Assembly (NCBI GenBank): GCA_963514005.1
Contig: OY740807.1
Location: forward strand, 31,000,001-31,064,000
Source: Raja brachyura
Taxonomy: Eukaryota
Reading direction: 5' to 3'
DNA length: 64,000 nucleotides
Numbering within the stretch: position 1 is the first letter of the stretch; each line of letters begins with the position of its first letter. The notes under the pieces are model-generated. The model was not told the DNA's origin and made no database searches. It was given only the letters and a program-made list of their open reading frames with translations. Both the position numbers and the translations under genes were made by a program. Positions 1-64,000 of the stretch are shown here, in pieces.

Positions 1-175
1 AACCAGTGCCCCGTTCCTGCCTTCTCCCCATATCCCCTGACTCCGCTATTTTTAAGAGCCCTATCTAGCTCTCTCTTGAAAGCATCCACAGATCCGGCCT
101 CCACTGCCCTCTGAGGCAGAGAATTCCAGAGACTCACAACTCTCTGTGAGAAATAGTGTTTCCTCATCTCCGTTG
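1..175 (-). mobile_element. CR1-type LINE 3' fragment
   Basis: Reverse complement matches the CR1 copy at 27880-28226 (aacggagatgaggaaacact...gaattctctgcc...ggggatatggggagaaggcagg). Confidence 0.85.
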
Positions 176-263
176 AGATACTCCAGCTTTTTGTGTCTAT
201 CTTTGGAGAAGTTGGAATTGCTCAGAGAAGGCAAATACGATTAAAAAGTGTTAAAAAAAATCG

Positions 264-400
264 TGAAGGGTTTAGACAGAATAATGAAGAACTCTTCTGA
301 GAGCCGCAGAACTCATAATAGTAGGGCATGAATTCAAGGTGACTGGGGAGTGAATCGGAAGCATTGGATGGAATAATTTGTGTTCATGCAAAGAATGGTT
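264..400 (+). mobile_element. Highly decayed CR1-like fragment
   Basis: tgaagggtttagacaga...agggcatgaattcaaggtg resembles the KGLDR...RGH.FKV region seen in younger CR1 copies here. Confidence 0.3.
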
Positions 401-749
401 AGCATTTGGTAAACACCACTGACAGGATGATAAATACAACTTCATTGGTGAATGGAATTGGAAAAATACTTGGAAGCAAAATAAAGACTCAGGAATAGGC
501 AGAAAGATTTGGCGGGAATTACGAGATGGAAGGCTTGTCAAACAGCCAGTGCACGGTGAACAGGTGGAATAGCTTTCCACCATAATGTACTCTCTCATAA
601 TTGTATAAACCATGAGATGGGCCTATTCCTTCTTCCCTCGCGGTACCACCGGTTTTCCAGCAACTGGTGGTCTGGCACCTCCTTTAATCATGACAAAATT
701 ACGAGAGTGCATTTGAACTGTTGATGCTGGTTTACAAAAATAAGCACAC

Positions 750-1055
750 GGCAGGCACGGTGGCGCAGCGGTAAAGTCGCTGCCTTACAGAGCTTGCAGC
801 GCCAGAGACCCGGGTTCGATCCTGACCACGGGTGCTGTCTGTACGGAGTTTGTACATTCTCCCCGTGACTTGCGTGGGTTTTCTCCGAGATCTTCAATTT
901 CCTCCCACACTCCGAAGATGTACAGGTTTGTACGTTAATTGGCTTGGTTAATGTGTAAATTCTGCCTAGTGTGTGCTGGACAGTGTTAGTGTATGGGGAT
1001 CGCTGGTTGGAGTGGACTCGGTGGGTCGAAGAGCCTGTTTCCGTGCTGTATGTAT
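750..1055 (+). mobile_element. HE1/V-SINE-like tRNA-derived SINE
   Basis: A-box tggcgcagcgg, B-box ggttcgatcc, central tttcctcccacactcc.aaga.gtacaggtttg domain, LINE-like tail gcctgtttccgtgctgta; sits inside a PLE-derived fragment (715-749 / 1070-). Confidence 0.9.
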
Positions 1056-1069
1056 CAACATTTGTTTTA

Positions 1070-1195
1070 AAGACACAGGTACTGGAGCACCTCAGTAATT
1101 CAGTCTGAAGAAGGGTCCCGACCCAAAACATCACCTATCCATGTTCTCCAGAGATGCTGCCTGACCCGCTGAGTTACTCCAGCACTTTGTGTACC
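1070..1195. mobile_element. PLE pseudo-LTR-derived fragment (inverted + direct) with hammerhead-like core
   Basis: cagtctgaagaagggtcccgacccaaaacatcacc followed by agatgctgcctgacccgctgagttactccagc. Confidence 0.75.
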
Positions 1196-2222
1196 ATTGT
1201 TTCTATGAATCATCGTCGCTACAGAGCTCGCCTTGTGTTTCTAGCAAACTGTCAGCGTGGAAGGACAAAGATGCACGTGGTCTTATCCGATGCAACGTCA
1301 AACCAACCGGTCTTCACTGCGCCCCATAACTGTTACCTAAGCCGACCATATGGTATTATCGGTACAGGCCTGGCATTATTCACCAGCCACGTCAGCCAGC
1401 TCCCAACTGCACCGCCAAATAACTCACGGCGAGAAATATAAAGAGACAAGTGTCAGAAAACTTTTTTTTTTTTAAACTGTAAAGTAGTCCCAAGTGTTTG
1501 CCTTCAGGATAGAAGGACTTGAGTTTCTGAGAGGACAGTAGTAAATCAGTGAACTCCACAGCCAACCCCATGCATTAGAACGTTCATTAATATAATCCTA
1601 AGGGTGCTGAAACTGCCTTTGCTGCAAGAATTTTTGTTTTTTCTGGCGACTGATCGCCTGGGTGCTGCCAGCTACTATCAAAATGAAACAGAGACGTGAT
1701 AAATATTGGAAACAGTGTGGGATTTTAAGCCACGACCAAACTGCGATAAATCTGGAAGCAGCGATATTTCTCCAGCAAGGATTAATGATAACTCCACCCC
1801 TCGCGTTTAGTGAAAAGTGCTTCAGTCAAGGTTCCAGGAAAAACATTCTCTCACAGCCAACTCATTCTCAAAGGCAAGTACCAAATAAATCAGCTCTGGA
1901 ATAGGTGGGTAAAACGGGTTTCCTGAATGTTCGCCGCTAATCTGGGCTTCAAAGCAGCCACGTCAGTGAACCGACCTGGGTCATGAAGTGTATGAACAAT
2001 CAGAGCAGTGATGATTTAATTAGTGTTTACACTTCCACCGCTGCTGATCTTGATTCACATTGGTTTCTTTCACACACAAAAAATGCCTCCACAGTACTCA
2101 TGGAGAAGTCAAATGCACTTTGATAAATCCTTCTGCAGAACGTGGCTCTGCATCAATGGCTTGCCCTTTCAACTCGCACTCCTTATATCCATTTCCAACC
2201 TCCGCCTTGAATTGAAACTTGC

Positions 2223-2415
2223 AAGTCTGAAGAAAGGTCTCAACCCGAAATGTCACCTATTCCTTTTCTCCAGAGATGCTGCCTGTCCCGCCGAGTTACT
2301 CCAGCAGGGTTACACAAAAAGCTGGAGAAACTCAGCGGGTGCAGCAGCATCTAAGGAGCGAAGGAGATAGGCGACGTTTCGGGTCGAGACCCTCCTCAAC
2401 GAGTTACTCCAGCAT
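2223..2415. mobile_element. PLE pseudo-LTR fragments: a + copy with an inserted - copy of a second subfamily
   Basis: + copy 2223-2305; - copy 2307-2395 nearly identical to 23223-23313; gagttactccagca duplicated on both sides of the insert. Confidence 0.75.
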
Positions 2416-2649
2416 GTTGCGCCTCTCTTTGAATCTCTCTTTGCATGGCTGCACTCCAGCATTCCCAACATTGATGCTCATACCTTCAGACCCACAACTC
2501 TCACTTTTGTTACAGCAATTGCTGAAGGTAAGTTGTCGGGAGTGGGGGGGGGGGGGGAGAAAGGGGAAGAGGGAGAGGTTTCCAACAGACAGAGAACCTT
2601 CCCCCCCCTCCCCCAGGATGGAATTAAACAATACAAGAGTGATTAGGTA

Positions 2650-2775
2650 TTGGTGAGAGGGTGAACGTTTAATGGAGATGTGCGGGGCAAGTTTTTATTT
2701 ACACAGTGAAGTGGGGGCTGGGACACATTGCCAGGGGTGGTGGTGGAGGCCAATGCAATAGCGGCATTAACATGG
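2650..2775 (+). mobile_element. HER1/CR1-like LINE fragment
   Basis: gtttaatggagatgtgcggggcaagttttt...ttgccaggggtggtggtggaggc is similar to 7880-7970. Confidence 0.6.
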
Positions 2776-3029
2776 GCGCATGGAATCTGGCCTAAATTTG
2801 ACAATGTCTCAAATGCATTCAGTGTTGGTCTCCTTGGGATGTCCCGGTCCACTGTGAAGAGTTCTCACACACATCTTGTTCAGAAACCAATTGCTCCAAA
2901 GGTGGTTAATGCATTTCACAACAGGCCACATCTTAAGCCTTGTCTTAACTGACTGACCTGGCCAGTGAAATTCCTCCTATGTTGCAAAACACACTTGGCG
3001 AATAAAACCAGATTCTGATTCTGAACTTG

Positions 3030-3170
3030 TACTTTGATCAGTACGGGCGTCAGGGGTTATGGGGAGAAGGCAGGAGAATGGGGTTGAGAGGGAAAGATAG
3101 ATCAGCCATGACTGAATGGTGGTATAGACTTGATGGGGCGAATGGCCTAATTGTGCTCCTGTAACATGAA
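3030..3170 (+). mobile_element. CR1 3' terminal fragment
   Basis: ggggagaaggcaggagaatggggttgag...atcagccatga.tgaatgg...gaatggcctaatt..gctcct. Confidence 0.85.
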
Positions 3171-3529
3171 GTTCTGAACCTCAGTTACAACTTTACGATG
3201 CAAGTGCTCTCTTCTTGCAACTAACCCCAAAAGCTGGCCTTTCTCACAAATAGTCAATTAAAATAATTTACTCACATAACACGGACACAAATAAAAGTCT
3301 CCAAATTAGAACACACTCAAAGGGCAACCAGTTTCACACTTGCCCCAGCTATATTTAGATTAGTCATCTGTTAAGAGACATTTGATTTCACAAAATAAAC
3401 TAGAAACTCCCAATGGATGCAACATCAGTGAAATTTAAAACACTTTCACTACACACCGGTAATCAAAGAGACCAAATGTGCCGTACTTTCATCAGCTTTT
3501 ATTTTGGGCCGCATGAAACAGTAAAGTCT

Positions 3530-3785
3530 TAGAACATCAGAAAATAGAAGGATGAGCAGGCTGGTCAGCTCCTGAAGCTCGATGCACCATTCCATGTGAT
3601 CATAGCTAGTATGTCTCACTCCTTCTGTGCCACCTCTGCATAGCCCCTCAGCTCTCTAATCTCTCCAAACCAAATCTGCTTCCTCCTTCGTCTCATCGCC
3701 CCCCCCCCCCCCCCCCCCCCATCAATTGTCTACTATCGACAACCTTCAGGGATACAGAGTTCCATAGATTCACCACCCTCCGCAC
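3530..3785 (-). mobile_element. Degenerate CR1 3' fragment containing a poly-C tract
   Basis: ttagaacatcagaaaatagaag...agagttccatagattcaccaccctc matches the reverse complement of the CR1 end; C-run at 3698-3720. Confidence 0.55.
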
Positions 3786-3825
3786 AAATGCCAAAGTGAC
3801 ATTTAACCCGATGTTTCAGAAGCGC

Positions 3826-4078
3826 TGATTGAGGTATGGATATGGCTCAAGGTACCGCAGATCTCTCTGTTGCTTTTCTTCAGACCAGCAGGGTAGGTTT
3901 TGGACAACCAACTAAAGGGAGATAACATCGCATCATGCAACCTCGCACAAAAGAGTGGCACATCTAACCTTGCAGCGCTACTTCAGTGTTGCACTGAAGT
4001 GTTAACATGGGCTTTGTGTCGTGCAAAACTGACACCACATCCTTCTGGCTGAAGCTGTGAGGCTTCTCTCACTTAGCC
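3826..4078 (-). mobile_element. Ancient Deu-domain SINE relic (SacSINE/AmnSINE1-like)
   Basis: tgcagcgctacttcagtgttgcactgaagtgtt and ccttctggctgaag...ctcacttagcc resemble the reverse complement of the Deu domain plus tRNA head, recalled from family knowledge. Confidence 0.5.
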
Positions 4079-5229
4079 TTAAGTCCACACTAAATGTGTC
4101 ACCTAATAAGTTATTTCGACCACCTAGATGTCAAAATGGAGCCAAGTCTTGAGGTAAGCTCATGCCCAAGCCCATACATCACAGAGACAGAGCTTAATAA
4201 TGACCCGTGCTGCGAATGCAAATTGATTTTCTCTCACCTAGCTTGAACTTTATCAATTCTCTCTCCTCCCCTGCCACCAATTAGTGATGTTTCATAACAA
4301 ACGACACACTTCCCATACAAACTAAGCAACTGGACGTTTTCCATGAGCACTTATCTTCAATATATGGTCGGTTTCTGGTTTTTTTTTCCAGTGTTAGTGA
4401 CAGTAGATTTGCTGGTTGCTAAAAATCAGAGGTAAAAGTCTATCAAGGTATATTGGCTTCTATTGCCAACATTGTTAGTTAATGCTTGCAAGGAAATCAT
4501 TTCATAGTTTTCAAGATGTAATTAACATAAAAGCATGGTCAGGTAGCAGGAGAGATCTGACTCAGATGTCTTGAAAGCTGTCACTTCAACCTGTGAGCAT
4601 TCACAATGGAATGCATTATTTCTATGTATTTGTTACAACAGAATTCACTGGCATTGTAACAGCCATTGCTGTCCAATGCAGATGAAGTAGTTTGAGACAT
4701 TTCCGAATTTCTGAGACTAATGAGGCATAAAATAAATGTATGCCTGTATATGTGATTTTTAAAAAAAATATTTGCAAGTATATACATTTCGGATATACAA
4801 AGGGACCAGAGAAGGGAGGACAATGTAGCTGCAATACCACAATGGAGGATTGTCTTCAAGTGATCGAACAGTCTTTCTAAACGTGGCGATTCTCTCATCC
4901 ATCATTCATTCACATTAAGCCACTTTTGGCTCAAATTAGTCCATATTCTTTTCAAAGAAAATTATCAGCATAATAACCTGGCAAGATAAATAGACTTTTG
5001 ACTCACTGGCCTAACCACATCCAACATAATTTGTCCCACTTATCATTTCTGTGCAGCTCTGCAGGCTCCTGTCGTCTATGAAGGAAGAGATGGTGTGTTC
5101 TCACCCTCATAACATGCTCCCATTCCATTCACATACCTCAGTCAATATTCAACAAACTGAACAGCTAATGCTTGACACTGTCCTTTTGTGCAACGTAATC
5201 AAACTGAGTTTCTCTTTCCTGTTCGAAGC

Positions 5230-5750
5230 AAGTAAGCAGATGCAGACTTACACCGAAGATGGACACAGAATGCTGGAGTAACTCAGCGGGACAGGCAGCA
5301 TCGCTGGAGAGAAGGAATGGGTGACGTTTCGGGTCGTAGCCCTTCTTCAGACTGAGAGTCAGGGAAGAGGGAGACACAGAGATATTGAAGGGAAAGGTGG
5401 GAAGCACAGATCAAAATGGACGATTATCAGCAAAATGTAGAATGGTGCATTGTTAGCTGAGGGGAAGGTGACATCGAGGCATGCAATCAGTGCAGGGCCT
5501 GTCTGACTTGGGCGTCATTTGCGCGTCATGCAGGTGGAGCGCGGAGATTTTGTGAATCACAAACTCCTGGGGCGCCGCGCGCAACCGCTCGTCACTGCCT
5601 ACGCCACCAGGTCTCACCACGCACAGTGCCGCGTAAATGATGTTGCGTTGTGCATCGTGACGGGTAAATTATGTCACGTAAATGACACGCAAATAACGCC
5701 CAAGTGGGACAGGCCTTTAACACTTAGTCAGGAGGAGTAGTGGGAGAACC
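5230..5750 (-). mobile_element. PLE 3' end with hammerhead-like motif, interrupted by a Harbinger MITE
   Basis: gggtgacgtttcgggtcgtagcccttcttcagactgagagtcagggaagaggg; same flank architecture as 9478-10440 and 46842-46985. Confidence 0.75.
5494..5717. mobile_element. PIF/Harbinger-like MITE
   Basis: About 36-bp imperfect TIRs agggcctgtctgacttgggcgtcatttgcg / cgcaaataacgcccaagtgggacaggcctt; right flank TAA, left flank TGC. Confidence 0.8.
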
Positions 5751-6032
5751 TGTCACGTCAGTACACTCGTGGATGAGAAGGTTTAGGCCTACAAAATGGA
5801 GCCAACCTAGACTCCTGCCCCACCCTTGACCAGGCGTGCTATTGACAGGCTAGGCTCAAGTTAGATTAATTAATTCCCTAAATACTTCCAACTCCCTGAC
5901 CTCTCTCCTCAGGTGCTTTGTCAATACCTTTGGCCATTCTTCTGTTACCACTCTTGTGATGTGTATCCACTTCTGCACAATTAATTCGCAGTGAATCCCT
6001 AAGGGTTTCTTGTTGAACGTTCACAGTGCCCA

Positions 6033-6100
6033 AAACCCCTTCTTCAGAACCCCTTCTGATCTAGTCGAAACCCTTCTTCAGAACCCTGTTCTGATCTAGT
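6033..6100. repeat. Tandem duplication of a ~34-bp unit
   Basis: aaaccc(c)ttcttcagaaccc(c/tg)ttctgatctagt occurs twice. Confidence 0.85.
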
Positions 6101-7384
6101 GACGTGCTGGTACACAGATCCTCCTGGCACCAATGCTTCCTTCATTAAATATTAGTCAAAACACAACGTGGAAAGCACATCCCTTATTTTTACTTTAAAC
6201 AGAAATGCAACCCTTTCAAATTATTTCCCCTGGATAACTGGAGAAGGTGAATGATCACAAATTCAAACTTCCAATTAGCTCCTCACATGATGTTACTATC
6301 AGAATCTACTCCGCTCCACAGTCTACCTGCATTACAACATTATATTTTCATAAATGACTATGTACCAGAATTATGGAATGCGTATAGAAAAGGCGCATAA
6401 TAGATACAATCATGTGCTAAGTCATTGTTATGGTTCTCCAGGGTCCTTTGAAACTACAACTGAAAAAGCTTTTTAAGTTGATGATATAAATCAGATGTCA
6501 TGACGTTTTGTGTCATCACATTCGGACTGCCAAATTTGCACTTACGGGAAGCACTCCAGCGCAAAGCTGGCTTTGTGTCGGTCTCTCTAATTCCCATCAG
6601 CATCAAAGCCAGATCAGTCTGTGGCATTTGGGTGAAAATCTGATTTTGATTAAAAAAAACAATATTGTGACAGCATCAACGTTTTGATCAGGGGGCTTTA
6701 GACGTCGAGCAGATAGTAATAATCGCAAAACAAAACAGCGCTCAGATAATCACCCAGTGAACGTGTGTTGAGGCCTGAAGGTCCCATTGATTGTAAATGC
6801 TGAGAACTTCAGATCAAGAGCAATAATGACATCCGAAGGAGTACGACAAGTGCAGTGCGAACAATCTTTCTCCACTGCACCTTCTCGTTAGCTCGGAGAG
6901 AAAGGACCCTCAATTTAAATTCAGGCAGTTTTTGTTAATCAGTGGAATCACACTTCACACTGATGGAAAAAAATATCGTCAAGTGAAACAGATTCTGCTT
7001 TCTCAAATGATTTACTGCTCTTCTCTCACAAGGGAATTTAAGATTCAGATCTCAAATGTTGCAATAAAAAGGACTATAAACCAGAAGGTCCAAACAAACA
7101 CGACATCAATTTTGCAGAAAGAAGCGATTTGGATGAGCTAATGGTGAGAAAAAAAATGGGCACGGTTCTTATTGTTTTGGTCAAGGTATTTTTAAGATGC
7201 ATTAAAAACACAGATGCCTCACAACTCCTGATGTGAGCACATCTGGATACCACCAATGGATCAACTTTTTATGGGCACACTGCAGAAGGATGTTTTAATA
7301 GATGGAAAATCTAACCTCATCAGCCTTTATATCTGTAGGTTTGTCTTCAACCTTTCATTTTAGAAGGCGGATTTTCGTATGAGA

Positions 7385-7625
7385 TACAAAGAACTGCAGA
7401 TGCTGGTTAATCCACAAAAGGACCGAGTGGTGGAGTAACTCTGCCGGTCAGGCAGCCTTTCTGGAGAACAGGGATATGAGACGTATTCTCCAGAGATGCT
7501 GCCCGATCTGCTGAGCTACTCCAGTACTTTGTGTCCTTTCTTATTATGTTGTCTGAAATATTTAACCTTGTTTCACTCTCCACAGATGCTGCCTTATTTG
7601 CCGAGTCTTTCCAGCATTTTTAAAT
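7385..7625. mobile_element. PLE pseudo-LTR-derived fold-back fragments
   Basis: gaactgcagatgctgg...tggagtaactc followed by ctccagagatgctgcc...gagctactccag, plus an older copy at 7575-7620. Confidence 0.7.
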
Positions 7626-7649
7626 ATGTTTTCATATTTACAACTTTTA

Positions 7650-8140
7650 AAGTACAGAGGAGATTTACTAGAATGTTGCCTGGGTTCCAGCAACTAAGTT
7701 ACAGAGAAAAGTTGAACAAGTTAGGTCTTTATTCTTTGGAGCGCAGAAGGTTAAGGGGGGACTTGATTGAGGTCTTTAAAATGATGAAAGGGATAGACAG
7801 AGTTGACGTGGATAAGCTTTTCCCATTGAGGGTAGGGAAGATTCAAACAAGAGGGCATGACATGAGAATTAAGGGACAGAAGTTTAGGGGTAACATGAAG
7901 GGGAACTTCTTTACTCAGATAGTGGTGGCTGTGTGGAATGATCTTCCAGCAGAAGTGGTGGAGGCAGGATCGATTTTAACATTTAAAAGTAAAGTGGATA
8001 GGTATATGGACGGGAAGGGAATGGAGGGGTATGGTCTGAGTGCAGGTAGATGGGACTAGGGGAAAATAAATGGTCGGCACGGACTGGAAGGGCCGAGAGG
8101 GCCTGTTTCCGTGCTGTAATTGTTATATGGTTATATGGTA
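7650..8140 (+). mobile_element. HER1/CR1-type LINE 3' end (C-terminal ORF2 fragment, 3' UTR and microsatellite tail)
   Basis: Translates KVQRRFTRMLPG..LSYREKLNKLGLYSLERRRLRGDLIEVFK..TRGH..NFFTQ.VVAVWNDLP; tail gggcctgtttccgtgctgtaa(ttatatgg)n. Confidence 0.92.
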
Positions 8141-8459
8141 AAGTATTTTGTTTTTCAGTCAATTATTTTATCTGCTTTTTTTAATTAGGTAACTCAAAGC
8201 AGTTACAAACGTGAGATTTTAATGTGTGTTAAAATAGAATGGGTTGTGATTGCTGAATGGAGATACTGGGCAAAAGATCACCAAGGAGAAACTCAGAACT
8301 CAAGAGTTTAATTGTCATATGTACCATCAAAGGTATAATGAAATTCATATTTGCTGCAGTTTTATATTCTATTATCCATTAATAATCACGAATATTATGT
8401 CAATAATTAGACCATAATAAAGCAAACTGAAGTACATGGAGCAACCAAAACAATGTTTT

Positions 8460-8762
8460 GGGCGGCCATGTGGCGCAGCAGTAGAGTTGCTGCCTTACAG
8501 CGCTTGCAGTGCCAGAGACCCGGGTTCGATCCCCACTACGGGTGTTGTCTGTACGGGGTTTTTACGTTCTCCCCGTGACCGCGTGGGTTTTCCCAGAAAT
8601 CTTTGGTTTCCTCCCACACTCCAAAGACGTACAGGTTTGTAGGTTCGTTCACTTGGCGTATGTGTAAATTGTCCCCAGTGTGCGTAGGATAGTGTTAATG
8701 TGTGTGGATCGCTGGTCGGTGCAGATTCCCACTCTGTATCCCTAAACTAAACTAAACTAACT
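8460..8762 (+). mobile_element. HE1/V-SINE-like SINE
   Basis: A/B boxes, central domain, (taaac)n tail. Confidence 0.9.
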
Positions 8763-8796
8763 GTTCATTGGCGATCCTAGTTGCTGAGATACGGTT

Positions 8797-9200
8797 CTAG
8801 TTAATGTTGTACAAGATGGTTACTGGGAAGATGCTTTTCTGAAATCTGGAGGTCATCATTTTCAGCCTCTGTATCTTTTTACTGATGTTAGCGGGAGATG
8901 AGAGGATGGCCAGGGAGCTGTTGATGTATCTTTGATGATATTTGCAGCCTTTTTGAGGCAGAACCTTCTGTAGATCCCTTTGATGGTTGGGGAGGTCCAT
9001 GCTCATGATGGTCCTGCCACCGTCTTCCACTTTCTGCAGCCTCCTTTGTTCCTGGGATTTCGAGCCACCGAAATAGACCGTGCTGCAACCAGTCAGTATG
9101 CTCTGGGCTGTACAGGTTCTACGGATAATTTGGTGACACACCAAGTCTCCTCCACCTTCCCTGGAAGTCGAGTTGTCACGCGGTCTTTACGATTGCGTCG
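8797..9200 (-). mobile_element. Rex1/Babar-type LINE C-terminal fragment
   Basis: Translates QSILTGCSTVYFG..QEQRRLQKV...TSRFQKSIFP, the typical Rex1 C-terminal pattern; frameshifted. Confidence 0.75.
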
Positions 9201-9477
9201 ATTTGGTGGGTCCAGGTCAGATTTTAAGAGATATGCAGGTGTTCCCCAAAGGCCTTCTCTTTGGAGAAGAACCGCGGCATGTTTTTACCAAACATAGTTC
9301 AAATATTACCAAGAACCTGAAGCTGTGCAAAGCTTCAATGAGATTCAAAGTGATGTGACTTGAAAGGATTCCATGCTGTTCACTACTAATTTTACCTCTC
9401 CACTGCCAAGTGTTAACCAGTTGAACGAGCTGTGTATATCAATGGAAAAGCAAAGCCGACTGCACACTGATCTGAAC

Positions 9478-10440
9478 AGATAGACACAAAATGCTGGAGT
9501 AGCTCAGTGGGACAGGCAGCATCTCTGGATAAACGGAATGGCTGATATTTCAGGCTGGGGCCCTTCTTCAGACAGAGCATCAGGGGGGAGGATCACAGAG
9601 ATAAGGAAGTGTAAAGGGCCTGTCCCACCAGCATCCGACTGCATGCAATGAGCGCGATCAAACTAGAAGCGGGGGCCGCGTGGAGGTCGGGTGATCCCCT
9701 GTACAGGGCCGTTCCCACCAGCATGCACCTGCATGCGGCAAGCGTGACCAAACCGGCAGCGAGGGCCGCGCGGAGGTCAGGTGAGTGGCGCAACGTGGCG
9801 CAAAGTGAGGCAAACTTGGAGCGAAGTCTTAAGGTAAGTTTGACAGGACAGAGAGGGGCACACAAAGAGGGGCACAGAGGCACACACACAGAGGGCCACG
9901 GAGCCACACACACAGAGGGTCATGGAGGCACCTACAGATAGGTTCACGGAGGCACGATGTCGAGGCGGTGTATAATGCGTCGAGGCGACTGCGAGCCGAC
10001 AAGCCGTTGCCGTGCAGAATTTTTGAACATAGTCAGTTTTTCGGAGCCCCGCGCGATGTCGGGACGAACTCCGCACAATTCTGCACGGCTCCGGCGATCG
10101 ACGTGGGACCGGCCCCGCGACGCCGGACGGCTCAAGCGACCACGTTAGGTCGCGCTCATCGCATGGAGTTGCATACTTGTAGGACAGGCCCTTAAGAGAT
10201 CAAAAGAGATGCTGATCAAGGAAAATGTCGAATAGACCTTTGGCGGCTCGGAGAAGCTGACAACAACACAAACAGAGATACAGTGCAATCAGGAGGACAG
10301 TCAGACTGGTCGGAGAACTGGAGAGAGGGAGGGATGGTGGGAGAGGGAAAGCAAGGCTTACTTGAAGATAGAGAAGTCAATATTCATAACTCGAGGATAT
10401 TCATACCGCTGGGGTGCAAGCTGCCCAAGCGAAATATGAC
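9478..10440 (-). mobile_element. PLE 3' end (GIY-YIG C-terminus remnant plus pLTR) interrupted by a Harbinger element
   Basis: Reverse complement of 10400-10438 encodes IFRLGSLHPSGMN; pLTR motif at 9478-9575. Confidence 0.8.
9615..10192. mobile_element. PIF/Harbinger-like non-autonomous element
   Basis: TIR agggcctgtcccac / gtaggacaggccct (13 of 14 match); TAA target duplication at 9612-9614 and 10193-10195. Confidence 0.88.
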
Positions 10441-10513
10441 CTCAACAGCGCAGGTCAGGTAGAGATGGGAGAATTGTGGAAAAGCAGACTAAACCGGAAC
10501 AGGAACGGTTTAC

Positions 10514-10564
10514 CTTCTTGATGTTACTGCGGCCATAATCAAAAGGCACCGAACTGCAGTAGGC
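10514..10564 (-). CDS. Candidate 51-nt internal coding exon (AYCSSVPFDYGRSNIKK), gene unidentified
   Basis: Minus strand: ...tatcacgttctAG|gcctac...aagaag|GTaaac; length divisible by 3, open in phase 0, unique sequence; protein not recognised. Confidence 0.3.
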
Positions 10565-11221
10565 CTAGAACGTGATATACATTATCTGGATGCTGCGTCT
10601 GATACCAGCTGTTTGCTGAATATTCTCGGCCACACATGGCCAGATCGTGGACTAATATTTTCATTATGTTAGAAATACGACTAATATTTCACCCAAATGA
10701 AAATATTCCTTCCAGACATTACAGAGGTAGTGTTCACATCCATATAATAAAACACTTTAAACAGGCAATCTCTTGTGGCAATGAGCTTGGCTCATTTCCA
10801 GCTGCAGTCTCACACACTCCATTCTCTCCTTGCTTTTTCAACACCTCACCCTTAAGAATTCGGCTCGAACAATATGTATTTGTTTCAATAACTGCTCTGA
10901 CCGCGTTATGATTTCACTCTTTTGTGCCTCCCTAATCTATTAAAATCAGACTTGAATCTCAGATAACTTATTGCTGAAGTCAATCCAATTTAAATTCAAC
11001 CCAATCTGCGCAGTGCAGCATTGCTGGACCGATAGAAATTCCACTTTACATCTGGCCCTCTGTCAAAAAATACAACAAATGCTTCCATTTATGCGAGATT
11101 TCCACAACCAACTTCAAGAAAAGCATTCATTGTTCATTGGAATACTGTATCGAGCATAGTTTCCCTGCAATTTCCCAAATACAATATAAAAGACAAATAC
11201 AATTAAACTTCCATTATTAAG

Positions 11222-11400
11222 ATCAAATGCAAATTACTAGAGGAACTCAATAGGTTAGGCATTGCAGAGAGGATGGACAGGTGGCATTTTGGGTCAGGAC
11301 TCTTCTTCAGACTCCATAGACTATCCGCTCCCTCCACAGATGCTGCCTGATCCGCTGAGTTACTCCAGCACTTTGTGTTTTGCTTAAGATTCTAGCATCT
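11222..11400. mobile_element. Older PLE pseudo-LTR fold-back fragment
   Basis: ggtggcattttgggtcaggactcttcttcagact followed by cacagatgctgcctgatccgctgagttactccagc. Confidence 0.7.
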
Positions 11401-11705
11401 GGCATGGGTCGCAATGGTAGAGTCGTGGCCTTATGCGCCAGAGACCCGGGTTCAATCCTGACTACGGGTGCTTGTCTGTACAGAGTTTGGACGTTCTCCC
11501 CGTGACGTGCGTGGGCTTTCTCCGCGCTTTCCGGTTTACCCCCACACTCCAAAGACGTACAGGTTTGCAGGTCAATTGGCTTGGTATAACTGCAAATTGT
11601 CCCTAGTGTGTGTAGAATAGTGTTAATGTGCGGGATCGCTGGTCGGCGCGGACTTGGTAGGCCGAAGGGCCTGTTTCCACGCTGTATCTCTAAACTAAAC
11701 TAAAT
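11401..11705 (+). mobile_element. HE1/V-SINE-like SINE
   Basis: B-box gggttcaatcc, central domain, tail gggcctgtttccacgctgtatctc(taaac)n. Confidence 0.9.
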
Positions 11706-12277
11706 AGGAGTGTTGGATCTTGTGTGATTGCCTCTGTTTAGTTCTCAGCTATAATCAGAGGCCTTCCCCCTTCCCAAGATCCACCCCAAGCCCCCGTTCT
11801 CCTGGTGTTTTGCCAACGCAAGCTTGCCTTTCATTCCCATCTTGACATCTCCTTCATTAGCTTCTAAAACTGTCCCAAATGGCCACCCACATTACAAGGA
11901 CTGAATCTCGGGGTTTCCCCCTCAACATTCTGCCAACATCAATGAATGCTCCCAATCACATGTCTGAAAAGTGATCCAGTCTTCTCAACTGACCAATGTA
12001 AATGCAAGCCAGCAATGTATACCCAAGAGTCAACAGCAGGAGCTGTCCTCCTCAATTTACAAATGCTCCATTTACAAGTTCTTGCTGTAACGTCATTGAC
12101 TATTTGGAATACACGATTCTGATACACCAATCCATTTGTTGCCATAATGAATAAATGACACTTGTCCACCTATGTGAACGTACAGCGCCAACATTCCACG
12201 GCACATTTCCCCCAAACGTTTCGATTTACATTTCACTTGACAAAACATTTTCCAGGAATACATCCCTTTAATTACAT

Positions 12278-12535
12278 TTAAGGCGAAGGGGAAAATAGGA
12301 ACCCGAGGGGTAACCTTTTCCACACAAAAAGGGTTGTATGGACGGAGCTGCCGGAGGAGGTAGTTGAGGCAGGGGCTATCGCACCGTTTAAGAAGCACTC
12401 AGAGAGGTGCATGGATAGAATAAGTTTAGAGGGATTTAGGCCAAAAGCAGGCAGGTGGGACTAGTGTAGATGGGACATGTTTGTCGGTGTGGGCAAGTTG
12501 GGCTGAAGGGCCTGTTTCCACGCTGTGTGACTGTA
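12278..12535 (+). mobile_element. HER1/CR1-type LINE 3' fragment
   Basis: aggaacccgaggggtaacctttt...caggtgggactagtgtagatgggacatg...gggcctgtttccacgctgtg. Confidence 0.85.
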
Positions 12536-13011
12536 AATGAGAAGGACCCAGAGGTTTCAGATGACAGCAGCTACAGACTCAAATTTAAAAGCAATAACCT
12601 CTTGAACATTTAGACACTGACAGGTGCTGTAATTAGTATCCAATTGCGGGAACCAATGCAGAGCCCATCTTGCCCTTCTGTCAACAGATCACACTTGCAG
12701 CCAATTAGACATGTGCAGAGTACGTGATCGACAACTTCCTCCTGCTAACAGTGAAACTCTGGGCAAAACATTGCTTTTGACAGCCACACTCCGTCTCACT
12801 CAAACACAAGGAGCACAAAGTGTCAAAGACAAGTAACATTTTGCCTTTGCTTTTCCAAGCCTCGATCGCTCATCGCTGCGCGATTAACATGCCGCAGCTG
12901 TGTTTAACCTCAACAAAATCCCGCCGCGGGTTTGTCACGGCAGAAGCGGGATTAGTTCAAGCGTCGCCCTTTCTGGAAAGACAATCTTTCCAGCAACACG
13001 GACGCATCCCC

Positions 13012-13041
13012 TGAGAGAGAGAGAGGGAGAGAGAGAGAGAG
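13012..13041. repeat. (GA)n microsatellite
   Basis: Directly visible. Confidence 0.9.
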
Positions 13042-13112
13042 CTGGAACGTCCATTGCAAAGTGGAAAAGAAATAAACACTAAAGTTCCATGCACAGCATT
13101 CCATCACAACAT

Positions 13113-13243
13113 TAAGGTCATAAGGAATAGTAGAATTATGCCATTCGGCCCATCGTCCAATCCGCCATTCAATCATGGCTGATCTATCCCTCCCTCCTAA
13201 CCCCATTCTCCCCATAACCTCTGACACCTGTACTAATTAAGAA
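13113..13243 (-). mobile_element. CR1 3' terminal fragment
   Basis: gccattcggcccatc...ccgccattcaatcatggctgatcta is the reverse complement of the CR1 end. Confidence 0.85.
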
Positions 13244-13339
13244 TTAGAATTATGCCTGCGTTTGGCCCAAGAATCATTGCAGGGATTTCTGCCCATCATT
13301 TCTATGCTGGCTCACAGGGTAACATCATTCTCCACTGTA

Positions 13340-13540
13340 ACCTCTTCTGCCCCACATTCCCATCATCTCTCCCTAGATTTTGCCACAGTAGAGGCAATTT
13401 ATACTCGCCAATTAACTATCAATCTGCACATTTTTTCAGGTGGAGGAGGAAACAGGAGCATCTGGAGGAAATATACACCGTCACAGGGAGTTCATGCAAA
13501 CTCCACAAAGACAGCACTCGGTGGTCAGGATTAAACCACA
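13340..13540 (-). mobile_element. Degenerate HE1-like SINE fragment
   Basis: ggcaattta..ccaattaac..gtggaggaggaaacaggagca..gtcacagggag..caaactccaca..gtcaggatt. Confidence 0.6.
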
Positions 13541-13542
13541 TT

Positions 13543-14110
13543 TGACTTTAGACTTTCGAGGTACAGCGCGGAAATATTCGCCCCACCGAGTCCACAATGG
13601 CCAGTGATCACACCACACACCAGGGACAATTTACAATTTTACTGAAGCCAATTAACCTGCAAACTTGAAGGTAGACAAAAGTGCTGGAGAAACTCAGCGC
13701 GGGCAGCAGCATCAATGGAGCGAAGGAAATTGGCAATGTTTCGGGCCAAAACCCTTCTTCAGACTGATGTAGGGTGGGGCAGGGAGAAGAGGGGAAAAAG
13801 GAGGAGGAGCCCAAGGGCTGAGGGAGAGCTGAGAAGGGGAGGAGACGGCCAGGGCTACCGGAAATTGGAGAATTCAATGTTTATGCCACTAGGGTGCAGA
13901 CTGCCCAAGCGGAATATGAGGTGCTGCTCCTCCAATAAGCAAACTTGTACAAACTTGTACGTCTTTTGAACGTGGGAGGAAAGAGGAGCCCCCCGGAGAA
14001 AACCTACGCAGTCACAGGGAGAACGGGCAAACTCCGTACAGACAGCACCCACAGCCAGGATCTCTGGCACTGTAAGGCAGCAACTCTACCGCTGTGCCAC
14101 CGCGCCACCC
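13543..14110 (-). mobile_element. HE1-like SINE interrupted by a PLE
   Basis: Tail at 13543, head ctctaccgctgtgccaccgcgccaccc at 14085-14110. Confidence 0.85.
13668..13938 (-). mobile_element. PLE 3' end (GIY-YIG C-terminus plus hammerhead-bearing pLTR)
   Basis: Encodes LEEQHLIFRLGSLHPSGINIEFSNFR*; reverse complement ctgaagaagggttttggcccgaaac; 9-bp TSD gcaaacttg at 13659-13667 and 13939-13947. Confidence 0.88.
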
Positions 14111-14977
14111 GTTTGCTGGAGCCGTGATTGTAATTAACTGGGTGGCTGTGAGAGTGGAGACCGACTGCGATGAGAGATGGTTCTGGGAAGCAACGTTGCT
14201 CGTGTAGGGGAACAAAGACCCTCAGGGCAGCCAGCAACAGGGTAAAATGGAGGTATCCGCAGAGGTCGGCAGCGAAGTTGTAGCCACTCACCAAAAGCTG
14301 TTTCCCAGGCGTGCAGGACATGCCAGCTGAATTCTAAAGCCCTCTATATACACTGGCTTTCAACTTGGCAAGATGCAAAGGTAGCAAGCCAGATTAGTAA
14401 ATAAAGACCCTGGTAATGAGAGACATTCAGCAAGAATGAATTACTCAGCTTTCAATATGCCGCTGTTGATCAGCCAAAAATACTCCTGACCCTTTCATCA
14501 AGAGAGCAGGTGTTCCCTAACGACCTTCTCTTCAGAGAAGAACTGTAGAACTTCGGTGGCTCCCGGCAAATTCCCCGCTGGAAAAGCTGGTGTTGAAAGG
14601 TGAAAGCTGTCGTAACCCGTCACCACTGCTCCTGTCTTTGTTACCAGACCTGGCCAGAAAGACACTTTGACTTCTCCTGATATCAATGGGTGCAATGTGC
14701 TGCCTTGCGCTGTGCTTTAATTTAGTTTAATTTATACCAGGCCAACGAACCTACAGGCCTGTACATCTTGAGGCTCTGCTTCCCCCCCCCCCTCCCCCCC
14801 CCGGCTTTACAAAACTCTAGTTTTTCACTTTTCCATTCGTGCCTCATTTTTGACCACAGCTCAATTTGTCCCAGATGCCCACTTCTCAACTGCGATTCTC
14901 ATTTTAGAACCAATCCCACAAGGGCAATCATCAAATCCATCTTTCACAAGCTGATCTGCCCTTGCCTATTAACATCC

Positions 14978-15250
14978 TAGTTTAGTTTAGAGATGCAGAG
15001 CGAAACAGGCACGTCGGCCCACCGAGTCCGCGCGGCCCAGCGATCCCCACACACTGACACTACCCTGCGCACTCTAGAGACAACCCACCAGCCTGTACGT
15101 CTATTGAGCGTGGGAGAAAACCAGAGATCACGAAGAAAACCCACGCAGGTCACGGGGAGAACGTACAAACTCCGCACAGACAGCACCCGTAGTCAGGATC
15201 GAACCCGGGTCTCTGGCGCTGTAAGGCAGCAGCTCTACCGCTACGCCACA
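14978..15250 (-). mobile_element. HE1/V-SINE-like SINE
   Basis: (tttag)n tail, ggatcgaacccggg (B-box reverse complement), head at about 15250. Confidence 0.9.
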
Positions 15251-15784
15251 GTATTGTACTGTGGCATGTTAGCATTGTAACATGTTCCCGACTGGTCAGC
15301 ATTTCAGTGAGCCAGGCTTTCTCCCCTCCTCTTCTCCATCCCTGCCAACACTAACACGAATTTGGCAAAAAAAGTAAGTTATGCTTACAGCATTTTCACC
15401 TCCATTTTTCTCTCCAACTCAGAAACTCAATCTAACCACATTCATTTCACCTTTCCTTTTGTAAACGTCAAGCCTTGCCAACGCCATCACCTTTTAAAAA
15501 TTTTGCACAATGTCTCTTCCATTTCAATCCTTTCCGCTGTGTATTTAGCTTTCCTTGCAGGTTATTTTTTATCCCACTCCAAACCCGCTGCTCTGCTATT
15601 TCATACAATGCCAGAGAATAGTTCTCTCCCTTAGTTTAATCCTGACTGTTACCTTTACCCTCTCGCCTCACTCAAAAGATAACTCGATGAAATTATCTTT
15701 CAGCTCCAGCCATATTTCTAATCTTATGCACCACTGGACCCCGTATTGTAGCAGACCGACAGAATCCATGGTGGAAATATAGCA

Positions 15785-15893
15785 GAGATAGGCACAAAAT
15801 GCTGGAGTAACTCAGCTGGTCAGGCACAGAGTTACTCCAGCATTTTGTGTCTATCTTCAGTGTAAACCAGCATCTGGAGTTCCTTCCTGCACT
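15785..15893. mobile_element. PLE pLTR-derived fold-back element
   Basis: 28-bp inverted repeat 15786-15813 / 15829-15856; flanking direct repeat aaatatagca / aaatacagca. Confidence 0.8.
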
Positions 15894-16848
15894 AAAAATA
15901 CAGCAAAGCTGATTTTCATCAAACTGTCCTCGCCTTCTTAACCCATGTCACCAGAAGACTGCAGTTGTTCTTAAAGCCGCATTGACAATGTAAGCTTTTT
16001 GCAGCAAGTTAATGGCTTAGTTAAACTGAAATGTCAGTTCAAATAATATTTAACTTGACATCTTTCCATTGATTAATAAAGGGAGGTTTGGTTATCTGAC
16101 TAATAAATGATAAACCAGCTTTACATCAATAATATTTTAATTTTTTGTCATACATAACGTGCTGAAGTTCAACCATTGTAAATTTTAAATGATTGTTTTC
16201 TCCTTATGCAGCCTAAAGCCTCGCGCTGTCATAGTCGACACTCAGGAGATGTGTTTTTAATCCCTAACATGCCAGGCACACAGCAGGAGATCCCTTGAGT
16301 CTGGGAGCTTCACTTGTTTGTCAGTGCTGGAGTTACTGGTGGTTCCCAATCCAGAAAGCCTTGAAATGCATCGTGTCATAACTGGGAAATACATTATCTC
16401 TTCCCTGGTGACATCCCAACCATCAGAACATAGGACAAGAAAGAGATCTATCAAAATATCAAGGCAAATCTTATAAGCTGCTGCATTCAAAGATGAGTCT
16501 GTTCAGGTCTGATACAGAATTTCCAGATTAAAAACACTATGGCAGGACACTTCATTTGCCCCATGCGGTTTTGGGGAACATCTAATTTGTTTGAATATTA
16601 AGCGCTATTTTTTTGATAAGTGCACTGAATGGATCTTAGTGCATTCGAGGATTACAACCAGCACTAAAGATGCTCCAATACACCTCTTATTGGTATGGCC
16701 ATGATTCAGTGGTGAAGTTTCGATGTTGGTTTAAGTTCATTATTGTCACATGTGCTGAGGAACAGTGGAAATCATTGCTTCGTATGCTATCCTAACGGGT
16801 CAGTTATGCCATACATTGATAAATCAGTCCAGACTAAAGTACAATATA

Positions 16849-17042
16849 CAGTGAACACTCGTTTTAACGGACCTCTTTATAACGGATTTTGGTTATGGTG
16901 GTCGGGCCTGCCGACGGCTGCTGATGCCAACCCAGCTCCTGCCACCTCACCGGCTGCTTAAAGCCCCGGCTGCCCACGCCAACCCTTACAGCCCCCGCAG
17001 CCCCCACACCCACCGCCTCCCTGGCTGCTTAAGGCCCCAGTT
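16849..17042. mobile_element. Possible truncated Tc1/pogo(Tigger)-like element end with GC-rich internal repeats
   Basis: TA|cagtgaacactcgttttaacggacctctttataacgga resembles a pogo-type TIR; second TIR not found. Confidence 0.4.
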
Positions 17043-17079
17043 ATAAAAACTCAAGTACAGGGGATAGATTGACGAGCAC

Positions 17080-17200
17080 GGTTGTCAGGGGAGATGGCAG
17101 GAGAATGGACTTGAGCGGATGAGATAGATCAGCCATGATTGAATGGCAGAGTAGACCTGATGGGCCGATTGGCCTAATTCTGCTCCCATCACTTATGAAT
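17080..17200 (+). mobile_element. CR1 3' terminal fragment
   Basis: gatagatcagccatgattgaatggcagagtagac...ggcctaattctgctcc. Confidence 0.8.
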
Positions 17201-17959
17201 AGAGCAAAGGGGAAGACACAGAGTGCAGAACAGAGTTCTCAGAACAGTCCCAAAGGCAACCAACGGAACAACATACTGATAATGACCAATTGATCCTTGC
17301 TGTGATTGTAACTGCAGTCTCGGCACCACAAATTAAGCTTAAATTCACTGGCCATCCCACACTTCATCATACACAATGCAGCATTTCAGTACGAACACAC
17401 TTCAGCCTAATGAATGATGAAGCTGTGCTGGCATCTTAACCGTACAAACACAGGTCAATTTTGCATGACTTGATCAATTGGAATGTGGCACAAAACAGTT
17501 TCAGCTTCATTATAGACCACCTAACTAGTGTGATTTATTAGGAAGTCTTAAGCCCAATGTCTCGAAGTATCTTATGGGGAATTGAGCAGATATAAATACA
17601 TGGTTGCAGAGGAATCAGTGCTGAAAAGAGATTTCAAATTTGACTCTCCGGTTTTCAATCCAGTAAACACCTATTATATAAACAGCCGTGGCAGTGAGAT
17701 AACAAAAGAACAATCAGAATGACCTGCGAAAAGTTAATCAGCACCAAATTCAGAAAATATTGACGATTAGGTTGAACAACGAGGTCTTCCTTTTTAAAAT
17801 GTTTCACTTTTTCAGAGCAGAAAATAGTGCACATCACGAGCATTGTTGTCCCTGGTCCAAGTTACAGGCTAGGTGGGAAGACTGGGCATGTTTAGCACAG
17901 TACCATTGGTAAACAAGTGCTGGAGAAACTCAGCGGGTCAGGCAGTAACCCTGGGGAAC

Positions 17960-18186
17960 ACTGTGGACATCTCTGCCACAAAAGGCAGTGGAGGCCAATT
18001 CATTAGATGTATTCAAGAGAGAGTTAGATTTAGCTCTTAGGGCTAACGGAATCAGGGGATATGGGGAAAAAGCAGGAACAGGGTACTGATTCTGGATGAT
18101 CAGCCATGATCATATTGAATGACGGACGGTGCTGGCTCGAAGGGCCAAATGGCCTACTCCTGCACCTACTGTCTTTGTTTCCATGT
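17960..18186 (+). mobile_element. CR1 3' fragment nested in a PLE pLTR fold-back (17912-18300)
   Basis: ctctgccaca..ggcagtggaggcc...gatcagccatgatcatattgaatg...cctactcctgcaccta. Confidence 0.85.
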
Positions 18187-19763
18187 CCCTAATACGGATA
18201 GGTGACATTCCGGGTCGGAGATGCTGCCTGACCCGCCGAGATACTTGCGCACTTGGGTGTCTCTTTTTTTTTGTAAACCAGCATCTGCAGTTCCTTGTGT
18301 GGCCATTTGTACAAATCTCTCTCAGTGAGAGGGTCTGAGGTTGACAATCAGAAAATATGCCTCCCTTCACAGAGTGCGTTCAAATGCGTTTGGCAGGAAG
18401 GATCGATTCTTCAGACTGAAAAGTTGAAAATAGCCACACAATCCAGAGACACTACGGAACCAAATTCAATGATAGCAATCACACATCCGTGTTCTTTGGC
18501 AAATGAATTGAGATTTCAATTATTTGCGGGTGCCCAAAACCAGTTTTGCAAGATAAACTGCTCTGCATTCCCTATATGCACCAGCCTTTATTCGTAACAT
18601 TAAACTGCTATTCAGGATACAGCTCAAACGTATCACCAATACAATATAAAAGTTTCATACAAAATTTGGATATATAATGGATATTAATTGCTTGAAAATT
18701 TCAACAGTAGTTTGCATTCGCAAACAATGATTTATCTCGAGGTGATATCAGTTTTGATCCTGACACAATATAACCAACCTGTAGGTCCCATTCGCCTTGG
18801 CCAAGTGGCTCGAGCTGGAAATATTAAAGTAAATGCGCAAACGTACTTACTTCCTCAGAGCACAATGAACGTCCCGCCACGCACCCCACGCACAACAGAA
18901 GCAAGTGTCCCTCCACAGTGGACCCAGTGCTGGTCTTCACCGCTCTATTCGCAAGAACCCTAAGAGCATCACAAATCCTGTCCTGCGAGTTTGTTCCATT
19001 CAAGTGAAGCTCTGGGCATGAAATTTACAGCATTTTCTAAGTTGTTTGCCTTCCTCCCTTGTGGTGTCGGATAACATCCCAAAAATTCCCCAGGCCAGCA
19101 TCAATATATATATCTGATCTTCAGCTTAGTGGCGAGGAATGCATAATTGACTCTCTGCAATCAACACAGTAACAGCTTGAACCTGCACATTGACACCGTT
19201 GCTTATCAATCGTCCCACAAACCCCCCCTCCACCCCCACCAAAAAAAAAATCTGCTCCCATAGAATTCATCTCTTAAACGACTTCTGTTTCTTGTTTTTG
19301 TTTTGTTGTCCCCGGGATGTTTAAAAGTCTGGAGTAGGAGCTTTGGCTAAGTGAGATAAAAAGGCGTTGCTTGGTATTAGAATTCCACACAGTCATCAAG
19401 GGCCTTCCTCTAAAGACGGTCGGTCACCAGAGATGGCAATCTGCTGCGGTGTGCATAGCTTGATGGACTGCGGGACTATAATCAACTCTTTGAATGATTG
19501 CTCAATTTTGCAGTGGGACGCGGCGCCTCGTCTCCGCAGCTCGCAACTGTTTATTTTAACTGCGCTGAGAATGGCAAACAGTCCCGCCTGTCTTGGTGTT
19601 CTTCAGGCCCTACTGAGGCAACTTAATAGCCTCCAGACCCAAGTCAAGGATTGTGTTACCATTAAGAACAATACTTACACTATACTCCATTTCCTCCAAA
19701 AGAGGTGTCTGGACATGTATCCACACTTATGTCAGTCTAACTGGGATGATTTACACTTCCCCA

Positions 19764-19787
19764 GTGTGTGTGTGTGTGTGTGTGTGT
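19764..19787. repeat. (GT)n microsatellite
   Basis: Directly visible. Confidence 0.9.
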
Positions 19788-20207
19788 TTGTGCGAGAGCT
19801 GCTCTAAATTGGACAGCTCGCTTGACACAGAATGGGGTCGATATTGCATTACAGTTGTGTGCAGTGCATCTGCTTCCTTGATCCCTATCCAGGGAAAGCA
19901 ATGGTATTGCCCGGTTAACCAGAATCACTAAAGTTGAACCACTATTCTCGTTGTTGCCATCACATACAATCGTAGGCTGTTAGACGCTGCCCTCCCATCC
20001 GTCAACAATACAAGTGGCCGGTTGTTAATCCACCCCTCGGGTCAAGCTTAGTTTATCTGTACAGTCAAAAGTTCTAAGCAGCGTTCAGCAGGCAAACGCT
20101 ATGTTATTTTTGCCCAAAGGAAGGGAGGTCATTCTTCAATGTCGAGATGTCTTCGGTTGCCGGCTCCGAACTTCTTGCCTCTGGTAAGCAGTCCATTTCA
20201 TTATTAA

Positions 20208-20782
20208 AAACAAGGAACAGCAGATGCAGGCTTACAAAAAAAAAAGACACAGAGTGCTGGGAGTAACACAGTGGGTCAGGCAGCATTGCTGGAAAATATG
20301 GATAAGTGGTGCTTCGCATCTGGACCCTTCCTTAAACTGCTGAAAGGTCCCTAGCCTGAAAAGTCACCTATCCATGTTCCCAGTCTGAATAAGGGTCTCG
20401 ACCCGAAACGTCACCCCTCCCTTCTCTCCGGAGATGCTGCCTGTCCCGCTGAATTACTTTTGCATTTTGTGTCCATCTTCGATTTAAATCAGCAACTGCA
20501 GTTCTTTCCTACAAAGGTGTCTGTGGAATTCGCTGCCTCAGAGGGCGGTGGAGGCAGGTTGTCTGGATGCTTTCAAGAGAGAGCTAGATAGGGCTCTTAA
20601 AAATAGCGGAGTCAGGGGATATGGGGAGTAGGCAGGAACGGGGTACTGATTGGGGATGATCAGCCATGATCACATTGAATGGCGGTTCTGGCTCGAAGGG
20701 CCGAATGGCCTACTCCTGCGCCTATTGTCTGTTGTCTATTGTGCTGGCTGACCTGCTGAGTTACTCCAGCACTTTGTGTTTT
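20208..20782. mobile_element. Nested PLE pLTR fragments (- copy, two tandem + hammerhead-like cores) with a CR1 insert
   Basis: - copy 20208-20335; degenerate + core 20337-20370; + copy 20382-20512; tail resumes at 20742. Confidence 0.75.
20517..20741 (+). mobile_element. CR1 3' fragment
   Basis: gtctgtggaattcgctgcctcagagggcggtggagg...cctactcctgcgcc(tattgtc)n. Confidence 0.88.
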
Positions 20783-20829
20783 TTTTTTCCCCCATTCAGG
20801 GACCTGGTGAGGGGTGTGTAAAGATATGA

Positions 20830-21120
20830 AGCAGGTACATCCCTTTTATCTTATTTTCTTTATATTTTCCTTTTTTAATTTTTATTTTTCTTTCTTTTAC
20901 TCTTTCTCGAGCTCTACGTCTTCATGGGCTCTTTTTCCCCACTTTTTCACGTACTATTAATATCACTATCTTATCTAACTTTCTCTATTTCGCTTTTTCT
21001 TCCTTCTGCTACTGTTCCATGATTAAAGTTTAAAACGAGAAGTGGCACATGATATGTATGATATTATTTTTGGTTCATTCTATTGTACATTACTTCTAAT
21101 TAATTTTTTTTTTTAAAAAG
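20830..21120 (+). other. T-rich low-complexity tract, possibly an L1-type 3' UTR
   Basis: Pyrimidine-rich run ending ttgtacattacttctaattaa; family assignment is a guess. Confidence 0.3.
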
Positions 21121-21234
21121 GAATGTATGAATTGTTGCCATCGGGACGTGATGTACAAGCCTCCAGAAACCCTGGGTGGTGGGGCGGGGGTGAAAGACAA
21201 GACATACGTCCTCTTCCTGATTGTCATCTTTGTG

Positions 21235-21310
21235 TAGAAACAAGGAATTGCTGATGCTGGTTTGCACAAAGTGCTGGAGTAACTCAGCTGGTCAGGCAGC
21301 ATCTCTGGTG
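21235..21310 (-). mobile_element. PLE pLTR fragment
   Basis: aaggaattgctgatgctgg...gctggagtaactcagctggtcaggcagcatctctgg. Confidence 0.7.
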
Positions 21311-21944
21311 GACAGTGTGCATTATGGTTTGCCTTCTAGGCAGATGCTTTTCTTCCACTCTTTGGAGATTGATACATTTATGTGACATTCCTCAATTTAA
21401 CAAGTTAGTCGTGGAGGCGTTCTACTTACAGTAAACCTCTGCTGAAGCAATGAACAGAGAAATATCTTATAAACACTCAAAATGTTTTTGTGCAGTGTCA
21501 TCACCAGGCAATTTTAGTTTTGTGTTTTAACATTCAAAAGATGAAAATCATTTCAAATATAACAGCAAGTTAATTAGTTAGGATGGAAAAGGCATTTTCC
21601 ATGGAAAATGGATGGGAGTGCGGGCAACTTTTATCACATTTACTTTTCAAAGGTTCTTTCTATATTGGTTTATAAACAAAATTGCTGAACCATTGCCTTC
21701 TGAATCTAACAAGTCCCCAGAACCTCAAAGCTTTAAGGAGACACAGGAGACCTCAAATGCTGCAATCTTGAGGTACAATAATACAAAGTACTGGAGGAAC
21801 TTGGCTGGTCAAGCAGCATCTGTGGAGGGAAATGTTTCAGTCAGGATTCCGTACACAAGCTACCTGGCCCACTGAGTTCCCCAAATCACTTTGTTTTATC
21901 CTCATAGCTTAGGCCTGGAACTAGATAGCGTATCCTCCCTAAGT

Positions 21945-22175
21945 GAGTCTGAAGAAGGGTCTCGACCCAAAACATTCTTGATTAGTGCAGGTGTCAGAAG
22001 TTAAGGGGAGAAGGCAGGAGAGTGGGGTTAGAGGGAGAGATAGATCAGCCGCGATTGAATGGCGGAATGATGGGTCGAATGGCCTAATTCTGCTCCTATC
22101 TCATGACCTTATCACCCAAGCCTACTCTCCAGTGATGCTGCATGTCCCGCTGATTTACTCCAGCAGTTTGTGTGC
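21945..22175 (+). mobile_element. Hammerhead-bearing PLE pLTR insertion containing a CR1 3' end (21976-22110)
   Basis: gagtctgaagaagggtctcgaccc; 13-bp TSD atcctccctaagt at 21932-21944, with the second copy split by the Harbinger. Confidence 0.8.
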
Positions 22176-22186
22176 ATCCTCCCTAA

Positions 22187-24201
22187 AGGCCCTGTCTCAC
22201 GGTGCGAGTTGACCCACGAGGTACCCCGTGTGAAAGACTCGTGGTAGTGTACGAGATTTCAAGTTTATGATCAAGTGTTTAACCGAGTTCCCACGGGTAT
22301 GTCATTGCTGCGATGTTCCAACTTACTCTCCCGAGTTAACAAGTTCCTCTCCTGTTACTCTTGAGCCAACCGTGAATGAAGGTAAGTGTGTGAGGGGTGA
22401 GAAATCCATGCCGGGTGCCGGCCGGCCGCAGCCGCTGTTCAGATTGTTGGGAGACGGAGCTCAGGGTTCGCCTCTTGAGCTGCTTTGGTGCCCAGGCGTA
22501 AGTTGAGGTGGAAGGTGGTTGGGGGTGCGGGCTCGTCTTCTGAAGAAGGATCTCGACCCGCTGAATTACTCCAGCAGTGTTAAAGAAGGAACTGCAGATG
22601 CAGCAAAATCGAGCGTACACAAAATTCTGGAGAAACTCAGCGGGTGCAGCAGCATCTATAGAGCGAAGGGATGGGTGACAGGAGGGTCTCGACCTGCTGA
22701 AATTCTCCAGCATTTGGATCTAAACATCACCCATCCCTTCCCTCCAGAGATGCGGCCTGTCCCGCTGAGTTACTCCAGTTTGTTTGTGTCTATCGTTGAA
22801 TGGGTGACGTTTCGGGTCGAGACCCTTCTTCGGACTGAAAATAAAACTTGCCTCGCGTGAAGCGGCTTGTAAATTAAAACATAAAAACAAGAAACGCTAG
22901 ACTCATTTATGTGCTGCTATTCATTTACCTGGCCTGTTGCTGTCCTCCCTCGTCCACCGTGAGCGCTGGACAACTCACTGGCTGCAAAACTCCGCTGCAT
23001 TCCGGGCGGAGGGCGATGATCACCCGACTGACCGGCAAGTAGAGGCGGCGGGTCGGCCAAGCCCGGCTCCCTGCCACCGGGATAGACACCAACTACTGGA
23101 GTAAACTCAGCGGGATCTCTGGAGAAGTCTGAAGTAGGGTCTCGACACGAAATCTCACCCATCCCATCTCTCCAGAGATGCTGCCAGTCCCTCGGAGTTA
23201 CTCCAGCATTGTGTGTGTCTATGGGTTACACAAAAAGCTGGAGAAACTCAGCGGGTGCAGCAGCATCTAAGGAGCGAAGGAGATAGGCGACATTTCTGGC
23301 CGAGACCCTTCTTGTGTGTGTCTATCTTCGGTGCAAACCAGCATCTGCAGTTCCTTCCCAATCCCACACTCTCGGCCCCGGGGGGTGGATGGAGCATCAC
23401 ACGTGGACACAACCCACTCACTGCCCAGACTTGCCCCTCCGGCAGGTCTTTAACTGCGTCCTAAAGCCGTTCGTGTTAAAGAAGGAACTGCAGATGCTGG
23501 AGAATCGAGGGTTACACAAAAAGATGGAGAAACTCAGCGGGTGCAGCAGCATGAAGAAGGTCAGCAGGTCTGAAGAAGGGTCTCGACCCGAAACGTCGCC
23601 TATCTCCTGCGCTCCTTAGATGCTGCTGCACCCGCTGAGTTTCTCCAGCTTTTTGTGTAATCCTACAGCCGTTCATTGAGACGAATACGAAGCCACGGGG
23701 CAGGTGCCTCAGTAATAAAGGACAAGTTGCAGATCATCGCAGAAAGGCCGAAGATAGACACAAAATGCTGGAGTGGGACAGGCCGCATCTCTGGAGAGAA
23801 GGAATGGGTGGCGTTTCGGGTAAGTCTGAAGAAGGGTCTCGACTCCATTCCTTCTCTCCAGAGATGCTGCCTGGTCCACTGAGTTACTCCAGCATTTTGT
23901 GTCTATCTTTGGGTCAGTCTTTACTGGAGCGAACGAACAGATTATGAAACGTTCCCACGGTAGACTTTCGAGTCACTAAGGTAAACGCACGGGCCACTAC
24001 GTTACTACAACGAGTTTAAATGTTTCCATTTTTAACTTGAAGAGTTAATTTGACACGAGTTAACAAGTTTCCCGAGTGCCTGCCGTTAGCGCCACGAGTC
24101 GATAAGTTGCTCGTGCGAGTTCCGACGTTCCCGCTACGTGATCACCACGATTGAAAATTTGGGGTCACTCGTGGGCCAACTCGCACCGTGAGACAGGGGT
24201 T
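22187..24201. mobile_element. 2-kb PIF/Harbinger-like non-autonomous element loaded with PLE pLTR fragments
   Basis: About 34-bp TIRs aggccctgtctcacggtgcgagttgacccacgag / ctcgtgggccaactcgcaccgtgagacaggggtt; TAA TSD at 22184-22186 and 24202-24204. Confidence 0.9.
23566..23601 (+). ncRNA. Minimal type I hammerhead-ribozyme-like motif with intact core
   Basis: aggt-CTGAAGA-a-gggt(ctcg)accc-GAAA-cg-TC-gcct; predicted cleavage after 23597. Confidence 0.6.
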
Positions 24202-24454
24202 TAAGTCAGACAGTCAAGATAATTCTGGAAGAGGGGGAATTGCAGATGTGCCAGAGAGAAAAAAATAGGACAGGAAGAGAGAATAAAAGGCTTCATCACT
24301 TGCACTCATTTGTTCCTTCGGGGCACGAACCAGGATGGTCCTTCAAGCTACACAACAGTGCTACTAGCCCAAGCCCTAAACTTGTATTTGTACAATGCAG
24401 CAAAATACCCAGCCGGTAAATCACAAGCTGTACAGATACAGAGGTCACAGGCAG

Positions 24455-24635
24455 TGATCTCCAGTGATTCTCCCGACCCATTAGCATTTTGTGCCCATCT
24501 TCGGTATAAACGAGCATCTGCAGTTGACAAAGGGTCTCGACCCAAAACGTCACTTATTCCTATTCTCCAGAGATGCTGCCTGACCCGCTAAATTACTCCA
24601 GCATTTTGTGTCTGTCTGCAGTTCCTTCCTACACA
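24455..24635 (+). mobile_element. PLE pLTR fragments (tandem)
   Basis: agggtctcgacccaaaacgtcac...agatgctgcctgacccgct. Confidence 0.7.
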
Positions 24636-24892
24636 GTTGAGCTTGGATATCATGACCCGAACTTGATAATTAATACGTCAAATCATCAATATGAATTTAG
24701 TTCAGGGTGCAACTAATACGCAAACTAAATGTCATCTTAGGAACTGACACCTTACACACTGAACGTGACGGAACAAAAATACATTTCATCTCGGGTAACC
24801 CAGTGTGAGTGTGTGATATATAGCAACAAGATCTCTGATTCAACATCTGCTGGTAGGCGAACTTTGGTGGCCACAGTTGAGAAACTATCGCA

Positions 24893-25055
24893 ACGTTTCA
24901 GAAACATTTAGACGGGCACATGGATAGGACAGGTTTAGAGGGATATGGGCAAAATGCAGGCAGGCGGGAGTAGCGTAGATGGGACATGTTGGATGGTGTG
25001 GGCAAGTTGGGCCGAAGGGCCTGTTTCCATACTGTTGTGACTTTATGACTCTATA
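24893..25055 (+). mobile_element. HER1/CR1-type LINE 3' end
   Basis: catggataggacaggtttagagggatatggg...gggcctgtttccatactg. Confidence 0.85.
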
Positions 25056-25350
25056 ACTCTCTGCGCCACATAGGATGAAGAGGCCAAGCCCCATATTGTC
25101 CCCCACGGTTAGGGGAGTGCAGACACACATGGGTGACAGTTGGCACTGTGTCAAGACAGGTCCCCTCATTCTTATGTGCTTTATCAAATGTAGTTTTGTC
25201 AGTGAAGTTGCAGCTGCTACTTAGATAACACTTAAATCTTGCACAATTATCTCTTTCACTGACCAATTGCCATTTTCTATTAAAACAAAATGGCGCACTG
25301 GATTGGCATCCAACCATCCACCTCGACATTCCCTCCGAATGTTAACGTTC

Positions 25351-25450
25351 CAGTCTGAAGAATGGCTCCGACCCATTACATCGCCCATCCTTACTCTCCA
25401 GAGATGCTGCTTGACCCGCTGAGTTACTCCAGCACTTTGTGCCCATCTTC
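25351..25450 (+). mobile_element. PLE pLTR fragment with decayed hammerhead core
   Basis: cagtctgaagaatggctccgaccc...gagttactccagcactttgtg. Confidence 0.7.
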
Positions 25451-26156
25451 AACCTTCCCTCTACTACTCTGCTTTGCAACACCATGGCCATAGTGTGCCC
25501 CTTCTATAGGATGCACTGCATCGGTCTGCCAGGGCTTTTCAACATCAACTCCTAAAAGCACAATCTTTGCCATCTAAACACACGAGGACATCCGTCCCAT
25601 GGAAACATTTCACTTCCAGGTTTTTCTCAATGTAAAAACGTGCCCGGTGGGTATAATAGCAAAGAGTTTTACCTTGGACTTGTGGCACTGTTGGACATCT
25701 TGAAAGCCTAACTCCCAAACAAAGGATGCAACGAAAAGCAAGTGGTGACATGTTTTCTTCTCTTTTCCCATCCTTTTTTCCCCTCTCTGAAAAGTTGTAG
25801 ACCTGAAATATCAACTCTATTTTTCTTTCCACAGATGCTACCTGATCTGCTGAGAGTTTCCTGGATGAACTTTTTTTTAAATACGGTGAAATTTCCAGAG
25901 CATAAACTCCGTTCCTCTTTGCAAATGTCTGTCACATATAGCTGAGAGCAGGAATGGCCTTAGTTTAATTCCAATCTAAAATATCGCACCGCCAACTGGG
26001 CATTGCTACCTCATTACTGATCAACCCAATGGTCCTTGAGGTGGAGGCACTGTGATGCTTCCTTGAACTGTTCGACTCCACATTATGAAGATGCACCAAG
26101 AGAGCTGTTGAGCAGGGAGTTCGAGGACTTTGCTCAGCAACAATGAAAGAATATGG

Positions 26157-26765
26157 ACGCGATGTAATAAGGATGTAATGCTGAAGCTCTGTAAGACACT
26201 GGTCGGACCGCATTTGAAGTATTGTGAAGTATTGGACCCCATATCTGAGGAAGGATGTGCTGGAGTTTGAGAGGGTCCAGAGGAGGTTTACGAGAATGAT
26301 CTCAGGGATAACTGGGTTAACATATGATGAGCGTTTGACGGCACTGGGCCTGTACTCGCTAGAGATCAGGAGGATGAGGGGGGACCTCATTGAAATTTAC
26401 CGAATAGTGAAAGGCCTGGAGACAGTGGATGTGGAGAACGTGCTTCCACTAGTGGGAGAGTCTAGGACCAGAGGCCATCGCCTCAGAATAAAAGGACGTA
26501 CCTTTAGAATGGAGATGAGGAGGAATTTCTCTGGTCAGCCAGTTGAGAATCGGTGAAGTTCATTGCCACAGAAGGCCGTGGCATCCAAGTCAATGGATAT
26601 CTTTAAGGCGGAGATTGATACGGTCTTGATTAGTACGGGTGCCAAAGTTTATTGGGAGAAGACAGGAGAATGGGGTTAGGATGGAAAGGAAGATCAGCCA
26701 TGATTGAATGGTGGAGTAACTTGATGGGCCGAATGGCCTAATTCTGTTCCAACAACTTATGAATA
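26157..26765 (+). mobile_element. CR1-type LINE 3' fragment
   Basis: Translates YWTPYLRKDVLEFERVQRRFTRMI.G..GLTYDERL..LGLYSLE.RRMRGDLIE; CR1 3' UTR follows. Confidence 0.92.
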
Positions 26766-27584
26766 ATGTTATACGTCGAAGTTGGGATGATGTGCCCCTT
26801 GGAAGTCCATCTTTATTCGCGCGTTATCGAACGTTCTTCTTTTATTTTAAGCACATGAATTGGAGCACCATCAAACCTCTCTGCTCCAGAAAATATAAGG
26901 CCAACCTATAGTTTCTCGCAAATCAGAGCTGTTACCAACCTACCTATTTACGGTTCAGTGTCTAAAACCGAACGTGGTGCCTCTGAATCTGCGCAGTAAT
27001 ATGAGCAATGAAAATATCGCATCCTTATGTTAGATAAAGATGCTGTTATCCTTTTTGATTACTTTGTGTATCCATCCTGTTTGTTTATCTGTGTACATGA
27101 ACAACCAAATAACTCCCTTCACAACTTCAAAGATTCCAGCCTTTCATTGCTAAGAATACACCAACGTCTCTTACAGATCCATAGTGAATATTCCTAAATC
27201 CTCCTTTCAGTTGTAGGTCTGTTAAGAAAGTGCATACCAAACATCCCAGTGTGCAACAGCACTCTAGATGAATCGAATACAACAGCAAATATTTCCCAAC
27301 AGTGCTTCCATAATATTCAAACAATTATGATGTAGAGGCTTCTGACATTTTCCTGGATCAAACTTCTGCTGCAAGCTCAGGAGACCATTACTCAGTAAAA
27401 AAGACAGCAAAGATTAGAGTAGCTTTACCCCGACTGTTGAAAACAAATGCTTCGAATGATTGAACACTTGAAACATTATACATTGCTTATTTGTGACAAT
27501 TTCAGATTACATTTTTTTTTTTTTGACTTCTGGGATTTTCAACATCTATTTGTGTGAATTTACTTATTTGCCCAGAGAATCCAG

Positions 27585-27685
27585 TACTGAAGAGGGGTCT
27601 CGACCCGAAACATCACCAATTCCTTTTCTCCAGCATTTTGTGTCCATCATCGGTGTAAACCAGCAACTGCAGTTCCTTTCTACAG
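27585..27685 (+). mobile_element. PLE pLTR fragment with hammerhead-like core
   Basis: actgaagaggggtctcgacccgaaacatcacc. Confidence 0.7.
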
Positions 27686-27879
27686 CTTTTTTATAAATTG
27701 CCAATCGACCTGCTAGCGAACACTATATATAAATACTTCTGATCTCCTCTAGTGCTTCTGACCAAAGTAATGTGGAATTAAGTTATGTTGCAGAGAGAAA
27801 AGTCAACTTGCCAAGGAGGACTAGAATGAATCTGCAAGTAACAGCCCCACCCAAAGAGAAACAGGCTCATTTCCCCCAC

Positions 27880-28226
27880 ATATGTTCCCGATGTTGGGGG
27901 GAGTCCAGAACCAGGGGCCACAGTTTAAGAATAAGGAGTAAGCCATTTAGAACGGAGATGAGGAAACACTTTCTCACAGAGAGTGGTGAGTCTGTGGAAT
28001 TCTCTGCCACAGAGGGGGGGGGGGGGGGGGGGGGGGGGGATGGAGGCAGGTTCTCTGGATGCTTTCAAGAGAGAGCTACACAGGGCTCTTAGAAATAGCG
28101 GAGTCAGGGGATATGGGGAGAAGGCAGGAATGGGGTACTGATTGGGGATGATCAGCCATGATCACATTGAATGGCGGTGGTGGCTCGAAGGGCCGAATGG
28201 CCTACTCCTGCACCTATTGTCTATTG
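27880..28226 (+). mobile_element. CR1 3' fragment with internal poly-G expansion
   Basis: GESRTRGHSLRIR..PFRTEMRKHF; 3' UTR ending cctgcacctattgtctattg. Confidence 0.9.
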
Positions 28227-28229
28227 AAC

Positions 28230-28512
28230 TCCACACAAACCATCAAGCACCCATCTACACTAATCCTAGACTATTCCATTCTTCCCACATTCCTGTTAAC
28301 TTCTCCCGGATTTGGGGCAATCTACTGCATCCAATGAACCTAGTAACCTGCCAGTCGCTCTTTGGAGTGTGGGAGCAGGACAGAGCATCCAAAGAAAATC
28401 CAGGTGGACAAGAAGATCGTGCAGGCTTTCAGTGGAGGTCAGGGTTGAACCTGGGTCGCTGGGCCCGAGAAGCAGCAACTCTACTAGTTCAGTCACCATA
28501 TCATCCCACTTC
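28230..28512 (-). mobile_element. Degenerate HE1-like SINE
   Basis: tctttggagtgtgggag...ggtcagggttgaacctgggtcgctgg...gcagcaactctac. Confidence 0.65.
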
Positions 28513-28599
28513 CGCTGTTGGAAATCGAATGGAAGCCCGAGGTTGTCAGCAACAGGGTTGAACTCTGCTAATATAATACTGAGAGGCCAAAAAAAAATC

Positions 28600-29445
28600 C
28601 AGCGAGTTTTAAACCGAGGCACTATTTTGGCAGTAGCTCTGTCCAAGAGCGCAAGAAATTGCAGAGAGTTGCGGATGTTGGGCAGCCCATCACACCGACC
28701 AGCCTCCCCACCGTCAACGCAGCCCTGCAGGCACAAGTAACTGCAGATGCTGCTTTACAAAAACAAAAAGACATAAAGTGCTGGAGTAACTCAGCCGGTC
28801 AGGCAGAAGCTCAGAAGAATATGGATAGGGGCAGTTTTGGGCAGGGACTGGAAACATCGTCTGACCATGTTCTCCAGAGATACTGCCTGACCTACTGAGT
28901 TGCTCCAGCACTGTGCGTCAATAATCAAGGATCCTTTTCACCCCGGTTATTCCCTCTTCTCCTCTCTTTTGTTGGGCACAATTTACAAATACCTGAAAGC
29001 ACACTACACCAGATTGAGGAACAGGTTCATCCCCAGAGTTGTCAGACAACTGAACGATTCTCCCAGAAACCAGACGGCAATGTTGATCTTCCAACCTACC
29101 TCATTGTGAACAATGGACTTTTCCTCTGTAACTGTAATGCTACAAGTCTGTAAAACGATATTCTGCACTGTGGTATTTTTCTCTTTGCACGACCTGTTGT
29201 TCGTGTGCATGGCTTGATTGCACTCGCGTAACAACATGTTATGACCGGATAGCACGCAAAAGCTTTTCACTCTATCTTAGTAGACATGATAACGAAAAAC
29301 CACATTATCTTGCACTAAACGTTATTCCCTTTATCGTGCATCTGTACACTGTGGACAGTTCAATTGTAATCATATATAGGCTTTCCACTGACTGGCTAGC
29401 ACGCTAAAAAAAAAATGTTCACTGCATCTGATAACAAACTAATGT
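28600..29445 (+). mobile_element. Rex1/Babar-type LINE 3' end, interrupted by a PLE fold-back (28735-28912)
   Basis: Translates ASIIKDPFHPGYSLFS.LL.G..YK.LKA..TRLRNRF.P.VVRQLN; 3' UTR motifs follow. Confidence 0.8.
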
Positions 29446-30138
29446 AACTAATGGCATCAGCTAATTACTTTAACCAGTTCAATATTGGTGTTAAAATAAC
29501 TGTAGCTGGAAAATCTAGTCTTTGCCGGCACATAAATTATGCCAAACTCCCAGCCGCAGAAAAATCCTCCATGTTCAATGTACAAGCAACTCTCAAATTC
29601 TATTTCCTCTCACTCATTTTTCGGTACCTACATACATAGGGTCCTGTACAAAATTCAGCGTGCCTTGACTGACCTTGTTTTAGTTTTCACTGCATTATTT
29701 TAACCAATCTTTGCCTCCCAATGAGTACGTCCAGATTTTGTCTCTTTCTGCACAGTCCCCAATCTATACAGGTATCTATCCCCGGCTTCTTAATTAGTTC
29801 AGCTCGATCCTTCCCGTGAGAGATTCAAGACTGCACTCTGTACCCAGTGAGATTTGACCAGGTCTCTGCACCGTGGCAAGATAAAGTCCCTCAATCTTCA
29901 TTCGAATCTACTTTCCATAGAACTAACATTGCTTCCTCGACAGCTGTCCAGCATTGATTTGATGGCTGAGCAAACGATCTACTCCAATTCCACATCCCTT
30001 TCATCTCTTATCAGTAGTTTTTCATTAATCCTATAATCCCTCGGTTTATTGCACATCCCTAAGAGCATGACTTTACACTTCGATGCATTAAATAGCAACA
30101 GCCAATTGTGAACCCACTACCCCACCTACTCTGCCATC

Positions 30139-30199
30139 TCTCTCTAGCTCTCTCTCTCTCTCTCTCTCTCTCTCTAGCTCTCTCTCACACACGCACACA
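30139..30199. repeat. (CT)n/(CA)n compound microsatellite
   Basis: Directly visible. Confidence 0.9.
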
Positions 30200-30457
30200 C
30201 AGTTTCTGACCAGTTCGTTCCTGCACCACCTTTATAAACCATCCTGTCATTTTCTGCCAGAGTTGGAAAGATATCTATGGACATTCTCCAAGGAACAAAT
30301 AAGGACCCGATGTGGGGGGGGGGGGGGGGGAGACTGTGAGGGAGGGGGAAGAACAACAGAGGACCCGGCGTTTGGAAACTCTGCTTGCACTGACCAAATA
30401 CAAACAATACTCATGAGTTCCGCGAGGAATGACGAGAACAGAATAAATCTACCAATT

Positions 30458-30747
30458 AGAGAAGGGTCTCGACCCGAAACGTCGCCTATCTCCTTCGCTC
30501 CTTAGATGCTGCTGCACCCGCAGAGTTTCTCCAGCTTTTTGTGTAACCCTAGATTTTTTTTAATACTCTCTCTAAGATGCTGGTGGTTGTAAACAGCTCG
30601 AATGGTGAGTTAAGACTTCCAAAGGAACTTGAGTCTGAAGAAGGGTTTCGGCCCGAAACGTTGCCTATTTTCTTCGCTCCATAGATGCTGCCGCACCCGC
30701 TGAGTTTCTCCAGCACTTTTGTCCACCTTCGATTTTCCAGCATCTGC
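30458..30747 (+). mobile_element. Two tandem PLE pLTR fragments (subfamily B)
   Basis: gaagggtctcgacccgaaacgtcgcctatctcc at 30460 and gagtctgaagaagggtttcggcccgaaacgttgcc at 30631. Confidence 0.8.
30632..30666 (+). ncRNA. Minimal hammerhead-like motif with UUCG-capped helix II
   Basis: CTGAAGA-a-gggt(ttcg)gccc-GAAA-cg-TT. Confidence 0.5.
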
Positions 30748-31446
30748 GGACTCGGTGGCCTGTTTCCGTGTTGTATTTCTAAACTAAACTAAACACTAAA
30801 GAGAAGGAGAACCATGCAAAAACATTGCCTGCAGCTTTGGGTTAACAATTAGGATTGGGTTGAATGCAATCTGACACATTATTTCTTTCTTTTTGAAGAG
30901 AGATGTATTATCAATGTAATTCTATAGCTACAGTTAAGTCCTGAACCGCCAGAAGTCCCCTTGGTCTGGACGTGTGATTGACAACTATGCAGAGCCCAGA
31001 TGAAATTCCTAATTGGCAATCAGGACTTTATGAAGCTCTGAAGTCTTTCCTGGTTTAATTCAAGTAAATTGAACAGATGCCACTGAGCTGAGGACGGGCT
31101 CGGGCAGAAACAGTCAGTGCAGCATTCGAGCACTAATTCCATAACTCTAGCTGCGAGCCGCACTCCCCAGGAACGCGAGAACACCGGTTTGCAAATCTCT
31201 GTTCTTCAACTAATATACCCTGCTGAAGCAAATGGTCATAGAATTAAACTGAAAGCAAAACACAATAACTTTAGTTGAAATTGATATACGATAGATAAAT
31301 AACAGCCTAACCAAGGTAGCAACTGGCATCCCATAGCAATTATGTGAACAAGCAGCTCAGAGAACAGTACTGTTTGGAGAAACACAACCAGGTAAGAGAG
31401 CATTCCATCTGAACAACAATGTTAGAAGAGGATTTATGTGTAAGAC

Positions 31447-31750
31447 TGGCAGTGGTGCAGCGGTAGAGTGGCTGCCTTACAGCGTCAGTGACCCAGGTTC
31501 AATCCTGACTATGGGCCCTGTCTGTATGGACTTTGTATGTTCTCCCTGTGACCTGTGTGGGTTTTCTCCAGGGGCTCCGGTTTCCTCCCACACTCCAAAG
31601 ATGTACAGGTCTGTAGGCCAATTGGCTTTGGTAAAATTGTGAGTTGCCCCGAGTGTTTGTAGGATTGTGTTAGTGTGCGGGGATCGCTGGTCGGCGCGGA
31701 CTCGGTGGGCCGAAGTGCCTGTTTCCGCGCTGTATCTCTCAAACTGAAAA
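31447..31750 (+). mobile_element. HE1/V-SINE-like SINE
   Basis: A/B boxes, central domain, HER1-like tail. Confidence 0.9.
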
Positions 31751-31999
31751 CGAAATGCAGTCACAGAGAGCCCAGGTATCTTTACAAACGACAGGGTCCC
31801 CAACACCAATGCCCGTAGGTGAACACAAAGCCAGCACAGCAGCAGTGGACACTCCAATGTATGGAGACCAGGATTTGTAACCAACAAAAACAAATTAACC
31901 TGGTTGCCTCTTCCTTCGTTCATCGATTCAATCAACGACGAGTTAAAATAGGTCCATTATGTTAGTCAAACTTGGGACATTTCTGACCAAACCTGCGTC

Positions 32000-32500
32000 A
32001 ACTCCCCTTCCCCTTCCCCATTCCCATTCCCATTCCAATACAGACCTTTCTGTCCAAGGGCTCGTTCACTGAAACAAGGATGAGGCCACATGCAAATTGG
32101 AGGAACAGCACCTCATATTTTGCTTGGGCAGCTCATAACTGAGCAGTGTGAACCGTGATTTCTCCAATATCAAGTAACCCCTGCATTCCCTCTCCCACCC
32201 CCCCCCCTTTTAGTCATCCGACTAGTATCCTTGTATCCCTGTGGTATTACCTCATCCCCAGCCAACAATGGGCCATTATGAGCTTCACCCTTCCTTGCTC
32301 ATCCTTGGCCCTGCTTTGCTCTCACCTTTTCTTACCTCCAGGTCCCACCCCTCTACTTTCAGTCTGAAGAAGGGTCCCCACCCGAAACGTCACCCCTCCT
32401 TTTTCTCCAGAAATGTCGTCAGATAGGTCAAGTTACTCCAGCACTTTGTGTCTATCTTCGGTATATAAACCAGCATCCGCAGCAGTTCCTCTCTACATAC
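32000..32500 (+). mobile_element. PLE 3' end: GIY-YIG C-terminus remnant, 3' UTR and hammerhead-bearing pLTR
   Basis: Encodes ..TDLSVQGLVH..EATCKLEEQHLIFCLGS; core agtctgaagaagggtccccacccgaaacgtcacc at 32361-32395. Confidence 0.85.
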
Positions 32501-33067
32501 TTTTATTTGCAACTGTGCAAGAATGCCCATTATTTTTCCAAGAATCAAAGGGATCATTCTGAATTACTTGGCTGTGGAGCTGGCGAAGGTGGCATAACTA
32601 ACTGAAAGGCAAAGTTGCTACAAAGCTATGTTGCTATTTGGCTTAAAAAATCATGTTCGTTAATAAACATCGTACACCAATCCTCCCCAAATTTCGAATT
32701 CATAATGTACCGAGACAAGCTGTGAGGTAGTAAATCTTGTTAACTAAGGTTCACTGCACAGCTGTGAGTAATTAACAGCGGCATATTGTAGAAATGAGTA
32801 ATAAATAAGGAAAGAGCCCATCTGAAGCTTCTGCCAAACAAAATGGAGGCTCCACAGCCCGTCTCATCTACTTGAGCCAAAACCTTCCGGGTTTCCACCT
32901 CTCTCTCAGTCTTCCCATCAAACGGAAATCTTTTAATGTTTCACCAAAGGCAAATTCAAATCTCTGCATATTTGTAGCTCCGTTTTCCATTAAACTGTGT
33001 GCTGAAATCCTAGAACGCGTTTGTCCTAACCTCTCTTCAACAGAACCAGCTTTTTCTTCTCATTTCA

Positions 33068-33372
33068 ACTTTAGTTTCGACTTCAGAGGCACAGGGTGGA
33101 AACGGGTCCTTCGGCCGACCGAGTCCGTGCCGATCAGCAATCACCCCGTACGCTGGCGCCATTCTACACGCTGGGGACAATTTGCAATCCTGCAGAAGCC
33201 AATTAACCTACAAATCCGCAGGTCTTTGGGATGCGGGAGGTCCCGACGAGAACACACGCGCTCAAAGGGAGAATGTGCAAACTTCGTACAGACAGCACCT
33301 GTAGTCAGGATCGAACCCGGGTCCCTGGCGCTGTGAGGCAGCAACTCTACCGCTGCCTCGTTGTGCCGCCCT
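33068..33372 (-). mobile_element. HE1/V-SINE-like SINE
   Basis: ggatcgaacccggg (B-box reverse complement); head ctctaccgctgcc..gtgccgccc. Confidence 0.88.
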
Positions 33373-33477
33373 ACACTCTGTAAGGTCAAGGCAATGAATT
33401 GGTGACCGCGGGAAGTATAGGATTTTGGTGTATGCGCTTTATCATCATTCCTTACAATGCTATGTACGACAGTGATC

Positions 33478-33660
33478 GCAACTTCTACTAAAGTCTAGAT
33501 GGCCGTTGGCTCACTAGAAGCTCATCCGCCCTTGGACAAGTCTTGTTTTTGGTCCTGCTGGGGGTCCACAGCCCCCTCCTCACCTGGAAAACCAGGTGGG
33601 GGAGACGGTTTAGACGCCGATTATCCGACCATGGAGCAGATAGCACGGGATTACATGGAA
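33478..33660. other. Unidentified GC-rich multi-hairpin element
   Basis: Three adjacent hairpins enclosed by a ccgcc / gacgg pairing (see findings). Confidence 0.4.
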
Positions 33661-33804
33661 TTGCCAGGAAAATGTTATGTGCAGTCACTCCCAAGAAACC
33701 ACTACAAACACAGGGAACATGAACACCAAAAAAACATGGGCCAAAGATACAGAAACTCACTGCAGCCCAAACTCTCAAATGTATTGAGTTGACCGATTGA
33801 TTGA

Positions 33805-34187
33805 AAGATGCACATTGAAATGGGCCCTTTGGCCCCTGAAGTCCACACAGGCCAATGGGTCAATGGTGCTTTTATAGTCACATGTGTGAAGTGCTGACAG
33901 TGCAATTCTTTTTCATACAAACAGCCATCGAGCGATCACTAGTTCTATGTTATCCCACTTTCTCGTCCACTCCCGACAGATTAGGGACAATTTCACAGAG
34001 ACCAATTTAACCCCTAACCCGCACGCCTTTGGGATGTGGGAGGAAACCGGAGCACCCAGAGGAAACTCGCGCGATCACAAGGAACACATGCAAACTCCAC
34101 ACGGACAGCAGCTGAGGTCGGGTTTGAACCAGGAGTCTCTGGAGCCATGAGGCAGCAGCTCTACCAGCTGTGCCACCAAGCCGCCCA
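33805..34187 (-). mobile_element. HE1-like SINE (diverged variant with a small insert)
   Basis: tttgggatgtgggaggaaaccggagcaccc...ggcagcagctctaccagctgtgccacc. Confidence 0.8.
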
Positions 34188-34565
34188 AGATGTAATCTTC
34201 CTCAAATAAAGGTGGAGATTTTAATCTCACTGGCAGATCCTGACTAAAGCTTAAGTTGATTGTTCATCATTCACTGAGCTGTGTGTAATGAGGAACAGCC
34301 AGTGTGGACCATGTGTGGCCAAGCCTATGAAATGTAATGTCCAGAGTTTAAATTAATAGAAGGTTACACTAGCTTCATTATAAGCATGCAATTCCTTCCC
34401 TCCTCTGTGCATGTTGTTCATATAATTACTCACCACCCTTGCGAAGACTATGCAAGGATGCGCCTCAAAGGAAAATGCTGCCAACATCACTAACAGCCTC
34501 CCTCAAGGTTATTTTTTCTTGCATAAATATTAGCACAACATTATCTGAGTCATTTTCCATAGTGA

Positions 34566-34723
34566 NNNNNNNNNNNNNNNNNNNNNNNNNNNNNNNNNNN
34601 NNNNNNNNNNNNNNNNNNNNNNNNNNNNNNNNNNNNNNNNNNNNNNNNNNNNNNNNNNNNNNNNNNNNNNNNNNNNNNNNNNNNNNNNNNNNNNNNNNNN
34701 NNNNNNNNNNNNNNNNNNNNNNN
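34566..34723. other. Assembly gap (N run)
   Basis: 158 N. Confidence 0.99.
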
Positions 34724-34796
34724 AGTGAAGCAGGAATTCCCAGCTTGTAAATATAATTTACTGGCCCTAGTGCCTTCTCTGTAGATGGCTCAATTG

Positions 34797-35070
34797 TCAA
34801 TTCAATTTATTGTCACGTGTACTGAGGTACAGTGTAAAGCTATTGTGGCAGGCTAACCAGTCAGCGGAAAGACAATACATGATTACAATCGATCGTCCTA
34901 CAGCGTATAGATACATGATAACATTTAGTGCAAGGTAAAGCCAATAAAGTCCGATCAAAGGTAGCCCGAGTGTCACCAATATAAGGTAGATAGTAGGTCA
35001 GGACTGCTCTCTGGTTGTGGTAGGATGATTCAGTTGCCTTATAACAGCTGGGAAGAAACTGCCCCAGAGT
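34797..35070 (-). mobile_element. Rex1/Babar-type LINE 3' end
   Basis: Reverse complement of 35025-35061 encodes SFFPAVIRQLNH; 3' UTR matches 29310-29400. Confidence 0.8.
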
Positions 35071-35094
35071 CTGCAGGTGAGCTTTTCCCCACTT

Positions 35095-35182
35095 CTATTG
35101 TAATCATGTATTTATTGTCTTTCCGCTGGCTGGTTAGCACGCAACAAAAGATTTTCAATGTACCTCGGTACACGTGACAATA
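35095..35182 (+). mobile_element. Rex1-like 3' UTR fragment, inverted relative to 34808-34890
   Basis: attgtaatcatgta..ttgtctttccgctggctggttagc...tgtacctcggtacacgtgacaata. Confidence 0.8.
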
Positions 35183-35723
35183 GACTGAACCCCCGCGTCG
35201 TAACGCTGTACCGTGTCCACGGATACGTAAAGAGTTGGAAGGTGCCATCCCAAAATACACAGCTCACGATGCAAATGCATTTTAAAATTTCATGCAATGC
35301 TCACGGCAAGTGTCAGCGCAAAAATTGCGGCATTATTTAAAAAATAATGATGGAGGTGAGGTCCACGCTGATGTGTAGCTCAAAAATAAACGCCGTTCCT
35401 TCAAGCAGTTTGCTGCCGAAGCAAATTTGCCCGTGGTTACTTGCAATTAGGAGATATGGGACAAAGAGCAGGAAGAGACAGAGGCCTGCCAGACATCACT
35501 GACTCTTCTCTGTAATGAAGCTTGCTCCAGCTCCCTGCAGGTGCTGCAGTATTTATGGACAGAGCTACACAAGGTCGCCCAGCACATCCATCCTGTGCAA
35601 GAGCAGTGCCATGGGTGAGAATCCAACCGCCATCTCTGGTTAACGCAAGGGCGGGGGGGGGGGGGGGAAATATAAACAACACACCATTTCAAACATCACC
35701 ACTCGTTAATCCAGTGAGCATGT

Positions 35724-36087
35724 NNNNNNNNNNNNNNNNNNNNNNNNNNNNNNNNNNNNNNNNNNNNNNNNNNNNNNNNNNNNNNNNNNNNNNNNNNNNN
35801 NNNNNNNNNNNNNNNNNNNNNNNNNNNNNNNNNNNNNNNNNNNNNNNNNNNNNNNNNNNNNNNNNNNNNNNNNNNNNNNNNNNNNNNNNNNNNNNNNNNN
35901 NNNNNNNNNNNNNNNNNNNNNNNNNNNNNNNNNNNNNNNNNNNNNNNNNNNNNNNNNNNNNNNNNNNNNNNNNNNNNNNNNNNNNNNNNNNNNNNNNNNN
36001 NNNNNNNNNNNNNNNNNNNNNNNNNNNNNNNNNNNNNNNNNNNNNNNNNNNNNNNNNNNNNNNNNNNNNNNNNNNNNNNNNNNNNNN
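35724..36087. other. Assembly gap (N run)
   Basis: 364 N. Confidence 0.99.
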
Positions 36088-36944
36088 TTTGACTGAAAAG
36101 CAAGTAGCGACAAGAGTTGTGAGTGAAAGCTGTCGAAATGTAATTATATCGTGCCATCTGGAAGCAGTGTGATGTCCATGAGGCAGGTCTAGGATGGTGC
36201 AATTAGTGCCTTGGAAGTCAGGAATACCTACGTGCTGTTCACCTGCCGCACCCTGTCCATCATAGCTGACAGCCTCTGGGATCTGACAGCAGCTTTTAAA
36301 CAAATAAATAGCAGGATTTTTAAAGCATTTAAACACCGACGCTTCCAGCCGGGTGCTGCACAGACCCAGCACTTCGGAAATAGTGCCAGTGAGAGACTTG
36401 CTGTCTGGCAGCACGGCGAATGCCCGCTTTTACTATCGTCAGCTGCCCTGAGCTGCATCTGTATTAGTTCACCTCTCTGCACCACCCCCCCCCCCCCCCC
36501 CCCCCTCCCGGGAGAGACGCTGCCTGTTTAAGCAGGGGGAGGTCATTAGGGCGAGAACAAGCTGTCTCCTGACGTTATTCAAGCCAGAAAGCCCCTGTGG
36601 CCTTTGTCCAAAACGGTAACCCGATCAGTCTGACCGTGCCCCAGACCTTTGAAAGTAATCCCCGTCTCCGCGCAACAGTGTGTCGCTGAGGGCTGCTCTG
36701 AGCCAGGGAGATCAAAATGACACACGTTCGTTCTATCCTTGGACCTATGCAGGTCTTGCTCATTGCGTTAGAGCTGCTGGCTTCAGTGTTCCCCAGACAG
36801 ACACAAGATTGTGGAGTAACTCAGCGGGACAGTCAGCTTCTCTGGGTGACGTTTCGGGTCGAGAACCTTCTGCAGACTCGTTCGGGATAAAGGAAACGAG
36901 AGGTGCAGACGATGATGTGGACTGAGAGTGGATGAGGGTGGTAA

Positions 36945-37247
36945 CAATAGACAATAGGTGCAGGAGGAGGCCATTCGGCCCTTCGAGCCAGCACCGCCAT
37001 TCACTGTGATCATGGCTGATCATCCACAATCAGTACCCCGTTCCTGCCTTCTCCCCATATCCCCTGACTCCGCTATCTTTAAGAGCTCTGTCTAATTCTC
37101 TCTTGAAAGCATCCAGAGAATTGGCCTCCGCTGCATTCTGAGGCAGAGAATTCCACACATTCACAACCCTCTGTGTGAAAAAGTGTTTCCTCATCTCTGT
37201 TCTAAATGGCCTACCCCTAATTCTTAAACTGTGGCCCCTGCTTCTGG
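36945..37247 (-). mobile_element. CR1 3' fragment
   Basis: caatagacaataggtgcaggaggaggccattcggccc...gtggcccctgcttctgg. Confidence 0.9.
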
Positions 37248-37436
37248 GGGCAATACATGAGAGCCTGGGTTAATGTTACATTTATAATTCAATGACTCCT
37301 ACTCAAGAGAGTGTACAGTGTAAGGAAGGCACCCATGGAACTGCTGCAGAGAACTACAATGCTGAGAACTACACTCTGCAGCCTGTATCTTCCCCTTTGC
37401 TCTATCTGCCGCATTTGTGTTTGACTTAATACATTA

Positions 37437-37912
37437 ATGTTTAGTTTAGTTTTAGTTTAGAGATACAGTGTGGAAACAGTCCCTTCAGCCCACCGAGTCC
37501 ATGCTGATCAGTCTGCGATAACCAGTACATTAGTTCTATCCTACTCGCAAGGGACAATTTAGTGAAGCCAATTATTCTACAAAGCTGTGCAGGAAGGAAC
37601 TGGTTTGCACCGAAGATAGACGCAAAATTCTGGAGTAACTCAGCGGGTCAGGCAGCATCTCTGGAGAAAAGGAATAGGTGACGTTTTGGGACGAGACCCT
37701 TCTTCAGACCTATTCCTTTTCTACAGAGATGCTGCCTGACCCACTGAGTTACTCCAGCATTAACCTACAAAGCTACATGTCTTTGGAATGTGGGAGGAAG
37801 CCGGAGCACCCGGAGAAAACCCACATGGTCGCAGGGAGAAAGTACAGACAGCTCCAGCGGTTAGGATCGAACTCGGGACTCTGAGAGCTGTGACTCAGCA
37901 ACTCTGCCGCTG
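37437..37912 (-). mobile_element. HE1-like SINE interrupted by a PLE fold-back
   Basis: (tttag)n tail at 37440; head near 37900; TSD ctacaaagct at 37577-37586 and 37765-37774. Confidence 0.85.
37587..37759. mobile_element. PLE pLTR fold-back with a hammerhead-like core between ~50-bp inverted arms
   Basis: Arms at about 37630-37679 and 37708-37759 flank the minus-strand core ctgaagaagggtctcgtcccaaaacgtc. Confidence 0.85.
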
Positions 37913-38217
37913 GGTCCTTGTGCCACCCCTTGGTGTATTCGATCAGTTTGGACAGCATGCAAAACAAAGCTTTTCACAGTACCTTGGTACACGTGACAAT
38001 ATTAACAATAAACCTGAGGACAAAATTTAAAGTGACTGCGATATATCCCGAGGAGTCAAATCCTCAGTCGGTTCCATGGAAGGTGGCTGAAAGGCAAAAC
38101 ACCACGCCACCATGTCTCCCCTCCATGACCCCATGTCTGTTGGGCTTCCGTTGACCACCTGTTAATTGTAGTCGCTCAACTAAAAGTCTGGATTTCTTTT
38201 TCTTCTTCTCCAACAAG

Positions 38218-38825
38218 GGGCGGCACGGTGGCGCAGCGGTAGAGTTGCTGCCTTACAGCGCCGGAGACCCAGGTTCCATCCTGATGACTACCAGACTGAT
38301 TCCTGGCATGGCAGGACTTTCATATGAAGAAAACCTGGATAGACTCGGCTTGTACTCGCTAGAATTTAGAAGATTGAGGGGGGAACTTATGGAGGCTTAC
38401 AAAATTCTTAAGGGGTTGGACAGGCTAGATGCAGGAAGATTGTTCCCGGTGTTGGGGAGGTCCAGAACAAGGGATCACAGTTTAAGGATAAGGGGGAAGT
38501 CTTTTAAGACCGAGATGAGAAAAACATTTTTCACACAGAGAGTGGTGAATCTGTGGAATTCTCTGCCACAGAAGGTAGTTGAGGCCAGTTCATTGGCTAT
38601 ATTAAGAGGGAGTTAGATGTGGCCCTTGCGGCTAAAGGGATCGGGGGTATGGAGAGAAGGCAGGTACGGGATACTGAGTTGGATGATCAGCCATGATCAT
38701 ATTGAATGGCGGTGCAGGCTCGAAGGGCCGAATGGCCTACTCCTGCACCTATTTTCTATGTTTCTATGTTTACGGGTGCTATCTATACTGAGTTTGTTTC
38801 CGCGCTGCATCTCTAAACTAAACAA
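38218..38825 (+). mobile_element. HE1-like SINE (internally deleted) split by a CR1 insertion
   Basis: Head 38218-38290; resumes tacgggtgct at 38771 then jumps to the tail tgtttccgcgctgcatctctaaactaaac. Confidence 0.8.
38291..38770 (+). mobile_element. CR1-type LINE 3' fragment
   Basis: TRLIPGMAGLSYEENLDRLGLYSLEFRRLRGELMEAYKILKGLDRLDAGRLFP; (tttctatg)n tail. Confidence 0.92.
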
Positions 38826-39404
38826 AGCCAGAGATTACCGACACGAGGTAGATTTATGGAGATTTCACAGAATGAAGAAAAGAGCACTCTTGAAAATGAG
38901 GCGTGTGACAGAATTATGTTGCTAATGCAATTCTGCTTTTGACTTCAGGGAAAAAGCCTGACCTCCACCTGGCATCTGCGTGGAAGAATTACACGAGGGG
39001 ATCCCAGTCAAATACCGCACCGCGTTTCGTCATTCCCGCAAGTAGCCCTCAGGCAAATTACTGGAAGTTTTGTAGTTAGTAACATTGATCTCAAGGGGCC
39101 ATATGGTCAACTCCAAACTTCCATCCATTCAAGCAATTCCCAAAGTACAAATCCATTTTAAAGTCATGTTTAACATAGGGCGTCAACTGACTCAGAAGTC
39201 GATCACAAATCTCTCTCCATCTTCAAGCAAACAGTAGAATATTTTTGTCCTGAAACATATCCCAGGTGCCGCAAACTCAAAAAGGTAGTTATGTATCTTA
39301 ATATCCCTAAATAATTTAGAGTTCAATGCAATTATGAAAGGCAAATTCACATCAAAACAAGACATCTGTGTCTTTCGTGCAATGTTAAGTCAAAGACTAC
39401 TTTT

Positions 39405-39700
39405 GGGCCACACCGTAGTGCAGATGGTAGAGCTGCTGCCTCGCAGCGCCAGTGACCCGGGTCCGATCCTGACCTTGGGAGCTGTCTGCGTGCGGAGTTT
39501 GCACGCTCTCCCTGTGACCGCGTGGGTTTTTCTCCCACAAGCCAAAGACGTGCGGGTTTGTAGGTTAATTTGCCTCCGTAAATTGTCCCCAGTGTGCAGG
39601 ACGTAGATGAGGAAATAGGATGATAGTTTGAACATGTGATGGATGGTTGGTGTGGACACGGTAGGCTGAAAGCCCAATTTCAATGCTGTATCTCAGTTTA
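39405..39700 (+). mobile_element. HE1-like SINE
   Basis: tRNA head, ctcccaca.gccaaagacgtgcgggtttgtaggttaatt domain. Confidence 0.85.
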
Positions 39701-39829
39701 CTTTTAGCTGTGACACACGGCGTTGAAACTGCATCTCTCAACAGTATCTCTAAACTAAACCAGTGTTTTATGCCACCATTTCCCAATTGACAGGCTGGGG
39801 AGGACAAAGAACAGGCAATAATTTACAAT

Positions 39830-40330
39830 CATTGTAAACAAAATCCTAAACCTTTCCCATGTATACTGTGCTGAGTAGTCCAGTCAATATTATTGCTTTG
39901 AATTCTCTGCTCTCTATAAATGGACTGCAGATGGAAAGATCAATTATAATCCTGTTTCATAATGGCATCTGAATAAAACAGTGATTTGAGGTGGTCTGAA
40001 TGTTGACATATCTGCCGCAGATTGGCACCAATTTAAGCAATTAAATCTTAACTGTACCCTGTTGATTTTCTATTAAGGATGTGAATTGCTGTCCACAAAT
40101 TAAAAATACCTGATATTAGAGACAATTTCGATCCGTTTTACTGAAGTCAACGTGTCTCTCGATATTAATTATCTGTTGATGAACTGAATTAATAGATCAA
40201 CCAATTCTAAATAAATGGCGTGAAACCTCAATCACTATTAAAGGCTGCTCCGTTCTCCCTTTCGCTTAAATTTGTCCTCTGAAATAAAATACATCAGAAA
40301 GTGAACAGAAACTTGTGAAAACTAGCTTTG
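39830..40330. promoter_or_regulatory. Repeat-free AT-rich block, candidate conserved non-coding element
   Basis: Many TAAT/ATTA and TCAAT/TTGAT motifs, no repeats; conservation not tested. Confidence 0.25.
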
Positions 40331-40414
40331 TGCTCCTCACTCATTTTAGGATGAACATGACAGTTGGGAATCAAATAAAATTTAGAAAACTCAAAAGTGC
40401 AAAATATCTGCTGC

Positions 40415-40690
40415 CCTGCCAGCGGTAGAGTTGCTGCCTTCCAGTGCCAGAGACCCGGGTTCAGTTCTGTCTACTGGTGCTGTCTGGATGGCGTTTGTAT
40501 GTTCTCTCCGTGACCTGCATGGGTTTTCCCAGGGTGCACCGGTTTCCGCCCAAACCCCACAGACATACAGGTTTTGTAGGTTAACTGGCTTCTGTATGGA
40601 TTGTAAATTGCCCCTAATGTGTAGGATGGTGCTAGTGTACGGGGATAGCTGGACTCGGCGGGCCGAAGGGCCTGCTTCCACGCTGGGTCT
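40415..40690 (+). mobile_element. HE1-like SINE
   Basis: agcggtagagttgctgcct...gggccgaagggcctgcttccacgctg. Confidence 0.85.
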
Positions 40691-41129
40691 CGAAACGACA
40701 CACTATTTTTTCACGTTAAATGCAAACACTCGCTTCCACGTGTATTACGAGCAATTGTTTTGCCTCTCATCGCAATCAATCCATTGCACTAAGTATGCAA
40801 ACGGTAATCTAAACTCTATCCTGAGCTGCTCTGACAGTATTTCCCTCCATCTGACCTTTCAGCGGCACGTCAAGATCAAGCTGACAGCTTGGCATTCACC
40901 TGAGGGCCTTATTAACCCATCTTCTCGCATTAGGCAGGCCGTCTCCAAGCGGCCCAGACCGAAGGCAACATCTCTGACTGACAGCGGCTTAATTGAGGAG
41001 GACAAATGCAACATCCGCAGTCATCGCTTGCAGCCCTTCGGAGCGGCCCAGTTTCCAGTGTGTAACCCCCCCAAGCTCCAACACTCCGCAAACTGTCCAC
41101 ACAACCCTGTCATCCAAACCCAGCTCTGG

Positions 41130-41214
41130 CCACCCCAAGTCGACCGCCTGCCCCTTTTCCGGGGTGTCCCTCGTGAGGAACTACCAGGGCACCATGGGAT
41201 ATTTCCAGGACCGC
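41130..41214 (+). mobile_element. Possible decayed Tx1/L1-like C-terminal fragment
   Basis: LPLFRG followed in another frame by GT...FQDR resembles Tx1-clade C-termini; very short. Confidence 0.25.
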
Positions 41215-41217
41215 TAG

Positions 41218-41400
41218 AAGCGTAGAAAATAGGTGCAGGAGTAGGCCATTCGACCCATCGTGCCAGCCCGCTGTTCAATATGATCATGGCTGATCATCCA
41301 GAATCAGTACCCTGTTCCTGCTTTCCCCCCCATGTCCCTTGATTCCGTTAGCCCTATGAGCTAAATCTAACTCTCTCTTGAAAACATCCAATGAATCGGA
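41218..41400 (-). mobile_element. CR1 3' terminal fragment
   Basis: tagaaaataggtgcaggagtaggccattc...atcatggctgatcatcca. Confidence 0.88.
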
Positions 41401-41725
41401 CAGATGTAGCATTGACAGCTGGAAGCAGATGTTGCCAACTGCACATATTAGAAATATGAACCCCCACTAAATAAACTTCCATCTGAGGATGCAAAGTTTA
41501 GTTTATCAACATCTGTAGTTAAGAAACATGCGCAATTTCACATTCAAGATATTTTGATAGTAAACAAAGTCCATCGAAGTTTAAAAAAAGGGATGTAAAA
41601 AATGTTGTGAAACCAGGCATTAGACATTGGTTGGGGTGTAAATTTGACCAAACCTGACCAAAGACCAAGTACATATTTTTTCTATGACTGACCAGAACAT
41701 GACTGCCCAAGTGCCGAACCAAATT

Positions 41726-42022
41726 ACGTTTAGAGATATAGCATGGAAACAGGCCCTTCGGCCCACCAAGTCCGCACCGACCAGCGATCCCCGCACACAA
41801 ACACTATCCTACACACACTAAGGACAAGTTACATTTATACCAAGCCAATTAACCTGCAAACCTGTACGTCTTTGGAGTGTGGGGGGAAACCGAAGATCTC
41901 GGAGAAAACCCTCGCAGGTTACAGGGAGGACGTATAAAAAATTCCGTACAGACAGAACCCGTAGTCAGAATCGAACCCGCGTCTCTGGCGCTGCGAGGCA
42001 GCAAGTGGACCACTGCACCACC
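41726..42022 (-). mobile_element. HE1-like SINE
   Basis: ggaaacaggcccttcggcccacc...tcgaacccgcgtctctggcgctg. Confidence 0.9.
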
Positions 42023-42174
42023 GTCTCTCTCTCATCAGAATATACACACAACTCAAGGTTGACCCGCAGACCCCGATCGCATACACTTGCATTGGGCAAC
42101 AAGCCTTTACTTCACTGTTGACTGTGACACAACCTGCTACTTCAGAGATCTAGTCAAAGTATCAAAGACCTGGG

Positions 42175-42372
42175 TCGTCGATGCCGGCTCTGATTTGTTT
42201 GGCACCTTTTCAAACCTCTAGTTTCCCTCTCCCCTGACCCTCAGTCTGAAGAAGGGACTCGACCCGAAATGTCATCTACTCCTTTTCTCCAGAGATTCTG
42301 TATGACTCGTTGAGTTACTCCAGCAATTGTATCTATAGTGTAAACTAGGATCTGCAGTTCCTTCTTACACAA
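42175..42372 (+). mobile_element. PLE 3' UTR plus pLTR with hammerhead-like core
   Basis: ctctcccctgaccctcagtctgaagaagggactcgacccgaaatgtca. Confidence 0.75.
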
Positions 42373-43127
42373 AGCATCCTCCCCAATCTGTGGAGTTAAA
42401 TGTCTGCTCCATCAAGTGCTAGACCTCACGTTAAATGACTTTGGACATTTCTCAGGGGACAAGGATCGGCACCAAGTAATTTGGCACGAGCCAGCATGGT
42501 TGCTCAAAGAGACACGGCCATTAGCCTGGCACGGCAGGGCTGTTCTTTAGAGTTTGGCATTGAAGCAATGTACTGAGGGAAAATGGCGACTGCAGTGCTT
42601 CACCCACGACCTTGCCCGATCCGAACAGGATGGCCTCCGGTTGCCAACGGAAAATTAAACTGAGAATGTGCTCGACTGAGTGTGCCTGACTCACACGTCT
42701 AACTGCAGCATCTTGAGCATGAAAGTCATCAACAAGCAAGCTGCCAGCACGATGCTGGATGGCTTCCCAGCTCTCAGTTTGACATTTAGATGCCAAATTG
42801 CTGATGTTCAGTTGTTTGAAAATGCAGCTCGTTTATTCCCAAATTGGCGGAGGAGAATTTGCAAGAGGTTGCAGATGCAAAGTCACTGGAGAGCCTCCAA
42901 GTCCTGACTATCATTTTTCAATCTGCTATTTTAAGGACGCCCTGCGTCTCGCTCCAAGTAAATAAACCCACTGTTGCTGCATCCACTCCAGAGCCAAGGT
43001 CCTGGACCAAACCACCTTCTAGCTCCTAGTTGCCAACACCAATGTCTTCCACGCTCCGGCTTCATATGATCGATTCATACTTCATTGTCACATGGACTTG
43101 TTACGGTGAAATTCTTTGTTTTGCAGA

Positions 43128-43942
43128 CAAAGGTCTTATCGAAGTGGATAAAAGCACGAGAGGAATAGATCGGGAAGATGCATAGAGTCTCTTGCCCAGA
43201 GTAGGGTAAATCGAGGACCAGAGGACGTAGGTTGAACATCTTCAAGGGGAAAAGGTTTAATAGGAATCTGAGGGGTAATTTCTTCACACAAAGGGCGGTG
43301 GGTGTACGGAACAAGCTGCCAAAGGAGGTTGTCGAGGCAGGGACTATAAAAATATTTAAAAGATACTTGGACAGATGCATGGATAGGATAGTTTTAGAGG
43401 GATATGGGCCAAACGCAGGTAGGTGGGACTACATAGAAACATAGAAAATAGGTGCAGGAGGAGGCCATTCGGCCCTTCAAGCCAGCACCGCCATTCATGG
43501 TGATCATGGCTGATCGTCCCCAATCAATAACCTGTGCCTGCCTTCTCCCCATACCCCTTGATTCCACTAGCCCCTAGAGCTCTATCTAACTCTCTCTTAA
43601 ATCCATCCAGTGATTTGGCCTCCACTGCCCTCTATGACAGGGAATTTCACAAATTCACAACTCTCTGGGTGAAAACGTTTTTTTCTCACCTCAGTCTTAA
43701 ATGGCCTCCCCTTTATTCTAAGACTGTGACCCCTGGTTCTGGACTCGCCCAACATTGGGAACATTTTTCCTGCATCTAGCTTGTCCAGTCCTTTTATAAT
43801 TTTATATGTCTCTATAAGAACCCCCTTCATCTTTCTAAACTCCAGTGAATACAAGCCTAGTCTTTTCAATCTTTCCTAGTGTAGATGGGTCAATTTGGTA
43901 TGCATGGGCAAGTTGAGACTGTTTCAATGCTGTATGACTCTA
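43128..43942 (+). mobile_element. HER1-type LINE 3' fragment split by an inverted CR1
   Basis: KGKRFNRNLRGNFFTQRAVGVRNKLP; ggtggga-cta|insert|cta-gtgtagatggg. Confidence 0.85.
43431..43877 (-). mobile_element. Young CR1 3' fragment
   Basis: KRLGLYSLEFRKMKGVLIETYKIIKGLDKLDAGKMFPMLGESRTRGH; near-identical to 54008-54449. Confidence 0.92.
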
Positions 43943-43969
43943 AGATATATGACTGTAAACACTGACTAC

Positions 43970-44135
43970 AGGATCTATCCCAATGTTTAAGAAACAGTTA
44001 GCTAGGTACAATGATGGGACAGGTTTGGAGCGTTATGGGCCAAACGCAGGCAGGTGGGACTAGTGTGGCTGGGACAAGTTGCCAGTATGGGCAAGTTGGG
44101 CTGAAGGGCCCGTTTCCCCGCTGTGTCACTCTACG
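43970..44135 (+). mobile_element. HER1-type LINE 3' end
   Basis: caggtgggactagtgtggctggg...gggcccgtttccccgctgtg. Confidence 0.8.
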
Positions 44136-44957
44136 ATTTTAATACACAAGTATGCACAGTCACCGACAAAGTTACAGAAGTATTCAATGCAGTCCCGATG
44201 GTCCGTCCTTCCCACCCCACACCAGGGCTTGTGTTCTCGGTGGCCTCCCCACGCCAGGGTCCCCCTTCGTTCTCTCAGCGGCCCCCCATTTCCAAGCACA
44301 AAATGATCTCAATGGCATACAGGTCAAAAGACCCAACGCACCAGCTTTAACCACAACGTGAATTGCATTATCTGACCTTAGATTCAACTTGGGGAATAAG
44401 GGACCCATGAATTCAAACTAACTTGAATTAATCTACTCGACTAATTTGAAAGAAGACACCAATTTTCATTTGGTGCACGTTGAGATAAATCAATTACATT
44501 TAAACTGTGGAATTAAAACGAGGACATTACCAGCACATCATCCTGAATTGAGTTCCCAAAAACTGCAAAGTGGTTTGGGACCATGATAAAGAGCCAATGG
44601 CAATTTAAAGGCTTGCCAACCATATAAAGTGGTCTCATCCAGAACCTGGTGTTCCTATTAAATAATTAGTTGAAAGGAAAAAAAAAAACAGTTTTCAGCA
44701 CAGTGAGAGTTTATGCTCATTGATAATACCGTTTAACCCACAGGAACTAAAAAATCTTGCTTCTGGGACATCTCTGCCAATGTTCCACTTCTTGCAGACC
44801 ATCTTTGATGTCTGCAAAATTAACTGGCGAGCTCTTGAATTTCCATCCTGAGATTCATTACTTGCAAGTTGACAATCAAGAGTGGAATTAACAGTGCAAC
44901 ATTGATATATATTCAATTTAAGGACACCACAAAACCGGTTGAACAATCCACACTATG

Positions 44958-45076
44958 CAGAGGAAGGAACTGCAGATGCTGATTTAAACCGAAGATAGAT
45001 GCAAAATGCTGGAGTAACTCAGCGGTACAGGCAGCATCTCTGGAGAGAAGGAATGGGTGTCATTTCGGGTCGAGAT
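44958..45076 (-). mobile_element. PLE pLTR fragment
   Basis: ggaactgcagatgctg...gctggagtaactcagcgg...tttcgggtcgaga. Confidence 0.75.
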
Positions 45077-45374
45077 TTGCACTCTGCAGTTTTCTGGAAA
45101 CCTCTCAAGAGAGATACAAACAGCACAGATTTTGTGCATTGCAAGGGCCTCCATAGCTGAGCAAGATGAGTGACTATTTCATTGGTCTTTGCTGTTGTTA
45201 GCTAAGCTACAAGCAAATTGCAATTTTACCTTTTACGAGACCGTGAGGAGCAATTCATAAGTACATGAACAAGATTCATTTAACATAGGGGATACGAAGA
45301 ACTGCAGCTGCTGATTTACAAAAAAGACACAGAGTGCTGGGGCACCTCAGCAGGTCAGGCAGCATCTCGGGAGT

Positions 45375-45677
45375 CGGGTGGCTTGGTGATGCAGCGGTAG
45401 AGTTGGTACCTTACAGGGCCAGAGACGGGTTTGATCCTGACACTGGGTGCTGTTTGTATGGAGTTTGTGCATTCTCCCCGTGACCACGTGGGTTTTCTCC
45501 AGGTGCTCCTGTTTCTTCCCTACTCCAAAGACCAGCAGGTTTGGAGCTTAATTGGCTTCTGTAAGAATTGTAATTTGTCCCTAGTGTGTAGGATAGTGCT
45601 AGTGTATGGCGAATGTTGGTCGGTGTGAACTCAGTGGGCCGAAGGACCTCTTTCCATGCTGTGCAGCTAAACTAAAC
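45375..45677 (+). mobile_element. HE1-like SINE nested in a PLE pLTR fragment (45295-45720)
   Basis: SINE head and tail; PLE resumes aacatggatag...ccttcttcagactga. Confidence 0.85.
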
Positions 45678-46134
45678 ATGGATAGATTACATTTTAACTT
45701 GGGATCCTTCTTCAGACTGAGTGAAGATTGAATTAGCAGATCATACATATTATAATTTTTCATAAGTACCAGATAAAGAGGACCCTAAAATAGACCAATA
45801 TTCATGTGTATTCATGTCACCTATTTGTGACATACCCAACTTTTTTCCAACAGCAATACGTCTCTGGTTGTTGTTGTCCAGTACCACTGGTGCAGGTGCT
45901 AAACGCATGATCACAGTGAGATACTAACGTTTGGCAAGAGGCTTTGAATGCTTGTTTTAAGGATATTTTAGACAATGTTTCGCTACAAAACTCCAAACGT
46001 TTTACATCGCTCAGTCATAGTCGGTCCCAAAAATGTAAGATTTGACCATTGACCCTCATCAATCACCAGAGGTGGCCATTGAACTGGCCTTGTGCATCAA
46101 CAGATTTTGGGTGGGACATCTTTGCCAGAACACC

Positions 46135-46218
46135 TGAGTGAGTGAGTGAGTGAGTGAGTGAGTGAGTGAGTGAGTGAGTGAGTGAGTGAGTGAGTGAGTG
46201 AGTGAGTGAGTGAGTGAG
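46135..46218. repeat. (TGAG)21 tetranucleotide microsatellite
   Basis: Perfect 84-bp array. Confidence 0.95.
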
Positions 46219-46439
46219 AGGATGAGAGTCACAGTGGAAAGGCGAGTGCATTGAGAGGGTGAGGGTCGCAGTGGGAAGGGTTGACCAATGGGTGGGGTTG
46301 AACATCAATGACATCCGACCTCCTATCAGGTTGTGACGTCCTTTGTAATCAAAGAATGAATGAATAAGTTTATGAATGAATAAAGGTTCATGTTATGAAG
46401 ATCCACGCATGATGAATGAATCCTCGACAACAACGAGGG

Positions 46440-46800
46440 CCAGCGTAAACTGAGCGACCATTTCACCAAACATTTATGCTCTCCCCGACAAGACTACCTG
46501 GATCTCCTGGTTGCTTTTTAACTATTTGAACTTCCATTGCCATTTCCATATTGACCTTTCTGTCCACCAAGCCAAAGTGAGGCCAAACGCACACTAGAAC
46601 AGCACCTCATATTCTCAGCTCGATAGCCGATGACCCAGTGACATGAACATTGAGTTCTCCAATTTAAAGTAATATACCTCTACCCTAGTCTCTCGAATAG
46701 GGTAGAGGCTCCCCACCCCCCACGCTCCTCCTTCCCTGTTTGCATGCATTTCCTGCCCAAACCTTGTAACCTTGTTCCTTTCTCCTTTCCCCTCCACCTT
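46440..46800 (+). mobile_element. Decayed PLE GIY-YIG C-terminal fragment
   Basis: RKLSDHFTKHL..DLLVA..HF..DLSV..KRTLEQHLIF..MNIEFSNLK*. Confidence 0.75.
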
Positions 46801-46841
46801 ACACTCACCTGTGAGACTTGTCCATTTCTCTTAAATGCCAA

Positions 46842-46985
46842 AGATAGACACAAAATGCGGAGTAACTCAGCGAGACAGACAGCATCCCTGGACGGAAGGA
46901 ATGGGTGAGGATTCGGGTCAGGTCCCTTCTTCAGACTGAGAGTCAGGGGAGAGGGAGTGATAGAGATATGGAAGGGCAAGGTATA
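46842..46985 (-). mobile_element. PLE pLTR/3' UTR fragment
   Basis: cccttcttcagactgagagtcaggggagaggg. Confidence 0.75.
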
Positions 46986-47295
46986 GAACCTTTTCCCCCT
47001 TCCTCCTTCCACCCATATCCCTCCTATGTCCTCTGGTTCTCCATTCCCTTGCCCTGGGCAAGAGACTCTTTGTGTGTTTAGCCAATCTGTTGATCTGTGA
47101 AGATCAATAAGTAGGTGCAATGGAACAGAACATTCACTTTCATTCACAATCAATTAGCATCCATTCTCAAAGGCACCATCCATTTCAACAGAAGTCCCTT
47201 CACAGATTGAGCAATCCTGTTGTTTCCCAGGGAGGTCATCCAATACTATTCAGGATATTTGTAAATGGCGCATCACAGAGCCAAACTTCAACATT

Positions 47296-47760
47296 CACAC
47301 AAAGATGGAGTAACTCAGCGGGACCGGCAGCATCGCCGGAGAGAAGGAATGGGTGACATTTCGGGTCGAGACCCTACTTCAGACTGGTTAGGGATAAGGG
47401 AAATGAAAGATAAAGATGATGATGTGGAGAGATAAAGAACAATTAATCAAATATAAGCCAAAATGTAACGATGATAAAGGAAACAGGCCATCGTTAGCTG
47501 TTTGTTGGGTGAAAACGAGAAGCTGGTGCGACTTGGGTGGGGGAGGGATAGTAAGAAAGGGAATGCCAGAGAAATCAATCTTTGTACCACTGGGCTGTAA
47601 GCTGCCCAAGCGAAAGATGAGGTGCTCTTCCTCCAATTTATGTGTAGCCTTACTCTGACAATGGAGGAGACCTAGGACAGAAAGGTCTGCGTGGGAATTT
47701 TGAAGGAGAATTAAAGTGTTTCGAACCTGGGAGGTCAGGTGGGTTCAGGCGGACTGACAC
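47296..47760 (-). mobile_element. PLE 3' end with GIY-YIG remnant and pLTR
   Basis: LEEEHLIFRLGSLQPSGTKIDFS; reverse complement ctgaagtagggtctcgacccgaaatgtc. Confidence 0.85.
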
Positions 47761-48209
47761 GTCAGCTTGTTGAAGACAGCTGCACACAAAACGCACAGTT
47801 GCCAAAACTAAGCTGACCCTGGGCTATCATCAACATTTATCACGATCACTGCGTAAAGTCGGGGGCATTTCTCGGAACTGCAGGTCTGCACACTTCCCAA
47901 GCCCGGGTTTCAAGCAAATTTAGCAAGTCCCGCCTTTTAATTAAAAAAACTCCAGCCAATGGTCATCAAATGGAAATCGCAGAAAACATTAGCAGTAAGT
48001 GTTCCCTGGTGAAAATAACATTAAACAGGAGAAATATGCAGCCCAAAGAAACATTTTAAAGTATATTTTGTCGTTACTGATGTACGGTAGCCAACAGTTT
48101 GGTCTTGTAATTCCCACTTTGTTTTGGAGAGAACCACTTACTTAGCGTGTCTTTGGCAGGACTGGTTTATGTGCCTTTTACAATCATCAGCTTAATCAGA
48201 GTAAAGCAA

Positions 48210-48453
48210 TTTCTTTAGCCAGAGGGTGGTGAATCAGTGGAATTTATCACCATGAGAAGGCTGTGGAAGCCAAGTCAATGGATATTTTTAAAATGGAGAT
48301 TGCCAGACTCTTGAATAGTGCAGATGTCAGGGGTTGGGAGGAGATGGCAGGAGAATGGGGTTGAGAGGCAATTAACAGATCAGCCAAGATTGAATGGTGG
48401 AGTAGACTTGATGGGCTGAATGGCCTTAGTCTGCTCCAAGAACTTATGAACAT
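48210..48453 (+). mobile_element. CR1 3' fragment
   Basis: ttctttagccagagggtggtgaatc...gacttgatgggctgaatggcct. Confidence 0.85.
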
Positions 48454-48632
48454 CAGAGCCTACTAAAACCTACAGTTTAATCCGGGGCATGAAACAATAG
48501 TAAAGTTGACAAGAGTCCAAAGGAACGCCCCTGGATGGCCTAATTCTGTTTCTTTAAACTAATGAACGTATGAGATGGGGAGGAAAGGGCAAAGCAAATG
48601 ATCTGAAATTTAAAAGAAGACATCTGTATATT

Positions 48633-48872
48633 TCTAGTTCAGTTTAGAGATACAGCTTGGAAAACGGGCCCTTCGGCCCACCGGGTCAGCGATCTCCGCA
48701 TATTAACACTAGCCTACACACACTAGGGACAATTTTTACATTGACCAAGCCAATTTACCTACAAATCTGTACGTCTGTGGAGCGTGGGAGGAAACCGAAG
48801 ATCTCGGAGAAAACCCACGCGGTCACGGGGAGAACGTACAAACTCCGTATTGACAGCACCCGGGTCCTGGCC
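48633..48872 (-). mobile_element. HE1-like SINE (head truncated)
   Basis: Tail and central domain present. Confidence 0.85.
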
Positions 48873-49326
48873 CTGCCCATTCTCCAATTGTTCTGCAGCT
48901 TAGCGCTTATTTCTCCCATATTGCCTGGTGCACGATTCTTCACACAGAAGAGTGAACTGGCAAACAGTTGCTTCTGTCTGCATTGAGCTGGTCTACCTTG
49001 GCTCCGCTTGGCTGATGCAAACATCATTTCAAGCTCTCTTAATTATTTATTCCAGTGGTTCGATGCTCTGACACGTACTTCAGCTAAATGGTCTCCTTCT
49101 GTGCTGTTACCCATTGAAGATCGGGTCTCTTTTATCTTGACAGTCGCGAGTATCCAAATTATAAAGCAATTAGCACAAAATGCCAGTGGTGAATATCCAG
49201 CAGATACAAGTCGAGTGGCTGCTCATATATTTATGCACATGTTCGTCACTGATATCCTCAGAGAAGGGGAGCATATACCTTTTCCTTATAATTGTCGTGA
49301 AATAGTTTTTGTATTTTTGCCGCACT

Positions 49327-49578
49327 GGGCGGCACAGACCCAGGATCAATCCTGACTACATGCGCTGTCTGTACGGAGTTTGTACATTCTCCCTGTAACT
49401 GCGTGGGTTTTCTCCGGGTGCTCCGGTTTTCTCCCACATTGCACAGGTCTGTAGGTTAATTGGCTTCTGTAAATCGTCCCCAGTGTGTGTAGGATAGAAC
49501 TGGTGTACGGGCGATCACTCGTCAGCGTGGACGAGGTGGGCTGAAGGACCTGTTTCCACGCTGCATCTCTAAATCAAA
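49327..49578 (+). mobile_element. HE1-like SINE (head partly deleted)
   Basis: gggcggcac joined to agacccaggatcaatcctgac. Confidence 0.8.
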
Positions 49579-49779
49579 CCAGACAAAGAGGAACTCATTC
49601 ACAACCTGGATCCGCAGATCAGGGGAAATGGGGCAATGACACAGGATATCAGGGATGCAGTAATCATGACTTTCTACAGAAAAAGTTGAGATCCCTGTCT
49701 TGGTAGCCAGTGGCACTTGGCAGCTTGGTATCTGGATTGGTAGCTGGATCACCAAATGTAATGCCATTGGTAAAAGAAT

Positions 49780-50078
49780 GGGGCTGCACAATGGTGCAGG
49801 GGTGGAGATGCTGCCTTACAGCGCCAGAGACCCGGGTTCGATCCTGGCCACACATGCTGTTTGTGCACATTCTTATTGTGACCGCGTGGGTTTTTTCTCC
49901 TGGTGCTCCAGTTCCTCCCCCTCCCCCCCCCACCACCAAATACTCCAAAGACTTACAGGTTTGTAGGTTAATTGGTTTCTGTAAATTGTAAATTGTCCCT
50001 AGTGTGTAGAATAGTGCTAGTGTAAGGGGTGATAGCTAGTCGATGCGGACTCGGAGGGCTGAGGGGCCTGCTTCCACA
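49780..50078 (+). mobile_element. HE1-like SINE
   Basis: B-box gggttcgatcc; central domain. Confidence 0.85.
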
Positions 50079-50146
50079 GTCAGGATCGAACCCGGGACTC
50101 TGGCCCTGTGAGGCAGCAGCTCTACCAGCTGTGCCACTGTGCCACC
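50079..50146 (-). mobile_element. Inverted HE1 tRNA-head fragment
   Basis: gtcaggatcgaacccggg...gctgtgccactgtgccacc. Confidence 0.8.
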
Positions 50147-50349
50147 TTGGGACCTACTCTAATAGAACGCAGACCAGTAGATACTGGTAGATAGTTAACC
50201 GATTAGATTTAGGGCACAGATTCAGGTATATCATTGGAACACAGGCAAGTGGAATGCAATGGAATTGAAAGGACAATCGCATAAATAATTGCTTTGCCTT
50301 CGACAGGTTACAGGCCGTATGGGTCCTATCCTTAATTGAATACAAGCCT

Positions 50350-50805
50350 TCGACACAGGGTGCTGCATTTTTGTTATTGTAATTTAAGCAAACAAATGAT
50401 TACCCAACACTTTTCATTTGTACTAATTGATCTGTTAATTGATGCTTGCTGAACTTTCTCTATTTCATTGGAATGATTGGATTTGATGCCAAATGTTGAC
50501 ACATCTGTGGGCAAGAGATTGTGGGCCTATAATTACTGTTAATGCTGAATAAATACCAGCTAATTGAAGGTTTCGTTGAATGCTCTATACTGTAAACTGC
50601 TGTATAAAATTAGTTATTTCAACAGTGATCTGTGCACAGAGAGCTAAACAACAATTGATTTTTAAATAGCTAGTTTTAACGCCGCTTCGAAACGCCAGCT
50701 TGTTCAATTTCATCAACGTCAGCAACTGATCCCAATGAAGGCAATGTTTAAGTCATGGCGCTGTGTGTTGGTTGATGATATAATTACTATGATTGCTCTG
50801 GCAGA
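50350..50805. promoter_or_regulatory. Candidate conserved non-coding element or enhancer
   Basis: Repeat-free, AT-rich, dense in TAATT/TGATT/ACAAT motifs; conservation not tested. Confidence 0.3.
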
Positions 50806-51029
50806 GGGGTGGGTAGAGTAGGCTCAGCATCTGGCGTGCAATTTTACTGTGTATTCAGGCCCAAGGAAGCATGGAATTGGGGCGTAGAACAAAAATGTGA
50901 AGCAACAGACAGGAGAAGCTCAGCTTTTTTACACCTGCCCATCAATCTCTGCGACCAAACTCATCAGCTTATTACAATTCCCTCCCTCCCTTCAAACTAA
51001 ATGCTGCAGGCGGATGTTCCCTGGAACTA

Positions 51030-51220
51030 TAGCGTAGGAAGGAACAAAATGCTGGTTTACACCGAAGATAAGGCACAAAATGCTGGAGCAACTCAGCGGG
51101 ATGGACGGCATCTCTGGAGGGAAGGGATGGCTCAGCCTGAAGAAGGGTCTCGACACGGAATGTCACCCAGAGATGCTACCTGCCCCGCTGAGTTACTCCC
51201 AGCATTTTGTGTCTATCTTA
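51030..51220. mobile_element. PLE pLTR fold-back fragment
   Basis: - arm followed by cctgaagaagggtctcgacacggaatgtcacc and the + arm. Confidence 0.75.
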
Positions 51221-51392
51221 CCTGTAATTATGCTGGCAAGGGCAGGTAGCAGTGTGAGGTTTTACAAGAGCAGCTGATTCATTGCCACGTCTCACTAAAT
51301 GGTTGCCCAGAGCCAAGAGTGCGGCTCCAAGTTTTTATATGATGTAATATTGGCAACTTACTCCAAAAAACATGCGGTGAGAAATGGGAGCA

Positions 51393-51510
51393 CGGACCCA
51401 AAACGTCACCTATCCATGTTTTCCAGGGATGCTGCCTGACCTGCTGAATTACTCCAGAACTTTGTGTCCGTTTGTGTATTAACCGGCATCTGAATTTTGT
51501 TTGTTTCTAC
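51393..51510 (+). mobile_element. PLE pLTR fragment
   Basis: gacccaaaacgtcacctatccatg...ttactccag. Confidence 0.7.
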
Positions 51511-51543
51511 ACTAAGACATCCTTAATTTTGCACTCGGGTCCT

Positions 51544-51860
51544 TTTTTAGTTTAGTTTAGAGATACAGCGTGGAAACAGGCCCTTCGGCCCACCGAGTCC
51601 ATGCTGACCTGCGATCCCCGCACACTTGCACCAACCTACACAGAGTAGGGACAATTTTTACATTTATACCGAGCGAATTAACCTACACACCTGTATGTCT
51701 TTGGAGTGTGGGAGGAAACCGAAGATCTCGGATAAAACCCACGCAGGTCACGGCATGGAGAGCGTACAAACTCCGTACAGACATCACCCGTAGTCAGGAT
51801 CGAACCCGGGTCCTTGGCGCTGAAAGGCAGCAGCTCTACTGCTGTGCCGCTGTGCTGCCC
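51544..51860 (-). mobile_element. HE1-like SINE
   Basis: Full length, from the (tttag)n tail to the head. Confidence 0.9.
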
Positions 51861-52292
51861 TTGCATTAAAGACCAACATACCGCTTACCTCCCCAATTAC
51901 CCTTTCCCTTGTCAAATTGGCATTAAATGACTAGAGTTCCCGTTGAAACTCTCACCATTTGCGATCGGTATTTCAGGTGGACCACCTCACACCTTTTCAC
52001 ATTGTAACGCAACCACCAGGTTGTTGGCAAAGCGCTTGGATCACTTTTCTATCTTCAAATTTCTTTGTGCCCTCATCACAACTCATATTCCCACTTTGTG
52101 CTGTGAATATGTATACATGCCGGCTTCATTTAAGCTGCAAATTTTGCGGGATTGACACATTCTAATTTGTCGCAAAGAAATTCCATTTTGCACTCCGATT
52201 TATGTTCTTCTATTTGGATTTGTTTTCGTCAAGTTCCGTCAAACCCTGTGAATCCAGGCCAGAATAAAGATAAGGGCCCTCCCACATACCGT

Positions 52293-52597
52293 GGGCGGCA
52301 TGGTGGCGCAGCGGTAGAGTTGCTGCCTTAAAGCGCTTCGATCCCAACTACGGGTGCTGTCTGTACGGAGTTTGTACGTTCTCCCCGTGGCCCCGTCGGG
52401 GTTTTTCCCGAGATCTTCAGTCTCCCCCCACACTCCAAAGACGTACAGGTTTGTAGGTTAGTTGGCTCGGGTTGTATGCTTGATGTAAGTGTAAGTTGTC
52501 CCTAGTGTGTGTCGGCGTGCGTTAATGTGCGGGGAGCACTAGTTGGTGCGGACTCGGTGGGCCTGTTTCCGTGCTGTATCTCTAAACTAAATCTAAA
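52293..52597 (+). mobile_element. HE1-like SINE
   Basis: gggcggcatggtggcgcagcggtagag; tail ctgtatctctaaac. Confidence 0.88.
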
Positions 52598-53700
52598 ATC
52601 TTTGACTGCTTGCCCTTGCCCCTTGCCCCTGCAAAGGTGATGACGCACATAACATATTCATGCTTTCCCGTAGCCAGCTTTTAAGCCTAGCTTTCTAGAA
52701 GCAGAATTCTTTCCTAAACCATGCAATATTTATCCCATACGAGCCTCCCTGGTCAGAATTAGCCCTGAAGGCTTAATGCAGCTTCAATTTGGGGTTTTTG
52801 GCATTTGAAGTCAGGAATGTTTGTTTATTGGTACCTCCAATGACAATTTGAGAAATTCCAAATAATGGAACCACGTTGGATAAGGCCTTTCATCAAACCT
52901 GGCAGTGCTGCACAAGGGTTATGGTGAGCCTGGAGTGTTATGAGTTCCCTCCATGGGTGCTGTGGCCAACTTTCTGAGTGCCCGCATTGTTTCCCTGCTT
53001 TCGCTTCAAGTATTTATTATTTACACTGCTTTATATTTAGTTCCAGCATTTCAGCGTAATTTATGCATCTCAGTTTATTCCACGTTGACGGTAGACTACA
53101 CCAGCGCAGATGTAACCCACGGATTCCAGCAAGATGGGCAGTGAGGTGGAATGCTGTCAAAAGTCAACATTAAATCATCTGTGCTAATCAAATATACATC
53201 GGACCATGTTTTTCCTTTTTACAAGGGGGAAATAAATGGATGCCAGATTGAGACTATGGAATGGAATGATCAGAACCATTCGAGACTTTGGGCAACATAG
53301 ATACAGTTGAATGTGGAATCAAGGAACTGCAGATGCTGGTTTATACCAAAGATAGACACAAAGTACTGGTGTAACTCAGTGGGTCAGGCAGCCAGCATCT
53401 CTGGAGAAAAAGGATGGGTGACGTTTTGGGTCCAGGACCCTTCTTCAGACTGAAAGTAGGGGGAGGCGAGGTTGAAGAGCTGGAGGCCAGGAAGACCAGG
53501 AGCAATGGAGGCTGGCTACAAGTGACCTCAGGCAGGGCGTTGCCTGGTAGGCCCATTGTTGGCTAGGGAAGGTGTGATCTCTAGAGGAAAACAACGTGGA
53601 GATCAGTGGAACTGATAAAACGACCAGGGTGAAGAAAGGGGGCAAGGAAGGAGGGCAGAGGAGTGTAAGTAGAAGTGACTTAAAATGAGAGAATTTATAC

Positions 53701-54496
53701 CAGGAGTCGGCAACCTTGTTCTGCACAGGGGCCAGGACCCATGTCTGTGAGCAGATGGCGGGCCACATCGATCTCTATAGTATGATACTTGGTGTTGTTT
53801 TTCGCATTAGTTTTCACGTGTTATTCAATTTGTTTTCTGCAGTTCCCAGGTCCCTCGCCTGCCCGTCGCGCCCGGGTCACCTGCGTGCCCCAGGACGAGC
53901 AGCAGTTCCCAGATCAGCTCGCGTACCCCGGGACCGGCCCCAGTTCCCAGGTTGCGAAAACTAATTGAAAAAAAATCCGCCTGTGGCCCGGATGATTTCG
54001 CGATTGAAAAGATTGAAAAGAGTAGGCTTGTATTCACTGGAGTTTAGAAGGATGAGGGGATATCTTATAGAAACATATAAAATTATAAAAGAACTGGACA
54101 AGCTAGATGCAGGAAAAATGTTCCCAATATTGGGCGAGTCCAGAACCAGGGGCCACAATCTTAGAATAAAGGGGAGGCCATTTTAGACTGAGGTGAGAAA
54201 AAACGTTTTCACCCAGAGAGTTGTGAATTTATCGAATTCCCTGCCACAGAGGGCAGTGGAGGCCAAATCACTGGATGGATATAAGAGAGAGTTAGATAGA
54301 GCTCTAGGGGCTAGTGTAATCAAGGGATATGGGGAGAAGGCAGACACGGGTTATTGATTGGGGACGATCAGCCATGATTGCAATGAATGGCAGTGCTGGC
54401 TCGAAGGGCCGAATGGCCTCCTCCTGCACCTATTTTCTAAGTTTCTATGGGTTACGGTCCGGATCCAGCCTGCGGGCCTTAGGTTGCCGACCCCTG
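53701..54496. mobile_element. hAT (Charlie-like) non-autonomous element containing a CR1
   Basis: TIRs caggagtcggcaacct / aggttgccgacccctg (15 of 16 match); 8-bp TSD atttatac / gtttatac. Confidence 0.88.
54008..54449 (+). mobile_element. Young CR1 3' fragment
   Basis: RLKRVGLYSLEFRRMRGYLIETYKIIKELDKLDAGKMFP. Confidence 0.92.
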
Positions 54497-55316
54497 GTTT
54501 ATACCATTGGGTTGTACGATTCTGCATTCTGCAGTGGAGGATGCCCGGGACCGAAAGGTCAGTGTGGGAATGGGAAGGGGAGTTAACATGGTCGGCAACT
54601 GGGAGTTTCCGTAGGCCGAGGCAGACTGAGCGTAAGTCTTCAACAAAACGGTCGCGTCAACAATGACACGTTCAATGTAACTACTTTAATAATGAGAATT
54701 CCAAGATTATTATTCAGGCGACTTAACTAAATTCAATCCCAAGTTCTAGACCAGAGAGGATAATTTCAAAATTGAGTGTCATCATTAAGGTAGTAAAAAT
54801 GTCTCGTCGGAGATGAGAAATTCTTAATGTGGTCCTCTTAAAGAACATAGAAGTCTGTATTAAACAGACAGCTCAGTGATATAAACGGTGATAAAAATAA
54901 CGCATAAAGAACCATATTTCAGACACGGTGCAGTCAGACATTGCCTTGGAAAAGAAATTAATTTAAAACATGAATTAAAGGGAATAGCAAATATCCCCCT
55001 CTGGCTAAAACGTATTAATTACTAAGCTGGCTGAGAGAGTTTGACAATTAACCGTAGCACATGGCAAGAGTCCCAATGGCAACCGTCAGTTCTCCAACTG
55101 CCATCGGCCGCCAAGGGCAGATTGATTGATTGATGACCTTTCTTGCAAGAAGAAGGCAGCAAGGCTGGAGAAGACTTTCTAAAAAGAACTCTCAAACCGA
55201 ACTAGGGCAATGAAGCAAACTTCAAGGTCAAACCAACAGGTCGAACCTTCAATATATGTCTGGGAGACACAGTAACTGGCTTACAATCGTGACTGTTTTA
55301 ATGCAATGCAGCGCTT

Positions 55317-55600
55317 TATAGAGTCATAGAGTGATACAGTGTGGAAACAGGCCCTTCGGCCCAACCTACCCACACTGGCCAACAAGTCCCAGCCACACTA
55401 GTCCCACCTGCCTGTGTTTGGTCCACATCCCTCCAAACTTGTCCTATCCATGCACCTGTCTAACTGTTTCTTAAAGGTTGGGATAGTCCCAGCCTCAACT
55501 TCCTCCCAGCCTACTCAACCCCTGCCAATAGCTCAGACCCTCTAGTCCTGGCAACATCCTTGTAAATCTTCTCTGAACCCTTTCAAGCTTGACAATATCC
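55317..55600 (-). mobile_element. HER1-type LINE 3' end with internal deletion
   Basis: Tail atagagtcatagag..ggaaacaggcccttcggccc joined to the KLERVQRRFTRMLPGLEGLSY region. Confidence 0.8.
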
Positions 55601-55621
55601 CGTGATCGTTGAGATATTGGC

Positions 55622-56118
55622 CTTAATAGTGAAAGGCCGGAATAGAGTGAATGGGGAGAAGATGTCTCCACTAGTGGGGGAGTCCAGGACCAGGGGGCCA
55701 TACCCTCAGAATAAAAGCATGTACCTTCAGAAAGGAGATGAGGTGGAATTTCTTTAGAGGTTGGGAAATTTGTGGAATTCATTGCCACCGAAGGCTGTGG
55801 AGGCAAAGTCACTGGATATTTTTAAGGCAGAGATAGTCTGAAGAAGGGTCTCGACCCAAAACATCACCCATTCCTTCTCTCCAGAGATGCTGCCTGTCCC
55901 GCTGAGTTACTCAAGCTTTTTGTGTCTATATTTGGTTTACAACCAGCATCTGCAGTTCCTTCTTGTATATAGATAGATTCTTGATTAGTACGGGTGTCAG
56001 GGGTTGTGGGGAGAAGGCAGGGGACTGGGTTTGAGAGGGAAAAATAGATCAGCCATGATTGAAAGGCGGAGTAGACTTGGGCAGAATGGCCTAATTCTGC
56101 TCCTAGAACTTATGAACT
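55622..56118 (+). mobile_element. CR1 3' fragment split by a PLE pLTR (55836-55970)
   Basis: agatag duplicated around the insert, which begins tctgaagaagggtctcgaccc. Confidence 0.85.
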
Positions 56119-56299
56119 ACATAAATGTACAGTTTCAGATCAGGCATTAACAACCGTAACTGGGACATGACTTCAAAGGACCGTCCCAGAATGAAAGTCT
56201 GCCTGCAACAGAAAAGCTAATGTAGAACTAAGATTGAGATTCCAGTTTTGATTAACATTTGATTAACTAAGATTTTTAAATGCATTGGAATTAATTGCT

Positions 56300-56492
56300 A
56301 CGGACGTCTGTGGAGGACAAGACATTGGGTATTTTTAAAGCAGAGAGCGATAGGTTCTTGATTAGAAAGGGCATCAAAGGTTCCTGGAAGAAGGCAGAAG
56401 AATGGGGTTGGGGGAAGAATAGATCAGCCATGATTGAATAGCGGAGTAGACTGGGTGGGCTGCCTGGCCTAATTCTATTCCTCCATCTTATA
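56300..56492 (+). mobile_element. CR1 3' fragment
   Basis: atagatcagccatgattgaatagcggagtagac. Confidence 0.8.
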
Positions 56493-56493
56493 A

Positions 56494-56790
56494 GGGGCGG
56501 CACGGTGGCGCAGCAGTAGAGTTGCTGCCTTACAGCGCCGGAGACCCGGGTTCGATCCCAACTATGAGTGCTGTCTGTACGGAGTTCGCACGTTCCCCCC
56601 CCCCCCCGTGACCTGCGTGGGTTTTTTCCGAGATCTTCTTCCCACACTCCAAAGACGCACGGATTTGTAGGTTAATTGGCTTGGTAAATGTAAAAATTGA
56701 CCCCAGTGTGTGTAGGATAGTGTTAATGTGCGGGGATCGCTGGTCGGTGCGGGCCGAAGGGCCTGTGTCTCTAAACAAAATTAAACTAAA
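56494..56790 (+). mobile_element. HE1-like SINE with poly-C expansion
   Basis: Intact A/B boxes; C-run at 56595-56607. Confidence 0.9.
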
Positions 56791-57987
56791 CCTCTCTCAA
56801 GTTCCTAATTTGAAATATTTTGGACACAGTGATATAAAAAGAATAAAAAAGGTAATTTTAGAAAATGGGGATGAGCACCATAATAGTGATGAATGTTACC
56901 GAATTAGATCTACTGGAAACATTGTAAGGCAGAATCAAGGTTAACACAAACTGTGATCCTTTCTCCTCCACTCATGCATTTTAAAATGAGAATGTCACAA
57001 TATTTCATACAACTTTGAATGGAAATCACAGATATAATGGCAGTCGAGTATAAACATCTTTAAAGAAGAAAACAGCACGCAAGAAAATATTCCTCTCGTT
57101 TGCAAGTTTAAATACACTCGGCATCTGACACCAAAGCACATCACATACACTGTTGGTTCATGCACCTGCCCTTGAAGCAGCTATTCAGATAATGTCTTCC
57201 CCAAAAGACCCCTTTCAGGAAGGGATTTCTTCGATGCTTAGTCGAGTGAATGCAAATTCCCCAGAACAAAACAGTCCCTGCGCATTTATTAATCTCCTCA
57301 CCCCCTCCCCTCACTATCCCTTCCCAATAAAAATACCAAGTGCCCAAGACACCGACACCTCCATTAACATTTATCTCTTGTCACTCGTGCTGGCAACACA
57401 AATTAACATATGGCAACGAGAGAACACTCCAGAGGAGAGAAAATTGGGTTATTTTCATGGAAATGAGGGCAGAGGGAAATAGACCAAAGAGCTATTTGTG
57501 TTGTGTATCCTGGCAATGTTTTTAGATATATAAACAAAAAAGCTGCTGTTGATTTAAGGCTCCACAAAGAAACCTTAATCCTATCACAGGAACAAAATCA
57601 CCTCAAAAAGTTGCAAGCAGATAAAGAACCTCTGTCAAGCTTGGCCATTCACAACTAAATGGATGGCACAAATCAAACTGTACGAGTTAACAAAGATGAG
57701 AATGTGGGAAATACATTCAAATCCAGAAAGAAAGCCCGGGCAAGAGTAAAGGGCCTTTTGTTAATCAATCATCCTTTGCTTCGACAACCAAGTGAGCCTT
57801 TCTCCCTGGTTACCGGCAGTGAATTAGGAATGTTGATTCACTGGTCGCCCTCTTTCATGCTGGATGCAAACCAAAATGGGATACTCAAAAAGCTAAAAGC
57901 TTTTCGCTGCAATTAGCAACTTAAAAAGTGCCACTTTGCATGCGGCTCAGGGTCAGGGGGCCTGTACAGGAGACAACCAGGGAGAGG

Positions 57988-58160
57988 GCGGACACAAAAT
58001 GGTGGAGTAATGGAGGGGGGGGGGGGGGGGGGTTAGGCAGCTCTCTGGAGAGAAGGAACGGGTGACGTTACGAGTCCAGACCCAACCTAAAACTTCTCTC
58101 CAGAGATGCTACCTGTCCCCCCCACTGAGTTTCTCCAGCATTTTGTCTCTCATCTTCAGT
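57988..58160. mobile_element. PLE pLTR fold-back with poly-G
   Basis: gacacaaaatggtggagtaa(G)n...ctccagagatgctacc...tttctccagcattttgtc. Confidence 0.7.
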
Positions 58161-58589
58161 GGAGACGGTGGGATGCGTCCTACCTTTGCTCGTGGTCGTA
58201 TTGAAAAGTTTCTCCGAAGTAGCATCCGAAACCTGGAGCAGAACAGAGAGAAAAAAAAGGGAAAAATTAAGATGGTGATCTTTTTTAAAAACATTGAAGC
58301 ATTTACCAGTTTAGAGAAAAACGTAAGAATATTTTAATGCAGTTACTTTAACTCTCCACAAGATAGAGCCAGAGCATTTGTTTAAAAACTCTATTTTGCA
58401 GACCATTTATTTCAAGAACGTGCACTTAAAACCAATGTCCAAACATGGAGCGTAAAAATATAATGTTATATTTTGGTTTAACTAATGACTCAGCTGCTTC
58501 TGAGTCTGTTTATCAGCCTTCTGAACAGTCCTTCCATAAGTTTGCACGCTCTCCAATTCTCATTATGGACATTGCATTCTGTCTCTGGG

Positions 58590-58745
58590 ACTATTACGCT
58601 ACAATGCTGAGATTTATCCTCTACACTCTGTACCTTTCCTTCACCCTACCTGTTGTAATGGAGTTTGCCTTGATTGTATTTACTTGATTGCATAGCATAA
58701 AGCCTTTCACTGCAGCTCGGTACGCGTTACAAGAAACCCAAACCT
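58590..58745 (+). mobile_element. Rex1-like 3' UTR fragment
   Basis: ctacaatgctgaga...cactctgta...ctttcactgcagctcggtac. Confidence 0.55.
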
Positions 58746-58873
58746 AAAACACTTCCAACCCTTTTTCTTTCCCTGAACAGCTCCACGGACATGCAGCATG
58801 TAGGACACATTGCAGACCCAAAGATGCAAACTCCACTGTTTTTTTTAACCTCGTGGAATGCACCTTATACTAG

Positions 58874-59030
58874 TGGGTGGCACGGTGGCGCAGCGATAGA
58901 GGTGCTGCCTCACAGCGCCAGAGACCTGGGTACAATCCTGACTACGGGTGCTTGCCTGTACGGAGTTTGTGTGTTCTCCCCCTGACCTGCGTGGGTTTTC
59001 TCCAGGATCATCGGTTTCCTCCCGCACAAA
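58874..59030 (+). mobile_element. HE1-like SINE 5' half
   Basis: gggtggcacggtggcgcagcg...ggtttcctcccgcac. Confidence 0.85.
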
Positions 59031-59164
59031 GGTATTAAGAGAGGGTTACTGTTGTGTCTGTTTATATTAAATAAACAATGTTTATGCTAACTTAAACCTT
59101 AGCGTACATCATTCCTCACATCCTTATCTCCTGTGTTAACTGTGCACTATCGCAGAATAACAGC

Positions 59165-59470
59165 ATAGCATGACGGCGCAGCGGTAGAGTTGCTGCCTTA
59201 CAGCGCCAGTGACCCGGGTTTGATCCTGGCTGTACAGAGCTTGTACTTTCTCCTCGTGACCTGCGTGGGTTTTCTCTGATAACTTTGGTTTCCTCCCACA
59301 CTCCAAAGACGTTCAGGTTTGTAGGTGAATTGGCTTGGTATAAGTGTAAAATTGCCCCCAGCATGTGTAGGATAGCGTTAATGTGCGGGGATCGCTGGTC
59401 AGCGCGGACTCGGTTGGCCGAAGGGGCTGTTTATGCGCTGTATCTCCAAATTAAACTAGAAAAACTAAAC
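59165..59470 (+). mobile_element. HE1-like SINE
   Basis: Head, central domain and tail. Confidence 0.88.
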
Positions 59471-59814
59471 TTCCTTTGTGGTGAATGTGAATTATTTTTA
59501 TTAAAACCTCAAGCTGTCATCAACTGGCCCCATTTTATGCATGTAATTCACAAGGCACACTGCAACATCTGCTTGTAGACTATGTAATATGTTCATAGTT
59601 TCATCACCCACCCACGCTTTCCTCCTCACTATAAACTTAACTTGGTGACTACTTGCATCCACTGTACTAACATTTCCACATAAACTCAGATTACTCATTT
59701 CCAACAGTAAAGCTTGATTCAAAGGAGAAAAGTTTCTTGTGAAATTACAATTGCAGTAAACTCCTTGATGGTCTCTCATCTCTCACTGCATAACTGTTCA
59801 ATATCTGTTAAGCG

Positions 59815-60000
59815 AAAATACCAACTGCAGGGGAAACTCAGTGGGTCAGGCAGCGTCCGTGCAGAGAACTAGACGGATGGTATTTGCGGTTATGACACTC
59901 ACTTTATCAGCCTGATCTCCACCGATTCTGCCTGACCTGACCCGCTGAGTTCCTCCAGCACTTTATTTTTTGCTCGCGATTGCGGCATCTGCAGTGTCTA
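59815..60000. mobile_element. Older PLE pLTR fold-back
   Basis: aactcagtgggtcaggcag ... ctgacccgctgagttcctccagc. Confidence 0.6.
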
Positions 60001-60007
60001 CTTAAGC

Positions 60008-60314
60008 ATAGAAACATAGAAAATAGGTGCAGGAGGAGGCCATTCGAACCTTCGAACCAGCACCGCCATTCATTGTGATATTGGCTGATCGTCCCCAATC
60101 AATAAACCGTGCCTGCCTTCTCCCCATATCCCTTGATTCCACTAGCCCCTAGAGCTCTATCTAACTCTGTCTTAAATCCATCCAGTGATTTGGCCTCCAC
60201 TTCCCTCTGTGGCAGGGAATTCCATAAATTCACAACTCTGGGTGAAAACATTTTTTCTCATTTCCGTCTTAAATGACCTCCCCTTTATTCTAAGACTGTG
60301 GCCCCTGGTTCTGG
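60008..60314 (-). mobile_element. Young CR1 3' fragment
   Basis: catagaaacatagaaaataggtgcagg; same subfamily as 43431-43877. Confidence 0.9.
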
Positions 60315-60776
60315 GGCAGGGTCTACAGTAATGCCTGCAGCTGCTACACAAGTGCCACATATCTCTGCACTATTAAGTACATGCTTGCCTCAAATGGGGG
60401 CACAATGGAGTGACGGCCAGTATGTGGGTCCCTTGTGCATTAGAGAGTGTCTGTACGGGAGATCAGACTTTATAATGTGCAATTCATCTTGACATCTCGT
60501 CAGATAACGACATTTCTTCCGACGTTGCTTCATTGCCAACGGATTTTCACTCCCGCCGGAGACATCTTAGGCAACGTGGTGGGACTTGAGGATTATTTGT
60601 TATCTCCCAGCGTCCACCCTGCTGGCATACATTTCATTGGGCACGACTTCTGAGCCCCTAGGACATTTTGGAGCTCTTCTCTCGCCTGCAGCTCCTCTCC
60701 TCAATGTTCGCCAAAATACACATTGCTGTCGTCTGACTTCTCTAGGGACCACAGTTAAGTCAAGGCACCCTAACGT

Positions 60777-60905
60777 GGGTGGCACTGTGGCGCAGCCTTA
60801 CAGGGCCAGAGACCCGGGTCCGACCCTGACTATGGGTGCTTGTCTGTCCAGAGTTTGTATGTTCTCCCTGTGACGTGTGTGTGTGTACGTGTGTGTGTGT
60901 GTGCG

Positions 60906-60945
<40 letters not shown>

Positions 60946-61105
60946 TTCTTTGGGATCGTCGGTTTCTTCCCACACTCCAAAGACGTACAGGTTTGTAGGT
61001 TAATTGGCTTGGAATAATTGTAAATCATCCCTAGTGTGTGTAGGAGTGTGCTGGGAACGCTGGTTGGTGGGCCGAAGGGCCTGTTTCTGTGATGTATCCC
61101 TAAAC
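60777..61105 (+). mobile_element. HE1-like SINE with internal (GT)n expansion (60875-60940)
   Basis: The consensus gtgacctgcgtgggttttc is replaced by a (GT)n run. Confidence 0.85.
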
Positions 61106-61349
61106 CCTGTTGCTTTTCCCAAAGGCTTTTTGAACCACGTCACTATTTTCTGAAGGAATCCAAATCAACAGCGAAACGTGACGCTGGTTTTGCATACCAA
61201 AATTAGGCAAAACCAACCTCGTTTCGAGGCACGAGATTCTCAGTAGTCTTGTTATGAGTCAACACTAGAATTTCCCTTTCCCTCCGTCCCAATTACTAAA
61301 GGAGTCATTACATTCATGTGGGCAACTCAACCTTCTGAACCCCAAGCCT

Positions 61350-61580
61350 TAGAAACAGAAAGAAAATAGGTGTAGGAGTAGGCCATGCGGCCCTTCGAGC
61401 CAGCACTGCCATTCAATATAATCACCCAAAATCAGTACCCCGTTCCTGTTTTCTCCCCATATCCCTTGATTCCTTTAGCCCCAAGAGCTAAAACCAACTC
61501 TCTCTCGAAAACATCCATTGAATTGGCCTCCACCGCCTACTGTGGCAGAGAATTCCACAGATTCGCAACTCTCTGGGTAA
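61350..61580 (-). mobile_element. CR1 3' fragment
   Basis: aaaataggtgtaggagtaggcc...gaattccacagattcgcaactctctgggt. Confidence 0.85.
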
Positions 61581-62734
61581 ATGACAACTCTCTCTCGCGG
61601 CCAAAGACTGAGGCGGCCTGGCAGGACTGGAAGGAGCAGTGGTGGTGCTTTTGGCTGTGGCCGATTTACTGCCGCTGGCGAGACACACGTTAGCTGCTAA
61701 TTATTTCCCAGTCCCCGCGCAGTCGAAATGGGCGATAAGTTGTCTCTTCGAGCAGTGCGGCGACTGAAGTGGTCTGCTGCTGTTGATCATCCATTATCAG
61801 CAGCTGCCAGGGCACGGCGGCATCAGGCTCTGCGATAAAGCACGAACGAGCTTTATCACAAGGAAATCATCATCCCCTGTGAGGAGACTCTTTCCTCTCA
61901 TTAAATGTAACCTTACCGCTTGAACGCTGCAATCCGTAGCAAGTGACAATGGCATCTCATCTAATTTTCCAACAAGCCAATCCTGACAGCATCCTCGTTT
62001 TCCTTTTTGCTTTCCAAAACACAAGTTAATCTGCCCGTCAGCTTGTCGGTGAAAGAAAATAAACCGTGTCGCCTCATGGGTGAAAAATCGAGGCAGGGAT
62101 CTCAGAAGCCAGACGCAAACTCATGCATTAATTAGTGGCCTCATGATGCCTTAACAGGTAGAATGGCTTCTCAAGGTTAAAGGTAAAGGGATATTAAACC
62201 TACTGTGAATAGTGTCCAATTACATGCACAATTGACGATGATGGCAATCGAAATCCGCGTCCTCTTTTTGAAAGGGAAAAAGAGAAAGCCTCAGACAAGA
62301 GCTATTCACTGATTTACTGACAATACCCAATTTCAGAGCAATCGCTGTCAAATCAAAATGTCACTGGTGTCAATCTGTGCATGTACCAAGTACCAACTCA
62401 ATCCACTTCTCTCAAGTTGGCTCGTGTCAATGCAGCCACCTGTGAATGCAGGGCCACTGTGATGTGAATCATCTATCTCAACTCTAATGTTCTGTCTTTA
62501 CCTGGTGATTCTCCTTCTCCTCTCCTCACTCGTTGCCGATCAATGGGCCAATATGTCCCTGCCTCCCTCTGCATCCTGACCAACTGCGTCAGGCTCAGCT
62601 TTAACCTTTACAAATCCATGAGTGTCAATAGCTTATTCAACTGAGGACTAGGATTCCAATAGTTTTAGGCTCTCGTTAGCGCACTCTAGTGCCATAAACA
62701 GACTTCGTTCCACCAAAGAGTTCATCGTCAGTCA

Positions 62735-62862
62735 TGCCGGCCCTGTTTTGTGCCGGCCTTCTCCGTCTTTCACCCTGAAGAAGGGTTCTGACCCCGAAAC
62801 GTTACCTATTTCTTTTCTCCAGAGACCACCTGAGTTACTCCAGCATATTGTGCCTATCTTCA
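62735..62862 (+). mobile_element. PLE pLTR fragment with hammerhead-like core
   Basis: ccctgaagaagggttctgaccccgaaacgttacc. Confidence 0.7.
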
Positions 62863-63387
62863 TTGTCACTTGAGTACTTTGTGTAAACGGAAGTAGATTG
62901 GACTCGGAATTTGTCGCCATTAGCAACTGCACTAAAGGACCCCAAGCTGCCTTCTAGAGCCAAGAGTCATGTTAATATTCTCTTTTATGAGATGCTGGAC
63001 AGCGAGAGACCACAGGCTGTGTCTCAGATTGGACCTCACAGCTGGACTCTGACTTGAAGAGATTAGCTGATGCAAATCTTATTTATTCATCCTCTTCTCC
63101 GCACCAGGAGGTAGCAGCTCGTCATTTGTTGCAGTGCAAGAAATACGCTCGCTCAAGGCGTTTTCTGTTGAATGTGTGCCTGGGTATAAAATGACTGCTT
63201 GACCCAAACATGACCTGACCCAACCACTGTTATCTTTCCCCAATCTGAGCCTCAAAACATTTAATCCTTTTTCCGTATCTTGCTCCTCATAATCGCAACA
63301 CAATCAGAGCGTGCCATTGATGTAGCCGTCAAGGAAAAGGACTAAAAACAAAAAGAAAGCTAAACAACAGATGTTGGGATGAGTGAG

Positions 63388-63632
63388 ACCGAAGGAATTG
63401 CAGGTGCTGGTTTACAAAATAAAACTGCACAAGTGGTGGAGTGACTTAATATGTCAGGCAGCAGCTCCGGAGGCAATGGACAGGCTCATCGAAACAGACA
63501 AAATAGGTGCGGTAGGCCATTCGGCCAGCAAAGCCATTAAATATGATCATCCTAAACCAGTACCCCGTTCCTGCAGACTCCTCCACAGATGCGGCCTGAC
63601 CCAATCAGTTACTCCACCACTGAGTGTTTTTT
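63388..63632. mobile_element. PLE fold-back with an inserted - CR1 tail fragment
   Basis: - arm 63390-63485; CR1 piece aaataggtgc..ggccattcggcc; + arm 63580-63630. Confidence 0.6.
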
Positions 63633-63882
63633 GACGTTAGCAATATTCCGTGGTTTAAAAACGTGGGCAGCAGTGAACTGAGTCAACAGTGAAAATACAA
63701 CTAACTAGCCACTTGTCTTCTAGTGGACCTTCAACATGTCTCACTACCTTCTTCTAAACTGGTAAAACAACAATAATAACCAGTATGCGTATAATTCCGC
63801 TCCCACTGTATAGAGCACTTTGTGTACCCAGGGAAGCTTTGACATAAAGTTTGGCAGTAAACCATGCAAGACCATTATTAGA

Positions 63883-64000
63883 AAGCACACAAAGTGCTGG
63901 AGTAACTCAGTGGGTCGGGCAGCATCACTAGAGAACATGGTTAGGTGATGTTTCGGGTCAGGGCCCTTTCTCAGACACGACCCGAAACGTCACCTACCCA
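63883..64000. mobile_element. PLE pLTR fold-back, truncated by the window end
   Basis: gctggagtaactcag...tttcgggtcagggccctttctcagac followed by gacccgaaacgtcacc. Confidence 0.75.

Follow-up and report, generated by a model that had tools for sequence, protein, structure and literature searches.

The window, the whole stretch of 64,000 nucleotides analysed here, contains many short repeats headed by a hammerhead-like motif, and the question it raises is what these repeats are and how they were copied. The earlier note had taken them for a SINE-like family headed by a ribozyme. In our reading, to which we give a probability of roughly 0.7, they are pLTR ends of a Neptune-type Penelope-like (PLE) retrotransposon, 5′-truncated, for the most part decayed and each headed by a minimal hammerhead motif, the shortest being likely run-off cDNAs of uncut RNA.

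The motif and its Penelope-like origin

A search for CTGAAGAAGGGT-N4-ACCCGAAACG with up to four substitutions gave 25 matches in the window (15 on the + strand and 10 on the −) and 0 in each of 20 dinucleotide-block shuffles of it, which bears out the claim of more than 20 copies on both strands. The motif heads a repeat of roughly 90–130 nt. A 106-column profile search of the window gave 73 matches at E ≤ 1, of which the 63 at E ≤ 1e-3 are the fragments discussed below (Table 1). In an Rfam scan of the window at E ≤ 1 no hammerhead family model matched; there were four chance-level matches, one pair of them over a fold-back repeat. A metagenome pattern scan gave 0 matches.

All seven example positions quoted earlier hold, the core C lying at 1105, 23570, 30635 and 32364 (+) and at 5350, 13762 and 53448 (−), and AACGTT does start at 30657. 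All seven are present as copies of the motif, but only those at 23570, 30635 and 32364 are intact: G12 is changed to A at 1105 and 53448, the palindrome is lost at 13762 and helix II is 3 bp at 5350.

In the majority sequence the core C3 U4 G5 A6 N7 G8 A9 ... G12 A13 A14 A15.1 ... U16.1 H17 is present. All 12 core positions are intact in 10 of the 37 scored rows; about four of the scored rows are duplicate or misplaced, and a 38th row, with a broken core, lies outside the count. Helix II is 4 bp with G10.1–C11.1 (87.9% of cells paired). The loop variants described for it are present and U–G replaces U–A at pair 4 in 4 of 31 rows, but its covariation is not above shuffles. One extra base (A), nearly invariant, lies between positions 9 and 10.1. 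Helix III is a palindromic ACGU in the majority sequence, worn by CpG decay in many copies. Helix I, given earlier as 2–4 bp, is 2 bp in most copies (77.4% of cells paired), and longer values were due to filler or to a neighbour in inverted orientation; this length is that of the D. virilis variant and falls short of the usual 4–5 bp. The min-HHR class is described by CUGANGA, an extra base at 9/10.1, G10.1–C11.1, GAAA, a palindromic 15.1–16.1, UH and a 2-bp helix I (PMC4209133; here and below the cited papers are drawn on in part). The agreement with this class supports the proposal of minimal type I hammerheads in Penelope-like pLTRs, with a helix III unable to close as a monomer.

The literature has had the motif class, its pLTR position, the dimer model and the high copy numbers since 2014, so that the finding as first stated adds a host lineage. 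The text and supplements of PMC4209133 covered here name no shark or skate host, and no shark or skate report found in a literature search names this repeat family, although the remaining species lists (PMC4209133, bioRxiv) may bear on it. The useful part is the map of 5′ ends: a dense family records where the RNA template began and whether it was cut.

Table 1 Motif copies, paired insertions and endonuclease remnants in the window
Feature	Positions	Strand	Remarks
All 73 profile matches	170..63996	both	63 at E ≤ 1e-3 cover 4788 bases, 7.5% of non-N sequence
Head-to-head pair with first quoted example	1073..1197	.	G12 to A, CA loop
pLTR copy, pyrimidine-rich UTR upstream	5236..5355	−	core and palindrome intact, helix II 3 bp
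pLTR copy	9478..9577	−	core intact, helix II 4 bp with one two-sided change (C–G), AUAU palindrome, helix I 1 bp
pLTR copy, subfamily C	13667..13767	−	core intact, palindrome lost (CA loop)
C-terminal GIY-YIG remnant with stop codon	13855..13935	−	~95 nt upstream of 13762 head
Head-to-head pair, subfamily B	23480..23662	.	arms 96% alike; tail on left arm only
Intact minimal hammerhead, subfamily B	23568..23599	+	core 23570–23597, predicted cut after 23597; right arm of head-to-head pair
Head-to-head pair, subfamily A	23748..23912	.	arms 97% alike; + arm starts at −2
Intact minimal hammerhead, subfamily C	30633..30664	+	U–G in helix II, GUU triplet, predicted cut after 30662; starts at A of AGT (−2)
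C-terminal GIY-YIG endonuclease remnant, broken	32019..32177	+	upstream of 32364 head
Intact minimal hammerhead	32362..32393	+	predicted cut after 32391; copy has GIY-YIG remnant, 3′ UTR, pLTR body and tail
Fold-back pair	37600..37761	.	54-nt arms (37626–37679, 37708–37761) around exactly 28-nt core; + arm begins at predicted cut site (+29)
pLTR copy with hammerhead motif	47292..47389	−	A9 mutated, no tail
C-terminal GIY-YIG remnant, frameshifted	47559..47757	−	followed by 3′ UTR and 47382 head
pLTR copy with tail	53321..53453	−	G12 to A; reference for read mapping
GIY-YIG remnant	54528..54653	−	inserted repeats between remnant and 53448 head
Near-consensus short unit, −2 to tail	55835..55960	+	inside LINE-like remnant; G12 to A
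Head-to-head pair at window end	63880..64000	.	core broken

That copies lie downstream of GIY-YIG remnants was confirmed, with remnants on the same strand ~95–190 nt upstream of the heads at 13762, 32364 and 47382. A fourth lies ~1.1 kb upstream of the 53448 head with other repeats between, so that four remnants in the window are linked to motif heads, each on the strand of its head. A Pfam search with the window remnants, which are too short, gave nothing meaningful. With the remnant at 47559–47744 as query, GIY-YIG-bearing fragments were matched; these relatives themselves score weakly against GIY-YIG, under the curated threshold. The window remnant and fragment P0018 share 63% identity over 41 aa, and via P0018 53 longer proteins (734–1126 aa) were reached, the majority having a recorded RT domain. 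RT is fused to the endonuclease in P0018 and in longer relatives, and the Cx2-5CxxC linker, ascribed to Neptune (PMC8557442), is present in P0018, P0034, P0049 and 49 of the 53. As neither an RT remnant nor an RT–EN linker was found in the window, the clade was assigned from the relatives, and the label Neptune stands for their linker motif, which Nematis has too. A search with P0005, a gene model for a receptor to which a PLE tail is attached, returned receptors.

About 10 heads run on upstream into a PLE 3′ UTR, which is 73–89% pyrimidine in 9 of the 10 UTR-bearing copies; most of these UTRs end in CAG and their sequences otherwise differ. The 26 adjacent pairs of matches within 60 nt comprise 18 head-to-head, 4 tail-to-tail and 4 same-direction. 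Of 17 pairs examined, 8 have a tail on a single arm and none has tails on both. A one-sided tail and an inverted partner have been described for PLE insertions (PMC8557442). The 3′ ends of the fragments are bimodal, just as reverse transcription of the Anolis carolinensis element Poseidon (PAc) starts at two sites (PMC11167929).

5′ ends and the RNA template

With ends mapped by a single consensus from −4 and a head-seeded profile, which could make copies from a subfamily not covered by them seem truncated, 18 of the 63 fragments have 5′ ends at −5..0 without UTR, 35 end over +1..+67 and 10 continue upstream; the pile-up at −5..0 has a binomial p of about 1e-7. About 10 junctions adjoin an inverted partner and are unaffected by the doubt about truncation. 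The starts at −5..0 are mostly at the A of an initiator-like TCAGT, and an exact stop at this A (−2) is seen in 8 of the 23 non-UTR heads among those listed. No excess of ends was found at the predicted cut site, with 4 of the 63 fragments at +26..+31 against 3.1 expected. A cluster of ends near +37..+44 was set aside as a likely single-consensus alignment artefact. As many copies start before the motif and not at the cut site, they were likely copied from uncut RNA starting there.

The start of the element RNA is likely two to three bases upstream of the core. By analogy with anole Poseidon, the element protein may nick both target strands and prime reverse transcription within the RNA, with two putative priming sites, at +82–100 and about +125, bounding the tail. 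Long copies, which have UTR and a GIY-YIG remnant, would come from priming in the 3′ pLTR. Initiated in the 5′ pLTR, synthesis would run off at the RNA start after about 90–130 nt, giving the SINE-looking units, and two such cDNAs could join head to head. If the start at −2 and copying from uncut RNA are true, the proposed excision of unit-length elements from long precursors would not fit this pLTR family.

In one raw RNA run, from an organism that is possibly not the window's species, both strands were equally covered and no pile-up of starts or ends was seen among the ends listed, in a loose-end table blurred by two small insertions in the reference copy.

The ribozyme and rival readings

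Most window copies of the ribozyme motif are dead: core, helix II and ACGU palindrome are all kept in just 3 of the 37 scored rows. The earlier note had proposed covariation in helix II and conservation of the core above its flanks as tests, and both gave null results in the window copies. With subfamily-diagnostic columns removed, the core change rate was 20/287 (7.0%) against 91/1227 (7.4%) for the non-diagnostic flank (p = 0.90). Among 31 copies there was one two-sided change per helix, with no excess over 500 shuffles, 147, 88 and 148 of which reached the observed values; this test is low in power, as the copies are closely related and decaying neutrally. As covariation is absent and core conservation is not raised, selection on catalysis is not evident in the window. 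Neutral decay of dead copies predicts both results, and the motif in the parent element is therefore not refuted.

Nor is the hammerhead, as monomer or dimer, the predicted fold under nearest-neighbour energy models, which omit tertiary contacts and protein. The predicted hammerhead fold has −2.8 to −4.5 kcal/mol against an MFE of −6.0 to −12.3, and the predicted dimer −5.9 to −7.1 against −9.4 to −10.2 kcal/mol for two free helix II hairpins; the ACGU duplex contributes just −1.7 kcal/mol, and most of the core is paired within the other predicted folds. As the competing hairpin over the core is no more stable than in shuffles (z from −0.8 to 1.3), no selected switch is claimed. AACGUU as a better dimer helix was rejected, since it would pair A14 and H17, which must remain unpaired in a hammerhead. 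In the parent element the ribozyme would cut only weakly after GUC or GUU, as a dimer through ACGU and probably assisted by the element protein; the competing hairpin masks the core, and helix I has 2 bp.

It is possible, though improbable, that the motif is catalytically dead even in the active element and kept by overlap with a promoter or protein-binding signal. The 2-bp helix I, the weak ACGU duplex and the otherwise paired core would fit, as would the lack of excess ends at +29, the Xenopus dimers, 8 of 9 of which did not cleave when tested (bioRxiv 10.64898/2026.07.22.740005), and the PAc hammerhead mutants, which left insertion in vitro unaffected (PMC11167929). The PAc hammerhead does cut, however, albeit only with protein and with uncut RNA as the dominant substrate (PMC11167929). 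One fold-back arm begins exactly at +29, and the changes seen preserve the fold (U–A to U–G, C17 to U17). Of the 10 non-CpG core columns none has a subfamily-diagnostic change, compared with 14 of 57 columns in the flank (one-sided p about 0.08, computed by hand).

Equally doubtful, when all its parts are taken jointly, is the idea that the hammerhead forms the RNA's first 31 nt and at the same time an internal Pol II core promoter, with strong-stop copies spreading and cleavage silencing. The putative RNA start region matches what we take to be the initiator and DPE consensus motifs: the initiator A would be at −2 of the core and a DPE-like GTCA/GTCG would lie across the cut site. Strong-stop-like copies, made when reverse transcription is primed at the 5′-pLTR tail, would then keep promoter, ribozyme and priming site, and could multiply as a non-autonomous unit that has a ribozyme head and is transcribed by Pol II. 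In this view the occasional cleavage would remove the cap and silence the RNA, not release it. The same 5′ spot also reads as a splice acceptor (pyrimidine tract and CAG).

Less likely again is an independent SINE-like family of ~130 nt with a dimer ribozyme head and its own internal promoter, mobilised in trans by the PLE protein. The sharp 5′ boundary and defined tail do make a fixed-size unit, no subfamily B copy in the window extends upstream into UTR, and head-to-tail joints of the 133-nt unit occur in two related DNA runs, in 41 contigs of one and 26 of the other. The putative frame from the ATG at +50 has TAA in 2 of the 18 translated copies with the subfamily A tail in frame (5301, 20434), which hints that coding was lost. 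Nevertheless, the proposal of a separate family is unsupported: the insertions have PLE hallmarks (inverted partner, one-sided tail), their head-to-head geometry is that of ordinary PLE insertions, about 10 heads continue into PLE 3′ UTRs, four are linked to GIY-YIG remnants, and 35 of the 63 fragments end inside the unit. No short-copy-only subfamily was shown, the numbers being too small. A tRNA-, 7SL- or 5S-derived Pol III head was looked for and no tRNA or Rfam match was found over the unit. The sole tRNA-like call in the window sits in a different repeat.

Least probable is a spliceosomal 3′ splice site at the 5′ boundary (pyrimidine tract, CAG, TCTGAAGA), with splicing rebuilding helix I and activating the ribozyme, and RT stalling or jumping at the junction. 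The pyrimidine-rich UTRs, mostly CAG-ended although their sequences differ, would suit it, as would D. virilis Penelope, whose intron reaches as far as the 5′ edge of helix I (PMC4209133) and whose transcripts begin 46 bp ahead of that intron (PMC2377424). Truncated copies, however, retain AG (ends at −2) and have no exon sequence in common upstream, and no GT–AG skip into the site is among the 15 joints listed (322 others lie outside the list; ~170 nt upstream were covered).

Comparison with known systems

The closest published match to the motif itself is the min-HHR of Cervera and De la Pena 2014 (PMC4209133), which likewise has type I topology, the full core, the pLTR position, the extra base at 9/10.1, G10.1–C11.1 and a palindromic 15.2–16.2. 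It too occurs as thousands of dispersed single copies from truncated PLEs and is presumed to be a low-activity dimer. The D. virilis variant and the window motif agree in the 2-nt palindromic insert and in the 2-bp helix I, whereas helix II is 4 bp here and 6–8 in the examples described there (PMC4209133).

The animal non-LTR retrozymes of Li, Clavereau and Pollet (bioRxiv 10.64898/2026.07.22.740005) share pLTR-derived, hammerhead-bearing short units; one chondrichthyan genome is among their reported sources. Retrozyme units stand in tandem, consecutive ones keeping the motif intact, whereas the window copies are dispersed or inverted. No such tandem array was found in the window, and no two intact same-strand copies are neighbours there; each of the close same-strand pairs 30456/30635, 23570/23826 and 20335/20385 has one broken motif.

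With the Neptune-clade EN+ PLEs of Craig et al. 2021 (PMC8557442) the repeats share a C-terminal GIY-YIG, strong 5′ truncation, an inverted 5′ copy and a 30–40 bp tail on one end, and Cx2-5CxxC is found in the relatives here. The window is without a full-length or ORF-intact copy, and the parts of PMC8557442 used here do not mention a hammerhead 5′-end pile-up. The role of the hammerhead in endonuclease-bearing PLEs is still called unclear there.

For the copying process the nearest parallel is PAc (Frangieh et al. 2024, PMC11167929). PAc is of the Poseidon clade with its ORF starting from stem II, whereas the first shared ATG here is at +50. In PAc, too, the hammerhead lies about 100 nt upstream of two tail-bounding RT starts, both strands are nicked and extended, and uncut RNA is used, with no reads ending at the cut site.

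Anatomy and decay of the hammerhead motif

The minimal hammerhead motif (head) that opens each unit, a pLTR repeat of about 90–130 nt, is real and was correctly spotted in the earlier note. With up to four substitutions allowed it was matched 25 times, on both strands, against 0 matches in each of 20 shuffles, and all the motif coordinates quoted there were confirmed. A profile of the head and 70 downstream bases gave 73 matches in the window at E ≤ 1, of which 63 reached E ≤ 1e-3; these cover 4788 bases, 7.5% of the non-N window. The unit family is very abundant in related sequencing runs: it occurs in 70,599 contigs of one DNA-like run and in 74,245 of another, which are contig counts and not copy numbers, and in 10,737 reads among the 7.3 million of an RNA run.

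The motif consists of CUGAAGA, one extra A, a 4-bp helix II opened by G10.1-C11.1, GAAA, a CG insert, UC or UU, and a 2-bp helix I. The C of CTGAAGA is numbered +1, placing the predicted cut between +28 and +29. Hammerheads of this PLE (Penelope-like element) class are already known. In the accessible part of PMC4209133 minimal hammerheads are characterised by the extra base and the G-C pair as well as by the palindrome; dimers are proposed there and low activity is reported. The suggestion that the palindromic ACGU would make the motif act as a dimer thus equals the published model. In an energy model that omits tertiary contacts and protein, two separate helix II hairpins came out more stable than the dimer fold, and the ACGU duplex was predicted at -1.7 kcal/mol. 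The hammerhead fold gave -2.8 to -4.5 kcal/mol against an MFE of -6.0 to -12.3, again in a model without tertiary contacts or protein. In the predicted fold the purine-rich core would pair with a downstream pyrimidine run, and this competing hairpin was no stronger than in shuffles. No neighbouring intact same-strand copies were found in the window.

Most window copies are dead. All 12 core positions are kept in 10 of 37 scored rows. G12 and the CG insert lie in CpGs, which are decaying, and 7 of 30 aligned copies have A in place of G12. The earlier note had named a lack of helix II covariation, and a core no more conserved than its flanks, as refuting conditions. Over 31 heads covariation did not exceed that of shuffles: the observed pairing, the two-sided pairs and the covariation score were reached by 147, 88 and 148 of 500 shuffles, respectively. 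Counting cells that differ from the majority base, 20 of 287 core cells (non-CpG positions) differed and 91 of 1227 flank cells in columns without subfamily differences (p=0.90), so the core was no better conserved than these flank columns. With all flank columns 221 of 1625 differed (p=0.001), but both the subfamily changes and the seeding on the head inflate this figure. None of the 10 core positions is a subfamily-diagnostic column, whereas 14 of the 57 flank columns are (p about 0.08, calculated by hand). Neutral decay after insertion predicts these conservation and covariation results, and any evidence that the parent elements were under constraint is weak at most. That the motif is a catalytically dead relic is unlikely, and would be compatible with the rest of the explanation. 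The preferred reading is that cleavage in the parent element would be weak, dimer- or protein-dependent.

A short AACAATGGGCC-like motif, kept upstream of several heads across otherwise dissimilar UTRs, is complementary to the bases directly after the cut site. It could be a distant helix I extension or a promoter element.

Coordinates of features in the window
Feature	Position	Strand	Observation
Intact heads	23570, 30635, 32364	+	core, helix II and ACGU kept (3/37 scored rows)
Head	9571	-	AUAU palindrome; helix I 1 bp
Head	5350	-	helix II 3 bp
Heads with AACAATGGGCC-like motif	32364	+	motif ~100-120 nt upstream
Heads with AACAATGGGCC-like motif	53448, 47382, 5350	-	motif ~100-120 nt upstream
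ATG at +50	30685, 23620	+	examples
ATG at +50	5301	-	example
GIY-YIG remnant	47559-47744		62 aa; 50 relatives at E ≤ 0.001 in protein search
GIY-YIG remnant	10396-10443		
Between this remnant and head 9571	9610-9955		90-nt two-copy repeat; 24-nt four-copy minisatellite
Nest	22500-23950		at least 12 fragments of the family in either orientation; A and B subfamily copies inserted next to one another
Inverted arm	37600-37761		makes helix I a 54-bp stem enclosing a bare core; G12 changed to A
Arm	37708		begins exactly at +29
Unit	55835-55960		in LINE remnant; possible 4-bp duplication
Repeat with tRNA-like head	743-933, 13950-14110, 31446-31615		~25 more places
ARAGORN tRNA-like call	31446-31518		in one copy of the repeat with the tRNA-like head
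LINE remnants	7439-8059, 26218-26556, 38155-38616, 55495-55821		reading-frame 3' ends, presumably CR1/L2-type

Identity of the parent element

The repeats belong to a PLE. Four heads are preceded, on their own strand, by the broken C-terminus of a GIY-YIG endonuclease, three at ~95-190 nt and one at ~1.1 kb with other repeats between. The named proteins nearest to the endonuclease remnant suggest that the host is likely a cartilaginous fish, probably a skate. P0018, a database relative with 63% identity to the 47559-47744 remnant over 41 aa, carries RT motifs, a Cx4CxxC linker and a GIY-YIG end in one protein. Through it 53 longer proteins were reached; an RT domain is recorded for most of them, and 49 have a Cx2-5CxxC linker. 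This linker is ascribed to Neptune and Nematis in the accessible text of PMC8557442, and vertebrates have only Neptune and Poseidon according to the portion seen of bioRxiv 10.64898/2026.07.22.740005. The parent element is therefore likely a Neptune PLE, its clade being taken from the relatives' linker; no trace of the RT-EN linker is left in the window. Three proteins (P0005, P0010 and P0002) are public gene models, from cartilaginous fishes or unnamed sources, that end in or contain the element's GIY-YIG tail, as in a neuromedin-U receptor model. They are likely annotation artefacts or exonisation.

The earlier note had described the hammerhead units as SINE-like. What looks like the true SINE of the window is not this unit but another dense repeat, one whose head is tRNA-like. 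Pfam gave no match for the two LINE-like remnants tested. It is improbable that the hammerhead units are an independent short element. In the preferred reading the short units would come from run-off at the 5' pLTR of the PLE. The nest at 22500-23950 suggests insertion into earlier copies.

Where copies begin

The 5' ends of 63 fragments fall at -5 to 0 in 18 cases (binomial p about 1e-7) and at +1 to +67 in 35, and 10 continue upstream into pyrimidine-rich UTRs. There was no excess at the cut site (4 at +26 to +31 against 3.1 expected). Among 23 listed heads without a UTR, 8 stop exactly at -2, the A of TCAGT. Inverted partners adjoin about ten of these junctions, which makes the boundary at those sites independent of knowing the UTR. 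That this spot is a splice acceptor is improbable. The start of arm 37708 can be explained by fold-back through 2-nt helix I complementarity. In the related sequencing runs the loose-end consensus reaches the same AGT edge and is then mixed. The RNA run covered both strands equally, and neither starts nor ends piled up in it, which is the pattern that passive transcription would give. In literature searches, which covered supplements in part and did not extend to Lunse et al. 2017, no paper was seen to name this family or to describe ends piling up at the hammerhead.

The preferred reading is that the element RNA would start at -2. TCAGT there presumably matches the Pol II initiator consensus and, counting from its A, G at +24 and GTCA/GTCG at +29 to +32 are taken to be DPE-like, as a lead only. 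The Penelope element of D. virilis has an internal Inr/DPE promoter, according to the part of PMC2377424 available.

An ATG at +50 of the unit opens a shared frame (MLLHPLSFSS or MLPDPLSYSS) whose register is held across a 3-nt subfamily indel. The frame is open through the tail, the extra 3' piece, in subfamily C, whereas some copies of subfamily A have a TAA at codon 18. This ATG may be an ORF start or a uORF.

Insertion geometry and known systems

There are 26 pairs of adjacent matches no more than 60 nt apart. In 18 of them the copies stand head-to-head, their 3' ends pointing outward; 4 pairs are tail-to-tail, and in the other 4 both copies run in the same direction. The 3' ends lie mostly at +80 to +100, or reach at least +115. 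In 8 of the 17 head-to-head pairs examined a single arm carries the tail, and in none do both arms carry it; the 18th pair runs off the window. Head-to-tail joints of the 133-nt unit were seen in 41 and 26 contigs of two related DNA-like runs. Reverse transcription would be primed at the tail of either pLTR, and two cDNAs would be joined head to head.

The motif shares with the D. virilis variant both its 2-nt palindromic insert and its 2-bp helix I, as described in the portion seen of PMC4209133. PLE insertions carry an inverted pLTR and a 30-40 bp tail on one side in the accessible text of PMC8557442, and both are present in the window pairs. The anole Poseidon protein, in the available part of PMC11167929, nicks the two strands, extends each of them, and begins reverse transcription from a pair of internal sites that bound the tail; the pair geometry and the two classes of 3' end fit this two-strand nicking with two start sites.
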